From NCBI GenBank assembly GCA_027492035.1, contig JAOZFT010000004.1, positions 544,001 through 608,000 on the forward strand: DNA of 64,000 bases. Direction: 5' to 3'. Of this stretch, positions 1-64,000 are shown in pieces (the first letter of the stretch is position 1; every line of letters begins with the position of its first letter). The stretch is from Thermoproteota archaeon. GTDB lineage: Archaea; Korarchaeota; JAOZGF01; JAOZFZ01. The translations under genes and the position numbers were made by a program. The notes beneath the pieces were generated by a model, which had not been told where the DNA came from, searched no databases, and worked only from the letters and a program-made list of their open reading frames with translations.

Positions 1-1883
1 GCTTCTTCAATGTTTATGGAGAAAATTTTAGGCCCCATCACTCTTAAACTATTAATTTGCGGTTTCTTCGACAAAAAGGTTTCAATATCCCTTATTATTG
101 TTTCGGTTTCTTCAACAAAGACAGTTACCTCTAGCTTTTCAATTTTTGTTTCTTTTCTTAACTGCATTAGGAAATCTAGGAATGTTTTTGATGTCGCAAT
201 TTGTTGGGAAACCCCTATAGACAAGTTTGGAGGGTTCAGGTACTTCACGGTTTTAATCCATTCATTAAGAAGTTTATTATTCTCTATGTCTCCCTTCTTC
301 AGTAAAATGTTTAATCCTTCAATTTCTCCCTTCATTTCTTCAATGGAAGGTTTAGTGATGTTTTGTGCAGCTTCAATAATTACGTATTTACCGTACACTG
401 CTAAAACCTTGAATCTGAAATTAATAAAGGGTTTATAGCGTAAAAACTCATTTTTACCTAAAACAAAGACGCCACTTTTCTTTCCTTTCTTTAATGCTTG
501 GAACATTTCTTCTGTCTGAACTTCCCTGTACATACCTGTATCTGTTCTTCTACCACTCATTAAGCAAATATAGTCACCAACGGGTCCTGTCCTTACGTGG
601 ATTATTTCATTCTCTGAAGTGTTTTCCTTGATCCACGCAATAACTTTTTGGAGATCTTGGTCATGGAATAACCCAATCATGAGTATTCCTTCACTAGAGA
701 AAAGGGATCCCTCTTTTAAACCTCTAAACTCTGAAGCTAAGGGTGTTTGAAGTAAATTGAACAATGAAGTTTTTTTAGGTCCAAGGAATTGTCCTTTATT
801 TCTCCTGCCACCTGCAAAACCAATTTTTAAATTGAAGAACAAACTAAACATAAAAACTGCAAGAATTACCCCTGAAAACAAAACTCTTTTTTTGCCTTCG
901 CTTAACCTCACCATTTTGCTAATTAAAATTTTAAGGAAAAAAACAAGTCCAACAGCGGCAACTAAAGAATTTATTATTGGGGAATGAAGAAAATACCTTG
1001 CACCATAAGTGAACAAGATTGAAAAGAAACCTAAAAAGGCAGCTAAAAACAGTTTATCCTTAACTCTTCTCTTCCTTAAGAGAAAAAAGAACCCAGCGAT
1101 GCTGAAAACCAGAATTAAAAGATTCATACTCAAGAACCCTATTAAAGGAATTCTTGAACGAACCAAATGGGCAGATAACGAATCCAAGTTTGTTAGTATG
1201 TGGTAAATCCAGGGAGAAAAAAGGAGGAAGGATAAACCTGTAACTTTCCCGAAAAACCCTAAATAAGACTTATTTCTCCTGTATATTAGTAGGCAAAAGA
1301 TAAAAAGGCCTAAAATAATTACGTAAGGTAAACCTAAGTGTGAATAAAGAAAAACAGTTAATAAAATAGTTGAAAAAAGGAAATTTTTCTTGTAAAAAGA
1401 GTAAAGAAAAAGGGGAAGGAGTGCAATTATCAAAGCAGTGGGTGCAACAGAGCATTGCCACATCCAAAACTCTGGACAAGCAGAAAGTAAGCTAAGTGTT
1501 AAAGCTGAAACATGTTCGTTGTAAATTAGCCTCGTAACCAGCCAAGCACTAAACAATGTTAAAGGGTATTGAATAATTCCTATAACTCTTCCCACATCTA
1601 AAAAATTTAAGTTAAAAGCATCGTGTAAAAACCAAATCAAAACATGTTCAAGGGGAGGGTAGAGATTAGGTCTCCCTATAGGGGCGAATTCGTAATAATC
1701 CCATAAACAAACAGTGTGGAAGTCGGAAAACATTTTTCCCATTAATAAATGATAAGGTGAATCAATACCTATGGGGAAGCTTTCCCAATTTAAAAGAAGT
1801 AAAACTCCATGTAAGGAAATTATGAGCATGGACAAGAAATCAAAAAGAGTTGCTTTCTCCCAAAAAGCTTCTTTTATTCCCAT
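1..1883 (-). CDS. GT-C fold membrane glycosyltransferase, AglB/STT3-like (3'-truncated by the window edge, >620 aa)
   Basis: Not in the ORF track because it runs off the window. Manual translation from ATG 1883 (in-frame TAA at 1893-1895 upstream, GAGAGG RBS) gives MGIKEAFWEK...GIDSPYHLLMG...WDYYEFAPIGRPNLYPPLEH, multiple TM segments, then AWIKENTSENEIIHVRTGPVGDYICLMSGRRTD. Frame was open at the stretches checked, including the window edge. Confidence 0.75.
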   Translation of the reverse strand, partial: MGIKEAFWEKATLFDFLSMLIISLHGVLLLLNWESFPIGIDSPYHLLMGKMFSDFHTVCLWDYYEFAPIGRPNLYPPLEHVLIWFLHDAFNLNFLDVGRVIGIIQYPLTLFSAWLVTRLIYNEHVSALTLSLLSACPEFWMWQCSVAPTALIIALLPLFLYSFYKKNFLFSTILLTVFLYSHLGLPYVIILGLFIFCLLIYRRNKSYLGFFGKVTGLSFLLFSPWIYHILTNLDSLSAHLVRSRIPLIGFLSMNLLILVFSIAGFFFLLRKRRVKDKLFLAAFLGFFSILFTYGARYFLHSPIINSLVAAVGLVFFLKILISKMVRLSEGKKRVLFSGVILAVFMFSLFFNLKIGFAGGRRNKGQFLGPKKTSLFNLLQTPLASEFRGLKEGSLFSSEGILMIGLFHDQDLQKVIAWIKENTSENEIIHVRTGPVGDYICLMSGRRTDTGMYREVQTEEMFQALKKGKKSGVFVLGKNEFLRYKPFINFRFKVLAVYGKYVIIEAAQNITKPSIEEMKGEIEGLNILLKKGDIENNKLLNEWIKTVKYLNPPNLSIGVSQQIATSKTFLDFLMQLRKETKIEKLEVTVFVEETETIIRDIETFLSKKPQINSLRVMGPKIFSINIEE

Positions 1884-2136
1884 TTGTTTCCTTTACCTCT
1901 CTTTCAAGCCCTTAACTCCACCTTAAACTATCTTTACTTCCTTTTCCTCCATCTTTAATGTATCGCTCATTTGGAAAAAGCAGAATTTTACTCATTTAAA
2001 ATTTTTATTTCTACATAATCTAAAGAAAAACTGGGCTGTTAATCAGGTACTATCAGGTTTTCACGAGTCCTTTATATATCCTGACAGGAATAACTCTAAC
2101 AGTTTTGAGTAAATGGAGAAGAACGATGGGGAGAAA

Positions 2137-3111
2137 TTAAAGTTTCGGGAATCTGTAATTCAGCTTGATAACTTTTCCTGTCTTTGCTGATTCAAGCATT
2201 TTCTCTGCAATATAAAGGGCAATTAAGCCATCTTTTCCTGAAGCCTTAGGTTCCATCTTTTCCCTTATACACCTCAAAAAATGTTTAAGTTCCTCTTTCA
2301 AAGGTTCATTCCATTTCAGATTCGGATATATTTCCCTTCGTCCTTCACTTGAATACTTTTCTATTTTTAACTGTTTCCAAGCGTCATCAAAATGTATTAT
2401 TCCTTCCTCACCCGTTACTATTAATTCCCTAACTTTGCTGGGTGAAAGCCAGTTATTTTCCAAAAAACAAGAGATATTTCCATTTACTTTTAATAAGGCG
2501 GTGGAATAATCCTCATTCACATGTTTAACTCGGCCTGTATAAGCGAATACTTCAATGGGGTCCTTGTTTAAAAGAAACCTTATTAAGTCAATGTCGTGAA
2601 TGGCTAAATCCTTCACAACCCCTATATCTGAAACCCTTGTAAACATCATCCCTAACCTTTTAAATGACAAAACTAATGGTTTACCCACTACTCCTTGCTT
2701 AAGTAACTCTTTAACTTTAACAACGCCAGAGTTATATCTCATTATGTGGCCAACGGCTAAAGTAAGGTTTCTCTTCTTAGCCTCCTTAACTATCTCCAAA
2801 GCTTCCTTTATACTTGTTGCAAAAGGTTTTTCAATTAAAACATTCACATTTCTTCTTAAAACTTTTAAAGCAAGTTCAGCATGGGTCTTTGTCGGTGTAA
2901 CTACACTTATCGCTTCCACTTTTTCTTTTTTAATCATTTTATCGACATCACGATAAGTTTCAACCCCATATTCTCTCTTAACCCTTTTTAATTTTTCGTT
3001 ATCTAAATCCACGGCAGCCATTAAGTCAGCTTCTCTTAATTCACTATAAACCCTTAAATGGTTCATTCCCCAATTACCAACCCCAGCTACAGCAACTTTA
3101 ATTTTATCCAT
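2137..3111 (-). CDS. Gfo/Idh/MocA family NAD-dependent oxidoreductase (WbpB/GnnA-like sugar-nucleotide dehydrogenase)
   Basis: VAVAGVGNWG Rossmann motif, EKP motif, DLAIHDID. ATG 3111 preferred over GTG 3126. Confidence 0.85.
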   Translation of the reverse strand: MDKIKVAVAGVGNWGMNHLRVYSELREADLMAAVDLDNEKLKRVKREYGVETYRDVDKMIKKEKVEAISVVTPTKTHAELALKVLRRNVNVLIEKPFATSIKEALEIVKEAKKRNLTLAVGHIMRYNSGVVKVKELLKQGVVGKPLVLSFKRLGMMFTRVSDIGVVKDLAIHDIDLIRFLLNKDPIEVFAYTGRVKHVNEDYSTALLKVNGNISCFLENNWLSPSKVRELIVTGEEGIIHFDDAWKQLKIEKYSSEGRREIYPNLKWNEPLKEELKHFLRCIREKMEPKASGKDGLIALYIAEKMLESAKTGKVIKLNYRFPKL

Positions 3112-3272
3112 TTCTTCACCCTGCACCTCTGGAAAAAGAGACTTGTGAAGGGAGATGTAATAACTTAACTCTCAACTTAAACCTAGTTCCTTTGAAGAAA
3201 TTTTTCAAAAAGAAGCCTAATAAATATCTTTTTAAATTCTACACTTCGTGTCTCCTCAAAAAATAAACGTTT

Positions 3273-3692
3273 TTGAAAATATGGAGGAAAAGTGTTGAAA
3301 TGGAGCTGTTAGAAACCAATGCAGGGAGTAAATTTGTTAAAGGAAAAAGTATCTTAATATATGGCGCCTGCACCGAACTAGAACACCCAAAAATTCTTGA
3401 AGAAGCATCTAAAGGAAAGACGAAGCTTTCTCTTTGCTTAGAAAAGGAGCACATGAACATGGTTGTTTATAAACTAGCTACCATGCTTAATTTAACGAAA
3501 CCCCCTAAAGATGTAACTGTACTAACTATTGACGGATCCCCTCATTGTGTACAGCTGCATTACGCAGTTGAGGAAGCTAAAAAATTAACGCATTCAACTA
3601 TTCCAGTTAAGCATTTAGTCATAATCAATAAAAGAGTGGTTGAGGTCTCTCCTGAAAAAGTTAAATTGTCTAGGTACTTAAGTAAAATTTAA
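3273..3692 (+). CDS. conserved archaeal Cys-containing protein (often annotated as ferredoxin/Fe-S oxidoreductase-related)
   Basis: GAC, CLEKEH and TIDGSPHCVQLH motifs. ATG 3300 is a possible start. Confidence 0.6.
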   Translation: MKIWRKSVEMELLETNAGSKFVKGKSILIYGACTELEHPKILEEASKGKTKLSLCLEKEHMNMVVYKLATMLNLTKPPKDVTVLTIDGSPHCVQLHYAVEEAKKLTHSTIPVKHLVIINKRVVEVSPEKVKLSRYLSKI

Positions 3693-3706
3693 AAAAAGAA
3701 ATAAAT

Positions 3707-3728
3707 ATAACTAGATATATCTAATTAT
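3707..3728. promoter_or_regulatory. palindromic operator, probably bound by the adjacent PadR
   Basis: ATAACTAGATATATCTAATTAT: perfect 12-bp core TAGATATATCTA within a near-perfect 22-bp palindrome, about 20 bp upstream of the padR ATG. Confidence 0.6.
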
Positions 3729-3747
3729 CGAAAAAAGTGAATGAAAA

Positions 3748-4254
3748 ATGGTAAAGCAACCAATTAATTTTAAACCGGGAAATTTCTTGCCTAGGAAACC
3801 TATTCTGTTCAAGAAGGGATTCTTTAAAATCCTTCTGCTGTATTATTTGAATGAAAAACCAATGCATGGCTACGAAATTATCAACAAAATCCGTAAAGAG
3901 TTCCTAGGTTTCTATGCCCCGAGTCCAGGTGTGGTTTACCCAACCTTGTTTTATCTTGAAGATTTAGGTTATGTTTACCATGAAAAAGAGGACGGCAGAA
4001 AGATTTATCATTTGACAGAGAAAGGAAAGAAATTTCTATCAACTAAAGAAGCGCAAATAAAGTTTTTTCTTAAGAAAAAGGAAGAAATAAAAAAATTCGT
4101 CTGTAAAGGTTTTTTTAAAAAACTATTTGAAATATTCAAACTTTTAACCCTTCATTACCAAGAAATAAGTGAAAGAAAAGCTTCTGAAATAGTGAAAGTT
4201 ATTGAGGACTCTCATAGCAAAATCCAAGAAATAATTTTCAAAGGTGAACAGTGA
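3748..4254 (+). CDS. PadR family transcriptional regulator
   Basis: PMHGYEI...PSPGVVYPTL..LED.G.V...RKIYHLTEKG. Confidence 0.93.
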   Translation: MVKQPINFKPGNFLPRKPILFKKGFFKILLLYYLNEKPMHGYEIINKIRKEFLGFYAPSPGVVYPTLFYLEDLGYVYHEKEDGRKIYHLTEKGKKFLSTKEAQIKFFLKKKEEIKKFVCKGFFKKLFEIFKLLTLHYQEISERKASEIVKVIEDSHSKIQEIIFKGEQ

Positions 4255-5245
4255 AAAAATGAAGGAAATAGTTGTTACTGAAAATTTAACAAAAATTTAC
4301 AATAAAAAGGTTTTAGCAGTTGACCATGTAAACCTTAGAATCTATAAGGGAGAAATTTTCGGTTTCTTAGGCCCTAATGGAGCAGGCAAAACCACAACAA
4401 TTAAAATGTTAGTTACTCTGCTTCAACCCACAGAAGGAACTGCTTTCGTTAACGGGTTCAATATATTAACTGAGCCCCACGAAGTAAGGAAAAATATTGG
4501 CATAGTTTTCCAAGAGCCTGCCTTAGATTTACAATTAACAGGAAAAGAAAACCTTGACTTCCACGCTAGAATTTATGGTTTGAAAAGGGATGAACGTAAA
4601 AAAAGGATAAATGAAGTTCTGGAACTTGTTAATTTAAAAGATAAAGCTGATATTTTAGTTAAAAATTACTCTGGAGGCATGAAAAGAAGATTAGAAATAG
4701 CTAGGGGATTAATGCATTACCCAAATGTTTTATTTCTTGACGAACCAACTCTAGGGCTTGATCCACAAAGTAGGAGAGCTATCTGGGACTATATCAAAGA
4801 AATAAATAAGCGCGAAAACGTCACAGTCTTCCTTACAACTCATTATATGGATGAAGCCGAATACCTTTGTGACAGGGTAGCAATCATAGATCACGGAAAA
4901 ATTTTGGTTTTAAACAGCCCGGCAGCTCTCAAGAATTCATTAGGAAACGACTTAATAACCTTAAGCTGCAACTCGACCGAAAAACTTTACAATGCACTAA
5001 AAAGTGAACACTGGGTTAAGAATTTGAAAATTCATGGTGAAGAATTATTCTTAGGGGTTAAGTCAGGTGAAAAAAGATTGGTGCAAATAATAAATTTAGC
5101 TTCTGAACTGAATGTGAAAGTAAACTTTGTGAACTTACGTAAGCCAACCCTAGAAGATGTATTCCTCCATTACACAGGTAGAAAAATAAGGGATGAAAAA
5201 AGAGATTTCAGAAGAGAAATAACCATTCGCAGAATGAGGCGTTAA
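4244..5245 (+). CDS. ABC exporter ATP-binding subunit (DrrA family)
   Basis: Walker A GPNGAGKT, signature YSGGM, Walker B FLDEPT, C-terminal PTLEDVF. Confidence 0.95.
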   Translation: MNSEKMKEIVVTENLTKIYNKKVLAVDHVNLRIYKGEIFGFLGPNGAGKTTTIKMLVTLLQPTEGTAFVNGFNILTEPHEVRKNIGIVFQEPALDLQLTGKENLDFHARIYGLKRDERKKRINEVLELVNLKDKADILVKNYSGGMKRRLEIARGLMHYPNVLFLDEPTLGLDPQSRRAIWDYIKEINKRENVTVFLTTHYMDEAEYLCDRVAIIDHGKILVLNSPAALKNSLGNDLITLSCNSTEKLYNALKSEHWVKNLKIHGEELFLGVKSGEKRLVQIINLASELNVKVNFVNLRKPTLEDVFLHYTGRKIRDEKRDFRREITIRRMRR

Positions 5246-5253
5246 AGGGTGAG

Positions 5254-6027
5254 GTGTCTGAAATGAGGTTTCTTGAATTACAAGCTATCTACATAATGTG
5301 GCTTAGACAGTTAAAAGGTTTCGTTAGAGCAAGAAGCAGATTAATAGCGAACATCATACAACCCTTCTTCTTTTTAGCTTTTCTAGGAATAGGTTTCAGC
5401 ACTGCAAAGTTTGCAACTATTCCCATTAACTACTCATATTTAGACTTCTTAGCTCCCGGAATGATAGTTATGTCAGTTCTCTTCTCCTCCATGTTTGCTG
5501 GGGTTTCAGTGCTTTGGGATAAACAATTCGGCTTTTTACAAGAGGTTTTAGTTGCGCCTGTAAGTAGGTTATCTATTGTGATTGGTAGGACATTAGGTGG
5601 CTCAACCACTGCTTTAATTCAAGGCTTTGTAGTGTTATTTGCCTCCTTGGTTTTAGGTGTCAAAATTTCTCTTTCAGGAGTTTTTCTAGCAGTTATTTTC
5701 TTGGTTCTTCTTTCATTCTTTGCTGTTGGTTTCGGTTTAGCTGTAGCTTCGAAAATGGAAGACATACATGGTTTCCAACTAATAATGAACCTAGTGATTT
5801 TTCCATTGTTCTTCCTTTCGTCAGCCTTCTTCCCAATTGAGGGGCTGCCTTCTCAATTTAAAATGCTTGTTTACTTAGATCCCTTAACTTATGGAGTGGA
5901 TGGGGTCAGGGGGAGCCTTGTAGGAATGAATTATTTCTTCCTTCAACTGGATTTATTAGTTTGTTTAGTCCTTGCAGTAGCTGTACTCTTGGTTGGTGCA
6001 TATTTTTTCAAGAAAAGCGAAGTTTAA
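5254..6027 (+). CDS. ABC-2 type permease (DrrB family)
   Basis: About 6 TM helices, WDKQFGFLQEVLVAPVSR, DPLTYGVD; follows the ATPase. Confidence 0.93.
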   Translation: MSEMRFLELQAIYIMWLRQLKGFVRARSRLIANIIQPFFFLAFLGIGFSTAKFATIPINYSYLDFLAPGMIVMSVLFSSMFAGVSVLWDKQFGFLQEVLVAPVSRLSIVIGRTLGGSTTALIQGFVVLFASLVLGVKISLSGVFLAVIFLVLLSFFAVGFGLAVASKMEDIHGFQLIMNLVIFPLFFLSSAFFPIEGLPSQFKMLVYLDPLTYGVDGVRGSLVGMNYFFLQLDLLVCLVLAVAVLLVGAYFFKKSEV

Positions 6028-6071
6028 TTGTGGAAAATTGAATAAACTGTTTTTCTCCAAGCTTCATGTTT

Positions 6072-7133
6072 TCAAAGAACAACTGCTCCTGTTTTAGTTA
6101 CCACTACGTCATCCTCAATTCTTATTCCAAAATTTTCCTCTAAATAAATACCTGGTTCTATTGTGAAAGTCATGTTCTCCTTCAGAACAGTTTTTTCAGT
6201 CCCTTTATACTTCTTATAAGAAACAATAGGTTCCTCATGCACTTCTAAACCTATTCCATGCCCTGTCCCGTGAATTAATTTGTAACCGTACTCTTCTATA
6301 ACTTTCCTCGCTGCAGCGTCCACTTCAAAATTGGTAACTCCCGGTTTAATTTTTTTAATTGCTTCCTTTCTTGCTTCTTTAACTATCCCCTGCACTTCCT
6401 CCTGTTTTAAAGATAATTCTCCATCAACCACTATTACGCGGGTGATGTCACCACAGTAATTCTCATACTTTGCTCCACAGTCTATGAGCAGTAACTCATT
6501 CCTTTTTATTCTCTTTTGTGAAGGGACCCCGTGAGGGTTGGCTGTTTTTTTACCTGAAACAGTTATTGTTGGGAACGATAAGTCATCAGCTCCCAACTTT
6601 TTCATGGCGTATCCTATTTTTGCAGCTACTTCTTTTTCACTTAAACCTGGCTTAACAATGGTAAAGACCTCGTTGATAGCTTTTTTGGTTATTTCAACAG
6701 CTTTCTTTAACTTCTTCAGTTCCTCACTGTCTTTTACCGCCCTTAAATTATATATTTCTTTTGAAATGTCTGTAATTTCAACTTTGCCCTTCAGTTTTTG
6801 AAGTGTTTCATAGGTTAAGAATCTACCGTTAACTGCAAGTTTTCTAACCTTAAACTCTCTTAAGATGCTGCTTAAGTCTTCAATAACGTTTTCAGTTTTC
6901 CTTACATCTGAAATGAATGTTTCTTCTTTTGCCCTATGGTAATCAAGTTCAGCTGTCAAAATTACTGGTTCTTTATGGACATGTATCAACAACGCTGCAT
7001 GAGTTAAGTAATTTATGTTTGAAAAATAGAAAAGTGTAGGATCTAGAATTGAAGCCCTGAAATTTGCTATTAAACAGGCATCTAACTTCTTTCTTTCCAA
7101 AATTAATTTAAGTTTACTTACTCTCTTTTTCAT
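6072..7133 (-). CDS. pepQ: Xaa-Pro dipeptidase/aminopeptidase P (M24B)
   Basis: PH, D.G..Y..DITR, HGTGHGIGLEVHE, TIEPGIY, GIRIEDD. Confidence 0.92.
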   Translation of the reverse strand: MKKRVSKLKLILERKKLDACLIANFRASILDPTLFYFSNINYLTHAALLIHVHKEPVILTAELDYHRAKEETFISDVRKTENVIEDLSSILREFKVRKLAVNGRFLTYETLQKLKGKVEITDISKEIYNLRAVKDSEELKKLKKAVEITKKAINEVFTIVKPGLSEKEVAAKIGYAMKKLGADDLSFPTITVSGKKTANPHGVPSQKRIKRNELLLIDCGAKYENYCGDITRVIVVDGELSLKQEEVQGIVKEARKEAIKKIKPGVTNFEVDAAARKVIEEYGYKLIHGTGHGIGLEVHEEPIVSYKKYKGTEKTVLKENMTFTIEPGIYLEENFGIRIEDDVVVTKTGAVVL

Positions 7134-7261
7134 GGTTAAACATCTTTTTCTAAAAACCTTTTTAAGGGTGTAAAGTTGGTTATGTCTTAAAACCTTGTGC
7201 GAAAACTTGTAGAAATGTTTTTTTATGAATTACTTAAGTTATTTGTCCCTGCTCCAAGTTG

Positions 7262-8140
7262 TTATTGCGTTAACGTTCTCTTCATTAACTCAGCTATTTG
7301 GGATGGTATTTCAGCTACTGGGACTCCTGCTTCTTTCAAAGCTTCAAGTTTACTTTCTGCACTTCCCTTACCCATAGCAACTATTGCTCCAGCGTGACCC
7401 ATCCTTTTACCCGGTGGTGCAGTTCTCCCTGCTATGTAAGCAACAACAGGTTTCGTCACTCCCTTTTTTGTTATATACTCAGCAAGTTTCTCCTCCATGT
7501 CTCCCCCTATCTCTCCAATAATTACCACTCCTTTTGTTTCAGGGTCTTTTTCAAACATTTTAATTACTTCAATGAAATCTAGCCCTATTATTGGGTCACC
7601 TCCTATTCCTACACATGTTGACTGGCCTAGTTTTGCTTTTGTTATTGCGTCAGCTATTTCATAAGTTAAAGTGCCGCTTCTGGAAACAATCCCAACTCCT
7701 CCTTTTGTGAAAAGCTTAGCTGGTAAAATTCCAACTTTTGTTTTTCCTGGACTTATTGCACCTGGACAGTTTGGGCCTATAATTTTTATTCCTTTCATTC
7801 TGGCATAATTTACAAACTCAAGTGAATCAGAAACCGGTATGTGTTCCGTTATCACGACTATTGGGTTCAGTTTTGCTTCTATTGCTTCGAAAACAGCATC
7901 TGCAGCGAATTTAGCTGGGACAAAAACAATTGATGAATTTATTTCAGGATGTTCCTCAACAGCTTCTTCAACAAAGTTGTAAACAGGCACTCCATACACT
8001 TTCTCTCCCCCCTTCCCGGGTGTAACCCCTGCAACTACTTTTGTTCCATAATCAAGCATAACTTTAGTGTGAAATCTACCTTCACTTCCAGTTATTCCCT
8101 GCACAAGAACCCTTGTTGATTCATCAACTAATATAGCCAA
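7262..8140 (-). CDS. sucD: succinyl-CoA synthetase alpha subunit
   Basis: [30 protein letters not shown]. Confidence 0.97.
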
Positions 8141-8154
8141 TTCTTTTCACCTTC

Positions 8155-9300
8155 CTAATCACTTACTCCCTTCACTACTTCCACTATCTTTTTTGCAGCT
8201 TCTTCCATTGTGTCTAAATAACTTATTCCTGCTTCCTTAAGGATTTTTCTCCCCTCTTCTTCCCTTGTTCCCTGCATCCTTATAATAATTGGTTTCTGGA
8301 TTTTAACTTCTTCCAGTGCTTCAATTAATCCTTTAGCCACTTCATCGCATCTAGTTATTCCACCCAATATGTTCACCAGTACCCCTCTCACTTTAGGGTT
8401 TCTTAACTGTATTTCAACAGCTTTCCTTACTCTTTCAGCACTTGCTCCCCCTCCTATGTCTAAGAAATTAGCTGGTTTACCTCCAAACTTAGCTACTAAA
8501 TCCATGCTGGCCATCGTCAACCCTGCGCCATTGGCAATAACCCCTACGCTCCCTTCAAGGTCAACATAACTAAATCCCTCTTTTAAAGCAGTTAATTCAA
8601 GCTGAGTCATTTCTCCTCTCTCTTCCTCAAACCTTCTCTGGAATTGTTGATGTCTAAACAAGGAGTTATCATCAATAATTATTCGGGCATCAGCTGCAAC
8701 AATTTCTCTTTCCTCCGTTAAAACTAAAGGATTGCTTTCTACAAGTTCACAGTCGTATCTGGAAGCTATTTCTTTAAAGGCTTTAATTATTCCCCTGACT
8801 TGTTTAAAGTATTCCTGTAACCCCATCCTTTGAATTATTTTTCTAACTTGGAATTCTTTAATGCCTACAAGAGGATTAATAGCTACTTTAACTATTTTTT
8901 CAGGTTTTTCAGCTGCTAACTTCTCTATTTCCATTCCTCCTTCGCTTGAAGCCAAAAAAACGTATTTTCTGGCTGAACGGTCCACTGTTAAACTTAAATA
9001 AAGTTCTTTAGTTATTTTCAGTTCCTCTTCTACAAGTAATTTTTTAACTTGTAAACCTTTAATTTTCATTCCGAAAAGTTTTTTTGCGGTAGTGTATGCT
9101 CCCTCAGGGTTTTTCACTTTTATTATTCCTCCAGCTTTCCCTCTTCCCGCAACAAGAACTTGGGATTTAAGCATTACAGGTTTACCTATTTCTCTAGCTA
9201 TTTCTTCAGTCTCTTCAGGGTTTGAAGCAACTTTGCCATTAGGGACAGGTATTCCATGTTCGGAGAAAATTTTTTTAGCTTCAAATTCATGCAGTTTCAA
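8155..9300 (-). CDS. sucC: succinyl-CoA synthetase beta subunit
   Basis: LHEFEAK, GRGKAGG, NGAGL, PANFLDIGGG, GITRCD. Confidence 0.97.
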   Translation of the reverse strand: MKLHEFEAKKIFSEHGIPVPNGKVASNPEETEEIAREIGKPVMLKSQVLVAGRGKAGGIIKVKNPEGAYTTAKKLFGMKIKGLQVKKLLVEEELKITKELYLSLTVDRSARKYVFLASSEGGMEIEKLAAEKPEKIVKVAINPLVGIKEFQVRKIIQRMGLQEYFKQVRGIIKAFKEIASRYDCELVESNPLVLTEEREIVAADARIIIDDNSLFRHQQFQRRFEEERGEMTQLELTALKEGFSYVDLEGSVGVIANGAGLTMASMDLVAKFGGKPANFLDIGGGASAERVRKAVEIQLRNPKVRGVLVNILGGITRCDEVAKGLIEALEEVKIQKPIIIRMQGTREEEGRKILKEAGISYLDTMEEAAKKIVEVVKGVSD

Positions 9301-9630
9301 GTCCTACACCTTCTCTTCCCAATTTATTCACTTCCCAAAGTTGAATAAGCAATTGCTATGAAGAAGTTAGGGAATTAACCCTCTTTTTTAAAAATTACTG
9401 AAACATCGTGTAACGTTCCACAGTTGTATGTAAATCAGAGAGGCAAGCTATAGCCTTTATTAAATCCCCTTTTTTTAATTTTTGAAAAGGGATCGGAACC
9501 AATTATGAATGATTGGAAGCTGTATTTGGAACGAGTTTTTTAAACTAGTTAATGGAAAAGTTAATATGTTTAAGGCAACAAAATCTTTTTAGTACACAGG
9601 AACATTTTTTAAAAGACAAATGAATGTTTT

Positions 9631-10560
9631 ATGGGGTTTCCTTTGTTGAAATGTGTTAAATGTGGAGGAGAAGCAGTTGTTAATTTGAAACCTTACGGGT
9701 TAGTTCTTTGTAACGAACACTTTACAGAATTTTACGAAAAGAAAGTTAAGGAGTTCATAATCAAAAATAAACTTATTAAACCAAAAGAAAAAGTTTCTGT
9801 AGCAGTATCTGGTGGAAAAGACAGTTTAGCTTGCTTAATTGCTCTTGATAATTTATCTAACGAATTAAATTTTCAATTAACGGCTTATCACATAAACTTA
9901 GAGATAGGAAAATTTTCCAAGCAGTCACAAAAAACAGTGAGGGAAGCAACGAAAAAATTAGATGTTCCTTTAGAAATAACTGATTTAAAGAAAGAAACAG
10001 GTTTTACATTACCTGAATTAATTAAAATCAACAGGAGGCCTCCCTGTTCAGTTTGTGGAACAGTTAAAAGGTATTTAATGAATAAAGTTCCCCGAGAGCT
10101 TGGCAATGAAAAATTAGCTACTGGACACAACTTAGACGATATTCTAGAATTTACAGTTAAAAACTTTCTTAACAACAACTTTTTTTGGCTCAGCAAATTG
10201 AAGCCTCTTCTTCCTTCTGTAAACAGCAAAGTATTAACCAAAATTAAGCCGTTGTTTGAAAGGACAGAGAAAGAGAATGCAGTTTATGTTTTAAGTAAAG
10301 GCTTTAATCTTCCCCATCTAACTTGTCCTTTCAGCCGCTCCTCAGAATGGAAAGAAATCATTGCTAAAATTGAGGAATGGAAACCAGGTTTCAAATTAAG
10401 ATTCATCAAATCTTTTCAAAAAATAAATTTTCCTGTTGAAAAACTGAATTATAAGCGGTGTAGAATTTGCGGGGAGTTGTCTTCATCTGAAATCTGCAGT
10501 TTCTGCAGAGTAACAAGGAAACAAACTGGAAATCTTCAGGAACTTAAGAATAGAAAATAA
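9631..10560 (+). CDS. ttuA: tRNA 2-thiolation protein, TtuA/TtcA family
   Basis: N-terminal CxxC, PP-loop SGGKDS, CSVCG, GHNLDD, C-terminal CxxC...CxxC zinc finger. Confidence 0.85.
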   Translation: MGFPLLKCVKCGGEAVVNLKPYGLVLCNEHFTEFYEKKVKEFIIKNKLIKPKEKVSVAVSGGKDSLACLIALDNLSNELNFQLTAYHINLEIGKFSKQSQKTVREATKKLDVPLEITDLKKETGFTLPELIKINRRPPCSVCGTVKRYLMNKVPRELGNEKLATGHNLDDILEFTVKNFLNNNFFWLSKLKPLLPSVNSKVLTKIKPLFERTEKENAVYVLSKGFNLPHLTCPFSRSSEWKEIIAKIEEWKPGFKLRFIKSFQKINFPVEKLNYKRCRICGELSSSEICSFCRVTRKQTGNLQELKNRK

Positions 10561-11596
10561 GTTGGAACGTATCATTGGAAGTTACATTGCCTGAACCATC
10601 TGAGTCAAGCCAATGAATCACCACAGTTTTCAAGCCTTGTAATGAGTACTTATAATTAATTAAATATAAAGCTGCGGCTGCTGTTCCATAACGTGTACAC
10701 CCCTCTAAAAGCCAAGAAGTAAAGTTTCCTGTATCATCCACAGCTAAAACACTGTAATCTTCCTTTCCAAATAAATTTAAGCTGTAATGAAAAATAACAG
10801 AACCAACTTGTAAAACAATTTCATTCCCTATTTTCTCAAACAAAATATTAAGGTGTTGGTTAAAGGAGGAAGTGCATCTGTTCCTTAACGGCCCGCCAAT
10901 TACAAAGTAATCTTTGCCAGGGTGAGGAGCAAAGTTTCGGTCTAAACACCCAGTTTCCAGTTTGAAATTATCCATTAAAACTTTTATGGTTTCAGAGTCA
11001 TAAATAGTTCCTTTTTCTCCGAAAACAAAACCAAACTCCCTAATTTCTGATACCTCGCTTAAATGTTTTTCAACAGGTTTAGTAGGTGGTGGAGGCGGTG
11101 ATGAAGGTAGTGTTTCGACCCTGAAACTGAAATCGTCAAAGTTATCTATTGGATTAATTTCTTTTACATGTGGTGGCAGAGAAACTGAAACAGTTAATTC
11201 ATAATGGCCCTCCTCTTCAGGAACCCAGTCAAAATAAACAAGCTGGGTTTCATTAGGGTAAAGAGTTAAAACTCTCCTTTCCTCACGTATTCCATATGGT
11301 TCAGTGTAGGATGTAATATAAAAGTTTAAAACAAAACCCGAAGCTATGTTCAAACCCCAATTGCTTACCTCAACCACAGCTTCAAAAACCTCATTTACAA
11401 AAATTTTTTCGGGGGCATTCAGTATTTTAACGAAAATATCAACTTGATTAACGTTATTTAGATAAGTTGGGTTTAAAGGAACTTTGGTTTCAGAAAAAAA
11501 TTTCTTGTTGAGGCTTGAAACACTCAAAACCTGTGAATTAAAACTTAAAAGCAGAAAAAGCAACATGAAAACTGAAAAATTTTTTTCCGTATTCAT
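10544..11596 (-). CDS. secreted surface protein: CARDB/Ig-like domain, Pro linker, S-layer C-terminal-like domain
   Basis: Signal peptide; VEVSNWG...EINPIDN (CARDB-like); PPPPP linker; VIGGPLRN...GCTRYGTAAAA, resembling archaeal S-layer C domains. Confidence 0.65.
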   Translation of the reverse strand: MNTEKNFSVFMLLFLLLSFNSQVLSVSSLNKKFFSETKVPLNPTYLNNVNQVDIFVKILNAPEKIFVNEVFEAVVEVSNWGLNIASGFVLNFYITSYTEPYGIREERRVLTLYPNETQLVYFDWVPEEEGHYELTVSVSLPPHVKEINPIDNFDDFSFRVETLPSSPPPPPTKPVEKHLSEVSEIREFGFVFGEKGTIYDSETIKVLMDNFKLETGCLDRNFAPHPGKDYFVIGGPLRNRCTSSFNQHLNILFEKIGNEIVLQVGSVIFHYSLNLFGKEDYSVLAVDDTGNFTSWLLEGCTRYGTAAAALYLINYKYSLQGLKTVVIHWLDSDGSGNVTSNDTFQLIFYS

Positions 11597-11702
11597 TTAA
11601 ACACCTTCTTGTCTCTCTCGCTTTTCCTCTTTTAAAAATCTTTTCCATTCTCTTTTTAACTTTTAAACATTTACTCAAAAAAACTGGAATTTCTTGTTTC
11701 AC

Positions 11703-12830
11703 TCATAAAATTTCCTTTAACTTTTCAATCATGAACCTGTTTTCTTCTTTTTTCCCAACTGTAACCCTGAAAAACTTGCCTTTTAACCCTGGTTTGTTCG
11801 TGTAGTCTCTTAAAATAATTCCTTCATTAATTAATTCATCCACTAGGGAGGAAGCAGAAACTTTTCTTCTCTCTACTTCCACCAATATAAAATTTGTTTT
11901 TGAAGGATAGGGTTTAAACCCTTCTATTTCTTTGAATTCATTAAAAAGCCACTTTCTTTCATTCACTGTTTTCCTAACAACTTCCCTCATGTAACTTAAG
12001 TCATTTAAAGCTGCACAAGCAGCCTTTAAAGCTAAAACATGAACATGGAAATTCACTTCTCCATGCCAAAGATAATTTACGAGTTCCTCTGAAGCAACAC
12101 CGTAACCTATCCTTAAACCAGCCAACCCGAAAGCTTTAGAGAAAGTTCTTAAAACTATCAAATTAGTATAGTTGCGGATAAGATCTACACAACTCTTTCC
12201 GCAGTATTCGAAGTATGCTTCATCTACTACAACAACTACATTTTCCTCTAGTAATTCCTCGATTACTTTTTTACTGGGGCAGTTTCCTACAGGGTTGTTA
12301 GGGTTCCCTACAAAAACAACTTTGGTTTTTTCAGTTATTGCAGGAATTATTTTTTCAATGTTCCACTCAAACCTAGGCTTAACTCTTTTAACTTCTTTGA
12401 TAACTCCCCCATTTAAAGCAACTCTTTTAACGTAGTTTTCGTAAGTTGGAGGAGTAACTAAAGCTTCATCACCTAAATTAAGGAAGCTTTTACAAATGTT
12501 ATCAATTAGTTCTAGGGAGCCATTTCCTAAAACTATGTTTTCAGTGTTTGTTGAAGTATATTCAGCAAGTTTGTTTTTCAGTTCAAAACATGTAGGGTCA
12601 GGGTACCTGTTCAACAGGTTTAAATTATTAATTATTGCTTCCTTAACTTTAGGTGAAGGACCGTAAGGATTTTCGTTAGCCATAAGTCTAACAGCTTCTT
12701 CACTTCCCCAAAAAGCACTAACCAACCTTAAACCATATTTTTGAATCACATCCGCCAAGTAAGGTTCTACCTTCAAAATATGCCCTTTAAATAATTTATT
12801 TATACTGCCTGAATCCCTTCTTGTGTACAT
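11703..12830 (-). CDS. hisC: histidinol-phosphate aminotransferase (class I/II PLP)
   Basis: NENPYGPSP, RYPD, NPNNP, DEAY, RTFSKAFGLAGLRIGY. ATG 12830 preferred. Confidence 0.85.
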   Translation of the reverse strand: MYTRRDSGSINKLFKGHILKVEPYLADVIQKYGLRLVSAFWGSEEAVRLMANENPYGPSPKVKEAIINNLNLLNRYPDPTCFELKNKLAEYTSTNTENIVLGNGSLELIDNICKSFLNLGDEALVTPPTYENYVKRVALNGGVIKEVKRVKPRFEWNIEKIIPAITEKTKVVFVGNPNNPVGNCPSKKVIEELLEENVVVVVDEAYFEYCGKSCVDLIRNYTNLIVLRTFSKAFGLAGLRIGYGVASEELVNYLWHGEVNFHVHVLALKAACAALNDLSYMREVVRKTVNERKWLFNEFKEIEGFKPYPSKTNFILVEVERRKVSASSLVDELINEGIILRDYTNKPGLKGKFFRVTVGKKEENRFMIEKLKEIL

Positions 12831-13189
12831 TCCTTTCCCCCTTCCAAACAAGGCTTTAAAACGGATCCAAACCTTTCTTCATTTTTTCACTTTGCTTCTA
12901 AACCTTTACTTTCCTACTCAGCCATAAACTTCAACTCTGAATCCCATTACTGGTTTTTAGAATTTAAAAACTGCCATGGTTCGTAAAGGTTTAGAAAGTT
13001 TTGTGGAAGTTATGAATTTTCCCAAGAAAAAGAAGTAAATTATTGAGACCTTAAGCATCCTGTGTAATCAAGCAAATACAATGGTTCCCGTGCTTTTTGT
13101 TGAGTAGAAACTCAGTAAACTTAAGTTAATGAATCATGAACATAAGGCACTAAATCATTTCTTGAAAAATTCAGAAAAAAGGGAAGGAT

Positions 13190-13719
13190 TCAAGTATTTA
13201 CAGTAACGGATAAAACATTATTTGTTGGATCGCTTTCGAAAATTCCTGACCCGAAAACAACGACTTTTATGAGCCACGAACACTAGGTAAGTTAAGGGGG
13301 AAGTTGAAGGTGCACTCTTATAAACTAACCTATTCTTCCTTAAAGTTTCATTTAAATGCCAATTTCTTGTGTCAATTACGTAAACAAAAACCATAACACT
13401 CCCTACACCTGACCTTCCATTTAAATAACGATAACCAATATCTCACAGCTAATGCCCCGTTTTCAAAATGGACAGATGAAACATAAACATCGAAGTCGGG
13501 TGAAGGGTCAGGAGGGTCGGGTTTAGGAAGCTTTATTGGTTTTGGCATTGATTTTATCGGTAACTTTATTGGTTTTATTGGTACAATGATTGGGTTAGGT
13601 ACAATTGGCAGTTTTGGCAGTTTTTGTGTAATTCGTGGAGTTTTTTGTGCAAAAGACGCAACTATAAATTGTGAAACCATGAAGCGAAGTATTAGCAGGA
13701 GAAATAACATCGTCCTCAA
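13190..13719 (-). pseudogene. frameshifted secreted Pro-rich/CARDB protein
   Basis: Signal peptide, P/K/I-rich linker, then PDFDVYVSSV (CARDB start). Continues in other frames: IGYRYLNG..VFVYV, then WLIKVVVFGSGIFESDPTNNVLSVTVNT* (CARDB end, TGA at 13190-13192). Confidence 0.6.
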
Positions 13720-13875
13720 TCAGTAACCTCAGTAAACCTTATTAAAAGCCAGGGAAAAGTTTTTATGTGGAAAGGAAAAATTTTTACTTTCCTTTTTTTC
13801 CTCTTGGGAAAGTGCAGAAATTTTAAATCTGTAACCTATATTTTTAATTTATTTCACAAAAAAGGGTGTTTTTCT

Positions 13876-15402
13876 GTGACTAGTTATTTTTTGGGGCATG
13901 ATATAGGTACCGGGGAGCATAAAGCAGTAATTATGGATTGTGAAGGGAACATATTAGCTGTTTCAACAAGGAAATATGTGACTTACTACCCTAAACTTGG
14001 TTGGGCTGAACAGAAACCAGAAGATTGGTGGAAAACAATAATTGGAACCACAAGGGAACTGTTGAAGGAATCAAAAATTAACCCCTCCCAAATTAAGAGT
14101 TTAAGTTTCAGTACACACATGGTTGGGGTTTTACCTGTGGATAAAAACATTAAGCCTCTTCGTCATGCTATTATTTGGCTTGATTCAAGGGCTGAAGAGG
14201 AAGCTGATGAAATACTTGGCAAATTTGGTGTTGAAAACTTACTTAACTTGGTTGGAGGCTTACCTGGAGGAAAAGATGCGGTGTCAAAGATCTTGTGGCT
14301 GAAGAAAAATGAACCTGAAACCTACAGGAAAACCTACAAAATTTTGGATGTTAAAGACTACCTAATTTACCTTTTAACTGGGAAGATAGTTACAGACTAC
14401 TCATGCGCCTCTGTACGTGGAACTTTCAACATGGGGAAGAGAGTTTGGAGTGAAGAAATAGCTGAAGCAATAGGTGTACCTGTTTCTAAATATCCTGAAA
14501 TAAAAGAGTCAACAGAGACCGTAGGGACTTTAACACGTGAAGCAGCTGAAAAACTGGGCTTGAAAGAAGGTACCGTAGTGGTTAATGGAACAGGAGATGT
14601 TACAGCTGCCTGTGTAGGTTCAGGGGCTGTTGAACGAAACCGGTCGCACCTCTACCTTGGCTCATCTGGGTGGGTGGGAGTAATTTTAGGCAATAGATTA
14701 ATGTATGCAGACAGAGGGATGGGAACGATTTGTTCAGCTGATCCTGAAAACTGGTTACTGGTTGCTGAAACAGAAAGTGCAGGGGCGTGTCTAAAATGGT
14801 TTATTGAACAGTTTGGGTTAGAGGAAAGAGTTGAGGCTGAGAAAAGGGGCGTAAGTGTTTACAAAGTTTTTGATGAAAAGGCAGCTAAAACAATGCCAGG
14901 TTCAGGGAAAGTAATTTTTCTACCTTGGCTTTACGGTGAAAGGTCCCCTATCCCTGACATTTATGCAAGAGGGGGGTTTTTGAACATAAGTTTAAGCAAT
15001 AGAAAAGAGGAGTTGATGCGTTCCATACTTGAAGGGGTTGCTTTCAACTTTAAATGGATAATTGAAGGGTTAAGTGAAGTAAACATTGAACCTAAGGAAT
15101 TAAACGCGGTAGGTGGGGGGGCGTTAAGTGACTTATGGCTTCAAATAATTGCAGATGTTACAGGTAAGGAAATAAAGAAAATGGTTGACCCGCAGCAAGC
15201 AAGTTCAAGAGGGGCGGCTTTAATAGCAGCTATGGGTATAAATGCCATTAAGGGATTCAATGAAGTTGCGAAAATAGTGAAAACAGAAAAGATTTTCAAA
15301 CCAAGGGAGGAGTACATAGAAACTTATGAAAACCTTTATGAAAACTTTAAAGAATCTTATGAAGGATTAAGTGAAATATTTACGGCATTGAATTCTGAAT
15401 AA
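13876..15402 (+). CDS. xylB: FGGY family carbohydrate kinase (xylulokinase-like)
   Basis: LGHDIGT, WAEQKPEDWW, IIWLDSRA, GTGD, FLPWLYGERSP, GGGA.S.LW.QI.ADV. GTG 13876 is the likely start. Confidence 0.85.
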   Translation: MTSYFLGHDIGTGEHKAVIMDCEGNILAVSTRKYVTYYPKLGWAEQKPEDWWKTIIGTTRELLKESKINPSQIKSLSFSTHMVGVLPVDKNIKPLRHAIIWLDSRAEEEADEILGKFGVENLLNLVGGLPGGKDAVSKILWLKKNEPETYRKTYKILDVKDYLIYLLTGKIVTDYSCASVRGTFNMGKRVWSEEIAEAIGVPVSKYPEIKESTETVGTLTREAAEKLGLKEGTVVVNGTGDVTAACVGSGAVERNRSHLYLGSSGWVGVILGNRLMYADRGMGTICSADPENWLLVAETESAGACLKWFIEQFGLEERVEAEKRGVSVYKVFDEKAAKTMPGSGKVIFLPWLYGERSPIPDIYARGGFLNISLSNRKEELMRSILEGVAFNFKWIIEGLSEVNIEPKELNAVGGGALSDLWLQIIADVTGKEIKKMVDPQQASSRGAALIAAMGINAIKGFNEVAKIVKTEKIFKPREEYIETYENLYENFKESYEGLSEIFTALNSE

Positions 15403-15665
15403 TTAGCTTCCTCCTTCCCTTTTTATCTTGGGCAGCAAGAGTGAAAAACATGTTTTGATAAATGGATCTTGGGAAATGTGGGGGCATTTACTTTTGGAAG
15501 TTCAGAAAAACGATAAATCAGTTTTTAACAAAGAAGGAAGAATATGTTAGCTTTGTCAAGGTTAAAATTTTTAACAGTTTTCTCATTCCTTCAACAACAA
15601 GCTCTTCCCTAAAGAAGGAAAGTGAAGATTTTAAATTAATTGTTTAGTGGGAAGAAGAATCCTTC

Positions 15666-18326
15666 CTATGTTTGCTGTAGTTCTCCATATTTATATTTCA
15701 TTTCAGCATGGGCAGCTGCTAACCTAGCTACAGGTATCCGGTAAGGGGATGCACTAACATAATTTAACCCTAGCCTGTGGCAGAACTCTATAGATTTAGG
15801 GTCTCCTCCATGTTCTCCACAAATCCCTATTTCCAGTTTCTTGTTTGCTTTCCTCCCTTTCGTTACAGCTATTCTCATTACTTCACCGACCCCTTTCTCG
15901 TCAAGGGTTTGAAACGGGTTATGTGGCAGAATTCCCTTCTCTAAATAAATGTTCAGGAATCTCCTTTCAGCGTCATCCCTGCTCATGCCCATCACTGTTT
16001 GTGTTAAATCGTTTGTTCCAAAAGAAAAGAAATCTGTTACTTTAGCTATTTCATCAGCCGTTATTGCTGCTCTAGGCATCTCAATCATTGTTCCGTAGGT
16101 GTAATCAACCTCTACCCCCTCTCTCTTAAAAGTTTCCTCAGCTACTCTCTCAACCAGTTTCTTTAGTTCAACTAATTCGTTCTTGTGGATTGTTCCAGGA
16201 ATCATTATGGCAGGTCTAGGGTCTAAACCTTCTTTTTTAAGTTCAGTAGCTGCTTCAAGTATAGCTCTTACTTGTGTCTCATAAATTTCAGGATAAACAA
16301 TTCCCAACCTGCAAACTCTGAAACCCAACATTGGATTAAACTCATACAGGTCCTGAACTTTCTGTAAAAGTTTTCTTTTCTCTTCGAACTTTTTTCCCTT
16401 CCTTCCTTCAGCTTCCATTTTTGTTATTTCAACTAGAAGCTCAGTTAATTCCGGGAGAAATTCATGTAAAGGAGGGTCTAGGAGCCTAATTATTGTCTTC
16501 TTTCCATTAGTTATTCTGAGTATTTCTTTGAAATCTTCCTTCTGTCTAGGTAAAAGCTCGTTCATTAAAACTTTTCTTCTTTTGCTTTCGTTATCTGCAA
16601 GGATTGTTCTTTGGAATATGGGAAGTCTGTCAGCCAAAAACATATGTTCAGTTCTAGCTAAGCCTATTCCTTCAGCTCCTAACTCAACAGCTTTAGCTAT
16701 GTCTTTTGGTAAATCAGCATTAGCATACACTCCTAAAACCCTGATTTCGTCGGCCCATTTAAGGATAATGCCAAGTTCACCTGTTGTTTTAGGTTCAACT
16801 AAAGGAAGCCTACCCAGCATAACTTCCCCTGTTGAACCGTCTAGTGTTAACCAGTCCCCCTTTTTCACAATTAAGCCTCCTACTTGGAAAAGGTTTTGCT
16901 CCGTGTCTATTTTTATTTCTCCGCAACCTACTATACAGGGTTTACCCATTCCTCTAGCTACGACTGCAGCATGACTTGTCATTCCTCCTCTGGCTGTAAG
17001 AACTCCTTGAGCAGCAGCCATACCTCCAACATCTTCAGGAGCTGTTTCAGGTCTTACAAGTATCACAGGCATTTCCTTTCCAAGTTCTTCTGCTTCATCG
17101 GAATCAAAAATCACCTTGCCCACAGCTGCACCTGGAGAAGCGGCTAACCCTTTAGCTATAACTTTTCTTTCAGCTTTTGGGTCTATTTGTTTATGTAAAA
17201 GTTTTTCTATGTCTTCAGGCTTAATTCTAGCTACTGCCTCCTCTTTAGTTATTAGTCCCTCATTAACCATATCTACAGCTATTTTAACAGCTGCCTGGGC
17301 TGTTCTTTTACCTGTCCTGGTCTGCAAAACCCATAATTTCCCGTTTTCAACTGTGAACTCAATATCCTGCATGTCTCTGAAGTGGTTCTCCAATTTTTTA
17401 CATGTTTCAATTACTTCTCTGTACAGTTTAGGCTGTTCCTTTTTCAAGTCCTCTAACTGCAAAGGTGTTCTGATGCCTGCTACCACATCTTCACCTTGAG
17501 CATTAGGCAAGTATTCCCCATAAACTCTGTTTTCTCCTGTTGCAGGATTCCTTGTAAAGGCGACTCCTGTGCCTGAATTCCAACCAATATTCCCAAAAAC
17601 CATTGTAACTATGTTGACAGCTGTACCTAAGTCGTCAGGTATGCCATGTATCCTCCTATACTTTATAGCTCTTTTCCCATTCCAAGACTTGAAAACTGCT
17701 TCAACAGACATCCTTATTTGCTTATAAGGGTTTTGAGGAAATTCAGCACCTGCCTTCTCCTTGATAAGCTGCTTATATTCTTTAATTAATTCTTTTAATG
17801 CTTCAACAGGAAGCTCTGCATCCGTCTTCACTTTGTACTTTTCCTTCTTTTCCTCCAGCAACTTTTCAAATTCCCCTCTCGGCACACCCATTACTATACT
17901 TCCGAACATGGAGAGGAGTCTTCTGTAACTGTCCAAGGCGAATCTTTCATTGGAAAGCTGAGCTAGCCCCTTAACGGTTTCATCATTTAAACCAACATTT
18001 AAGACAGTATCCATCATTCCCGGCATGGAAATTTTAGCTCCCGACCTTACTGAAACCAGCAAAGGGTTGTTTTTGTCCCCAAACCTTTTTCCTGTCTTCT
18101 TTTCCAATTTCCTTATGTGTTCAATTATTACCTGCCAGATTTTGTCAATGAAAGCAGGCCCCTCCCTCATATATCTTACACAAGCTTTAGTAGTTATTGT
18201 GAAGCCTGGAGGAATGGGTAACCCTATCCTCGTCATTTCAGCTAACCCTGCCCCCTTTCCTCCCAATAAATCCTTTAATTTAATGTTTCCCTCTTCAAAA
18301 TCGTAAATGTACTTTCCATCAGTCAT
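15666..18326 (-). CDS. ppdK: pyruvate, phosphate dikinase
   Basis: LLGGKGAGL, VSVRSGA..SMPGMMDT, GGMTSHAAVVAR, FSFGTNDLTQ, GICGEHGGDP. Confidence 0.98.
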   Translation of the reverse strand: MTDGKYIYDFEEGNIKLKDLLGGKGAGLAEMTRIGLPIPPGFTITTKACVRYMREGPAFIDKIWQVIIEHIRKLEKKTGKRFGDKNNPLLVSVRSGAKISMPGMMDTVLNVGLNDETVKGLAQLSNERFALDSYRRLLSMFGSIVMGVPRGEFEKLLEEKKEKYKVKTDAELPVEALKELIKEYKQLIKEKAGAEFPQNPYKQIRMSVEAVFKSWNGKRAIKYRRIHGIPDDLGTAVNIVTMVFGNIGWNSGTGVAFTRNPATGENRVYGEYLPNAQGEDVVAGIRTPLQLEDLKKEQPKLYREVIETCKKLENHFRDMQDIEFTVENGKLWVLQTRTGKRTAQAAVKIAVDMVNEGLITKEEAVARIKPEDIEKLLHKQIDPKAERKVIAKGLAASPGAAVGKVIFDSDEAEELGKEMPVILVRPETAPEDVGGMAAAQGVLTARGGMTSHAAVVARGMGKPCIVGCGEIKIDTEQNLFQVGGLIVKKGDWLTLDGSTGEVMLGRLPLVEPKTTGELGIILKWADEIRVLGVYANADLPKDIAKAVELGAEGIGLARTEHMFLADRLPIFQRTILADNESKRRKVLMNELLPRQKEDFKEILRITNGKKTIIRLLDPPLHEFLPELTELLVEITKMEAEGRKGKKFEEKRKLLQKVQDLYEFNPMLGFRVCRLGIVYPEIYETQVRAILEAATELKKEGLDPRPAIMIPGTIHKNELVELKKLVERVAEETFKREGVEVDYTYGTMIEMPRAAITADEIAKVTDFFSFGTNDLTQTVMGMSRDDAERRFLNIYLEKGILPHNPFQTLDEKGVGEVMRIAVTKGRKANKKLEIGICGEHGGDPKSIEFCHRLGLNYVSASPYRIPVARLAAAHAEMKYKYGELQQT

Positions 18327-18754
18327 AGAAACCCCTTTACCCTTTTTCTAAAAAACTTTTCTTTAAATTTTTAAGTGAGATATGGATTCTCCATATAGAG
18401 TTAATCTCTTTTTAAACAATTCCCTACACTTTTCTGAAAAACAATTTCTTCCCTAATCCCCCACCAGTTAAAACTTCTAATCTAAAGGATTTTAAACTAA
18501 ACCCCTTTCATTTCTAAATTTAATAAATCCATTCTAGCCCCATCCTAAAGCCTTTTTTAAACCTGCACAGTTTCCCCTGTAACCCTTTGTTTTTCTAGGA
18601 ATCTTTGATTTTTAATGAAAGATTTTTAATAAAAATATTAAAAAATAATTTTTTTTAAAAAAGGAACAGGAGTAAATTTATATTTTCATTTCCCTAAATA
18701 AATTAAATAAGTAAAATTCTTTTGAAGAATTCCTCAAGTTTTGTAACTTAATTT

Positions 18755-19840
18755 TTGTTGGTGAGAAATGAGGTGTGGATTCCTCGAGAAATTATTGAGC
18801 GAACATGGATACAGAAAATAGCTGCATCAGCTGTACTCTCCAAATTTTACAATGTCCTAGGTGAAGAAAAGTTTTCAGCTGTCCTTTATGTTACAGGCAG
18901 AGACTGGGGACTTAAACTTTTTAAAGAAAACTTTTTGTCCCCAAACAATTTATCTGAATGGAAAATCCCAATCCCCACCAACGGTTACGAAATAATGAAT
19001 CTCGTCGCTGCCTTTTTACGTAGTACATTCCCAAAGGCTGAAATCTCAATTGAAACAATTGACACACGGAAAATATCTATAATTATTGGAAAAAGTCCTC
19101 TAAGACCCCTTTTAAGAACCCCCCATGCAATCTGTTACCACGTCGCAGGCTTACTTGAATTTATCTTCTCCCAAATACTGGCGAAAACCGGTGTGAAGGC
19201 AAATGTTAAGGTAGATCTAGAATACGTAGCCGCGGAAGGTGGAGAGCCTAAAGCTACCAAATTTATAGTGGAGATTGAAAACCCCTCTAAAGAAATATCT
19301 CTTGAAACTAAGCCTCCTCATGCTGCACGTTCCCCTTTCGCTACTTCTTACAAATTAAAAAAAATTATGTTGTTCGATGAAGCAGTTTTTCTCCTTAATT
19401 CCTTCCTTGAGAAAACAAAAAACATATTGGGTGAAGAGAAATCTTATGAACTCCTTTACTTAGCAGGCCGTTCAGAAGGTAAAAGAACCTTTAAAATTTT
19501 CAGTGAAAAATATGACAGGGAAAAAATTAAACCTTTTGATAACTGGAGGAACGCAGATGAGTTTTTAGAGTCTTTGCTAAGGTACAGATTCGCACCTAAC
19601 TCAATTCCTGCCTCTTACAGAGTTAATGATAAAACTTTTGTTTTAAAACTTCTTATGAACCCCTTCACTCAAGGTGTTAAAACGAAGAAACCTTTTTGCG
19701 GCTTCTTGAAGGGAGCTTTAGAGTCGATGGTTAGCTTAACAGTTGCAAAATATGGCATAGGTAAAGGGGTGTCAGTAGAAGAGATAAAATGTAAAGCCTC
19801 CGGAGACGACCATTGTGAGTTTCAAGTTACGCTTTTGTAA
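18755..19840 (+). CDS. tandem V4R (4-vinyl reductase/Bet3-like fold) domain protein
   Basis: Two repeats of the pattern LGEEK...LY..GR..G. C-terminal CGFLKGALE...EEIKCKASGDDHCEF is a canonical V4R end. Confidence 0.75.
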   Translation: MLVRNEVWIPREIIERTWIQKIAASAVLSKFYNVLGEEKFSAVLYVTGRDWGLKLFKENFLSPNNLSEWKIPIPTNGYEIMNLVAAFLRSTFPKAEISIETIDTRKISIIIGKSPLRPLLRTPHAICYHVAGLLEFIFSQILAKTGVKANVKVDLEYVAAEGGEPKATKFIVEIENPSKEISLETKPPHAARSPFATSYKLKKIMLFDEAVFLLNSFLEKTKNILGEEKSYELLYLAGRSEGKRTFKIFSEKYDREKIKPFDNWRNADEFLESLLRYRFAPNSIPASYRVNDKTFVLKLLMNPFTQGVKTKKPFCGFLKGALESMVSLTVAKYGIGKGVSVEEIKCKASGDDHCEFQVTLL

Positions 19841-20045
19841 ATTTTGTAAATTGTGTCTTGTAGTGTTAGGAAAACACTTAAAGGAAACCTCCTAGAAAAC
19901 TTTTTATGTAAGGAAAAAAATGGAACTTTTAAATACACTGAAATCAAATATAACAAAAGTAAGTACTTATAGTAATTAATTACTTCTCGGAGAGAAATCT
20001 TTTTTAAAAGAAAAACCCTTTTTTATAAGTTTTAAAGGGGTAAGA

Positions 20046-22298
20046 ATGAAACTTTTAATCGGTAAAAAGAAAGATAAAAAGGAAGATAAGGGTATCACTA
20101 AAAAAGCAAAAGAAAGAAAGGAAGGCCTTTCATTAAAGAAACCAGAAAAAACAATCAAAAAGAGAAAACAAATAAAGAAAGGAAGGGAAGAAGGAAAGGA
20201 GAAGAAAAAAGGGTTTCTTAACATTTTTAAAAAGAAGGAAAAAAGGGAGAAACCTAAACCATTGACAGTAAGTTACCCTCCGTCAAATTGGGTAGAAATT
20301 GAAAGACACGTAGTTGACCCCCCTGCTGAAGTAGCTATTTACCTTGACCCAGAAACACAGGAAAAAAAATACTTTGTCCTAGAACCTAAAATGACTCCGC
20401 AAGAAGAAGAAGTCTGCGAATTATTGGCAGATATCTTAAAAAAAGAAATAAAACCTCCGGAGGAAGTTGAAGACAAGAAAAAATACATTTACAGTGAAAC
20501 AGAGCGTTTAATGAAGAAATATAAACTGCATAAAAGGAAAACTGTAAGGAAAGAAATTGTTCAGTACTACATTTTCAGGGACTTGGTAAGTTTCGGGCCT
20601 TTACATGCAATAATGAAAGATGACCAAATCGAGGACATAAGCTGTAACGGGGTGGGAATACCTATTTTTGTTTGGCACAGGAGGCATGAAAGCATGGAAA
20701 CTAACATCACTTTCACAGATGAAAAATACTTGGATGATTACACCATGAAACTTGTACACATGGCTGGTAAACACGTTTCTACAGCTAGACCTGTTGTAGA
20801 TGGAATGCTGGAAGGTAAACATAGAGTTGCAGTGGGTTATAAAAAGGAAGTAACAATGAAAGGGTCAGCCTTCACAATAAGAAAATTCAGGGAAGTTCCT
20901 TTCACTATAACAGACTTGCTGGAACTTGGGACTCTTGATGAATGGATAGCAGCCTATGTTTGGCTTGCATTAGATAACAGAATGCCTCTTTTCGTGGTAG
21001 GCGCCACAGCTGCAGGTAAAACAACTCTACTAAACTGTTTAGCAACCCTTATTAAGCCCTCCTTCAAAATAGTAACAGTTGAAGAAACACCTGAAATAAA
21101 CCTGTTCCATAAAAATTGGCTTCAATTCGCTGTAAGAGAAAAATATGGGGTAAGTGAAGAAAGCGTAGGCGAAGTTTCGCTTTTCGACCTTGTAAAAGCA
21201 ACCTTAAGGCATAGACCTGATTTCTTAATCGTTGGAGAAGTTAGAGGTGAAGAAGCGAGTGTAATGGTTCAAGCAATAGCTACAGGGCACTCTGGCTTAA
21301 CAACTTTCCACGCTGAAGATGTTGACAGTGCAGTTAAACGTTTAACTCAAAGACCCCTGAACATAGCTCCAGCCTACATCCCTCTACTTAAGGTTTTTCT
21401 GATGTTAAGGAGAGTTACTTTACCTGGTACGGACAAGACTGTGAGGAGAATAGTTGAAGTTCATGAGGTTTTAGGTTACGAAGGGGATAAACTTCAAACA
21501 TTCATAGTTTCTAAATGGGATCCTGTCACCGACACATTCAAGCATTCCTTTGAGAAAAGCTACAACCTAAGGAAGATCTCTGAAGAAACAGGGGTGCCTT
21601 TTGCAGCTGTCCTTAAAGAACTTGAAAATAGGGCGTCCTTCCTTCTAATGCTGAAAAAGAAGGGAGTAAAAACCTTTGCCGGTTTAGAGGAAGAGTTAAC
21701 AAAGTATTACGCCGGAAAAATCAAAATTGAAGTTGAGGAGATCAAAGGAATCGAAACAATTGAACCTCAGCCTCCAGAAACAAAGGAAAAATTAGTTAAA
21801 GATTTAGTTACTCCTATAAAGAAAGAAGTATCTAGAAAGATCCCAGAAATAGTTTTCTCGAAACCTAAAGAAACCTTTTTTGATGAAATAACTATTCCAA
21901 AAATTCAGTATCCTCTTAGGGAAGTGGAAGAAGGTACCAAAGAAAAAATCAGTGGAGGACCAGAACAAAGGGGAAGAGTTACTCCACCTTCATCAATAGA
22001 GACAGAACCTAAAGTAAAACTTGAAATGGAAACTGTCCAGAAGCCTGAAGGTAAACTAGAAATAAAAGAAAGTGAAGAACACCTAATACGTAAGAAAATA
22101 CTGGATATTTTAGTTTTAAACAGAGGAAAAGTAACAGTTGAAGAACTAGTTAAACGCTGCGGAGAAAAAAATATTTTCTACGTTCTTGACAAAATGAAGG
22201 ATGAAGGGTTAGTTTCGACTGATGTAGCTATTGTTTCAGGAACCCCTATTTTCTACTACATCCTAACCTTAAAAGGAAGAAAAGCTGCTTTCGAGTGA
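20046..22298 (+). CDS. type IV pilus assembly ATPase (TadA/VirB11/ArlI-like) with Lys-rich N-terminus and C-terminal winged helix
   Basis: IEDISCNG, FTIRKF, Walker A GATAAGKT, TVEETPE, LRHRPD...GEVRG.E, TGH..LTTFHA. Confidence 0.93.
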   Translation: MKLLIGKKKDKKEDKGITKKAKERKEGLSLKKPEKTIKKRKQIKKGREEGKEKKKGFLNIFKKKEKREKPKPLTVSYPPSNWVEIERHVVDPPAEVAIYLDPETQEKKYFVLEPKMTPQEEEVCELLADILKKEIKPPEEVEDKKKYIYSETERLMKKYKLHKRKTVRKEIVQYYIFRDLVSFGPLHAIMKDDQIEDISCNGVGIPIFVWHRRHESMETNITFTDEKYLDDYTMKLVHMAGKHVSTARPVVDGMLEGKHRVAVGYKKEVTMKGSAFTIRKFREVPFTITDLLELGTLDEWIAAYVWLALDNRMPLFVVGATAAGKTTLLNCLATLIKPSFKIVTVEETPEINLFHKNWLQFAVREKYGVSEESVGEVSLFDLVKATLRHRPDFLIVGEVRGEEASVMVQAIATGHSGLTTFHAEDVDSAVKRLTQRPLNIAPAYIPLLKVFLMLRRVTLPGTDKTVRRIVEVHEVLGYEGDKLQTFIVSKWDPVTDTFKHSFEKSYNLRKISEETGVPFAAVLKELENRASFLLMLKKKGVKTFAGLEEELTKYYAGKIKIEVEEIKGIETIEPQPPETKEKLVKDLVTPIKKEVSRKIPEIVFSKPKETFFDEITIPKIQYPLREVEEGTKEKISGGPEQRGRVTPPSSIETEPKVKLEMETVQKPEGKLEIKESEEHLIRKKILDILVLNRGKVTVEELVKRCGEKNIFYVLDKMKDEGLVSTDVAIVSGTPIFYYILTLKGRKAAFE

Positions 22299-22316
22299 AG
22301 AAGGTGCGGAAAGAAG

Positions 22317-24236
22317 GTGAAAAGGGGAATTCAATCCACTCAAACAATAAAACTTAGTTTTTTTGATAAATTGATTTCCTTTTCATTCTCTAACTTTGAA
22401 AAAATTGGTTTTTACCTATACAAAATCTTTAAACCTGTAGGGGAAAAAATGGAACTGGCGCAAATAAAAATATACCCCCCAGCCTATTTCTCATTTAGTT
22501 TTTTTGTATGTTTAGTTCTTTTCCTTGTTCTTCTGGCTTTCTCCACAATTCTGAATCTTGAAATTTACCATGTTCTCAATTTCCCCTTCTTCCATTTAAT
22601 TTTTAATTTCTTAGGTAAACCTGTATCAACCTACCAGTTTGTTGTCGTTTTCAGAGATAACCCTATCCTAAACCTGCTTTTCCTTAAACTTTTTTTCATC
22701 TTCCCTCTTCTGCTTTTCGTTATTTTCTTGGTTATTCCTGACATAAGACTTTCTATGTGGACTGAAGGATTAGAAACTGAAACTCCTTTCATTGGAACCT
22801 TTGTTTCTGTTATGGCTACTGGCGGAATAAGTCCCTATCACGCAATAAAGGCATTTGCTACAAATAAGATCCTTCCAACATTCTCCTTAATTGCCCAAAG
22901 AATAATAACTCTTGTTTCTGTTTTTGGAAAAGACCCTTTAACGGCTATCGAGGAGACAAGTAGGTACATTCCCTCAAGGGATCTGAAAGAATTGTTGACA
23001 GGTTATGTAACCTCTGTGAGGACAGGTGGAGATTTTGTACATTTCCTTTTTGTGAAAACTGAAACATTGTTCAGAGACCGGATAGTTAAGATGAGGCAAA
23101 TAGGGGAAAAAATGGGCATGTTAATGGAAGTCTTCATAGCCTTAACCATCCTTTTATCACTAGGATTATACGCAATATATATTGTGAACACAGCTTTACC
23201 TGAAACCTCGACCCCTTTCATGTCAGGAACCTCTTTCTTTGTCTTTGCATTCCTTTTCACTCCCTTCTTGTCAATGGTTTTTATTTACCTTATAGACCTC
23301 TTTGTGCCAAAGTACCCACATCCAGACTGGTCAATTTTAAAAGTTGGGATTATTTCGTTCATTATCTCCTCAATAATTTTCTTCACCTTCTTTATTGTTC
23401 CAGCTTTAAATCCATTACTCCTTTCAATCCCCTTCATAGGAAAAATCAATTCTATGTTTGACAAATTTATTTTCTCTTTGGGTTTCAGTTCTGGAGCTAG
23501 AACTCCGCTAATACTGGCTTTCTGGATAATTTTAGGCTCAGTTCCACCTGCAATTTTGGAAATTAAAAGAAGCAGAGAAGAAAGGGATGTAGAAGATAAT
23601 TTAGCCCTATTTCTAAGGGACTTGGTGGAAGCTAGAAAGGCAGGATTATCCCCTGAAAAATGCATAATTCAGTTAAAAGATAGAGATTATGGCTTCTTTT
23701 CGAAAAGGTTAAAGGTAATAGCTAATCAGTTGTCTTGGGGTGTCCCCCTACGAGAAATTTATCGTTACTTTGCTTCCACCACACGAACATGGCTCTCAAA
23801 AATGTTAGTGTTTCTACTTGTTGAAGCAATAGATTACGGGGGAGGATCAGTGAAAACCCTTGAAAGCTTGGCTATGTACAGTGAAATGATGAAAAGCGTC
23901 CAAAAAGAGAAAGAAGGAAACTTAAAACCTTTATTGATAGTTGTTTACTTAGGAACACTAATACTTGTTGTTGCAGTTATTCTTCTGCTCAGTTTCGTAA
24001 ATGTTTCATTGAAAATAGCAGGTTCAGGAGTTGCTTATGAATCCTTCCTTTCAAAGTTTGTTTCACCAATAATTATAAACGTTGCACTTTCAGGTTTAAT
24101 TGCAGGCAAAATTTCTTCAGGTTCAGTATCCACAGGGTTTAAACACATAGTTGCCTTGACTACGATTACCGTATTGGCACTGTGGTTAACTCCAATGATA
24201 TCCTCCATATTGGCTGCTTCATCAATCCCCCACTAA
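22317..24236 (+). CDS. type II secretion system F / TadC-like pilus membrane platform protein
   Basis: Two T2SSF-like cytoplasmic domains alternating with TM bundles; directly follows the ATPase. Confidence 0.9.
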   Translation: MKRGIQSTQTIKLSFFDKLISFSFSNFEKIGFYLYKIFKPVGEKMELAQIKIYPPAYFSFSFFVCLVLFLVLLAFSTILNLEIYHVLNFPFFHLIFNFLGKPVSTYQFVVVFRDNPILNLLFLKLFFIFPLLLFVIFLVIPDIRLSMWTEGLETETPFIGTFVSVMATGGISPYHAIKAFATNKILPTFSLIAQRIITLVSVFGKDPLTAIEETSRYIPSRDLKELLTGYVTSVRTGGDFVHFLFVKTETLFRDRIVKMRQIGEKMGMLMEVFIALTILLSLGLYAIYIVNTALPETSTPFMSGTSFFVFAFLFTPFLSMVFIYLIDLFVPKYPHPDWSILKVGIISFIISSIIFFTFFIVPALNPLLLSIPFIGKINSMFDKFIFSLGFSSGARTPLILAFWIILGSVPPAILEIKRSREERDVEDNLALFLRDLVEARKAGLSPEKCIIQLKDRDYGFFSKRLKVIANQLSWGVPLREIYRYFASTTRTWLSKMLVFLLVEAIDYGGGSVKTLESLAMYSEMMKSVQKEKEGNLKPLLIVVYLGTLILVVAVILLLSFVNVSLKIAGSGVAYESFLSKFVSPIIINVALSGLIAGKISSGSVSTGFKHIVALTTITVLALWLTPMISSILAASSIPH

Positions 24237-24267
24237 AAAAATTGTTTTAAAATAAGGTGTAAAAATT

Positions 24268-25185
24268 TTGGTTCGGTTGAAAGATTTTTTAAGGGTGAAC
24301 AGAAAGGAAGGAATGAAGGGAATATCACCAGTCATATCAATAGCAATCATAACCTTCTTTATACTTGGAGCCATTCTTATGGCTTACTACTTCATAAACA
24401 ACCTTGTACTCCTTAATGAAGGAGAGAAAGAGTTTAAGTTAGCGGAAGCCTCCATGATAAACTTTGCAAGAGACGTTGAAAGTGTAGCGTGGAACCTACA
24501 CTCCACCCAAAGTTCACAGTTCATACCGAAATATGGGTATCTACAGGTTTTAACTAATATATACAAGTTCAAGGTATTTGTTAATTACTCTTCAAGCCCT
24601 GACGAAATAGTAACTGATGCTGCACTTTTCCGCATGCCTGTTAGAAAATACACTAGGGGAAACAATTACCTCCAAAACCTCTATCCAGCAGCAAGTAAAC
24701 CGGAACCCATAAACTTCACAACTGAAAACATAAACGATCCCTTCATGAGGGTTTTCTCAGTTGAGAAACTACAGTACACAGACACAATAGATACAGTAAC
24801 TGTCCCAAGGGTTAAAATAATTAAGGAAGTATTTAAGTCACAAAACAGAAACATTACAAGGATTTGGGTGAAAATAATTAAACTTAAAAAATCCAGTTAC
24901 CCGGGAAAACCTCAACCAAACTACTTAGTTGCAACTTGCATAAACACTTCAGCTAAAGTTTATTCTTACCAAGTTAACTTGACGCAACTTCAAGCACTAA
25001 ACCTAAGAATCGAAATTGAACCACTGAACTTGCCCAACGACTATTTACAATTTAGAACCACTCCCTACAGTTTAAACATAAGAGACTTCCTGTTTAACGA
25101 ATTTTGTGGGGGTTATGCCTGCAGCGCCTGTACAGATGTTGAAATAATTATCGATGTAGCTGAAGTGGAGGTTAGGGTGTTTTAG
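24268..25185 (+). CDS. minor pilin-like protein (class III signal peptide)
   Basis: KG|ISPVISIAIITFFILGAIL. ATG 24313 is a possible start. Confidence 0.75.
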   Translation: MVRLKDFLRVNRKEGMKGISPVISIAIITFFILGAILMAYYFINNLVLLNEGEKEFKLAEASMINFARDVESVAWNLHSTQSSQFIPKYGYLQVLTNIYKFKVFVNYSSSPDEIVTDAALFRMPVRKYTRGNNYLQNLYPAASKPEPINFTTENINDPFMRVFSVEKLQYTDTIDTVTVPRVKIIKEVFKSQNRNITRIWVKIIKLKKSSYPGKPQPNYLVATCINTSAKVYSYQVNLTQLQALNLRIEIEPLNLPNDYLQFRTTPYSLNIRDFLFNEFCGGYACSACTDVEIIIDVAEVEVRVF

Positions 25186-25204
25186 ATGAAGGTGTTTTTA
25201 AGAA

Positions 25205-25699
25205 ATGCCAGCAGTAACTATTAGTCGTGTAATATTGTTTGCTGCAATGATAGCCTTAACTCTTTTCATGTTTTACAGAGCCCTGGTTTACCAAGGTTAC
25301 TATAGAGCCCAGACGTTCAGGGAATCAGCTAAAACAGTAGCGTATTTGATAGCTAACCAAATACAGCAGCTTTACGTTCTAGCTCAAAGCCCTGAAATAG
25401 AGAATGAAACAACTATACAGAAAATTTTAGATAAGCCAAACTCAATAGGTCTAAAACCATACAATTTATCTTTCATTTTAGAGGAGTATGTTAAAGGGGG
25501 AGAAACCCATAAAATAATAGAGGTTAAAGTTGTTTCTGGAAGAAACGCTACTGCATTGGTTCCTGTTGGAGATGATGTTGAACTACAACCCTCTTCGGTA
25601 ACTCTTCCCGGGTATAGACCAGTGACAGCTAATTGTTACAAAGAATTATTTGTTAACGGCTCAACAAATTATGTCTTTTCATTTACTGGGGGTGGTTGA
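25205..25699 (+). CDS. pilin-like membrane-anchored protein
   Basis: N-terminal hydrophobic helix followed by an amphipathic helix (AKTVAYLIANQIQQLY); lies in the pilus operon. Confidence 0.6.
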   Translation: MPAVTISRVILFAAMIALTLFMFYRALVYQGYYRAQTFRESAKTVAYLIANQIQQLYVLAQSPEIENETTIQKILDKPNSIGLKPYNLSFILEEYVKGGETHKIIEVKVVSGRNATALVPVGDDVELQPSSVTLPGYRPVTANCYKELFVNGSTNYVFSFTGGG

Positions 25700-26907
25700 A
25701 AGAAATGCCTTTTTCAGCAAGTATAGATTACGTTTTAGCAACTGTTATTTTGATGCTGATTATTTACCCCTTCCTAATGATTTCAATGGATAATGTAATG
25801 ATGCGTACAGTTAAAGTGAACAGTAAAGTTTCACTTTACCAAGAAGCAAACATTTTCCTTGATAACATGCTCCTATCCTACGGTTCACCAATAAACTGGT
25901 ACTTAAGCCAGAATCACAGCTTCAGTTACCCTATAGCTTTCGGTTTAGCTAAAACAAATGCTTCAAGCTACATATTAAGCCCTTTCAAAACAATGAGAAT
26001 AACACCTACTCAGCAAGTTGACTTAACAGGTCAACCAAGCGGTTTAGGAGTTGTTGAAGCCCTTTTTTACGACCCAACCACAAATTTTACATGTGTAGCC
26101 CCCACTTACTACTATGTACCGTACAGCTTTGTTTTAAACAATACAGGACTTGAAAATGCAGGTTTCAAGCTTGTTTTCACTCCTTTATTAGAAGTTTATA
26201 TGTTAACGCCTCAAGTAAGTGGAGGAAACATAATTTTCCCCCTTAAAATCACTAATGATAACGAACCGGTTCCAGAAGCCTCAATTAAAGGTTTCCTTTT
26301 CTATTTAAAAGACGAAAATGCTTCAATTTACCATAAATTTAACACCTCCCAAACAAATTATAAAGGGGAAGCATTCCTCACCTTCAACTATTTGCCACCT
26401 AAAGAATACCTCCTCCTAGTTGCGGTTTTAAGCGGTGATGAAGCAAACTACTGGTACTATTACCAAAGAGATTCCAACCTTTCATTTATTCAAACAGAAA
26501 TAGAAACCAGTAACCAAATCAAAGTTGTTAACAACAGAGGCCAAAACCTCAACTTCACAGTAATGCAGGTTTTGATTTCTAAAGATTCCCCTAAAGCATT
26601 TGTCCCCAGTACAATCGTTGAAAATGAGGAATTGGTAAGTGGGGATGGAGAAACAGTGAATTTAACTATTTCACAATCATATCTCTTATTAGCTGCAAAG
26701 GAGCTCAGTGGAGAAAAGGAAGGACACATTTACCTCCTCCCTTTTGGGCTGTTTGCAGGCGAAATCAAGCAGACACCACAAAGAACAGAATACCCCTATG
26801 GTGGAAACATATTACAGAGCCTAGAAACAATTACAGCCCAAAGAAACATAAGGGTGGGCGATATATCCTATAGAGTGAATTTTTACTTTTGGCCCCTAAG
26901 CAGGTGA
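25696..26907 (+). CDS. pilin-like protein of the pilus operon
   Basis: SIDYVLATVIL N-terminal helix, G.P.NW and FGLA motifs, many N-x-S/T sites. Confidence 0.6.
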   Translation: MKEMPFSASIDYVLATVILMLIIYPFLMISMDNVMMRTVKVNSKVSLYQEANIFLDNMLLSYGSPINWYLSQNHSFSYPIAFGLAKTNASSYILSPFKTMRITPTQQVDLTGQPSGLGVVEALFYDPTTNFTCVAPTYYYVPYSFVLNNTGLENAGFKLVFTPLLEVYMLTPQVSGGNIIFPLKITNDNEPVPEASIKGFLFYLKDENASIYHKFNTSQTNYKGEAFLTFNYLPPKEYLLLVAVLSGDEANYWYYYQRDSNLSFIQTEIETSNQIKVVNNRGQNLNFTVMQVLISKDSPKAFVPSTIVENEELVSGDGETVNLTISQSYLLLAAKELSGEKEGHIYLLPFGLFAGEIKQTPQRTEYPYGGNILQSLETITAQRNIRVGDISYRVNFYFWPLSR

Positions 26908-26916
26908 AGGAGAGAA

Positions 26917-28296
26917 ATGAAGAAAAACTTCAAGGAAATTTTCAAGAAAAGGAAAGGATGGCTTAGAACATTTGAACTCATATTGGCAGTGCCTATTGTA
27001 GCCTTTATAGTCTTATTTGCCGCCTACCTGGCACCAACCCCTTCACCTCAACAATACACTACGGTTCAACTTAAAGGGTTCGCCCTCAGCACACTTTCAA
27101 AATTAAACCAAAGAGGATACTTAACCCACGCAGTATATAATGAAGATTGGTTAGGATTAAAAAAGGAACTAGACACCTCCTTCCCTCCAAACATAATATA
27201 TAACTTCACAGTTTACAGGTACCAAGAAATAAATAAAACAGTGAGGCTTGGAGAAAAAATTAAAGAAGTGAGACTTGTAAAGGTAGGGCAAATCACCAAC
27301 TTTAAGGGTGTAAATAAACCTAAATGGGCTGAATCAGTGAATTACCATGTGTCAACCGCCCAAGTCACCTTCACGGTTGAGACGCAGAAATTAAACAAAA
27401 CAATTTATTTACTAGGTTGCACAGATGCTCCAGGATGGTGGATAACCGGTTATACTCCACACTCTTTAGCAATCCTAATGAAAAATTACTTAGACCCCTA
27501 CTTCACAAACGTGACAATAATAAATGACACAGATCAACTTGAAAACCTGTTTTTAAACCCACCAAACGGAACAATAATTATTAACTGCCACGGAGTAGCT
27601 GTGCCAATTCCTTCAAACTATGTTTCAGGAAATCTTCCAAACTGGCAAAGCTATATGCAAGATATTCGTGCAGGGATCATAAACCATAATTGGACATGGA
27701 TGAACATAGTAGGTTACCCATTCACCTATGTTTCAAACAGAAACTATGATAACTGTAACGACTGGGTTTGTGTCTGGGGGTGGATTGTTCAGCTTCTTAC
27801 AGGAGGAGATATTAGTGGTGAATGGGACTGTCAGTGCTGGACTTGGTGGGGAGTAACCGGGTTGTACGGTATAGGTCCCCCAGGATTAAGTATAGTAGTG
27901 ACCGGTTCATCCTCAACAGATAGCAGAATAAGTGACATAGGGGTTGTTAATGCAACCCAACTTGGTTTAGAGACAATGAACACTTACGGTATCCAGTACT
28001 CTCCTAACCAGTCCTTTTCAAGAGCTCTTGACCGTTCATGGATGGAAAGCAATGGTTGGCAGGTTCAACTTGAAACCTTTGAAGAAAGAAACGGTTATTG
28101 TTCAGCTGCGGTTTTCAACAGAAGCAACAGCAGCGGAAAACTAATAAACATCGGGTTATCAAGGCCTCCAGAACCAAGGGTTCCAGTTGTTACATTGCTT
28201 GCTTTAACCCATCCTAAACTTGAGCAAAGGATAGCTTCCATTGAGCAAGATTTAAGAGTTATTGTTTTGCAACTTACATATATTAGTGGTGGTTAA
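26917..28296 (+). CDS. minor pilin/adhesin-like protein (class III signal peptide)
   Basis: KKRKG|WLRTFELILAVPIV; Cys/Trp-rich internal segment. Confidence 0.7.
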   Translation: MKKNFKEIFKKRKGWLRTFELILAVPIVAFIVLFAAYLAPTPSPQQYTTVQLKGFALSTLSKLNQRGYLTHAVYNEDWLGLKKELDTSFPPNIIYNFTVYRYQEINKTVRLGEKIKEVRLVKVGQITNFKGVNKPKWAESVNYHVSTAQVTFTVETQKLNKTIYLLGCTDAPGWWITGYTPHSLAILMKNYLDPYFTNVTIINDTDQLENLFLNPPNGTIIINCHGVAVPIPSNYVSGNLPNWQSYMQDIRAGIINHNWTWMNIVGYPFTYVSNRNYDNCNDWVCVWGWIVQLLTGGDISGEWDCQCWTWWGVTGLYGIGPPGLSIVVTGSSSTDSRISDIGVVNATQLGLETMNTYGIQYSPNQSFSRALDRSWMESNGWQVQLETFEERNGYCSAAVFNRSNSSGKLINIGLSRPPEPRVPVVTLLALTHPKLEQRIASIEQDLRVIVLQLTYISGG

Positions 28297-28302
28297 AGGA
28301 AT

Positions 28303-30444
28303 ATGTTAAAGAAAAAATCTGTGCTAAAAAATGTAAAAAGGCTGCAGCATAAAATATTCAGTAGGAAAGCGCAAGTTTACATGTTAGGAATAATTCTTAT
28401 GGCATTGTTCCTCTTATCGACAGCTTTATTCCTTTATGTTAACACTTTAAGCCAAAGAGAAAGCTACTACGTCTACAGCGAAAATTTTGCTTCGTTAACC
28501 CAGTCAGTTAAAGAAGCTATTGAGAAAGTTGTTGCAGGAGCACTGGCGACGTACACAACCATTTTAGATGTTTCAGGGAACTCTTCCTTTGCAAGAATAA
28601 AGGCTGAAGAAGTTTTAAATGCGGGAATAAGGGTGCTCACGTCTTCCTTCTCCAATTACGGTCTTGAATTAAAGTATGAACCAGTAAACTGCTCTTTAGC
28701 AGATGAGGAACATCCTTACAGAAAAATAACCAGTGACGAAGTTTTTAAGGCCTACTGGTTCTACCCTGACAGTATTTCAGGTGTAGGAATAAGGTTTAGT
28801 TTTAATCTAACTGAAGTAGGGCTGTATAATTACAAAGTTTCAGGCCACGGCTCAGCATATTTTTCATTAAAAGTTAAGGTTCTGGAATCGAAAAGAAACA
28901 TTGTAAAAATATCGGTTACTGGAGAGGGGAATGTACCGGTTCTTAACCTGGATGAAACCATGATAAAATTATTTATCTATAACGGCTCAGTAAGAGAATG
29001 GGTGGAGGAAACACCGGAAATAGTTACAATTTTCCAAAACGGAACTTACATTCTTAACCATACAATACCTCCAAACTTCCATTTACCAACTATAAGTGGC
29101 GGGGTTGTACCAATAGCTTTAAAGGTTAGAGATCACAGGGGAGTAATAGTTAACGCTTTCGCTGTTCCAAGTTACACATACTCCCTTAGCATTAACCAGC
29201 CATACAATGGAAGAGACCCAAGTAAGGCTGTTTATGAAGTAGAGGTGCAAAATGATGGTGTGTGGCGTTTCTTGGGTCAAGAACTTGAATCCAGTAACTG
29301 CGACTACGGCCCAGTTCCGCCCTTGCCTGTGAGGTTGTTAAGAGTAAACGCCTCAAATGAAGTTATTCCTTTCCAAGTTGAGGACTGGAACAGCAACTTA
29401 ACAATTCCTTTAGGGTTATCTAACCCACATACTCATTTCCAAAAATCTAATAAGTTAGTGTTTCTCCTCAATTCAACTTTCAACACCGTAAAAATTTGGT
29501 GGAGTGACGACATGGACGCTGAACAAATAATAAACAAAACAGACCTGCAATATGACCCTGCAACGCGTTGGCACAGCAACACCTACTACAAAGGAAGAAT
29601 GGAAAAGTTGACAGTGCTTGGTTTTGATTTCCCAATTCCTCAATTAGCTCTTCAACATGCAGGGCATGAAGATGAATACATATTTGGAACTATAAACTCT
29701 CTCCCTCCATTCGGCTGGGCATCTTATTCAGACCCTGTCACTAACTGCCAAGCAAGGAACATGCTTTCGGTAGAAATGGAGTATCAATGGCAAACTTTAT
29801 TCTCATCTACACCTGATACATATGTTTTACTCATTGTTACTTTTCCAGCGCATGCAAAATACGCAACTTTCACGCTTCACTTAATAACTGATCGAGTGAC
29901 AGCTAAATCCATTTCTAACTTTGAAGTTTTGCGGTCATATAGAACATTTGCCCATTTCGCGGTTCAAGCGCATGATGATAACCAGTTCCAAGGATGTGGC
30001 TGTCTCCTTTGCCCTCCTCCCTACAAATTCTGTAATGATACTTCATGCAATATACACTGCTGTTGCCTCTGGTTTATAAGGTGCCTAGAATGGTGTGACT
30101 ACAATCAAGACAATGGTGAACATCATTGGTTAGCTCGATGGAATGACGATTTTGGTACAGGTTTAATGCTTACAACTAAAAATCTTGAACAACTCTATAA
30201 CTTCAGTTCAAGGGGGGGCATAATAATTGGTTTACTTAACGCATTATACTTAAAACCTGTCGACAATACTTTACTTTCCTCCTGCACTACAGGAAATTGG
30301 GTTTTAAGTGCTAATGGAAAATACGAAGTTTACACTTGGCAAGGGTTAATATGGATTTATGGAGGGGGCAGTTACCAAGAAATAGAGGATTACAGTGTAA
30401 TGGTGAGGGAGCCGCCAGAAATCTTAAGCATTTCTTCAACCTAA
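28303..30444 (+). CDS. large minor pilin/adhesin-like protein (class III signal peptide)
   Basis: SRKA|QVYMLGIILMALFLL; IPFQVEDW motif; 10-Cys segment near the C-terminus. Confidence 0.7.
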   Translation: MLKKKSVLKNVKRLQHKIFSRKAQVYMLGIILMALFLLSTALFLYVNTLSQRESYYVYSENFASLTQSVKEAIEKVVAGALATYTTILDVSGNSSFARIKAEEVLNAGIRVLTSSFSNYGLELKYEPVNCSLADEEHPYRKITSDEVFKAYWFYPDSISGVGIRFSFNLTEVGLYNYKVSGHGSAYFSLKVKVLESKRNIVKISVTGEGNVPVLNLDETMIKLFIYNGSVREWVEETPEIVTIFQNGTYILNHTIPPNFHLPTISGGVVPIALKVRDHRGVIVNAFAVPSYTYSLSINQPYNGRDPSKAVYEVEVQNDGVWRFLGQELESSNCDYGPVPPLPVRLLRVNASNEVIPFQVEDWNSNLTIPLGLSNPHTHFQKSNKLVFLLNSTFNTVKIWWSDDMDAEQIINKTDLQYDPATRWHSNTYYKGRMEKLTVLGFDFPIPQLALQHAGHEDEYIFGTINSLPPFGWASYSDPVTNCQARNMLSVEMEYQWQTLFSSTPDTYVLLIVTFPAHAKYATFTLHLITDRVTAKSISNFEVLRSYRTFAHFAVQAHDDNQFQGCGCLLCPPPYKFCNDTSCNIHCCCLWFIRCLEWCDYNQDNGEHHWLARWNDDFGTGLMLTTKNLEQLYNFSSRGGIIIGLLNALYLKPVDNTLLSSCTTGNWVLSANGKYEVYTWQGLIWIYGGGSYQEIEDYSVMVREPPEILSISST

Positions 30445-30916
30445 AATTTTCAAATTCTTCCCATTAGCTTTCTTTTCTCACTACATCCTCTGCAAAAATG
30501 TTGAAGTGGAGGATTCTTTTTGTTTAAAAATAAAAGAAGTTTATTTATTGAGAAAACCCATTTATTTTTTATAGTTTAAGATTTTTTGTTGAAATTCCTG
30601 CATCTTCCAGTTTTTTAAACAAAGTTTAATAATTAAAACATCCTTTTTTTAGGAATTTAAACTGTTACTTTGTTCCTTTATGTTTCCAGATATTACCTTT
30701 ACTTTTCAAAGTTAAGTTTGGAAACGGAGAATTCAGGTAGATTCCTTTTAGCTGCGTTGTTCTTGAAATTGTGAAGATGGAAATTGCTGAGAAGTAAAAT
30801 GGTGAAGGTAAAGTTAAATGAAAGAGTTGAATTTTTAATAGGATATAGAAAGGTTGAAAAACTTATTTTTTTAGGATTCGTTTCATTTCTCTTCTTTTCT
30901 GTCTTTAAAGGGTGCT

Positions 30917-31906
30917 ATGTACATGAAAAACTTTGAAAAGTTAAGGGTATTATTTAGTTATTTATCTGCTAAAATCTATGGGAGAAAAGTTTGTGCTTCT
31001 CACGTTAAGGATGTTGACGGAATAGTTAGTGCCTCCATTCTTTACTCTAAATTTAAAAACCCAATTATTTTCCTTTTAGAAACTTATGAAGTTGGGGACC
31101 GGTTTCTTAACTTGTTGAAATGGGACGTAGTTGTTGATTTGCCTCCTTTTAAAAAAATGAAGTTTTACGTTGATCATCATGCCTCCAATTCCCTTTTCAA
31201 AGCTGAAAAATCAGTTTATAACCCTTCAGCTAAATGTGCAGCTGAACTTTTGTTTGAGGCATTGAAGCCTCTGTCTCATGAAGAAATATTGAGGGAAGCT
31301 GTTGAATTAGCTAAGAGAACTGACAGTGCAAGTTACTTGTCAGATCCGCCATTAATTGACACTGTTAATGATTACGATGAAGCGTGGGATTTAAACGATG
31401 CAGTGAAGGGTTTAAACAAAGAAGAAAGGCTTGATTTAGCTAAAAAAATTGTCTCTGAAGGATTAAAAGCTTTAAATGATGAAAAAATTCAGGAAGCAAT
31501 AAGGAAAGTTAGAAAAGTGAGAACTAGAACTTACAGCTTCGCTGAACAAATTCCTTCCTCGGAATTCCTTATCTTAACCTCTAAAAACACCTTTTCCGAA
31601 GAAAAAATCTCTTTTTCAGCAATTCCCTTCATCCTTTTCAAGAAAGGGGTTAAAGTTGTTCTTATTTGTAGTCTCAATAAAGGAAACGGGAAAGTTAAGT
31701 GTTCAATCAATAGGCAACCCTGTTTTAAAGGGGTTTCAGTTAGAGGTTTCGCTGAAAAACATGGGGGAGGTGGACATGACGCTGCAAGCGGTTTCATGAC
31801 TTCTCTTCCACTAGAAAAAATAATTGAAGATGCTTTTAAATGGGCTGAACAGAAAAAACTAAAAACTAAACATGTAAATTTAAACACGCTTTATCCTAAA
31901 AATTAA
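30917..31906 (+). CDS. DHH family phosphoesterase (NrnA/RecJ-like)
   Basis: HVKDVDG, VVDL, VDHH, GGGHDAASG. Confidence 0.88.
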   Translation: MYMKNFEKLRVLFSYLSAKIYGRKVCASHVKDVDGIVSASILYSKFKNPIIFLLETYEVGDRFLNLLKWDVVVDLPPFKKMKFYVDHHASNSLFKAEKSVYNPSAKCAAELLFEALKPLSHEEILREAVELAKRTDSASYLSDPPLIDTVNDYDEAWDLNDAVKGLNKEERLDLAKKIVSEGLKALNDEKIQEAIRKVRKVRTRTYSFAEQIPSSEFLILTSKNTFSEEKISFSAIPFILFKKGVKVVLICSLNKGNGKVKCSINRQPCFKGVSVRGFAEKHGGGGHDAASGFMTSLPLEKIIEDAFKWAEQKKLKTKHVNLNTLYPKN

Positions 31907-31942
31907 ACATGGTTTTTAGGCAAATTCTTTTTCTTTTTGTAG

Positions 31943-33373
31943 GTGGCGAGAAATATGGAAGATTTAGCCTCAAAAATTATTGAACTAGGTTTAGAGAAAG
32001 GTGCAAGTTACGTTGATGTCAGAATTGAAAAAGGAAACAATGGAAAAATAACTGTAAGTAATGGGAAACTGGAGAAAACAAGTTTCGGTTTTGAGTCAGG
32101 AGTAGGAATAACTGTTCTTTTCAATGGAGCATGGGGCTTTTCCTCTACTTCTTCTCTAGAATGGAGTAAATTATCTAAATCTATGGTTTCAGCTTTAAAA
32201 ACAGCTAAAATAATCAGTAAAAAAATTAAGGAAGAAAACAAAGCTTCCTTAGCAGATACGCCAACAATTAAAGGCAAAGATGAATACTTAGGAAGAGAAA
32301 AACTTATAAACATCTCTCTAGAAGAGAAGATCTCCCTCACTTTGGATTTAGACAAAGTTATGGAAAAATTTGATGGAAGAATTAAAAACGCCACTGTAAA
32401 TTATTTGGAAGGCTACGGTGAAAAATTTTTCATGAACAACGAAGGAACAGAAATAAAGGTTTTAGGTTCTCGTTGTTACTTATCTATGCAAGCAGTAGCT
32501 GTTGAAAACGGTAAAGTCCAATCTTACAGGTCAAACGCAGCTAATAAGGGAGGATTTGATGGTTTAAAGGAACACGATCTTGAAAATAAAGCTTTAGAAA
32601 CAGCTGAAAAAGCAATTGTTTTGTTAAAGGCTAAACCAGCCCCTTCAGGGAAATATACAGCCTTAATAGACCCTGAACTCATAGGTGTTTTTGTGCATGA
32701 AGCTTTAGGACATGCTTTAGAGGCAGACTCAATAGTTTCAGGCGAATCCATACTTGCAAATAAATTAAACAAGAAAATATGTGCTGAGGAAGTGAATGTG
32801 GTAGATGACTCCACACTGAACTGGTGGGGGTCAGAAAAATTTGATGATGAAGGAACCCCCACTGAGAAAAGGGTGGTGATAAAAAATGGAGTACTTAAAA
32901 ATTACTTGTTAAACAGGGAAACAGCTTCAAAATTAAACCTGAAACCTAACGGCTCAGCAAGGGCTATGAATTACAGTTACAAACCAATAGTTAGGATGAG
33001 CAACACATACTTAGTTAAAGGAACCTATTCATTAGAGGAAGTATTAAATGAAATAAAAGAGGGAATCTATGTTAAGGGGAGCAGAGGAGGACAAGTTGAC
33101 ACAGCCACTGGAACTTTCCAGTTTAACGCCCAAGAAGCCTACAAAATAGAAAAAGGACAAATAACCACTCCTTTACTTGATGTTTCATTAAGCGGTTTAA
33201 CGCTGGAAACCCTAAATAAAGTAGAGGCAATCTGTAAAGATTTTAAACTGAATGTAGGTTTCTGCGGGAAAAACAGCCAATTAGTTCCTGTAGGGGATGG
33301 AGGACCACACGTAAAAGTAAGTGAAGTAGTGATTGGGGGGCGAAAACAGAAAATAAAGGGGTTTCTAAGGTGA
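31943..33373 (+). CDS. tldD: TldD metalloprotease
   Basis: HEALGHALEAD, FDDEG, PIVRMSNT, GFCGK..Q.VPVGDGGP. Confidence 0.95.
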   Translation: MARNMEDLASKIIELGLEKGASYVDVRIEKGNNGKITVSNGKLEKTSFGFESGVGITVLFNGAWGFSSTSSLEWSKLSKSMVSALKTAKIISKKIKEENKASLADTPTIKGKDEYLGREKLINISLEEKISLTLDLDKVMEKFDGRIKNATVNYLEGYGEKFFMNNEGTEIKVLGSRCYLSMQAVAVENGKVQSYRSNAANKGGFDGLKEHDLENKALETAEKAIVLLKAKPAPSGKYTALIDPELIGVFVHEALGHALEADSIVSGESILANKLNKKICAEEVNVVDDSTLNWWGSEKFDDEGTPTEKRVVIKNGVLKNYLLNRETASKLNLKPNGSARAMNYSYKPIVRMSNTYLVKGTYSLEEVLNEIKEGIYVKGSRGGQVDTATGTFQFNAQEAYKIEKGQITTPLLDVSLSGLTLETLNKVEAICKDFKLNVGFCGKNSQLVPVGDGGPHVKVSEVVIGGRKQKIKGFLR

Positions 33374-34704
33374 ATACCTTTGATTTTTTAGAGTTAGCTG
33401 TTAAAGAAGCTGAAAAAATGGGAGCTTCTGAAGCTGAAGCTTTTCGCGAGGAAGTGGATAGCTTAGAAGTAAAATTTGAAAAATTAACAATTAAAGAAAC
33501 AAAAAGAAGTTTTGTTGCAGGTTTAGGTTTAAGAGTAACTGTTGATAAACACATAGGGTTTGCTTACACTTCCCAGTTATCAAAGAAGAAAATCCTTGAA
33601 ACAGTTGATAAAGCCTTGAAAATAGCTAAACTTAAACCCAAAGATCCTAACTGGATTTCGTTACCTCAACCTAAAAAATACAGGAAAGTGAAGGATGTGT
33701 TTGATGCTGAAATAAACAATATGGAGCTTGAACAGTTAATTGATCCAACACTAACTTTGATTCAGAGCATGAAAATTAACAAGAAAATAGTTTCTGGAAG
33801 CGGCGGAATTTCTGTTAGTAAATGGGAAAAACTTATCTTAAACAGTTATGGGCTTCAAGGAAACGATAAAGGAACATCTATATTTGCTTCAGCCTTTTCC
33901 ATTTCTTCTGACAATGAAGAAACAGGTACAGGGATGGATTTCGCAACTTCAACCCGTTTCAAAAACATTAATTTTGAAGAAATCGGGAAAAATTCTTCAG
34001 AAACAGCTTTGAAACAGCTTGGTAAAAAGAAAATTGAAACCTTTGTGGGAGATATAGTTTTCCATCCGTTTGCTTTCGCAGACCTTCTTCAACAAATACT
34101 TGCGCCTGAACTTTACGGCGACAACGTCTTCAAAAAGAAAACACCATTTTATTCAAAGTTAAACCAAAAAATTTCAACTAAGAATTTTACATTGATAGAT
34201 AACGGCTTATACCCCGCAGGTTTAGGAAGTTCAAGCTTCGACGATGAAGGAACACCTACACAGGAAACAGTTCTTCTTGAAAAAGGGGTTCTGAAAGGGT
34301 TTCTTTACGATAATTACTGGGCTGGAAGGGAAAAGGTTGAAAGCACCGGAAATGCTTCAAGAAGTTATTCAGGTGAACCTTCAATTTCTTTTTCGAACTT
34401 AATCGTTAAACCTGGAAACAAAAATTTAACCGGGATATTAAGCGAAATAGAGGAGGGAATTTACGTTATTTCTTTAATAGGAACTCATACAGCTAACATT
34501 CCTTCAGGTAACTTTTCAGTAGCATCCTACATGCCTTTCAAGATAGAGGAAGGAGAAATAATGTACCCAATTAAACAGGCAATGATTTCAAGTGACACAT
34601 CAACTTTATTGAGTAAAATAGATGAAGTAGGTAAAGATTTAAAGGTGGTAGGGGGAGTTGTTACTCCACCAATTAAAGTGAAAAATGTGGCTGTTTCAGC
34701 TTAA
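33370..34704 (+). CDS. pmbA: TldE/PmbA protein
   Basis: FDDEG, STGNASR, HTANIPSGNFS; lacks HExxxH; overlaps the tldD stop. Confidence 0.92.
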   Translation: MNTFDFLELAVKEAEKMGASEAEAFREEVDSLEVKFEKLTIKETKRSFVAGLGLRVTVDKHIGFAYTSQLSKKKILETVDKALKIAKLKPKDPNWISLPQPKKYRKVKDVFDAEINNMELEQLIDPTLTLIQSMKINKKIVSGSGGISVSKWEKLILNSYGLQGNDKGTSIFASAFSISSDNEETGTGMDFATSTRFKNINFEEIGKNSSETALKQLGKKKIETFVGDIVFHPFAFADLLQQILAPELYGDNVFKKKTPFYSKLNQKISTKNFTLIDNGLYPAGLGSSSFDDEGTPTQETVLLEKGVLKGFLYDNYWAGREKVESTGNASRSYSGEPSISFSNLIVKPGNKNLTGILSEIEEGIYVISLIGTHTANIPSGNFSVASYMPFKIEEGEIMYPIKQAMISSDTSTLLSKIDEVGKDLKVVGGVVTPPIKVKNVAVSA

Positions 34705-35712
34705 CTTTATTATTTCCCTTATTTCCTCCCTAACCCTCCCAACATATTCTTTCCATTCATACTTTCTAGATGGAAGAATAAATTCTCTTCTTGTTTCAAA
34801 TAATTTCCCATACTTAGTAAGTACTGAAATGTTTCTTTCAACTTGTTCAAACAGTTTTCTTGGTAAAACTGCACGTCTAGCCCTGTACAAGTAATCAATT
34901 CTTTTCTTGAAAAGGGAGATGTCAAGTTTTAATTTTAACAACTGGCCTAAATCGTAAAGGTCACAAAGGTGATCTCTTAAACTTAACTCTAAAGGTTTCC
35001 CAAGCCTAGATATTTTTTCAGCTATACAGTACTCAGGAGGAAAAACAAGTCCTTTAGCTTTCAAAACAGGTTTTTCGATTTTCTCTAAAATTGAAGGTAT
35101 CACTTTAGACTTAAAACTTTCAATAGGTTCTTTTTCATTAATTGAAACAGTTAACCTAACATAATCTAGTGAAGGAAGGAAGCCTAGTTCCTTTTTCATT
35201 CTCAGGAAATACATTGTTAACTTGTCTATTTCTTCCCCCCTTCTCAAAACATACCTTGGCAAGGAAACACCTACTGAATAAGTTGACATGAGTCTCCTGA
35301 GAGATAATAAATCAATAAAAACGTTTTTTTCAGCATCTATTTCGAAAAAGCCTAAATTAACTTTCACTTCATTACAAACCAGCTCATATGTTCCCCCCAA
35401 CTGTTCAATACACTTATTCAGTTTATCTAAACTATATCCCTTCTTACTTGAAAGGTTTGAAACTAAGTCTATGTCCCAACTGAACCTTGGAATTTCAGAA
35501 TACAAACGAGAAATCAATGTGCCACCCTTTAAACAAACAGGCACAGGTGAACACCTTAGTATTTGCGTTAAGGTGTCGTAAAAAATTATTTCTCGTTCAA
35601 CAACGCTTCTTGGAAGTTTCAGTTTCACCGCTAGTTGATCTATTTCTTCCAACCTAAGAATTTTTTTTCTCCAGGATTTAACTGCCCAATACATGCTGAA
35701 CAGCTTCTTCAA
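34696..35712 (-). CDS. AbiEii-type nucleotidyltransferase toxin (type IV TA)
   Basis: VERE..., CLKGGTLISRLY...RFSWDIDL, AEKI, DLYDL. Confidence 0.85.
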   Translation of the reverse strand: MKKLFSMYWAVKSWRKKILRLEEIDQLAVKLKLPRSVVEREIIFYDTLTQILRCSPVPVCLKGGTLISRLYSEIPRFSWDIDLVSNLSSKKGYSLDKLNKCIEQLGGTYELVCNEVKVNLGFFEIDAEKNVFIDLLSLRRLMSTYSVGVSLPRYVLRRGEEIDKLTMYFLRMKKELGFLPSLDYVRLTVSINEKEPIESFKSKVIPSILEKIEKPVLKAKGLVFPPEYCIAEKISRLGKPLELSLRDHLCDLYDLGQLLKLKLDISLFKKRIDYLYRARRAVLPRKLFEQVERNISVLTKYGKLFETRREFILPSRKYEWKEYVGRVREEIREIIKLS

Positions 35713-36478
35713 TCATCAACAAAACTTTTCTAGGCAACTTAACTTTTCCCTTCCCCTCAACAACCCCTGCTGTAGTCAATATAGCATTAAGAATATTTAA
35801 TGTATTCTTTGCTGAATATCTCTCCTTAGCAATTTTTAACACATCCTTTATTTCCACTATGGGGGAAAGCAGCAACTCAACAACGTCATCCAGTTTATCA
35901 ACCAAGTCTACCCTTCTCAAGACATCAATTATGGCTTTTTCAACAGTTGCAACTGGGGCTTGTCCACTCCACCCTCTAAAACTGACTTCTATTTCGTCGT
36001 AATCTTCAGGAAAAATTTTTTCTTCTTCAATAATAACTTTTACTGGTGAATAGGCGGATAAAGGGCCTCTTACCTTCACTATTCCCCTGTCCCCAATTAA
36101 ATGAAGCATATTCGGCTCCATAGTGAGATCTCTAGTTAACCCTCTAACTATAATTGCTGTTTCTCCTGTTAAATAATACTGGCCGAAACTTGAAAGAACA
36201 CTGAATATGTCCTTGAGTACCATAGTTTTCCTTTCAGTATTGAAAAGGTTCTCCAACACTTTAAAGTATGGGCTTAATAAATTTATTCCAATGGTCCTAG
36301 CTGCAGGGTTGTAAACAACAACTCCTTTCATTTCCGTTATTTGGGCATAGACTGTTGAAGGGGAACAGCCTGCCCTTTTAGCTAGTTCAGTGACCGTGAA
36401 ACTTTTTTCAGGGTTTAAAGCCAAAATCCTCAATACAGAAATTTTACAGCTTGACCCTAAAAATGTTTCAAGAAACAT
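35678..36478 (-). CDS. AbiEi-like antitoxin / wHTH transcriptional regulator
   Basis: N-terminal HTH (FTVTELAKRAGCSPSTVY), YYLTGETA...GL, VATVEKAIID; overlaps the toxin start. Confidence 0.8.
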   Translation of the reverse strand: MFLETFLGSSCKISVLRILALNPEKSFTVTELAKRAGCSPSTVYAQITEMKGVVVYNPAARTIGINLLSPYFKVLENLFNTERKTMVLKDIFSVLSSFGQYYLTGETAIIVRGLTRDLTMEPNMLHLIGDRGIVKVRGPLSAYSPVKVIIEEEKIFPEDYDEIEVSFRGWSGQAPVATVEKAIIDVLRRVDLVDKLDDVVELLLSPIVEIKDVLKIAKERYSAKNTLNILNAILTTAGVVEGKGKVKLPRKVLLMIEEAVQHVLGS

Positions 36479-36487
36479 TTCTATCCC

Positions 36488-36527
36488 TTTTCGAAAAACT
36501 AAATAATTCTATTCGAAAAAACGAATA
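36488..36527. promoter_or_regulatory. inverted-repeat operator of the AbiE operon
   Basis: TATTCG-AAAAAA-CGAATA (36510-36527) plus TTTTCGAAAA (36488-36497), immediately upstream of the antitoxin ATG. Confidence 0.55.
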
Positions 36528-36674
36528 AAAACTTACCTTTTTCAAAAACAATTTTACTCTTCAACCTTTTAAAACTGTGTAGGAAAAATATATAGAAGAA
36601 AAGGAAGAAGTGACAGGAATTTAAGTAATGGATTTAACACTTTGTTTCGCGGATTCCCTGAATTACAATAGTTT

Positions 36675-37238
36675 TTAACCTACTGCTTTCTTCTCTAAAA
36701 TTTCTAATCCTTCTTTGAATCCACTTGCAACTATTAAGTTTCCTTCCTCTATCTTTTCTTTACCGGAAGGGTTGTATATCCATCTTTTACCCTTCTTAAC
36801 AGCTATAATATGAACCCCTATCCTATCTTCTAGTTTCAATTCATTTATTGTTTTACCTACTAAAGTACTTCTTTTATTGATAGGGGTCAATGTAATAGAG
36901 TCTTCAGCTTCTTCAACAGCCATTTTAATTACTGGATGTGAAGCTATTCCTTTATCCACTACTTCAGCTATAGATGCTGCAGCATCTGACAATTTTTCAG
37001 CTAAAAAACCAAGTCTAAGTAAACCTACAATTTCTTTCTCTTCCCCCCTTTTGTTTTTCATTGAAATTACTTGTTGTTCAAATCTTGTCCTTAATTCGTC
37101 CATGTCTTCTTCAAGAATTAAAACTTCTTCAGCTATGTCTTTATTTCCGTAAATTAAGGCTGTGTAAGCTAAATCCATCATAACTCTTGAGGTGTCAATT
37201 AATTTAACAAGTAACTTTTTCACTTCTCCATTACTCAT
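36675..37238 (-). CDS. PhoU-like + TrkA-C (RCK_C) domain protein
   Basis: DTSRVMMDLAYTAL...AEEV..LEE.MD; S.LVGKTI.EL.LE..IGV.IIAVK. Confidence 0.88.
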   Translation of the reverse strand: MSNGEVKKLLVKLIDTSRVMMDLAYTALIYGNKDIAEEVLILEEDMDELRTRFEQQVISMKNKRGEEKEIVGLLRLGFLAEKLSDAAASIAEVVDKGIASHPVIKMAVEEAEDSITLTPINKRSTLVGKTINELKLEDRIGVHIIAVKKGKRWIYNPSGKEKIEEGNLIVASGFKEGLEILEKKAVG

Positions 37239-37873
37239 TTTGTTGCAGGCACCTCTTGAATGACGCCCGTAGCTAGTTTCGAAAAAGTTTCAATTCCCCC
37301 TTTTGAACCCTTAAAAACAATTAAATCTCCAGTGTAAAGGGTTTCATCATTTGAAGGGTCAAATATCCATTTATGTTTCCTTCTTATAGCTATTATGTCA
37401 ACCCCAATTTTTATGTCCAGTTTAAGTTCCCCTATTTTCTTGCCTGAAAGCACAGAGTTACTGGAAACCTTTACTCCAGAATATTTCTCCTTTACTTCAT
37501 TTAGTGCCTCTCTAGCTAAAGGATGCCCACCCATGTTTTCCCATACAATATGGGCGAAATCAGGTGCTACACTTGCTATTTCATCCACTGCTGAACCAAC
37601 TTTTATTACGCCCACTATTCTTTCAGCGTCTTCAGCATCCCTTGCAGCCAAAGTGGCTTGCATCCATAACTGGTAAACTAAATCATCAATTTCATCCCTG
37701 ATTTCAATAAGTTCATCAGCTAAATCTTTGTCGTTAAAGAGAACAGCTGTGAAACCAAGGTCAACGAGGTATTCACTTAAGTCCTTCATTCTTCTTAAGG
37801 AGTCAAGGATTGAAATAGGTTTATAATAAATTTTTTCCTCTTCTTGCGTCAAAGGGTGAAATCCCCTCCACAA
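37235..37873 (-). CDS. PhoU-like + TrkA-C domain protein (paralogue)
   Basis: MKDLSEYLVDLGFTAVL; SVLSGKKIGELKL..IGVDIIAIRR. Confidence 0.88.
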   Translation of the reverse strand: MWRGFHPLTQEEEKIYYKPISILDSLRRMKDLSEYLVDLGFTAVLFNDKDLADELIEIRDEIDDLVYQLWMQATLAARDAEDAERIVGVIKVGSAVDEIASVAPDFAHIVWENMGGHPLAREALNEVKEKYSGVKVSSNSVLSGKKIGELKLDIKIGVDIIAIRRKHKWIFDPSNDETLYTGDLIVFKGSKGGIETFSKLATGVIQEVPATK

Positions 37874-37959
37874 TAAATTATTTTCTTCCTTTCTCCTCTT
37901 TTAAAATTTTTCGTTCACTCTTCTCAATGAAACATTTCAGAAACCTTCCCTTTAAAAAC

Positions 37960-38523
37960 TCAATAAGCCAAAGTTAAGGAAAGAGAATACAGAAGTATAG
38001 ATGTACTTATTAAGTCCCCAACGGTGGTTGTAACTGGGGGAGTGAAGTTGTCAGGGTCAATTCCCCTACTGAAAACCAAGTAAGAAATAACTAAACCAAC
38101 AGCAATCATTAAAAAAGTGGATAGAACCCCTGAAAACAATATTGAAAAAAAAAGTCTTAAGAAGTTGAAAGAAGTTGAAGCAAAAAAGGTGAAAGCTACA
38201 GTTACTCCAGAAATAAAACTGAAACCTATAAATGAAACACTTAAAACAGCGAAAATATTTGTAACCCATAAAGTTAAGGGCCTAAAGTTCATGCTTAATT
38301 GTCCAGTATGTAACAAACTTGTAATTTTGCTACAAAAAACATCAGCTAAATCCCCGGCCATGTTCATGAAAGCAGGCAAAACAATAAACAAACTGGGAAC
38401 CCTCAAAAAAATATCTCTCCCAACAACCTCCAAACGGCTCCCAGTTAATAAACTGAAAACTAAAACTGATAATAAAACGGGTAAACTCTCCCTAACAATC
38501 CTTCCTTTACTGTAAATAGGCAT
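37960..38523 (-). CDS. MgtE/SLC41 divalent cation transporter, single membrane domain
   Basis: P.FMNMAG, GIDPDNFTPPVTTTVGDL; about 5 TM. Confidence 0.85.
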   Translation of the reverse strand: MPIYSKGRIVRESLPVLLSVLVFSLLTGSRLEVVGRDIFLRVPSLFIVLPAFMNMAGDLADVFCSKITSLLHTGQLSMNFRPLTLWVTNIFAVLSVSFIGFSFISGVTVAFTFFASTSFNFLRLFFSILFSGVLSTFLMIAVGLVISYLVFSRGIDPDNFTPPVTTTVGDLISTSILLYSLSLTLAY

Positions 38524-38545
38524 TTTCTAACTCCTCCCACATCCA

Positions 38546-39121
38546 CTAAACCAAAAAATTAATGGTTAAACTCGAAACCAAAATTAAGTAAAAAACAGTT
38601 AACAAATCCCCAATTGTTGCAACAATCGGTATAGTGACATTATCAGGGTCAAACCCCTTGTAAGAGAAGTAAAGAGAAATAGTAACTGTCAAAAAAATCT
38701 GTGTTAAACAGGAAAGAATGGTAGTGGCTAAAGAAATAATTAAAAGCCAAAAAAGTCCAATGTTTACGATGCGGAAGAAAAACATAAACCCGTAACAAAG
38801 GAAAACATAAACAGAATTAACCATTAGACTTAAAAAAAAAGTAGCGTAAATATTTTCCCTCAATTCCTCATTTACTTTATCTTCCCAGCTAATAAGCCCC
38901 AGATGAATAGCTGAACCTAATCTTTGAGCAAGACTGGTGGAAATATTTCCTCTGCTCTCCATTAAACCTGGAAGCAGGAACAAAATCCCAGGCAAAAAAG
39001 AAAGGGTTCTGTTCATACTCACAAGAATGTTCCCAGCTGCAAGCTCAGCTAAAGCAGTAAAAATTATGAAGGGGGTAGCCTCAAAAACTGTTCTCTTAAA
39101 ACTCCCCAAGTAACCCTTCAT
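38546..39121 (-). CDS. MgtE/SLC41 divalent cation transporter, single membrane domain
   Basis: PGLMESRGNI...RLGSAIHLG, GFDPDNVTIPIVATIGDL. Confidence 0.87.
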   Translation of the reverse strand: MKGYLGSFKRTVFEATPFIIFTALAELAAGNILVSMNRTLSFLPGILFLLPGLMESRGNISTSLAQRLGSAIHLGLISWEDKVNEELRENIYATFFLSLMVNSVYVFLCYGFMFFFRIVNIGLFWLLIISLATTILSCLTQIFLTVTISLYFSYKGFDPDNVTIPIVATIGDLLTVFYLILVSSLTINFLV

Positions 39122-39291
39122 CCCCGTTCACCTTCCACTGAACCTAAAAATTAAAAAAAGTAATGAGGTATTATTTTAAAAATTTTTCAATGTCCACGTA
39201 AAAAGGAACCTTTTTGAATAAAGCTTTTTACCTTTCTCTTTAAGAGATCCTCAACAACCCCTCCTTTCAAGAAAAAAGGGTTGATGTAGGT

Positions 39292-39777
39292 TTGGATGAA
39301 TTAGATAAAAAAATACTGCATGAAATGAATAAAAATGCCAGGGTGCCCGTAGCTGCGCTAGCTAAAAAACTGAAAAAACCAAGAACAACCATTGCCAACC
39401 GAATCCTAAGCCTAGAAAAACAAAAAATAATAAAGGGGTACAAACTAAACCTAGATTTCAACAAATTAGGCTACAACTTCACAGCATACATTCTAATGAG
39501 AGTTAAAAGAAGAAAACCTGAAGAAGGAATCTCAAACCAAGTTATTTTGGCAAGAAAAATACTGAAAGACACTTCCCAAAACAATCAACTCCCCCTGATT
39601 GAAGACGCAAAAATCATCACAGGACCATACGACATATTACTAAAAATAAGGGTTAGGAAATGGGAGGATTTAACAAACTTCCTAATAGTATATCTACCAA
39701 AACATGGAGAAATAGAGCACACAGAAACCATGATGGTGCTTTTCGACGTGGCAGATAGGAACCAAATAAAAATTTAG
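39292..39777 (+). CDS. Lrp/AsnC family transcriptional regulator
   Basis: DELDKKIL...NAR...LAK...RI..LE...IIKGY; ITGPYDILLK. Confidence 0.93.
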   Translation: MDELDKKILHEMNKNARVPVAALAKKLKKPRTTIANRILSLEKQKIIKGYKLNLDFNKLGYNFTAYILMRVKRRKPEEGISNQVILARKILKDTSQNNQLPLIEDAKIITGPYDILLKIRVRKWEDLTNFLIVYLPKHGEIEHTETMMVLFDVADRNQIKI

Positions 39778-39832
39778 AAGGAATCCCTTTCCCAAAACTT
39801 AAAAAATCTGAAAAAAAAGGGGAAGAAAAGCA

Positions 39833-40663
39833 ATGTGGCAAATAATTGAATGGTTATCTTCAGCGAGAATATCCGTTACACTTCTCCTACTTCTCACCGC
39901 CTCACTTCAAGACGTAAAAGAAAGAGAAGTTTCAGATAAAATCTGGGTCTCTGGAATACTTGCAGGCTTAATCATTGATGTAATAGATTTTATTTCCTTC
40001 CCAGACATAACTCTTTTAACAACAATTACCCTTTCATTCTCCGCAATGTTCCTACTCTCCCTTTTAACTTTTTATTTAGGCTTCTTCGGCGGAGCAGATT
40101 CAAAAGCACTAATAACCATTGCTTTATTGAACCCATACCACCCAATTCCGTCGCTGCAAAACAAAACATTACCAATTTTCACTTTATCAGTTTTCTTAAA
40201 CAGTTTACTTGTTTCAATGACAGTCCCCCTTGCACTTTTCCTCAAAAACTTCACAGAAATAGTTAAAGGGAAAAAATTATTTGAAAATTTAGAAAAAACA
40301 AAACTATACACGTTAAAAAAAACCCTTCTAATGTTTACAGGCTACAAAACGAAAATCACAGAATTAAACAGCAAAAAATTCGTCTTTCCACTTGAAGAAA
40401 TCAAAATAAAAAGCTCCATAAACCAAGAAGGAATAGAGAAAAAAGAGGTGGAAAGAAAAATTAAATTTCTCCCGGAAATGAACAAAGAAAACCAAGAAGA
40501 AAACTATTTAAACCTTAAAAAAATGGTTAAAGAAGGGGAGATAAAAAATCAAATATGGGTTTCTCCAGGTTTACCCTTCATCCTCTTCCTATTGACAGGT
40601 TACATACTAACTCTAGTCTTAGGTGACATACTAACAAAAACAATATTGTCACTAAACACTTAA
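39833..40663 (+). CDS. pibD: prepilin/prearchaellin peptidase (A24, PibD/FlaK-like)
   Basis: ASLQDVKEREV, FGGADSK (GxGD-like), WVSPGLPFI C-terminal motif. Confidence 0.88.
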   Translation: MWQIIEWLSSARISVTLLLLLTASLQDVKEREVSDKIWVSGILAGLIIDVIDFISFPDITLLTTITLSFSAMFLLSLLTFYLGFFGGADSKALITIALLNPYHPIPSLQNKTLPIFTLSVFLNSLLVSMTVPLALFLKNFTEIVKGKKLFENLEKTKLYTLKKTLLMFTGYKTKITELNSKKFVFPLEEIKIKSSINQEGIEKKEVERKIKFLPEMNKENQEENYLNLKKMVKEGEIKNQIWVSPGLPFILFLLTGYILTLVLGDILTKTILSLNT

Positions 40664-40866
40664 CATTTCCACTTAGCATTCCTCACCTAAGCTGCGTAGA
40701 CACAAAAAAATATTTAGAACATTAAATAAAAACATAACCTTAACTTCCAAAATAAAAAGATAAATTTAAAAACTTTAAATTTATCATCCAAAACATTTTT
40801 TTCAAAAAAAGGTTCTCAACTAAAATCCCCCTTCTCATAAAAAGGAGGAAAACGGAGGACGGTTCT

Positions 40867-41349
40867 TTGCTGCATCTCTTCAACTACAAAAAAAAATTTA
40901 GAAAAGAGAAGGCAACCTCAACCCCGGTTACAACAATCATTCTAGTGGTGATAGGGATAAGTTTAGCTTTAACGTTGGCGTTAATAGCCTCAAACATTTT
41001 CACTACAAACTCGCAAATAGAGAAAGTTCAGGTAACAAATTTAGGATGTTACGAAAACCAAAAAAACCTAACAATAAAGTTTGAAATCTCCAATAAAGGA
41101 AGCGCAGCAGCCACAATAACCTCCATACTAGTAAATGGAAAACCAGCTGAAAACTTCTTCGACTACTTCAACAAAACAACCCAGAAAAAATTCAAAAAAA
41201 TACACTTAAACCCAGGAGAAACAAAAAAATATACTCTAATAGATAGCTTCCTCAACTCAACTGAAAGAAAAATAAAAAGAGGAGTAACTTATCAAATAAT
41301 TTTTCAAACAGCTAAAGGAAACAGTTACATTGAACAAGTAACTACTTAA
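40867..41349 (+). CDS. archaeal type IV pilin
   Basis: KEKA|TSTPVTTIILVVIGISLAL; N.G....TI..I.VNG; GVTYQI..QTAKGN.Y, similar to the two major pilins. Confidence 0.8.
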   Translation: MLHLFNYKKKFRKEKATSTPVTTIILVVIGISLALTLALIASNIFTTNSQIEKVQVTNLGCYENQKNLTIKFEISNKGSAAATITSILVNGKPAENFFDYFNKTTQKKFKKIHLNPGETKKYTLIDSFLNSTERKIKRGVTYQIIFQTAKGNSYIEQVTT

Positions 41350-41384
41350 TTGCAGAAACAAGTCCTGCCGAGAAAGATAAAAAA

Positions 41385-41969
41385 CTAAAGCAAATGGATA
41401 TCTCTCTTAATCTTCAAGGAGTAAATTATTAAAGCAGCCCCGCATGCAATAAAAACCTCCAAGAAACCAGCTTTAAGAAGTTCAAAAACGCTACGGGTCA
41501 AATCAAACCAATAAATCAAAGAAAGAATCACAGTTAAAGAAAAAATAAAAGTACCCACAAAAAGTAAAACATTTGAAAACCTATCCCTCTTCCTTCTATA
41601 CTCAGGATCCGCCTTAAACAAATTACAAGCCTTAACCTTAACCCTTTCAGGCACCTTAACATTTTCAATTTCCTTAACGGCTTCAGAAACAAAAGAAACA
41701 GCTTTAAAAGCCTCCTCCCTAGAAGGAAAAAAATCTTTATGAAGACAGGAATTCCTCAATTTACGAAGTCCATGCAACTGCCTCCAATGAGGAATCCTAA
41801 CACCATGGTCCTTTGCAAAATAAAGAATATCAACTAAACCAGCCCTGTGAAAATCAGGGATGCCGAACACAACCCTAAGCCTTAACTCCAAAGCCTTAAC
41901 AGCATAAATAATTGCAGCTTCATAAAAACCAGAATCCAAAGCCTTCCAAGCCTTAATTAATAAATCCAA
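41385..41969 (-). CDS. HEPN-like (DUF4145-like) domain with two C-terminal TM helices
   Basis: A...L..G.Y.AAI..A..ALE..L helix, RKLRNSCLH (Rx4H), PSREEA..A; then two hydrophobic helices. Confidence 0.7.
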   Translation of the reverse strand: MDLLIKAWKALDSGFYEAAIIYAVKALELRLRVVFGIPDFHRAGLVDILYFAKDHGVRIPHWRQLHGLRKLRNSCLHKDFFPSREEAFKAVSFVSEAVKEIENVKVPERVKVKACNLFKADPEYRRKRDRFSNVLLFVGTFIFSLTVILSLIYWFDLTRSVFELLKAGFLEVFIACGAALIIYSLKIKRDIHLL

Positions 41970-42138
41970 AACCCAAACTCACCTTCCCCTAAAAAGAAAA
42001 ACTTAAATAGTGAATAAAAAAGGGGTACTTCATCCATAAAAAAAATCTTTTGAAAAATTTTTGAAAAAGAAAAATTTAAAAAAAGTAAGTACCATAGATA
42101 AGTATTTTTGGTGAATATTTAAAAGTTTTTAAGAAAAG

Positions 42139-42573
42139 GTGAAAAAATTGGTTAAGAAACTTTTAAAAAATAAGAAAGGGATATCACCAGTAATAGCGAC
42201 AGTCATAATCGTGGCAGTAGCAATAGCTATAGCCATAGCAGTGGCGTTATGGGCAACAGGACTAGTAGGAACTTTCACAAGGTACGAAAAACTAGAAGTA
42301 TCTGCAGCATGGGCGAACAGTACTGGAGTTTATCTGATTGCGAATAACACAGGCTCCTCCACGGTAACTGTTAGTAGTGTCTTTGTAAATGGGGAACCTG
42401 CTAGTGCGTTTGGTGCTACTGTTTCTAGTCCTAGTTTACCATGCACTATTAGCCCTGGCAATGGACAATTATTTAAGATAACTTCCAGCAACTTTAAGTC
42501 AGGCGTAACATACGAAATTACACTTCACACTGCTTCTGGTAAAGATTATCCTAAATCGGTAACTGTGCCTTGA
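42139..42573 (+). CDS. major archaeal type IV pilin (copy A)
   Basis: KKG|ISPVIATVIIVAVAIAIAIAVALW class III signal; followed by an oligo-T tract. Confidence 0.9.
   Translation: MKKLVKKLLKNKKGISPVIATVIIVAVAIAIAIAVALWATGLVGTFTRYEKLEVSAAWANSTGVYLIANNTGSSTVTVSSVFVNGEPASAFGATVSSPSLPCTISPGNGQLFKITSSNFKSGVTYEITLHTASGKDYPKSVTVP
42221..42260 (+). repeat. 40-bp exact inverted repeat, copy 1 (partner 63680-63719)
   Basis: CAATAGCTATAGCCATAGCAGTGGCGTTATGGGCAACAGG, compared base by base. Confidence 0.92.
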
Positions 42574-42588
42574 AACTTTGCACATTAC

Positions 42589-42606
42589 CCCCCCTTTTTC
42601 TTTTTA
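42589..42606 (+). terminator. archaeal oligo-T terminator
   Basis: C-run then TTTTTCTTTTTT, about 15 bp after the pilin stop. Confidence 0.5.
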
Positions 42607-43125
42607 AGAAAGCTGAATTTTTGCTATAGAAATCCTAAACAGTTATTCTCTTCCTATATTTTATTTAAACTTACGCTTAAGGTTCCTATTTTGCAGATTC
42701 CCTAAAATTTTTCTTTTAGAATTTGGGGGCTAAATAGTAACTTTTATGGAATAAAATTTTGCAAAACAAAAGATGTAACGATATACGATATCACAGCAAT
42801 TGCTGGAACCAAAAACTAGGCTAGTGTTCAGGAATTTATTCAACTAATAACGGAGCTGGTATGTAAAACCGAAATTCTGTTGAAATGAAAGAGAAAAATA
42901 TAGAAATAAGGAAAAAAGAAGGCTAAAAAATGTAACAAAGAAGAAAAGACCATAAAAAGGGATCATAATTTTTCTTGAAGGCATAGGAAAAATTAAAAAG
43001 TAAAGACTTATCTTCCTATAAGAGACTCCTCTTCTCATTTAATTTATGTCTTATATGCCTGTTAAGAACTTTGTTAATAAGTTGTTTAAAGAAATTGTTT
43101 GAAGAATGTTTTGGGGGTTTGGGAA

Positions 43126-43923
43126 ATGGATGTTGTTGTTTGTGTGAAATCTGTCCCTTTAAGTGAACAAGAAATCGTTATTAATGAGGAAGAAACCGGT
43201 GTTGTTAAGGAGAATTTTAAGTATGAAATGAATGAATGGGACTCCTATGCTTTAGAGGAAGCTGTTCAGTTGAAAGAGAAACTTGGCGGAAAAGTTACAG
43301 TAGTGACTGCTGGAGCTCCTAACTGGAACTTAGACTTTGTTTTGCGGGAGTGCTATGCCAAAGGTGCAGATGAAGCAGTTAAAGTTGTTGATGAAGCTTT
43401 TGAGCAACTTGACCCCCTCACCACTGCCAAAGTTTTGGCTGAAGTAATTAAGAAATTAAATTATGACTTGGTTTTGACAGGGGTTCAGGCTTCTGATGAC
43501 AACTACACTCAAACAGGGGTTACTTTAGCCAAATTGCTTGGTTTACCTCATGTTTCAGTTGTAACCAAGGTTGGGGTTTCGCAGGATCAAAAATTTTTAA
43601 CTGTGAATCAGGAATTGGAAGGGGGATATGAACAAATTATCCAAGTTTCTTTACCTGCTTTGTTAACTATACAGACAGGAATAAATCAACCAAGGTATGC
43701 TTCTTTAATGAAGATAAGGGCAGCTATGAAGAAGGAAATTAAAACCTTAAAACTTGAAGATTTAGGGTTTACCAGAGACAAATTACTTGGAATGGTTCCT
43801 GTTAAAGTTGAAAGAGTTTTTACACCTAAAGTTGAGAAAGCTGTAAAATTCTTGAAAGGTTCTCCTGAAGAAATTGCTCAACAAATAGTTGAAATACTGA
43901 AGGATAAAGGATTGATTGGGTGA
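43126..43923 (+). CDS. etfB: electron transfer flavoprotein beta subunit
   Basis: MDVVVCVKSVP, MNEWDSYALEEA, AKGADEA, GVQASD, INQPRY. Confidence 0.95.
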   Translation: MDVVVCVKSVPLSEQEIVINEEETGVVKENFKYEMNEWDSYALEEAVQLKEKLGGKVTVVTAGAPNWNLDFVLRECYAKGADEAVKVVDEAFEQLDPLTTAKVLAEVIKKLNYDLVLTGVQASDDNYTQTGVTLAKLLGLPHVSVVTKVGVSQDQKFLTVNQELEGGYEQIIQVSLPALLTIQTGINQPRYASLMKIRAAMKKEIKTLKLEDLGFTRDKLLGMVPVKVERVFTPKVEKAVKFLKGSPEEIAQQIVEILKDKGLIG

Positions 43924-44914
43924 GGCTGAGGTGTCTGAAGTAATTGTAGTTGCTGAACAAAGAGAGGGGAAATTTAGAGACGTAACTTTTGAATTAATAA
44001 GTAAAGCTAAAGAATTGAGTAAAAGTAGCGGTTTCAAAATTACAGGGGTTATCTTAGGCTATGGAACCAACGAACTAGCGCAGGAACTGTCCCTTTATGG
44101 TTTAGACGAAGTTGTTTCTATTGAACATGAAATTTTAAAAAATTACAGCTGTGAAGGGTACGTGAAGGCGCTTTCAAGTTTCTTAAGGGAAAGAGAACCT
44201 GTTTTAACAATGATAGGTCACACTGTTTATGGTTTAGACTACGCTCCAGCTTTAGCTGCAGAGTTAAATTTTCCGTTAGTGACTGATTGCATAAATTTGT
44301 CGATGGAGAACAGGAAACTAAAGGTTACGCGGCAGATGTACAGTGGGAAAATAAATGTTGAATTCAGTTTCCCCAGGGCAGAAAAATACATGGTTACTGT
44401 TAGGCCTACAGTGTTTAAACCAGCTGAAAAAACAGGGAAAAAATCTAGAGTAGTTAAAGTTAAGGCTGAAATACCGGTTAAGGAACTGAAAACAAAATTT
44501 ATTGAATTAATCAAGCCTTCAGCTGAAGAAGTAGATATTTCGCAAGCAGACGTAATTGTTTCTGTTGGGAGGGGAATAGGTGATAAAGATAACTTGCCCA
44601 TTGTTGAATCTTTAGCTGAAGCAATAGGTGCAGCTTTAGGGGCTTCAAGACCTGTTGTTGACAATGGCTGGCTTCCTAAAAGTAGGCAGGTGGGACAGTC
44701 AGGGAAAACAGTTAAGCCAAAGGTTTACTTAGCAGTAGGGATTTCAGGTGCTATGCAGCATGTTATGGGTATGAAGGGAAGCGAAACAGTTATAGCAATA
44801 AATAAAGACCCTAATGCACCAATATTTGATGTTTCTGACTATGGTGTTGTAGCTAACTTATTTGACATAGTTCCAACTTTAACGGAAACTATAAAGAAAA
44901 TAAGGGGAACTTAA
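43916..44914 (+). CDS. etfA: electron transfer flavoprotein alpha subunit
   Basis: VSVGRG, GASRPVVD, QVGQSGK, GISGAMQH..GM, AINKDP.APIF. Confidence 0.96.
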   Translation: MGEAEVSEVIVVAEQREGKFRDVTFELISKAKELSKSSGFKITGVILGYGTNELAQELSLYGLDEVVSIEHEILKNYSCEGYVKALSSFLREREPVLTMIGHTVYGLDYAPALAAELNFPLVTDCINLSMENRKLKVTRQMYSGKINVEFSFPRAEKYMVTVRPTVFKPAEKTGKKSRVVKVKAEIPVKELKTKFIELIKPSAEEVDISQADVIVSVGRGIGDKDNLPIVESLAEAIGAALGASRPVVDNGWLPKSRQVGQSGKTVKPKVYLAVGISGAMQHVMGMKGSETVIAINKDPNAPIFDVSDYGVVANLFDIVPTLTETIKKIRGT

Positions 44915-45289
44915 GTATTACTTCCCCCTTTTTCAAAACATTATTCAAGTTTTCAACAAAGTCCTTTAAAGAATAGCTTATAAGAGCCCTCCTTTCCTAC
45001 TGGCTTCATAGAACCCCTTTGCTCCTTATTTTTCATGAGTCAGTTTACACTTCGCCTTTCAACTTCCCTTTTTTTACTTTGGACAATAAATTATTTACAC
45101 GTGCTTTTTGTCCTGTATATTAGCCTTTCATGGTTAAATGATCCTTGTTAAGTCGCTGGCGTTAACAGCCTCATTTCTTAAACACATTTTTTTACTTTCT
45201 TTCTAGGTTTTATTTCTAAGTGGTCCGGGAGTCCTGTAAAAAAGGAAAGTTGGTTACAGAAACTAAAAATTTTTTTAAACTTAATATTT

Positions 45290-46453
45290 TTAGAAGTTTT
45301 TGAGTACCCTTCTCGCTATAACTATCCTTTGTATTTCGTTTGTTCCTTCATATATTTCAGTTATTTTGGCGTCTCTGAAGTATCTTTCAACAGGGTAATC
45401 CTTTGTGTACCCGTATCCTCCATGTATCTGGATTGCTTTAATTGTTGTTTTCATTGCTACTTCTGAAGCGTAAAGTTTAGCCATTGAAGAAAGCTTAATG
45501 TACTCTTCCTTTTCTCCTTTATCTTTCAGGTATGCTGCTTTTAAAATTAAAAGTCTTGCTGCTTCAATTTCTGTGGCCATGTCTGCAAGCATCCATTGAA
45601 TAGCTTGGAAATTACTTATTGGTTTCTGAAACTGAACTCTTTCTTTCGAGTACTTTACACTTGCTTCAAAAGCTGCTTGGGCAATTCCTAAAGCTTGGGC
45701 ACCTATCCCTATCCTTCCACCATCCAATGTAAACATAGCTATTTTAAACCCTTCATTTTCAGTTCCTAAAAGGTTTTCCTTTGGCACTGTACAATTGTTA
45801 AATATTAATTCAGTGGTTGAACTTCCTCTAATTCCAAGCTTCTTTTCTTCTTTTCCAACTTTGAAGCCCTTAAAGCCTTTCTCAACAATGAAGGCACTTA
45901 TTCCTCTATGTCTCTGCTCCTTTGTACCTGTCCTTGCAAAAACAATGAAGATTTTAGCTTCTTTACCGTTTGTGATGAACTGTTTGTTCCCATTTAGAAT
46001 ATAAAAATCTCCTTCTTTAACAGCTTTACATTCTATTCCTGCAGCATCTGAGCCATAATTAGGTTCTGTTAAGGCAAAAGCACCGAGTTTTTGGCCACTA
46101 GCTAAAGGTTTCAGGTATTTACTTCTTTGTTCATTGTTTCCAAACTTATAAAGAGGGTCACAGACTAGGGAGTTGTTGACAGACATTATTACACCAACAG
46201 ATGCACTGGCCTTAGAAATTTCTTCTTCAGCTAAAGCGTAACTTACAGTGTCCAAACCTGCTCCTCCATACTCTTCAGGAATAAATACACCCATTAAACC
46301 AAGTTCACCCATTTTTTTAATTACTTTTTCTGGGAAAACCTCTTTCTCATCTATTTCTGCAGCAATCGGCTCTATTTCTTTTTCAGCAAATTCTTTAGCC
46401 ATTTTTCTAGTCATTTCTTGTTCAGGTGTAAACTTGAAATCCAACAGCTTCAC
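45290..46453 (-). CDS. acyl-CoA (butyryl-CoA-type) dehydrogenase
   Basis: ALTEP..GSD, NGNKQFITNG, KLGIRGS, QIHGGYGY, IYEGTNEIQR. Confidence 0.95.
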   Translation of the reverse strand: MKLLDFKFTPEQEMTRKMAKEFAEKEIEPIAAEIDEKEVFPEKVIKKMGELGLMGVFIPEEYGGAGLDTVSYALAEEEISKASASVGVIMSVNNSLVCDPLYKFGNNEQRSKYLKPLASGQKLGAFALTEPNYGSDAAGIECKAVKEGDFYILNGNKQFITNGKEAKIFIVFARTGTKEQRHRGISAFIVEKGFKGFKVGKEEKKLGIRGSSTTELIFNNCTVPKENLLGTENEGFKIAMFTLDGGRIGIGAQALGIAQAAFEASVKYSKERVQFQKPISNFQAIQWMLADMATEIEAARLLILKAAYLKDKGEKEEYIKLSSMAKLYASEVAMKTTIKAIQIHGGYGYTKDYPVERYFRDAKITEIYEGTNEIQRIVIARRVLKNF

Positions 46454-46461
46454 CTACTTTT

Positions 46462-47244
46462 TCACTTCCCCTTAAACTCAGGTTTCCTTTTTTCAAGAAA
46501 AGCTTCCATCCCTTCCTTATGATCTTCTGTTGAAAAGCATAAAGAGAAAAGTTCAGTTTCTAATTCGCACCCCCTATTTAAATCCATGTTAAATCCTTCA
46601 TTCAACGCCTTTTTAACGAATGACAAAATTAAGCTGCTTTTGTTTGTTATCTCTTTAGCTAACTCCATAACTTTACTCATTAACTCCTCTTTTTTAACTA
46701 CTAAATCCACTAACCCAATTTCTAATGCTTCTTCAGCATTTAAAACTTTCCCTGTGTAAATAAGCATTTTAGCCTTGCTTAAACCCACTAATCTACTTAA
46801 CCTTTGAGTTCCTCCCCAGCCCGGAATTATTCCAAGGTTTATTTCTGGCTGTCCAATTCTGACATTTTCAGAAGCAACCCTTAAATCACAGGCTAAAGCT
46901 AGTTCGCAGCCTCCACCTAAAGCATAACCGTTTATAGCAGCTATGACGGGTTTGTTTAGGTTTTCAATTTTCTTCGTCACTTCATGCCCTAAAATAGAAA
47001 AAACTCTGGCCTCTTGAAAACTCATTTTCTCCATTTTCTTTATGTCAGCTCCTGCGGAGAAAGCCTTTTCACCAGCACCAGTTAAAACTACAGTTTTAAC
47101 AGTGTCATCTCTTTCCAAAACAGTGAAAACTTCAAGTAGCTCCCTTAATCCTTCAAGGTTTAAAGTGTTTAATTTTTCGGGTCTATTCAACTTGACAACT
47201 GCAATTTCTTCTTCTTTATTTACTTCAACATACTTGAAATCCAT
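46462..47244 (-). CDS. crt: enoyl-CoA hydratase (crotonase)
   Basis: AFSAGADI, GYALGGGCELALACD, QPEINLGIIPGWGGTQRL. Confidence 0.92.
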   Translation of the reverse strand: MDFKYVEVNKEEEIAVVKLNRPEKLNTLNLEGLRELLEVFTVLERDDTVKTVVLTGAGEKAFSAGADIKKMEKMSFQEARVFSILGHEVTKKIENLNKPVIAAINGYALGGGCELALACDLRVASENVRIGQPEINLGIIPGWGGTQRLSRLVGLSKAKMLIYTGKVLNAEEALEIGLVDLVVKKEELMSKVMELAKEITNKSSLILSFVKKALNEGFNMDLNRGCELETELFSLCFSTEDHKEGMEAFLEKRKPEFKGK

Positions 47245-47413
47245 TTCTTAACTCTCCCCCCTTCAGAAAACAAGAAAATTATTTTCCTATCTTCTTGTGT
47301 TTTTACTGTAATTTCTACTGTATTTTTTAAAAAGGTTCTTTTTATTTTTTAATTGCTGTTCTCTTTTTTCTTTAAAGGAAGGGAGTTAGAAAATGTTAAG
47401 GAAGGTGTGAATA

Positions 47414-49099
47414 ATGAAAAATAAGGAAATACATATTCTCTTGTTAACAATACTTTTCATAGGTTCCCTTCTTATGTTCACTTATCAAGTTACTGGACAA
47501 GGTTTGGAATGGGAAATTTTGAAAGAATTTTACAACCTAGAAATAAATAGGGATGGTTCAGTAAATCTTTACCTCTACTTGAAATTCCACCTTTTAAGAG
47601 GTCAAATTCAAAAATGTGTTTCAATTCCCCTTCCGAACAAGTACTTCTCAAATGTGCAAGTCTCAACTAACGACAGCAGAAACTGGATAAATTACTACAG
47701 GGAAGAGAAAAATAACTGGAATGGTTTAACAGTTTATGTGGCGCGAACCCTTAATTCAGGGGAAGAATTCACAATTGAAGTTACCGCTAAAATAAACAAA
47801 ATAATTTACAGCGACGAAACAAATAAAGGGAATGTGGGGGTAATGTTCATTCCAGCTTGGTGGGAAAGTCCACCTGCAGAAATAAAAAAGTTAAGGATAC
47901 GTATAGTCCTGCCTGAGGGAGTTAAAATAGAAGATGTGAAAACCACCCAAAACTACTGGATGAACAGTGGATTAACTAAGGACGGAAGGACATGGGTGTA
48001 TTGGGAAAAACAGAACCTACCGCCAACCACGAAGTACATAGTTGGAGTTTCCTTTCCTAAACAATACGTACAAACCGGTAAAGAAAAGCCTTTTTCAGTA
48101 ACAGAAAACCCTTCCCCTACTGAACCCTTAAACTTTTTCTTCAACCTGTTCCCTTTCCTACTTTTCACTGGGTTCATATTCTACACTTTAATTAGAAGAC
48201 CAATTATAAGGAATGAGTATAAAGATCCAGAGTTCGAAATAGAGTTTATGGGCCCAAGAAAAGACTTGGATCCTGTTGAAGCAGCTGTTTTGTTGAAAAC
48301 ACATCCAGGAAAAATAATATCTATGATCCTTTTCTCTTTAGCTATGAAAGGAGCCATAAAAATACTAAGTTACACCCCTTTAAAAATAGGAAAAGAAGAA
48401 CCGCTCTTAAAACTGAAAAGATACGAAAGTATGGTTTTGAAATGCATAATAAATAATGTTCTTGAAGAGAAATGCCTAATAAATACTTTAAGGTATATAA
48501 GGAAAAGAGTTGATTATAAGGTGAGGTATTTTTGCAGAAAAGAAACAGAGGAATATTATCAAAAACTTGTTGAAAAGAAATGGAACCGGATAAAACACAC
48601 AAAACTAGCAAGTGAAGCATTTAAACAATACCAAAGACAACTACTTTGGCTATTCATAGATAAAGACTTTAAAAAGAAAACAGAGGAAGAAATGCAAAGA
48701 AAAAAACAGACGGAGCCTATTCCAGTACCTGAAATCTATATTTATTACTTCCCAGTTCCAACTTACACTTCACCAACAAAAGAAATTCCCTCAACAACGC
48801 AAAAACCAGGAATAAAAACTCCAACTGCTACACTGCCAACATCAACTTCACAGCCGGTACCAGTAATCACATCAATAGAAAAATTTGCTAATCAAGTGGC
48901 ATCTGCAATTGAACAAACATCAAACCAGGTAATCAAGAACATAGAGGAAGCAGCGAAAGTGCTTACAACACCTCACGAGCAAACTCAACAAACCTCTCAC
49001 GTATCTAGCAGGTCCTGTGTCTGTGCATGTGTATCCTGCGCCTGTGCCTGCGCCTGCGTAAGTTGCGCTTGCGCCTGTGCTGGAGGAGGAGCAGGATAA
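47414..49099 (+). CDS. DUF2207-like membrane protein with C-terminal Cys-Ala repeat tail
   Basis: Signal peptide, I..DGS extracellular domain, GVSFP, one TM, L.PVEAAVL; ends SCVCACVSCACACACVSCACACAGGGAG. Confidence 0.75.
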   Translation: MKNKEIHILLLTILFIGSLLMFTYQVTGQGLEWEILKEFYNLEINRDGSVNLYLYLKFHLLRGQIQKCVSIPLPNKYFSNVQVSTNDSRNWINYYREEKNNWNGLTVYVARTLNSGEEFTIEVTAKINKIIYSDETNKGNVGVMFIPAWWESPPAEIKKLRIRIVLPEGVKIEDVKTTQNYWMNSGLTKDGRTWVYWEKQNLPPTTKYIVGVSFPKQYVQTGKEKPFSVTENPSPTEPLNFFFNLFPFLLFTGFIFYTLIRRPIIRNEYKDPEFEIEFMGPRKDLDPVEAAVLLKTHPGKIISMILFSLAMKGAIKILSYTPLKIGKEEPLLKLKRYESMVLKCIINNVLEEKCLINTLRYIRKRVDYKVRYFCRKETEEYYQKLVEKKWNRIKHTKLASEAFKQYQRQLLWLFIDKDFKKKTEEEMQRKKQTEPIPVPEIYIYYFPVPTYTSPTKEIPSTTQKPGIKTPTATLPTSTSQPVPVITSIEKFANQVASAIEQTSNQVIKNIEEAAKVLTTPHEQTQQTSHVSSRSCVCACVSCACACACVSCACACAGGGAG

Positions 49100-49522
49100 T
49101 TACAAAATTAACTTTATAACCTATTAACTTTTCTAGTTCACTTACAACTTCAATGGACTTATTCTTTACAATTAAAAACTGAAAATCAATTTTCCGTTCA
49201 AATTTTCCTCTATGATGCACACTTCACTTCCTATCCTTCCAGCTTCCTCAACTCTTTTAATACTAAAATATTACTTCCTCAACTGCGGGTAAGTTTCTTT
49301 AATTTTAAAATTGCCAGGATTATCAACTTTAAATTCTTTATTGTTCAATTTATCAATCAGGATACTTCCTTTCGGTAGAAAGGATAAATTAAGGTAAGAA
49401 GTTGTGTTTTTCTCTTGAAAATTCACTGTAAGAACTTTCGCTAAGTTTTCTAGAATAAACTGCTTAGCCTCAGCTTCTCTAACGGTTCCTTCACCAGTTA
49501 CATTTTCATTTTTAATTTTCAA
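49100..49522 (-). pseudogene. decayed gene fragment(s), function unknown
   Basis: Reading continues past the TAA at 49271 (YFSIKRVEEAGRIG..) and then in another frame (ERKIDFQFLIV..LEKLIGYKVNF). Confidence 0.3.
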
Positions 49523-49912
49523 TCTTTAAACCTAAAACTTACCTTCTTGGTCTTTTAAACATTTTCTGTTCTGGAAAGAATCAGTTTCAGTTTGTGACTC
49601 CAAGGGGGTTCGTATTGGGAAAAGGGTGAAAAGAAAAATAGTGTCCTCCACTTAGATTTACTTAGATTAAGAGTTAGTTATAATAGTTGAATCTTGGCTC
49701 TCAATTATTGAAGAACATAGAAGTTCTGGGTATCCAAAAAAGGAGGTGGCTCAAGCAGAATTTGAACTTGCACCAGCAGCTGAAAATGGGGTGGATAAAG
49801 AAATAATAAAAACTTTAAACATTCTCTTCAACGAAGGAAGTGAATCCTTAAATTCAACAAGTTTACGATAAAAACATATAACTTTATTTTTCTATGAAAA
49901 ACTTTATTTTTT

Positions 49913-50713
49913 ATGGCTGTAGTCTATGTGGGGAGAGTGAAGGATAGAGTTGATTTCGTCACTAAAATATTAGAAATTTACCAAGAAGAAATTTCAAGAG
50001 TTAAGATGATATTTATAAAGCCGAACATTGTGTCTTATGAAAGTTACCCAACTACAACGCACCCTGAAGTTTTAAACGCTTTACTTTCTAAACTTGGAAA
50101 TAAAAAGGTTGTGGTTGGGGATGGACCTGCCTTTGATGCAGGGGATTCAAGGAAAATTATTGAAGAACACCCGTTGAAAAGGGTTTGCGATAAGTTTAAT
50201 GTTCCCTTAATTGATTTAAACAGCAGCGAAATGGTGAAGGTTAGGAGTGGCAGAGGTTATGGTTTAAAAGTTTCTGTGATTCCTTTCAAGTTCGAATATT
50301 TTATTTCTCTCCCTGTTTTAAAGGTTCATAAAGTTTGCGGTTTAACTGGGGCTTTAAAAAACCAGTTTGGACTGGTTTCAAAATGGGACAGGATCAAGAT
50401 GCATGCAAAGATTAAAGACATCCATAAAGGAATAGCTGAACTGAACTCTGTAATTAACCCAGACTTATTGATTATGGACGCTGTAGAAACCCTTTTAAAT
50501 GCTCAAGAAGTAAGACACGGAGGAAAAAAAGCAAAGTTAGGGTACATGCTTGCCGGAAAAGACCCTGTGGCTTTGGACACTGTAGGGCTTCAATTACTGT
50601 CAAGAATTGAACCTAAACTTAAAGGAAAGAAACCTGAAGATATAAAGTCCATAAGTTACGCTGCACAAATAGGGGTGGGAGACAGTGAATTCACACTGGA
50701 AAATGTAAATTAG
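49913..50713 (+). CDS. DUF362 domain protein
   Basis: IFIKPN, TTHPEV, VVGDGP, ISLPVLKVH, TGALKN.FG, DPVALD. Confidence 0.9.
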   Translation: MAVVYVGRVKDRVDFVTKILEIYQEEISRVKMIFIKPNIVSYESYPTTTHPEVLNALLSKLGNKKVVVGDGPAFDAGDSRKIIEEHPLKRVCDKFNVPLIDLNSSEMVKVRSGRGYGLKVSVIPFKFEYFISLPVLKVHKVCGLTGALKNQFGLVSKWDRIKMHAKIKDIHKGIAELNSVINPDLLIMDAVETLLNAQEVRHGGKKAKLGYMLAGKDPVALDTVGLQLLSRIEPKLKGKKPEDIKSISYAAQIGVGDSEFTLENVN

Positions 50714-51006
50714 AGCTTAATTAGTTTCTATTCTAGAATTTATTTAAAGAATAGTTTATGAACATTTAGGAAAACACGGAAAATTTATTGTTAAGTATTT
50801 GTTAAATGGAAACAACTTTTCGCTTTGCTCAATACTTATTTCAGACGTTTTCCTTCACATATCATTAAAGTTTCCTTTGCAGAGTCCTTAAAAACAACAC
50901 TTTCTTAATTGAAAGCTGGATTGCATGGAAGAGCTGGAAAAAAATAAGAAAGAACTGTTTTTGTATTGTGAAGCAGTAACAGCGGCAGTAAATATGTGTC
51001 AGAGGA

Positions 51007-51699
51007 TCAAGTAATTGAAGGCAACACCTTGATTCTGTACTGGTAAGATATACATCTTTTTAAGACTGGATCAATCATTTCAATTTGGAAACTTTCTGGA
51101 AATTGAAGTTTCCCTGTAACTGTTGGAATTGTCCCTGAAAAAATAATTAATCCTTTTTTACTTAGTTTGTCTCTATCGACTATCTCAAGAAATTTTTTCG
51201 GTGGAAGTAAAGTTTTGAGTGCAGATTTTTGGTAAAGTATTTTTTCACCGTTAAGTTTAATTATGCTTTTAAGTATTATTTTATCCCAATGGCCTTCAAC
51301 GTCTTTGTAACGCCAAACTATTGGAGCTATAATTTTAGGATATGCTTGTTTAGCTTTTTCCACACTTAATTTTTCAAGGCTTCTATCTGTGTGGTCGCTT
51401 CCTACTGTGACATACTTTATGTTTTCATCTACAAAAAGTACATATTCAACTTCTCCATTGGTGAATTTATGTTGAACCTCAACTTCATCGAGAGTATTTA
51501 TTAAATATGTACTGACAGGGAAGACAATAGGTGTTTTCTTAGGCTTAGGCACTCCTGTTTTAGCAAGTTCCTCAATGTGTTTCTTAACTTCAGTTTGATT
51601 TCTTCCACTCCACCCACCTAAGAGAAGAAGGTTAATTTTAAAGTTGACAGGTTTCAAGTGACAGTTACCATCTAAAACATAGATTCTCAATGTTCTCAA
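51007..51699 (-). CDS. DUF2848 family protein (FAH superfamily)
   Basis: GWSGRN...HIEEL...GVP.P, GEVE, VTVGSDHTDR.LE, KQAYPK, FSGT. Confidence 0.85.
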   Translation of the reverse strand: MRTLRIYVLDGNCHLKPVNFKINLLLLGGWSGRNQTEVKKHIEELAKTGVPKPKKTPIVFPVSTYLINTLDEVEVQHKFTNGEVEYVLFVDENIKYVTVGSDHTDRSLEKLSVEKAKQAYPKIIAPIVWRYKDVEGHWDKIILKSIIKLNGEKILYQKSALKTLLPPKKFLEIVDRDKLSKKGLIIFSGTIPTVTGKLQFPESFQIEMIDPVLKRCISYQYRIKVLPSIT

Positions 51700-51787
51700 A
51701 ATTCAAAACCTCCCTTTAAACCTGTTTAAAGGATTTTGTTGAAGGGAATAAATTATGAAAGACCAAGGTTAAACTAAATAGAAGAAT

Positions 51788-52489
51788 TCAATGCTTTGAA
51801 AGAGTTACTTCCATTTCCGGCTTACCCGTGATAAGATAAAGTGTTTCAAAGAAAAATTTTTTCTCTCTCAAGACTTTACATTTAATTCCAACTTTCTTGC
51901 AGATTTCAAGTGTTTTTTCTAAATTGTTCAGACTTGAATGAACAAAAACAATTTTTCCCTTTTTTCTTAAATAACTAGGGGCTTTTTCAAGGAATGTATC
52001 AATAATTTCTCTTCCCCCACACCCTCCCGACCAAGCTAGTGAGAGATAATCTCCTTTATTTGGTTTAATTGGTAAATATGGCGGATTAAACGTTATCAGG
52101 TCAAATTTTTCTTTTTTAACAGGTTCGAAAAGGTTTCCAAGTTTAAATGTTATTTTTCGTGCCACTTTATTAATTGAAGCGTTTAGTTTTAAACAATTTC
52201 CGCTTTTAGGATTTATATCTGTAGCGGTAACCGTAAACCCTTTCTTTGCCAATAAAACAGCAATTACTCCTGTTCCTGTACCCAAATCTAAAGCTTTTCT
52301 TTGTTCATTTTTTAGGGAGGGTTTTAAGGAGGAGAGGTAGTCAAAAATTAAGAAAGTGTCATCTGAAGGTTTATAGACTTGTTTACACGGCAATATTTTC
52401 AAATCACCGATTTTTATCAATTTTTCATTTTCACTTTGGCTACTTTGCTTAACTTCTCGATCTTGACCGAAAAGTTTTTTAGATTGCAA
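51788..52489 (-). CDS. HemK2/MTQ2-type protein-glutamine methyltransferase
   Basis: VYKPSDDT, LDLGTGTG, FNPPY, WSGG..GR, FFFETL. Confidence 0.88.
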   Translation of the reverse strand: MQSKKLFGQDREVKQSSQSENEKLIKIGDLKILPCKQVYKPSDDTFLIFDYLSSLKPSLKNEQRKALDLGTGTGVIAVLLAKKGFTVTATDINPKSGNCLKLNASINKVARKITFKLGNLFEPVKKEKFDLITFNPPYLPIKPNKGDYLSLAWSGGCGGREIIDTFLEKAPSYLRKKGKIVFVHSSLNNLEKTLEICKKVGIKCKVLREKKFFFETLYLITGKPEMEVTLSKH

Positions 52490-53396
52490 GGTGTTTTCCT
52501 CCCAGTTCCAAGGAAAGTGGAATTTTACAGGTTAGAAATAGCTCTTTTGCTTTAAATGAAAAATAGAACAACCCTTTGTTACTCTTTTATTATGCAGGCG
52601 TTTTATTTTTAATTCATGATTTTTTATAATTTAAGTAAATAGGAAAGGTAAGGATATTTACTTAAGAAGATTTAGTTAGTTTTTATAGGTTTTTGAGTAG
52701 TAACCCTTTAAGGATGAAACCTTTACCCTTTAAAGTAAAGGTAGAGACTCTAGTTAATAATTACTTGTTTAGTTAAAAGGGAAGGAACTGAGAAATTAAG
52801 CTGTTATGGTTCGGAAATTTGAGCAAAGGTAAGGGAGACAAGCAAAACATAGAAAGGAACAAATGTTTCGTTTAGTATAGAGAGTTTCCCAGAAGACCCG
52901 TTGAAAAGATGTTTAGAAGATGTATAGCCGCTTTAGTTAAGTTGTTGCTAAAATTCTCTTCCTCCTTTCGGTTCAAGGATATTGACTTTTGTCTCTTCAA
53001 CAGGTAACAGCTTATGTTGAGTAGTTAACCAGTTAACTTCTTCCTTCTTAACTGTTTCGTTAACTGCTTCCTCAATGTTTAACCATTCAATTAACTATGT
53101 TATCAATATTAAACCAGAATTATCCACGTAACCTGATATAGCTTCCCTCCCTCCTTGAAGAGATTATTCTAGAACCTAATCACATTAATTTAAAGGTTGT
53201 TCTATTTTTTCTCTTTAAGGTTTTCGGAGCACGTAGAAACTATCATAATTCTTCTTGCTTAAAACTAGAAATTTACATAAGTTTTTACGTATTAATAAAC
53301 TTTTTAAGAGAAGGGTTTTTCTTGTTAAACAAAAAAATGTAAAAAATAAATAGGTTTTAAATTACTCTTCTCGCTTAAAAATTGAGGAAGGTGTAA

Positions 53397-54779
53397 ATGG
53401 TAATGAGTAAGAAGGTATCGGTTGAAGAGCTTCTTAAAAAGGCTGAAAAACCAAGTAAGTTAGCTTTAGCTTACCACCCCTTCTATGAAGGGAAGCTTCA
53501 AGTGATGCCTAAATGCGCCATAAGGAGCGCCTACGACTTTGCAATTTGGTATACTCCTGGAGTTGCAGCACCATGTAAAGAAATAAAGAAAAACAAGGAT
53601 TTAGTTTTCGAACATACAAACAGGTGGAACTATGTAGCAGTGGTTAGTGACGGGACAAGGGTCCTAGGTTTGGGTGACATTGGTGCAGAAGCCGGTTTAC
53701 CGGTCATGGAAGGTAAAGCAATACTTTTCAAGTACTTAGGGGGAGTGGATGCTTTTCCTATTATGTTAGGGACAAAAGACCCGGATGAAATAATTACAGC
53801 CCTCCAATGGCTTGAACCCACCTTTGGAGGGGTAAACCTAGAGGATATATCAAAACCTAAGTGTTTCTACATCCTTGAAAAAGCTAGGGAAAAACTTGAA
53901 ATCCCTGTTTGGCATGATGATCAGCAAGGAACAGCCACTATTGTGTATGCAGGATTAATCAATGCCTTAAAAATTGTGGGGAAAAAACTTCCAGAAGTTG
54001 AAATAGCAATTGTGGGTGTAGGTGCTGCTAACACAAGAACAGCCATAATTTTAGAAAAAGCAGGCGCAAACCCTAAAAACATGATCATGGTTGACAGCAA
54101 AGGTATTCTTCACTCAGGAAGGAAAGATCTTGAAGCTGAAAAAGATAAGAACCCTTGGAAATGGGATTTCTGTTTAAAAACAAATTCTGAAGGAAGAACG
54201 GGTGGTTTACCTGAAGCTTTGAAAGGGGTTGACGTAGTTATCGCTGCTTCTAAACCAGGACCTGGAACAATCAAAAAGGAGTGGGTTGCTGAAATGGCTG
54301 ACGACGCAATTGTCTTTGCATGTGCAAACCCTATACCTGAAATTTGGCCTTGGGAAGCAAAGGAAGCAGGTGCAAAAATAATAGCTACTGGAAGAAGTGA
54401 CTTTCCAAATCAAATAAACAACTCTTTAGGTTTTCCTGGAATATTCAGGGGGGTTCTGGATGTTAAAGCGAAAACAGTTACAGATGAAATGTGCATTGCA
54501 GCCGGTAATGAATTAGCTAAGTTTGCTGAGGAGAAAGGAATTCACGAAGACTATATTGTACCCACAATGCAGGAGTGGGAAGTTTATCCTAGGGAGGCTG
54601 TAGCTTGTGCATTAAAATCAATTGAAGACGGTGTAGCCAGGGTTAAACTTAGTCGTCAGGAGCTTTACGACAGAGCCTTTGCAATAATTAAAAACGCTAG
54701 GGAATCAACTAAAGTTTTAATGAGGGAAGGATTAATTAAACCGCCTCCTCCAGAAGAAGAGATTTTAAAGAAGCATTAA
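53397..54779 (+). CDS. NAD(P)-dependent malic enzyme
   Basis: YTPGVA, LGLGDIG, PVMEGK, NLEDI, HDDQQGTA, ANP.PE, ATGRSDFPNQINN. Confidence 0.96.
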   Translation: MVMSKKVSVEELLKKAEKPSKLALAYHPFYEGKLQVMPKCAIRSAYDFAIWYTPGVAAPCKEIKKNKDLVFEHTNRWNYVAVVSDGTRVLGLGDIGAEAGLPVMEGKAILFKYLGGVDAFPIMLGTKDPDEIITALQWLEPTFGGVNLEDISKPKCFYILEKAREKLEIPVWHDDQQGTATIVYAGLINALKIVGKKLPEVEIAIVGVGAANTRTAIILEKAGANPKNMIMVDSKGILHSGRKDLEAEKDKNPWKWDFCLKTNSEGRTGGLPEALKGVDVVIAASKPGPGTIKKEWVAEMADDAIVFACANPIPEIWPWEAKEAGAKIIATGRSDFPNQINNSLGFPGIFRGVLDVKAKTVTDEMCIAAGNELAKFAEEKGIHEDYIVPTMQEWEVYPREAVACALKSIEDGVARVKLSRQELYDRAFAIIKNARESTKVLMREGLIKPPPPEEEILKKH

Positions 54780-54846
54780 ACCCCCCTTTCCTCTTTTAAA
54801 CATAAAAGAAAGTAATTCTTTAATTTTTTTAAGGGAGAGTCCTGGT

Positions 54847-55596
54847 TTGGAAGATGTTAACATCGTTTTCTTCGACTTAGATGAAACCCTTTACAATTAC
54901 GGTGCAGTTAGGCTCAAAGCCACTTTGCAAGTAGCTGAGCATGTTGAGGAACTAGGTTTGGTGGAAGCTGGAAAATTCATTTCAGTTCATCAAAAAATTT
55001 GGAAGGAAATTTACAGGAAATACAAAGGTAAATGTGAAATGTTTAATAGGGAAATACGTTTCAGAGAAGTTTTTAGGGAATTAAAGGTTCCAGTAAAAAC
55101 TAAACTTATTAAGGAACTTGCTAATTTGTTTTGGAGCAAGGTTTATGAGGAAATGAAGCCTTACCGGGATGTGAAACCGTGTCTTGAGGCTTTAAAAAGA
55201 GAAGGGGTTAAAATAGGTTTAATTTCAGATGGTTACGTAAAAATTCAGGCGAAAAAACTCGAAGCTTTAAAGATAAGGAAGTATTTCGACGTTGAAACGT
55301 ATTCAGAGGAAGTTGGCGAAAATAAACCCTCCAAAAAAATTTTCCTTTTAGCTTTAAAGAAAGCAGGTTTACCGGCTGAGGAAGCGGTAATGGTTGGAGA
55401 TAACTTAAAAACGGATATCCTAGGGGCTAAAAAAACAGGTTTAAAAACTATCCTTGTTAAAAGAGGAATATTTAAAGATTTAAAACCTGAAAATGAATGG
55501 GAAGAGCCTGACTTCATAATTAACGAATTAACGGAAACCCCAAAAATCATAAAAGGAATGAAAAGTTTTAGGAAATCCTTAAAACTTGGCCGTTAA
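54847..55596 (+). CDS. HAD superfamily hydrolase (YjjG-like)
   Basis: FFDLDETL, ISDG, KP, MVGDNLKTDILGA. Confidence 0.92.
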   Translation: MEDVNIVFFDLDETLYNYGAVRLKATLQVAEHVEELGLVEAGKFISVHQKIWKEIYRKYKGKCEMFNREIRFREVFRELKVPVKTKLIKELANLFWSKVYEEMKPYRDVKPCLEALKREGVKIGLISDGYVKIQAKKLEALKIRKYFDVETYSEEVGENKPSKKIFLLALKKAGLPAEEAVMVGDNLKTDILGAKKTGLKTILVKRGIFKDLKPENEWEEPDFIINELTETPKIIKGMKSFRKSLKLGR

Positions 55597-55691
55597 ATAA
55601 GATATAAAAGAGAAACTTAAGTTAGTGATCAAAAAAGGTTTAGGAATGCTAGAAAAGTAAAAAGGGAATGGTTAAAGGTAATAAAAGGGTT

Positions 55692-56384
55692 TCACTTCTC
55701 TTTCTCTAGAATCACTACTTCGCAAATGTTTGAAGCCTTAGAACGGAAAGTTTCAGCGTCAGTTTTTTCCCCTACAATTGCTCCGTAATGCATTGGAATC
55801 GCTACCTTCGGTTTTATCCTTTTAACTGCTTCAACAGCTTCATCTGGGGTCATTACATATGTTCCGCTCACCGGCAGCAAAGCTACGTCTATTTCCCCAA
55901 GGTTACTCATTTCACTTATTAGGTCTGTGTCCCCTGCATGGTAAATTTTTATGTTTCCGATTTTCAAAATAAACCCTACCCCGTTATATTCTTTCGGATG
56001 GAAAACTTGCCCTGGGGCACGGAACTTGTTTACATTGTAGGCTGGAACAGCCCTTATTTCCACTCCTTTAACCGTTGCCTCCTCTCCAGGTTTTAAATAC
56101 TTTACTTCCTCCACTTTTAAACCCTTAATTTTTCCTTTACAGTTTATTGAAGCTATAATTACAGTGTCCTCCTTAACCACTTTTTTTATGTCTTCTAAAC
56201 TTAAGTGGTCAAAGTGTTCATGGCCCACAGTAACAACGTCAGCTTTTTCTTCCTGAGAAGGAATCCTGAACGGGTCTGTGTAAATTGTTTTATCATCAGT
56301 AATTCTGAAACAATCGTGCTCTAAATAGAAAAACTTTACACCTTTATATTCAAACACCACGTTTCCACCTCTACGGAAAAACAA
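55692..56384 (-). CDS. MBL-fold metallohydrolase
   Basis: IYTDP, HEHFDH, VPAYN, YHAGDT, PMHYG. Confidence 0.9.
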   Translation of the reverse strand: MFFRRGGNVVFEYKGVKFFYLEHDCFRITDDKTIYTDPFRIPSQEEKADVVTVGHEHFDHLSLEDIKKVVKEDTVIIASINCKGKIKGLKVEEVKYLKPGEEATVKGVEIRAVPAYNVNKFRAPGQVFHPKEYNGVGFILKIGNIKIYHAGDTDLISEMSNLGEIDVALLPVSGTYVMTPDEAVEAVKRIKPKVAIPMHYGAIVGEKTDAETFRSKASNICEVVILEKEK

Positions 56385-56500
56385 AAACTTTTTCTACATT
56401 TTTCTTTATTTTTTTAAGTTAACTTTTTAGCTGATTTCCTTCTTTAATTTTTCTAGTTTTAAAAACGAGTTTTTAAAAAATGTTATGGTCGTGTTGGTTT

Positions 56501-57007
56501 ATGGTTACTTTCATTGCTGACGGTATGCTTGGTAGAATAGCTAAGTTTTTGAGATTAGCAGGTTACGACACATTGTTTGCAGGGGAAAACCTTAAGGATA
56601 AGGAAGTAATTAAAGTTGCGTTTAAGGATGAAAGAATTCTTTTAACAAAGGATAAAAAACTTTATTTAGAAGCTATAAAAAATGGGGTTGACGCATTTCT
56701 TGTTTCTGAAAAGGGCTTCTTTTCATCTATAGCTGAAATAGCTGTGAATTATGGTTTAAACTTAAATTTTAAACCTGACACTTCAAGATGCCCAAAATGT
56801 AATCACCCTGTAAGGAAAACAGAACCTTGGGAAGTTAAAGGGAGAGTTCCGGAAAAGACTTTTTTGAAGCAGAAAGTTTACTGGGTATGCGATAACTGCG
56901 GCCAAATTTACTGGCTTGGATCTCACTGGATAAACATTAAAAAGGAGGAAAAAGAAATTCAAAAAAGAATTGAAAGGCTAAAGAGTCAGAGAAGAATAAA
57001 TCATTAA
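56501..57007 (+). CDS. Mut7-C RNase (PIN-like + Zn ribbon) protein
   Basis: FIADGMLGRIAKFLRLAGYDT, LLTKD, RCPKCN, CDNCGQIYWLGSH. Confidence 0.92.
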   Translation: MVTFIADGMLGRIAKFLRLAGYDTLFAGENLKDKEVIKVAFKDERILLTKDKKLYLEAIKNGVDAFLVSEKGFFSSIAEIAVNYGLNLNFKPDTSRCPKCNHPVRKTEPWEVKGRVPEKTFLKQKVYWVCDNCGQIYWLGSHWINIKKEEKEIQKRIERLKSQRRINH

Positions 57008-57236
57008 CTAAAAATTTTTTAGGTCCACAGTAGAAAAGTGTTTGACTTAAAACTTTCAGGTGTTCAAAAGGTTTCAGGAATTAAATTTGTTGTCAAGGGA
57101 AGTAGATGAAAATTTAGTCAATTCATGCTTATTTAAGGTGGGGAAGTAATTTTATTTTTGGAAAAATGTAAGATGCATGAAGGAAACTAGAAAATAAAGT
57201 CAAGACTGTTCTTTAATAAGGCTTTTTTAAAGAGGA

Positions 57237-58937
57237 TTGGGAAACTTGACTCTCTTTATTTCATTAACTGAAACCTGTCAAAAAATAGCTTCTACTTCAA
57301 GTAGACTTGAAAAAATGAGGATTCTTAATGACTTTCTTCGAAAATTAAGCAGGGAAGAAATTAAACCAGCTATAAACCTGATTTTAGGAAGAATAGCGGG
57401 GAAGGGTGAGATAAAGACAGGAATAAGTTCAGGCATTATTTTATCTGCTTTAAAAAAGGTTTTAGGTGATAATTTTAAGTTTAGAGACAAATGTAAAGAA
57501 TCAGCTGATTTAGGTGAATACGTTGAATGTCTCCTTAAAAGTTTTAAACCTGTAAAGCAGCAGGTTTTTCTAGAAACAACTTATAGCTTAAAGGGCATCT
57601 ACGAAGTCTTGAGGAAAGCCTTTCTTTTGAAAGGGAAGAAATCCAAGGAGAAAAAGGAGGAAATCGTTGCTTCCCTCTTAACGAACTTGACACCTTCAGA
57701 ATCTAAGTACTTGGTAAACATTATTTTAGGCGATTTAAGAATAGGGTTGGAGGAAGGAACTGTAGAGCAGGCTTTGGCTAAGCTTTTAAACTTAAACATT
57801 GAAACTGTAAAGAGGGCTAACATGTTGCTTGGAGATATAAGTGAAACTGTTTATTTAGGGTTAACCGACAAGAAATCTCTACTGACTGCAAAAATACAGC
57901 TCTTCAAACCAATAAAACCAATGTTGGCTGAAACCGCTGAAAATCTAAAAGAAATATTTGATGAAATGCATGGTCCTGTGTCTCTTGAACCTAAACTAGA
58001 TGGTGCGAGGGTTCAAATTCACCATTCTAAGGGAAAAACAAAAATATTTACTAGAAGACTTTCAGAAGTAACTAATAGCTTACCTGAAATAATCACCTTA
58101 ACGAAACAAGAATTCACTTCTGCCGATTACATCGTGGAGGGGGAGGTTGTTGCTGTTTCAAGAAAGGGAGAAATTCTTCCATTTAATTACTTGATGCGGA
58201 GGTTTAGAAGAACAAAGGAAATAACAGAAATATCTGAAAAAATTAAACTTAAACTTTTTCTCTTCGACATTCTTTACTACCAAGGGAAGCAACTCATAGA
58301 CGCTCCGTATGAACAACGCAGAGAAAAACTTGTTGGAGAATTTGGGAGAGAGAACGTGGTTCCTGCTTTATTAACCAAAAACGACAAAAAAGCTGAAGAG
58401 TTCTTTTTAAACTGTGTCAAGGAGGGACATGAAGGAGTAATGGCTAAAAACCCTAAATCAATTTATGAACCGGGTAAAAGAGGAAAAAACTGGCTTAAAT
58501 TAAAGAAAACACTTACTTTAGACTTAGTTATAGTGGGAGCCCAATGGGGTTACGGTAGAAGGAGGAAATGGTTAAGTGACTATTTCTTAGCTGTGTGGAA
58601 CGAAAGTAAAACAGACCTACTGATTGTGGGAAAAACATTTAAGGGGTTGACCGACCAAGAATTCGAATGGATAACCAAGAAACTCCTAGAAAAAAAGTTA
58701 AGGGAAAAGGGGTACGTTGTCTGGGTTAAACCTGAAATAGTGGTTGAAACGGCTTTTAATGAAATCCAGAAATCTAAACTTTACCCTTCAGGCTACGTCT
58801 TAAGGTTTGCAAGAATAAAAAATATAAGGTTTGATAAAGAATTGAAAGAAGCTGACACAATAAAGGAAGTGAAGAAAATATTTGAAACGCAGAAAAAGAG
58901 AAACCTTGAAAAAATATGGAGGAGCTTCTCAGCTTAA
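57237..58937 (+). CDS. lig: ATP-dependent DNA ligase
   Basis: PMLA, motif I EPKLDGAR, EGE, FDIL, EGVMAK, WLKLK, DLVIVG, LRFAR. Confidence 0.96.
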   Translation: MGNLTLFISLTETCQKIASTSSRLEKMRILNDFLRKLSREEIKPAINLILGRIAGKGEIKTGISSGIILSALKKVLGDNFKFRDKCKESADLGEYVECLLKSFKPVKQQVFLETTYSLKGIYEVLRKAFLLKGKKSKEKKEEIVASLLTNLTPSESKYLVNIILGDLRIGLEEGTVEQALAKLLNLNIETVKRANMLLGDISETVYLGLTDKKSLLTAKIQLFKPIKPMLAETAENLKEIFDEMHGPVSLEPKLDGARVQIHHSKGKTKIFTRRLSEVTNSLPEIITLTKQEFTSADYIVEGEVVAVSRKGEILPFNYLMRRFRRTKEITEISEKIKLKLFLFDILYYQGKQLIDAPYEQRREKLVGEFGRENVVPALLTKNDKKAEEFFLNCVKEGHEGVMAKNPKSIYEPGKRGKNWLKLKKTLTLDLVIVGAQWGYGRRRKWLSDYFLAVWNESKTDLLIVGKTFKGLTDQEFEWITKKLLEKKLREKGYVVWVKPEIVVETAFNEIQKSKLYPSGYVLRFARIKNIRFDKELKEADTIKEVKKIFETQKKRNLEKIWRSFSA

Positions 58938-58973
58938 ACCTTTAAAACCCATGAATTAAAACTTTCTCTATAG

Positions 58974-59870
58974 GTGTTCTCCATAGGTGGGTGGATGTTT
59001 TCTTTCAGAAAAAAGGTAAAAACCTACTGGGATTTATTTAGGTTTGAACATGGGTTAATGATGGGTTTAGGTGTACTCATAGGTTACTTTGCTTCTTCAC
59101 CTGCAAAGGTCGAGTTCCTTACTTTATCCAAAGGGTTTTTTGTGGCTCTATTTCTTGAAATGGCAGGTTTCGCCTTAAACGATTATTTTGACTACTTAGT
59201 TGATTTGGAAAATAAAAGATTTGACAGGCCTCTTATTAGAGGGGAGATCAGAAAGGAACAAATAATTCCTATTTCGATTTTCCTTTTTTCCCTTGGGTTA
59301 AGCGTTTCACTTACTATCAACTTCCTAGCTTTCATTTTCTCTTTAATACTAGCTATACTGGCTATACTGTACGATTGGAAAGTTAAAAAAAGGAAATATC
59401 TAGGAAACCAATACATAGCAGTAACAATGGCTGCCCCCTTCCTTTTTGGAAGCTTAATTTCGACAGGTAGGTTTGTGTCTGTTACAATAATTTTGGCCTC
59501 TATGGCTTATTTAGTAGGTGTTGGGAGAGAAATAATGAAGGATGTTGTAGATTTAGATGGTGACGTGAAACAGGGAATAACGTCTCTGCCTTCAGTTCTA
59601 GGTGTAAAAAATTCTTTAAAGATTGCTTCTGTTTTGTTGTTCAGCAGCACTCTCCTAAGCCCTGTCCCTTTAACACTTACCGACACTGCCTACTACATGA
59701 ACCCTCTATACGCTGTTCCTGTTTCAATAACTGATTTAGGTTTAATCTATACAAGTTTTGAGACATGGAGGTACATAGAGAAAAGGAAACTGAACGATTT
59801 AAGGAAAGAAACCTTAATTATTCTAATTATAGGCTTAATAGGTTTCTTTTTAGGAGCCTTTAGACTTTAA
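58974..59870 (+). CDS. UbiA family prenyltransferase, digeranylgeranylglyceryl phosphate synthase-like
   Basis: NDYFD..VD..N...RP...G, GN, REIMKDVVD..GD; multiple TM. Confidence 0.87.
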   Translation: MFSIGGWMFSFRKKVKTYWDLFRFEHGLMMGLGVLIGYFASSPAKVEFLTLSKGFFVALFLEMAGFALNDYFDYLVDLENKRFDRPLIRGEIRKEQIIPISIFLFSLGLSVSLTINFLAFIFSLILAILAILYDWKVKKRKYLGNQYIAVTMAAPFLFGSLISTGRFVSVTIILASMAYLVGVGREIMKDVVDLDGDVKQGITSLPSVLGVKNSLKIASVLLFSSTLLSPVPLTLTDTAYYMNPLYAVPVSITDLGLIYTSFETWRYIEKRKLNDLRKETLIILIIGLIGFFLGAFRL

Positions 59871-59883
59871 AAACTTTCATTAT

Positions 59884-61302
59884 TTAATGTTGAAACCTCC
59901 AACGGGTACCCTGCTTTGTGTCTTCCACAACTACCCCTAATTCCTTCAATTTCTTCCTTATTTCGTCTGAGAGAGCGAAAAGTTTCTGCCTCCTTAATTC
60001 ATCCCTAACCACAATCACTAATTCTATCAACTCCCTAACAATTTCTTCTTTAATTTCTCTTTCCTTTTGTAGAACTCCGAAGACGCTACTGAAATCTTTG
60101 AAGAATGAATCGATTTCACGATATAATGCCTCGTTTATTTCGTTCTTGTTCTTTATGAACCTGTTGATTTCTTTTACTAAATTAAATACTGAAGCTAAGG
60201 CCTTAGGTGTGTTGAAGTCGTCATCCATTGCTTGCACAAATTCCTTTTTTGCGTTCTTGACCTTTTCTTTCAACTCGATTTCAGCTTCACTTAACACCCC
60301 TTTACTCTTTCTCAGCAGCTTCAGCAGATCCAACAAATTATAAATTCTCTCTAGACTTTCTCTTGTTTGCTCCAAATGTTCTTCACGGAAATCTATAGGA
60401 CTCCTGTAATGTTTCGAAACAAAAAACAACCTTAAAACTTCAGGACCCCACTTTTTTAAGGCTTCCCGTATAGGGATTATATTACCTAAACTCTTACTCA
60501 TTTTTTCCCCTTTAATGTTTAAGAAACCGGTATGTAACCAATACTTCACCCAAGGTTTCTTCCCGGATGCAGCTTCACTTTGAGCTATTTCGTTTTCATG
60601 ATGAGGAAAAATTAAATCGCTTCCGCCGCCATGTATATCAAACTGTTCACCTAAATACTTCGAACTCATAACTGAACACTCTATATGCCATCCCGGCCTT
60701 CCATTCCCCCACGGACTAGGCCAGTTTGGCTCTCTAGGTTTTTTAAATTTCCACAATGCAAAATCTCCTGGGTTACGTTTATTTGGGTTAGGTTCAATGC
60801 GGTGCTTAACCAACTCCTCCCTTTTCTGCTTCGAAAGTTTTCCGTAATCCTTAAACTTGTCAACATCGAAATAAACTCCATCTTTAATCACGTAAGCGTA
60901 ATCCTTTTCAACAAGTTTCTTTATAACCTCTAACATCTCTGATATGTGACCTGTGGCAAAACAGTAAATGTCAGGATGTATGTCAAGAATATACATATCC
61001 CTAAAAAATTCTTGACTAAACCTTGTAACCAACTCTGTAGTAGTTACTCCCTCCTCCTGAGCCTTTTTTATTATTTTGTCATCTACGTCTGTAATGTTCA
61101 TAACCCACTTAACTTTAAACCCTCTCTTTTCAAGCCAACGGTGAATCACATCGAAAGCTGTGTAGGTTCTTGCATGGCCTACATGGCTGTAATCGTAGGG
61201 GGTAGGTCCACAAACATACATCCTCACCTCTCCCCTTCTTAGCGGCCTAAAAACTTCCTTTTTCCCGCTTAAAGTGTTAAACAATTTAATTTCCATCATC
61301 AA
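59884..61302 (-). CDS. cysS: cysteinyl-tRNA synthetase
   Basis: YVCGPT.Y..HVGH, DFALWK, GRPGWHIECS, FPHHENE, KMSKS. Confidence 0.98.
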   Translation of the reverse strand: MMMEIKLFNTLSGKKEVFRPLRRGEVRMYVCGPTPYDYSHVGHARTYTAFDVIHRWLEKRGFKVKWVMNITDVDDKIIKKAQEEGVTTTELVTRFSQEFFRDMYILDIHPDIYCFATGHISEMLEVIKKLVEKDYAYVIKDGVYFDVDKFKDYGKLSKQKREELVKHRIEPNPNKRNPGDFALWKFKKPREPNWPSPWGNGRPGWHIECSVMSSKYLGEQFDIHGGGSDLIFPHHENEIAQSEAASGKKPWVKYWLHTGFLNIKGEKMSKSLGNIIPIREALKKWGPEVLRLFFVSKHYRSPIDFREEHLEQTRESLERIYNLLDLLKLLRKSKGVLSEAEIELKEKVKNAKKEFVQAMDDDFNTPKALASVFNLVKEINRFIKNKNEINEALYREIDSFFKDFSSVFGVLQKEREIKEEIVRELIELVIVVRDELRRQKLFALSDEIRKKLKELGVVVEDTKQGTRWRFQH

Positions 61303-61454
61303 CCAACCTGCAACAAATACATCAGCTTAAGTTCACAAATGTTTCCCTTTCAAACCTTTAAGGGGGCTTTCGAAAAGTTAACCTTCTCTTATATTTATTT
61401 TTCATGAAAGAAGAGGAGGTTTTCTTTCACAGAAAAAAATTTCAGAAATAAATG

Positions 61455-61760
61455 CTACAACAGCCTCGTTAAGGGTGTAATGATTGCGAGTATCTTAAAA
61501 CTTGTTCCAACCATCCATTGCAAACGCTCTAAACATTTATCTACATAATGTACCAGCTCTTCTCTTAATTTGTTTATTTCTTCTTTTGTTTCTTTTCTCA
61601 GTTTGTTTGCATCCTCTTTGGTGGCGATACTCTCTAAAGCTGTTTTGGTCATAACTGATTGCATTTCAGGGTCCTTCGCTATTTCAACAGCTAAACTTTT
61701 TAAAGTCCATTTATCCCTCTTAATTCCTTCAACTATCTCTTCAGCAGATAAATTAGACAA
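61455..61760 (-). CDS. small coiled-coil protein with C-terminal hydrophobic tail (ATKED-type archaeal family), possibly decaying
   Basis: IATKEDANKLRKETKEEINKLREEL heptads followed by a weakly hydrophobic C-terminus. Confidence 0.5.
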   Translation of the reverse strand: MSNLSAEEIVEGIKRDKWTLKSLAVEIAKDPEMQSVMTKTALESIATKEDANKLRKETKEEINKLREELVHYVDKCLERLQWMVGTSFKILAIITPLTRLL

Positions 61761-62133
61761 ATTAAGCCGCCGAAACTTTTAAAGAAAACATTTTCACTTA
61801 AACACCCAACTCATTTTTTAAAAATTTTTACTTATTTCTATGTTAAGAATCAAGGGTTTAACTGGTGTCATCTGCTGAATCAGAATCGAAAATGATACTT
61901 TCTTTTATCTTGCTAAGCCTATTCGTTTACTGTCCTTGTTTCTTTCTCACATATCTATCTCCAGCTCTTATGAAAATAAAAAACAATCAATGGCCCTGTG
62001 CAGTGTTTAGTGGAAATTAAATAAATGCTTTTTGTACAAGTTATTCCTTAAAACTTTTCTTCTCCTCTGAAGTTAAGAAAATGTGTTTTTCCTTGTTTAT
62101 TTTGTCTTTTAAGTGCTCTAAAAGAGTTTGCTT

Positions 62134-63003
62134 CTATGAAATTATATTTAGGGCTTTGTACATGTTTCTATAGCTTTTCTTCAATTCTTCATTGCTCATT
62201 TTGTTTTTCACTTTATTTATTTCCTTTATTGCTTTTCCTTGGTTAAAAACCAGTTTTTTCACCAGATTTATTTTGTTTTCTATTTCCTCAATGTACTCTG
62301 TTAAATTTTTGTTTTCTGTTTGTAAAGTTAGGATTAGTGAAGGATTTTGGCTCAGTATTGCTTTCATCCAGAGGAGTAGAACTTTGAAGGTAGGCCCTGA
62401 AACCCCCTCTATTTCTTTTAAGTTTCTGTTTTCCAACATAAATGCCAAAACAAGACTTAAAAAATAGTTTAATGAAATGGTTAAACCCATTAATTCTTCA
62501 TGTTTTCTTAAATCCAAAGTAATGAATTTACATTCATTAAATATCTCTTTTGCTTTGTCAAGTTCCTTTTCCTTGTCTTTCACAGGTACTAAAACAATTT
62601 TTTCCTGGTTTATTTCCTTTACTCCTGGCCCGAAAAGCGGATGAAGAGAAATAACTTGCACGTTCCTTTTTCCAATTTTTTCCAGTGCTTGGAAAACTTT
62701 TTCCTTCAACGAAGTTATCTCTACTATTGTCTTTATTTTTCCAGTCTTTAAGGTGGTTTCGTTAAAAATTTTGTTCAGTATTTTTGGGGTTTCTGGTATT
62801 GGTAGAGAAAGGAAAACAATATCAGCGTTTTCTACTGCTTTCTTAAATGATTCTTCAAACTCTACTCCAAGCATTGAAGCTACTTTCTTTCCTTTCTCTT
62901 TATTTATATCATTAATCAAAACTTGGAACTTTTTATTTTTGAAATATTGGGTAAAAACTTGACCCATTGACCCCGCTCCACCTATAACTGCGATCTTAAC
63001 CAT
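62134..63003 (-). CDS. tyrA: prephenate dehydrogenase
   Basis: IAVIGGAGSMG, EITSLK, SLHPLFGP, H...M, GPTF. Confidence 0.87.
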   Translation of the reverse strand: MVKIAVIGGAGSMGQVFTQYFKNKKFQVLINDINKEKGKKVASMLGVEFEESFKKAVENADIVFLSLPIPETPKILNKIFNETTLKTGKIKTIVEITSLKEKVFQALEKIGKRNVQVISLHPLFGPGVKEINQEKIVLVPVKDKEKELDKAKEIFNECKFITLDLRKHEELMGLTISLNYFLSLVLAFMLENRNLKEIEGVSGPTFKVLLLWMKAILSQNPSLILTLQTENKNLTEYIEEIENKINLVKKLVFNQGKAIKEINKVKNKMSNEELKKSYRNMYKALNIIS

Positions 63004-63354
63004 TTTTTACACATCCTTAAACTCTACCTGGCCTCCCCTCAGTTTTTAATGCCCCCTTTCAACAACAGTTCATGAAAAACAGTTTATTTCTGTTGCATTT
63101 AATTATTAACCATTTTATAAAGAAGGAGGTCCTTTTTCAATTTTTTAAGGGTTAGAACGGTTATAACCCTTTCTTCTTCACTAAAAATTAAGTAATAAGT
63201 AAATTTGCTTAAAACCTTGAAAAAAGTGTTGAGTCCTTTGGAGTTGCAGCATTATCTCACATGCAGTTTCACTTACAGTTAAGGGCTTTAAATTGATTTT
63301 TAGGAGCCTGGGAGACTTAAAATCTTTTGAACTAAATGTAGAACCTCTTTACTT

Positions 63355-63798
63355 TTAAGGTATAACTACTGATTTAGGATAGTCTTTCCCTGAAGCAGTG
63401 TGAACAGTTACTTCATATGTTATCCCTGACTGCCAGCTTCCGGATGTAATGCTGGAAGGAGGACCAGATATTGTTATTTGCTGCCCACCACCAACAGCAA
63501 CTGTGAAAGGAAGAGTAGGAGATGACACTTTACTATTATCTGGTATACCATTCACGAAAACATCAGTAATTGTTACATCTGTTGAACCTGTGTTATTAAC
63601 AATAACCTGTACATCAGTGCCGTCATAATATATAGCAGTTATTTCTAACTTTTCATACCTGGTAAATGTCCCAACCAAACCTGTTGCCCATAACGCCACT
63701 GCTATGGCTATAGCTATTGATACAGCGACGATTATAACTGTTGCTACAACAGGATGAATGCCTTCCCTATCTCCTATAAATAAAAGTTTCCTTCTCAT
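63355..63798 (-). CDS. major archaeal type IV pilin (copy B, paralogue of 42139..42573)
   Basis: REG|IHPVVATVIIVAVSIAIAIAVALWATGLVGTFTRYEKLE...HTASGKDYPKSV. Confidence 0.9.
   Translation of the reverse strand: MRRKLLFIGDREGIHPVVATVIIVAVSIAIAIAVALWATGLVGTFTRYEKLEITAIYYDGTDVQVIVNNTGSTDVTITDVFVNGIPDNSKVSSPTLPFTVAVGGGQQITISGPPSSITSGSWQSGITYEVTVHTASGKDYPKSVVIP
63680..63719 (-). repeat. 40-bp exact inverted repeat, copy 2 (partner 42221-42260)
   Basis: CCTGTTGCCCATAACGCCACTGCTATGGCTATAGCTATTG is the reverse complement of 42221-42260. Confidence 0.92.
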
Positions 63799-64000
63799 TT
63801 TTCAATTCTCCACTTTCCCATCTTACTCTTTAAATACGCATTTCTTCTATTAAAAAGGTTTTGTTTGTGTTAAGGAGCAAGGGGTTTTAAGGGGCATTTC
63901 TTTCCTCAAAAATGAAGTAGGAAAGGAATAATGAAAGTACTATATAAAGAATTTTTTGGATCTACTAAAAAAGGAAAGACATGGATTATTAACTAAGTAA

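Follow-up and report, generated by a model that had tools for sequence, protein, structure and literature searches.

The 64,000-nt stretch of DNA that we analysed, referred to here as the window, carries two convergent genes of type IV pilin type, A (42139-42573, plus strand) and B (63355-63798, minus strand), each of which is complete, has its own start and leader and is preceded by a TATA-like box recognised by eye. The open reading frame of A comprises 144 amino acids if GTG at 42139 is taken as the start, but translation probably begins at TTG 42148 (141 amino acids), which by eye follows a ribosome-binding site (AGGTGA) and with which the database entry of the protein (P0001) begins. Its paralogue B has 147 amino acids and is 60-62% identical to A. 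Both proteins carry a class III prepilin signal, that is a charged leader, G, A or S at position -1 and a hydrophobic H-domain (PMC4371748): the leader of A ends in KNKKG, with the predicted cleavage site followed by ISPVIATVIIV, and that of B (MRRKLLFIGDREG) ends in GDREG, followed by IHPVVATVIIV. TIGR02537 matches A, and only A, with 28.2 bits at a cut-off of 20, and a pilin family profile scores B at 193 bits. The AF2 model of A (pLDDT 90.3) shows a helix at residues 17-46 and a β-sandwich of eight strands, and its best Foldseek matches are archaeal type IV pili (8fk7 with E of 5.6e-7, 8q30, 6w8x, 6nav and 6w8u). Judged by this predicted fold, a long N-terminal α-helix with a C-terminal β-sandwich, A is an archaeal type IV pilin. 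The genome also contains processing and assembly genes for type IV pilins, namely a prepilin peptidase (39833-40663, plus strand; Peptidase_A24 and Arc_PepC_II), a PilB-like ATPase (20046-22298, plus strand; T2SSE) and a PilC-like membrane protein (22317-24236, plus strand; T2SSF). A third, distant pilin-like paralogue, C (40867-41349, plus strand), is 29% identical to A but has no tract in common with it, their longest exact match being 9 nt. An assignment of A and B to UpsA, the UV-inducible pilus subunit, was rejected, as the equivalog model NF046073 gives 49.8 and 35.5 bits, respectively, both below its curated cut-off of 130; the two are relatives instead.

As the earlier note on this DNA had stated, A and B are alike at their ends and divergent in between: of the 39 mature residues in the N-terminal helices 2 differ, HTASGKDYPKSV is common to both C-termini, and the middle domains have diverged with dN of 0.51 and dS of 1.27. 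Within the helix the two genes share an exact tract of 40 nt, located at 42221-42260 on the plus strand in A and at 63680-63719 on the minus strand in B, and the identity claimed for it is confirmed, the one copy being the reverse complement of the other at 40/40 positions. The tract extends from base 2 of codon 28 to base 2 of codon 41 of A and encodes IAIAIAVALWAT. It consists of codons I29-T40 (ATA GCT ATA GCC ATA GCA GTG GCG TTA TGG GCA ACA, in register) and two extra bases at either side, and does indeed keep four different alanine codons, GCT, GCC, GCA and GCG, in register. In the whole assembly (1,868,193 bp, 42 contigs) the 40-mer occurs exactly twice, in A and in B, and viral contigs contain no match to it. 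It sits where A and B were already most alike, with 78-81% identity over about 140 nt, in a neighbourhood that is locally rich in G+C.

Inside the tract the silent sites of A and B agree, outside most do not. Among 88 identical residues with degenerate codons the same codon is used at 11 of 11 within the tract as compared to 31 of 77 outside (7/15 before it, 3/13 after it and 21/49 in the remainder), and codons differ at 10 of the 13 identical residues that follow the tract (GLVGTFTRYEKLE), as had been noticed before. Along the two genes the NG86 dS is 1.37 before the tract, 0 inside and no longer computable after it, with both flanks saturated, and the longest exact run of 40 nt is followed by runs of just 13, 11 and 11 nt. 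When codons were redrawn independently from genome usage, a run of at least 40 nt was obtained in 2 of 200,000 Monte Carlo draws (P = 1e-5), and a conservative shuffle of the same-codon and different-codon labels of the 88 residues gave P = 0.0025; both values apply to a gene pair that had been singled out after inspection of the whole window. The identity run exceeds what the silent divergence of its flanks would predict, and protein conservation alone, as the earlier note had argued, is insufficient to account for it.

Could the run still be an accident of codon preference, or of retained ancestry, within identical amino acids? ATA, GCA and GCT are favoured codons here, with a probability of 0.33-0.40 per codon for a match, the value from the conservative shuffle is not astronomically small, and the pair was selected after inspection. 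Yet the two copies also have rare codons in common, GCG and GCC making up 6% and 14% of alanine codons, and together with the far lower value from independent draws, the saturated silent sites on either side and a runner-up of merely 13 nt this makes an accident unlikely. A conserved RNA or DNA element, for instance a regulatory RNA target, a protein-binding site or a translational signal, would likewise keep both copies exact, and the tract lies near the start of the coding sequence, a position at which mRNA elements may be active. When metagenome and genome contigs were scanned with B, 21 and 9 loci were obtained, respectively, all of them distant relatives (at most 46% identical over the full length and at most 63% for partial matches). 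In 25 homologous genes for which DNA was available, likewise distant with at most 63% identity, the 40-mer is absent from 25 of 25, two to four codons occur in every one of the 11 degenerate columns of the tract, and IAIAIAVA is encoded by other codons in the homologues of genomes G026 and G002. Constraint at the nucleotide level is thus unsupported because the codons of the tract columns vary freely, and the earlier proviso that distant orthologous pilins might keep the same codons is not borne out by these homologues. Since, in addition, an Rfam scan of 41900-42700 gave no match, the predicted RNA folds are unremarkable (z of -0.88 and -1.59) and unlike between A and B, and neither genome nor viral contigs hold an additional copy, we regard such an element as very improbable. 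Finally, the source genome is a 42-contig assembly of metagenome type, in which reads of one paralogue might have been used for the consensus of the other during assembly or polishing. We give this hardly any credence. Exact 127-nt overlaps common to forty contig ends point to an assembly made with k = 127, which far exceeds 40 nt, so that a repeat of this length cannot confuse it; the flanks of the tract are only about 80% identical and therefore reads would not cross-map; and the protein database contains A from a second contig as well as a 96%-identical variant of B (P0002) with the same helix.

A different question is whether the tract serves as an inversion switch, in which a crossover in the inverted copies would reversibly flip 21.4 kb and exchange the variable domains between promoters and leaders. 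The geometry from which the earlier note derived this idea stands: the genes are convergent, the tracts are in frame and in inverted orientation, the segment that they bound encloses the variable parts and leaves out the 5' ends with promoters and leaders, and both hybrid genes produced by a crossover would be intact. The genome encodes RadA, and a crossover may come with a conversion patch. Evidence for the switch itself, however, was not obtained. The stretch between the tracts (42261-63679; 21,419 bp) comprises the 3' portions of the two pilin genes and about 17 housekeeping genes, among them a DNA ligase and CysRS, and it would be this segment that is flipped; it encodes ETF beta and alpha, acyl-CoA dehydrogenase, enoyl-CoA hydratase, DUF362 and DUF2848 proteins, a methyltransferase, malic enzyme, a HAD hydrolase, an MBL hydrolase, a Mut7-C RNase, the ATP-dependent DNA ligase, a UbiA prenyltransferase, CysRS, prephenate dehydrogenase and two unknowns. 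In agreement with the earlier note no recombinase was recognised among the window ORFs scanned, and the Phage_integrase, Resolvase and IS110/Piv-type families (PF00589, PF00239 and PF01548) gave no hit in the assembly (93.3% complete) at a threshold of E <= 0.01. Nor are there silent pilin cassettes, for which a search had been suggested: in the source assembly, neither tblastn nor the family profile detects any pilin gene besides A, B and the distant C. Moreover, since A and B are both complete and each has a start and a leader of its own, promoters and cleaved leaders are nearly all that a crossover would exchange, and with mature N-termini that differ at only 3 residues beyond the tract a flip would alter almost only the pairing of promoter and domain. 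On contig C12 a pair of metabolic genes has inverted tracts in a like arrangement. Only one orientation is present in the assembly, and synteny with genomes G001, G002 and G026, which are too distant for such a comparison and have a single homologous neighbour between them (a 194-aa ORF in G026), is uninformative on orientation. We consider a switch very doubtful, and there is as little to recommend the version in which the tract is retained because RadA uses it for reversible, recombinase-independent inversion, that is an archaeal pilin phase switch based on homologous recombination. If it were true, in a subpopulation the surface domain of each pilin would be driven by the promoter of the other gene and, more broadly, constant pilin ends would be recombination handles that swap variable middles within and between lineages. 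A part in switching receptors or in evading viruses is speculative.

In Neisseria pilE/pilS variation, sequence passes non-reciprocally between pilins whose N-terminus is constant and whose C-terminal part is variable, and an archive of silent, promoterless cassettes is required. Unlike in Neisseria, no silent cassettes were found here and it is the constant region that would have been converted rather than the variable one. The Moraxella system employs a dedicated site-specific recombinase, Piv, an invertible segment of roughly 2 kb and one expression site. Here as there, the site of recombination would lie within the 5' coding region, which is conserved between the inverted pilin genes, and inversion would swap the variable parts; different from Moraxella, however, A and B are two full genes, the segment between them is 21.4 kb of housekeeping genes, and no recombinase was found. 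Pilin inversion by Piv is mentioned for Moraxella bovis and M. lacunata in PMC4073114.

We believe that short-patch gene conversion between the two paralogues, in their conserved N-terminal helix, is the best reading of the tract, and put its probability at roughly 0.7. The recent sequence exchange that had been proposed is thus supported by a dS of 0 as opposed to saturated flanks, by the codons of the 25 homologues, by the presence of RadA (four Rad51-family matches in the assembly, the best with 297 bits) and by other patches in the genome. According to this reading A and B would be type IV pilin paralogues of long standing that are expressed separately and whose silent sites are saturated, and a patch of at most 40 nt, encoding the core of the N-terminal α-helix, would recently have been copied from one gene to the other. 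RadA-dependent homologous recombination would form a heteroduplex, which short-patch repair would turn into an ectopic gene conversion; we infer this mechanism, and either gene may have been the donor. Conversion would most likely be a by-product of repair, and patches would persist under selection for a common helix by which both pilins suit one and the same peptidase, assembly platform and filament core.

The process looks general in this genome because several other paralogue pairs carry exact tracts, which measure 38-125 nt and lie between flanks that are only 50-70% identical. By the names that we read by eye from the translations, these pairs are Cdc48 domains (125 and 75 nt), a methylmalonyl-CoA-mutase-like pair (63+35+33 nt), an inverted 2-oxoacid oxidoreductase (54 nt in alpha, 51 nt in beta), a ClC pair (43 nt) and an isopropylmalate/citramalate-synthase-like pair (38 nt). 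Eight pilin pairs, A and C as well as seven pairs in related loci, have longest exact matches of 9-17 nt, and patches are therefore not general among pilin pairs. These seven comparison pairs are more diverged than A and B. On this reading the A/B tract would illustrate, neatly and on a small scale, how ectopic gene conversion acts on the helix that archaeal pilins keep constant. Taken with the other patches, it suggests that conversion of short patches is frequent in the uncultured lineage concerned; no long-standing question is raised by it. Among the papers listed in literature searches none is, by title and abstract, on conversion between archaeal pilin genes.

Precedents exist for both the arrangement and the size of the patch. 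Interlocus gene conversion between inversely oriented paralogues has been described for Salmonella tufA/tufB (PMC5485169), which resemble A and B as inverse paralogues on one chromosome that undergo non-reciprocal exchange by homologous recombination with no dedicated recombinase. The tuf genes, however, are near-identical over 1185 nt and exchange long tracts, whereas the pilins are saturated at silent sites and have a patch of at most 40 nt, and their host is an archaeon with RadA in place of the RecA of the Salmonella system. In Sulfolobus acidocaldarius recombination is described as proceeding by short-patch, discontinuous conversion (PMC3367456), with very short, often discontinuous tracts that separate markers 20-30 nt apart. 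This mode fits the pilin patch and also the triple patch of 63+35+33 nt. The Sulfolobus data are experimental and concern introduced DNA in another lineage, whereas conversion is deduced here from one genome sequence.

The tract may moreover be a single episode of a concerted evolution that has shaped the pilin ends over a longer time, which we infer because the N-terminal helix and the C-terminal strand group by lineage and the middle by type. With the lineages of metagenome proteins taken from those sequences themselves, the tree of the ends groups by lineage (99/97) and an 'A-type' clade is rejected (AU p = 2e-7), whereas in the tree of the middle domain A-type and B-type are separate from each other (95/97). 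Then again, an A+B sister clade is not rejected for the middle domain, neither with 86 rows (AU p = 0.208) nor in a smaller set of 18 rows picked after the first tree had been seen (AU p = 0.078). The middle-domain data are thus compatible with A and B being sister duplicates, and long-term concerted evolution is therefore suggested at most. For annotation and for work on pilin evolution this calls for caution, as trees of the N-terminus would reflect homogenisation within genomes and not gene history.

A known set of six pilin genes is similar to A and B in that its members are dispersed, lie away from pilB and pilC and have a common N-terminal hydrophobic domain while the rest differs; it differs in comprising six genes instead of two and in belonging to a different pilin subfamily. 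Each gene of that set can form pili. Downstream of pilC in the window lies an ORF (24268-25185, plus strand) that is the first of five without a family match. Read by eye, it has a pilin-type leader, with KEGMKG before a putative cleavage site and ISPVISIAIITFF after it.

The type IV pilin paralogues A (42139-42573, + strand) and B (63355-63798, - strand) are intact, convergent open reading frames, and the exact 40-bp tract which the earlier note had claimed for them is borne out: nucleotides 63680-63719 are the exact reverse complement of 42221-42260, and a search of the whole assembly (1,868,193 bp, 42 contigs) returned these two copies of the 40-mer and no others. A scores above the cut-off of the archaellin/type IV pilin N-terminal model, both proteins match the UpsA model well under its cut-off, and the Pfam Pilin_N match is sub-threshold. 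Sequence search of the PDB matched archaeal pilus subunits (top 8fk7, 5.4e-7), and the AlphaFold model of A (pLDDT 90.3), which consists of a helix (residues 17-46) and a beta-sandwich, has as its top Foldseek matches the pili of Pyrobaculum calidifontis, Sulfolobus acidocaldarius (Aap), S. solfataricus and S. islandicus. The tract codes for I29-T40 of A, within the N-terminal helix.

Beyond the tract, A and B resemble each other in two inverted arms, which the repeat search gives as 145 nt (78%) and 98 nt (76%), and blastn as 137 nt (81%) and 65 nt (83%). In the codon alignment the same codon is used at 42 of 88 identical degenerate residues, namely 7/15 before the tract, 11/11 within it (plus a Trp), only 3/13 in the following GLVGTFTRYEKLE, where the codon change noticed previously is confirmed, and 21/49 in the rest. 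NG86 dS falls from 1.37 ahead of the tract to 0 within it, is saturated after it and stands at 1.27 in the middle domain, and the exact run of 40 nt is followed in length by runs of 13, 11 and 11. But would chance produce such a run? When every codon of both genes was redrawn from the usage of their own genome (766 long ORFs), a run of at least 40 nt arose twice in 200,000 trials (P = 1e-5), and the longest run per trial had a median of 12. Of the Ala codons in the tract, GCG (6%) and GCC (14%) are rare, and both genes use them there. A conservative test, in which same/different labels were shuffled among the 88 positions with the tract's own matches kept in the pool, gave P = 0.0025. By these codon statistics the run does exceed chance, but since the pair was picked after inspection the excess is not overwhelming. 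As to an assembly artefact, forty contig ends have exact 127-nt overlaps in common, from which we infer that a de Bruijn assembler was run with k = 127, a word length at which a repeat of 40 nt causes no confusion; moreover, the tract flanks are only about 80% identical.

Had the tract been held constant by constraint on its nucleotides, distant relatives would be expected to keep the same codons, as the earlier note pointed out. With 1002 of 1186 candidate proteins matching at E <= 1e-3 the family is a large one, but the lineage is thinly sampled, the nearest proteins being 60% identical, A itself and a 96%-identical B variant (P0002) aside. The 40-mer is present in none of 25 homologous genes with DNA (28 rows that differ in N-terminal coding sequence, minus A, B and one row misplaced by its anchor), and among these comparators, all of them distant, every degenerate column of the tract holds 2-4 codons; the IAIAIAVA of the homologues in two comparison genomes (G026 and G002) is written with other codons. 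Rfam gave no match for the tract region, and the RNA folds predicted for it are unremarkable and not alike in A and B. Nucleotide-level constraint is thus not supported, with the reservation that the comparators are distant.

The earlier note had also proposed an inversion switch. Its geometry stands, as a crossover in the tract would flip 21,419 bp and create two in-frame hybrids; we nevertheless regard such a switch as very improbable. Each gene is complete and has a start, a leader and, read by eye, a TATA-like box of its own, and outside the tract the mature parts differ at three residues only, so that a swap would exchange little beyond promoters. The segment to be inverted carries about 17 housekeeping genes, DNA ligase and CysRS among them. 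Silent pilin cassettes, for which a search had been suggested, were not found in the genome, and, beyond the window in which the earlier note had recognised no recombinase, the 93.3%-complete assembly has no Phage_integrase, Resolvase or IS110-type match. The Neisseria pilin system is similar to A and B in outline only. Pilin matches occur in 6 of 41 related genomes at E <= 1e-3; these genomes are too distant for synteny, one neighbour gene being shared between the window and a relative's pilin locus. A Phage_integrase-family (XerA-type) protein, present in 14 of 14 control genomes, had no match in the assembly at E <= 0.01; its gene may lie in the unassembled part.

The pilin tract is one of several of its kind. 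Contig ends set aside, exact repeats of at least 30 nt cover 71 regions of the assembly, among them tRNAs, tandem repeats and several paralogue pairs with exact tracts of 38-125 nt, identity in the 150-nt flanks being no more than about 50-70%. Named from by-eye reading of their translations, these include the two ATPase domains of Cdc48 (125 nt, with 75 nt in another gene), a pair resembling methylmalonyl-CoA mutase (63+35+33 nt), two 2-oxoacid oxidoreductase operons in inverted orientation about 10-13 kb apart (54 nt in alpha and 51 nt in beta), a pair of ClC channels (43 nt) and an isopropylmalate/citramalate-synthase-like pair (38 nt); the regions are C9:142936-143879, C8:11278-12171, C31:27665-32480, C12:34109-47911, C38:115897-117978 and C1:12840-14415 (contig:positions). 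Like the pilin tract they fall on the most conserved motifs, and its inverted geometry recurs in the oxidoreductase operons. RadA was found in the genome, and the paralogue tracts look like genome-wide short-patch conversion. We thus consider the 40-nt tract most likely to be an ordinary short gene-conversion patch (probability roughly 0.7), which upholds the earlier suggestion of recent exchange on the strength of zero dS within the tract, saturation after it and free codon choice in homologues. The nearest mechanism is interlocus conversion between inverted paralogues such as tufA and tufB (PMC5485169), the tract length agrees with Sulfolobus short-patch conversion (PMC3367456), the nearest biological parallel is Haloferax PilA1-6 with its common H-domain (PMC4371748), and the likeness to the Moraxella pilin system is in outline only (PMC4073114). 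A literature search by title or abstract found nothing on conversion between archaeal pilin genes.

The ends and middles of these pilins may have a longer history behind them. Three anchor motifs split 87 of 122 family members (35 were dropped), and in these 87 identical N-terminal segments and C-terminal tails are paired with very different middle domains. An 86-row middle-domain tree places A beside P0005 and B beside P0019, P0021, P0011 and P0048, five database proteins which all have one common N-terminal segment unlike that of A and B. A sister relationship of the two pilins was not rejected (AU test, p = 0.208). In an 18-row subset, picked after viewing that tree, A-type and B-type separate in the middle domain (95/97; AU p = 0.078 for A and B as one clade, p = 0.019 for the other lineage as one clade), and the ends group by lineage (99/97) with A-type grouping rejected (p = 2e-7), the lineages of metagenome proteins being derived from the sequences themselves. 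This discordance would fit repeated homogenisation of ends or swapping of middles and is not conclusive. In the C-terminal tail (42497-42570 / 63358-63431) A/B dS is 0.69 versus about 1.3 or saturated elsewhere, and P0002 ends in KSVTIP, intermediate between KSVTVP of A and KSVVIP of B, a weak hint at older exchange at the 3' end as well. In comparisons that included the genomes G001, G002 and G026, A/B-type pilins are closer to proteins of other families and of metagenomes (57-60% identical) than to those of the one same-family genome (37%), and they are patchy in the phylum (4/43 genomes at E <= 1e-15), which suggests gene loss or horizontal transfer.

The window further contains a prepilin peptidase gene (39833-40663) and a third, distantly related pilin-like gene (40867-41349), as well as a PilB/PilC pair (20046-24236). 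The pair is followed at 24268-30444 by five consecutive ORFs (305, 164, 403, 459 and 713 aa) without Pfam match, the first with a pilin-type leader and the other four starting with a hydrophobic helix; they may encode minor pilins or accessory proteins of the pilus. A 194-aa ORF without Pfam match (41385-41969, - strand), between the third pilin-like gene and A, may be a conserved pilin-associated gene; in the distant G026 a 47% identical homologue (locus L043, 18389-19000) sits at a distance of about 0.9 kb from the B-type pilin. Elsewhere, an AbiEii-type nucleotidyltransferase toxin gene adjoins an HTH protein gene (34696-36478, - strand) as a putative type IV toxin-antitoxin pair, and a 561-aa ORF without family match (47414-49099, + strand) combines a hydrophobic segment at the N-terminus with a membrane segment in mid-protein and a C-terminal tail of Cys/Ala/Val repeats (..CVCACVSCACACAC..).
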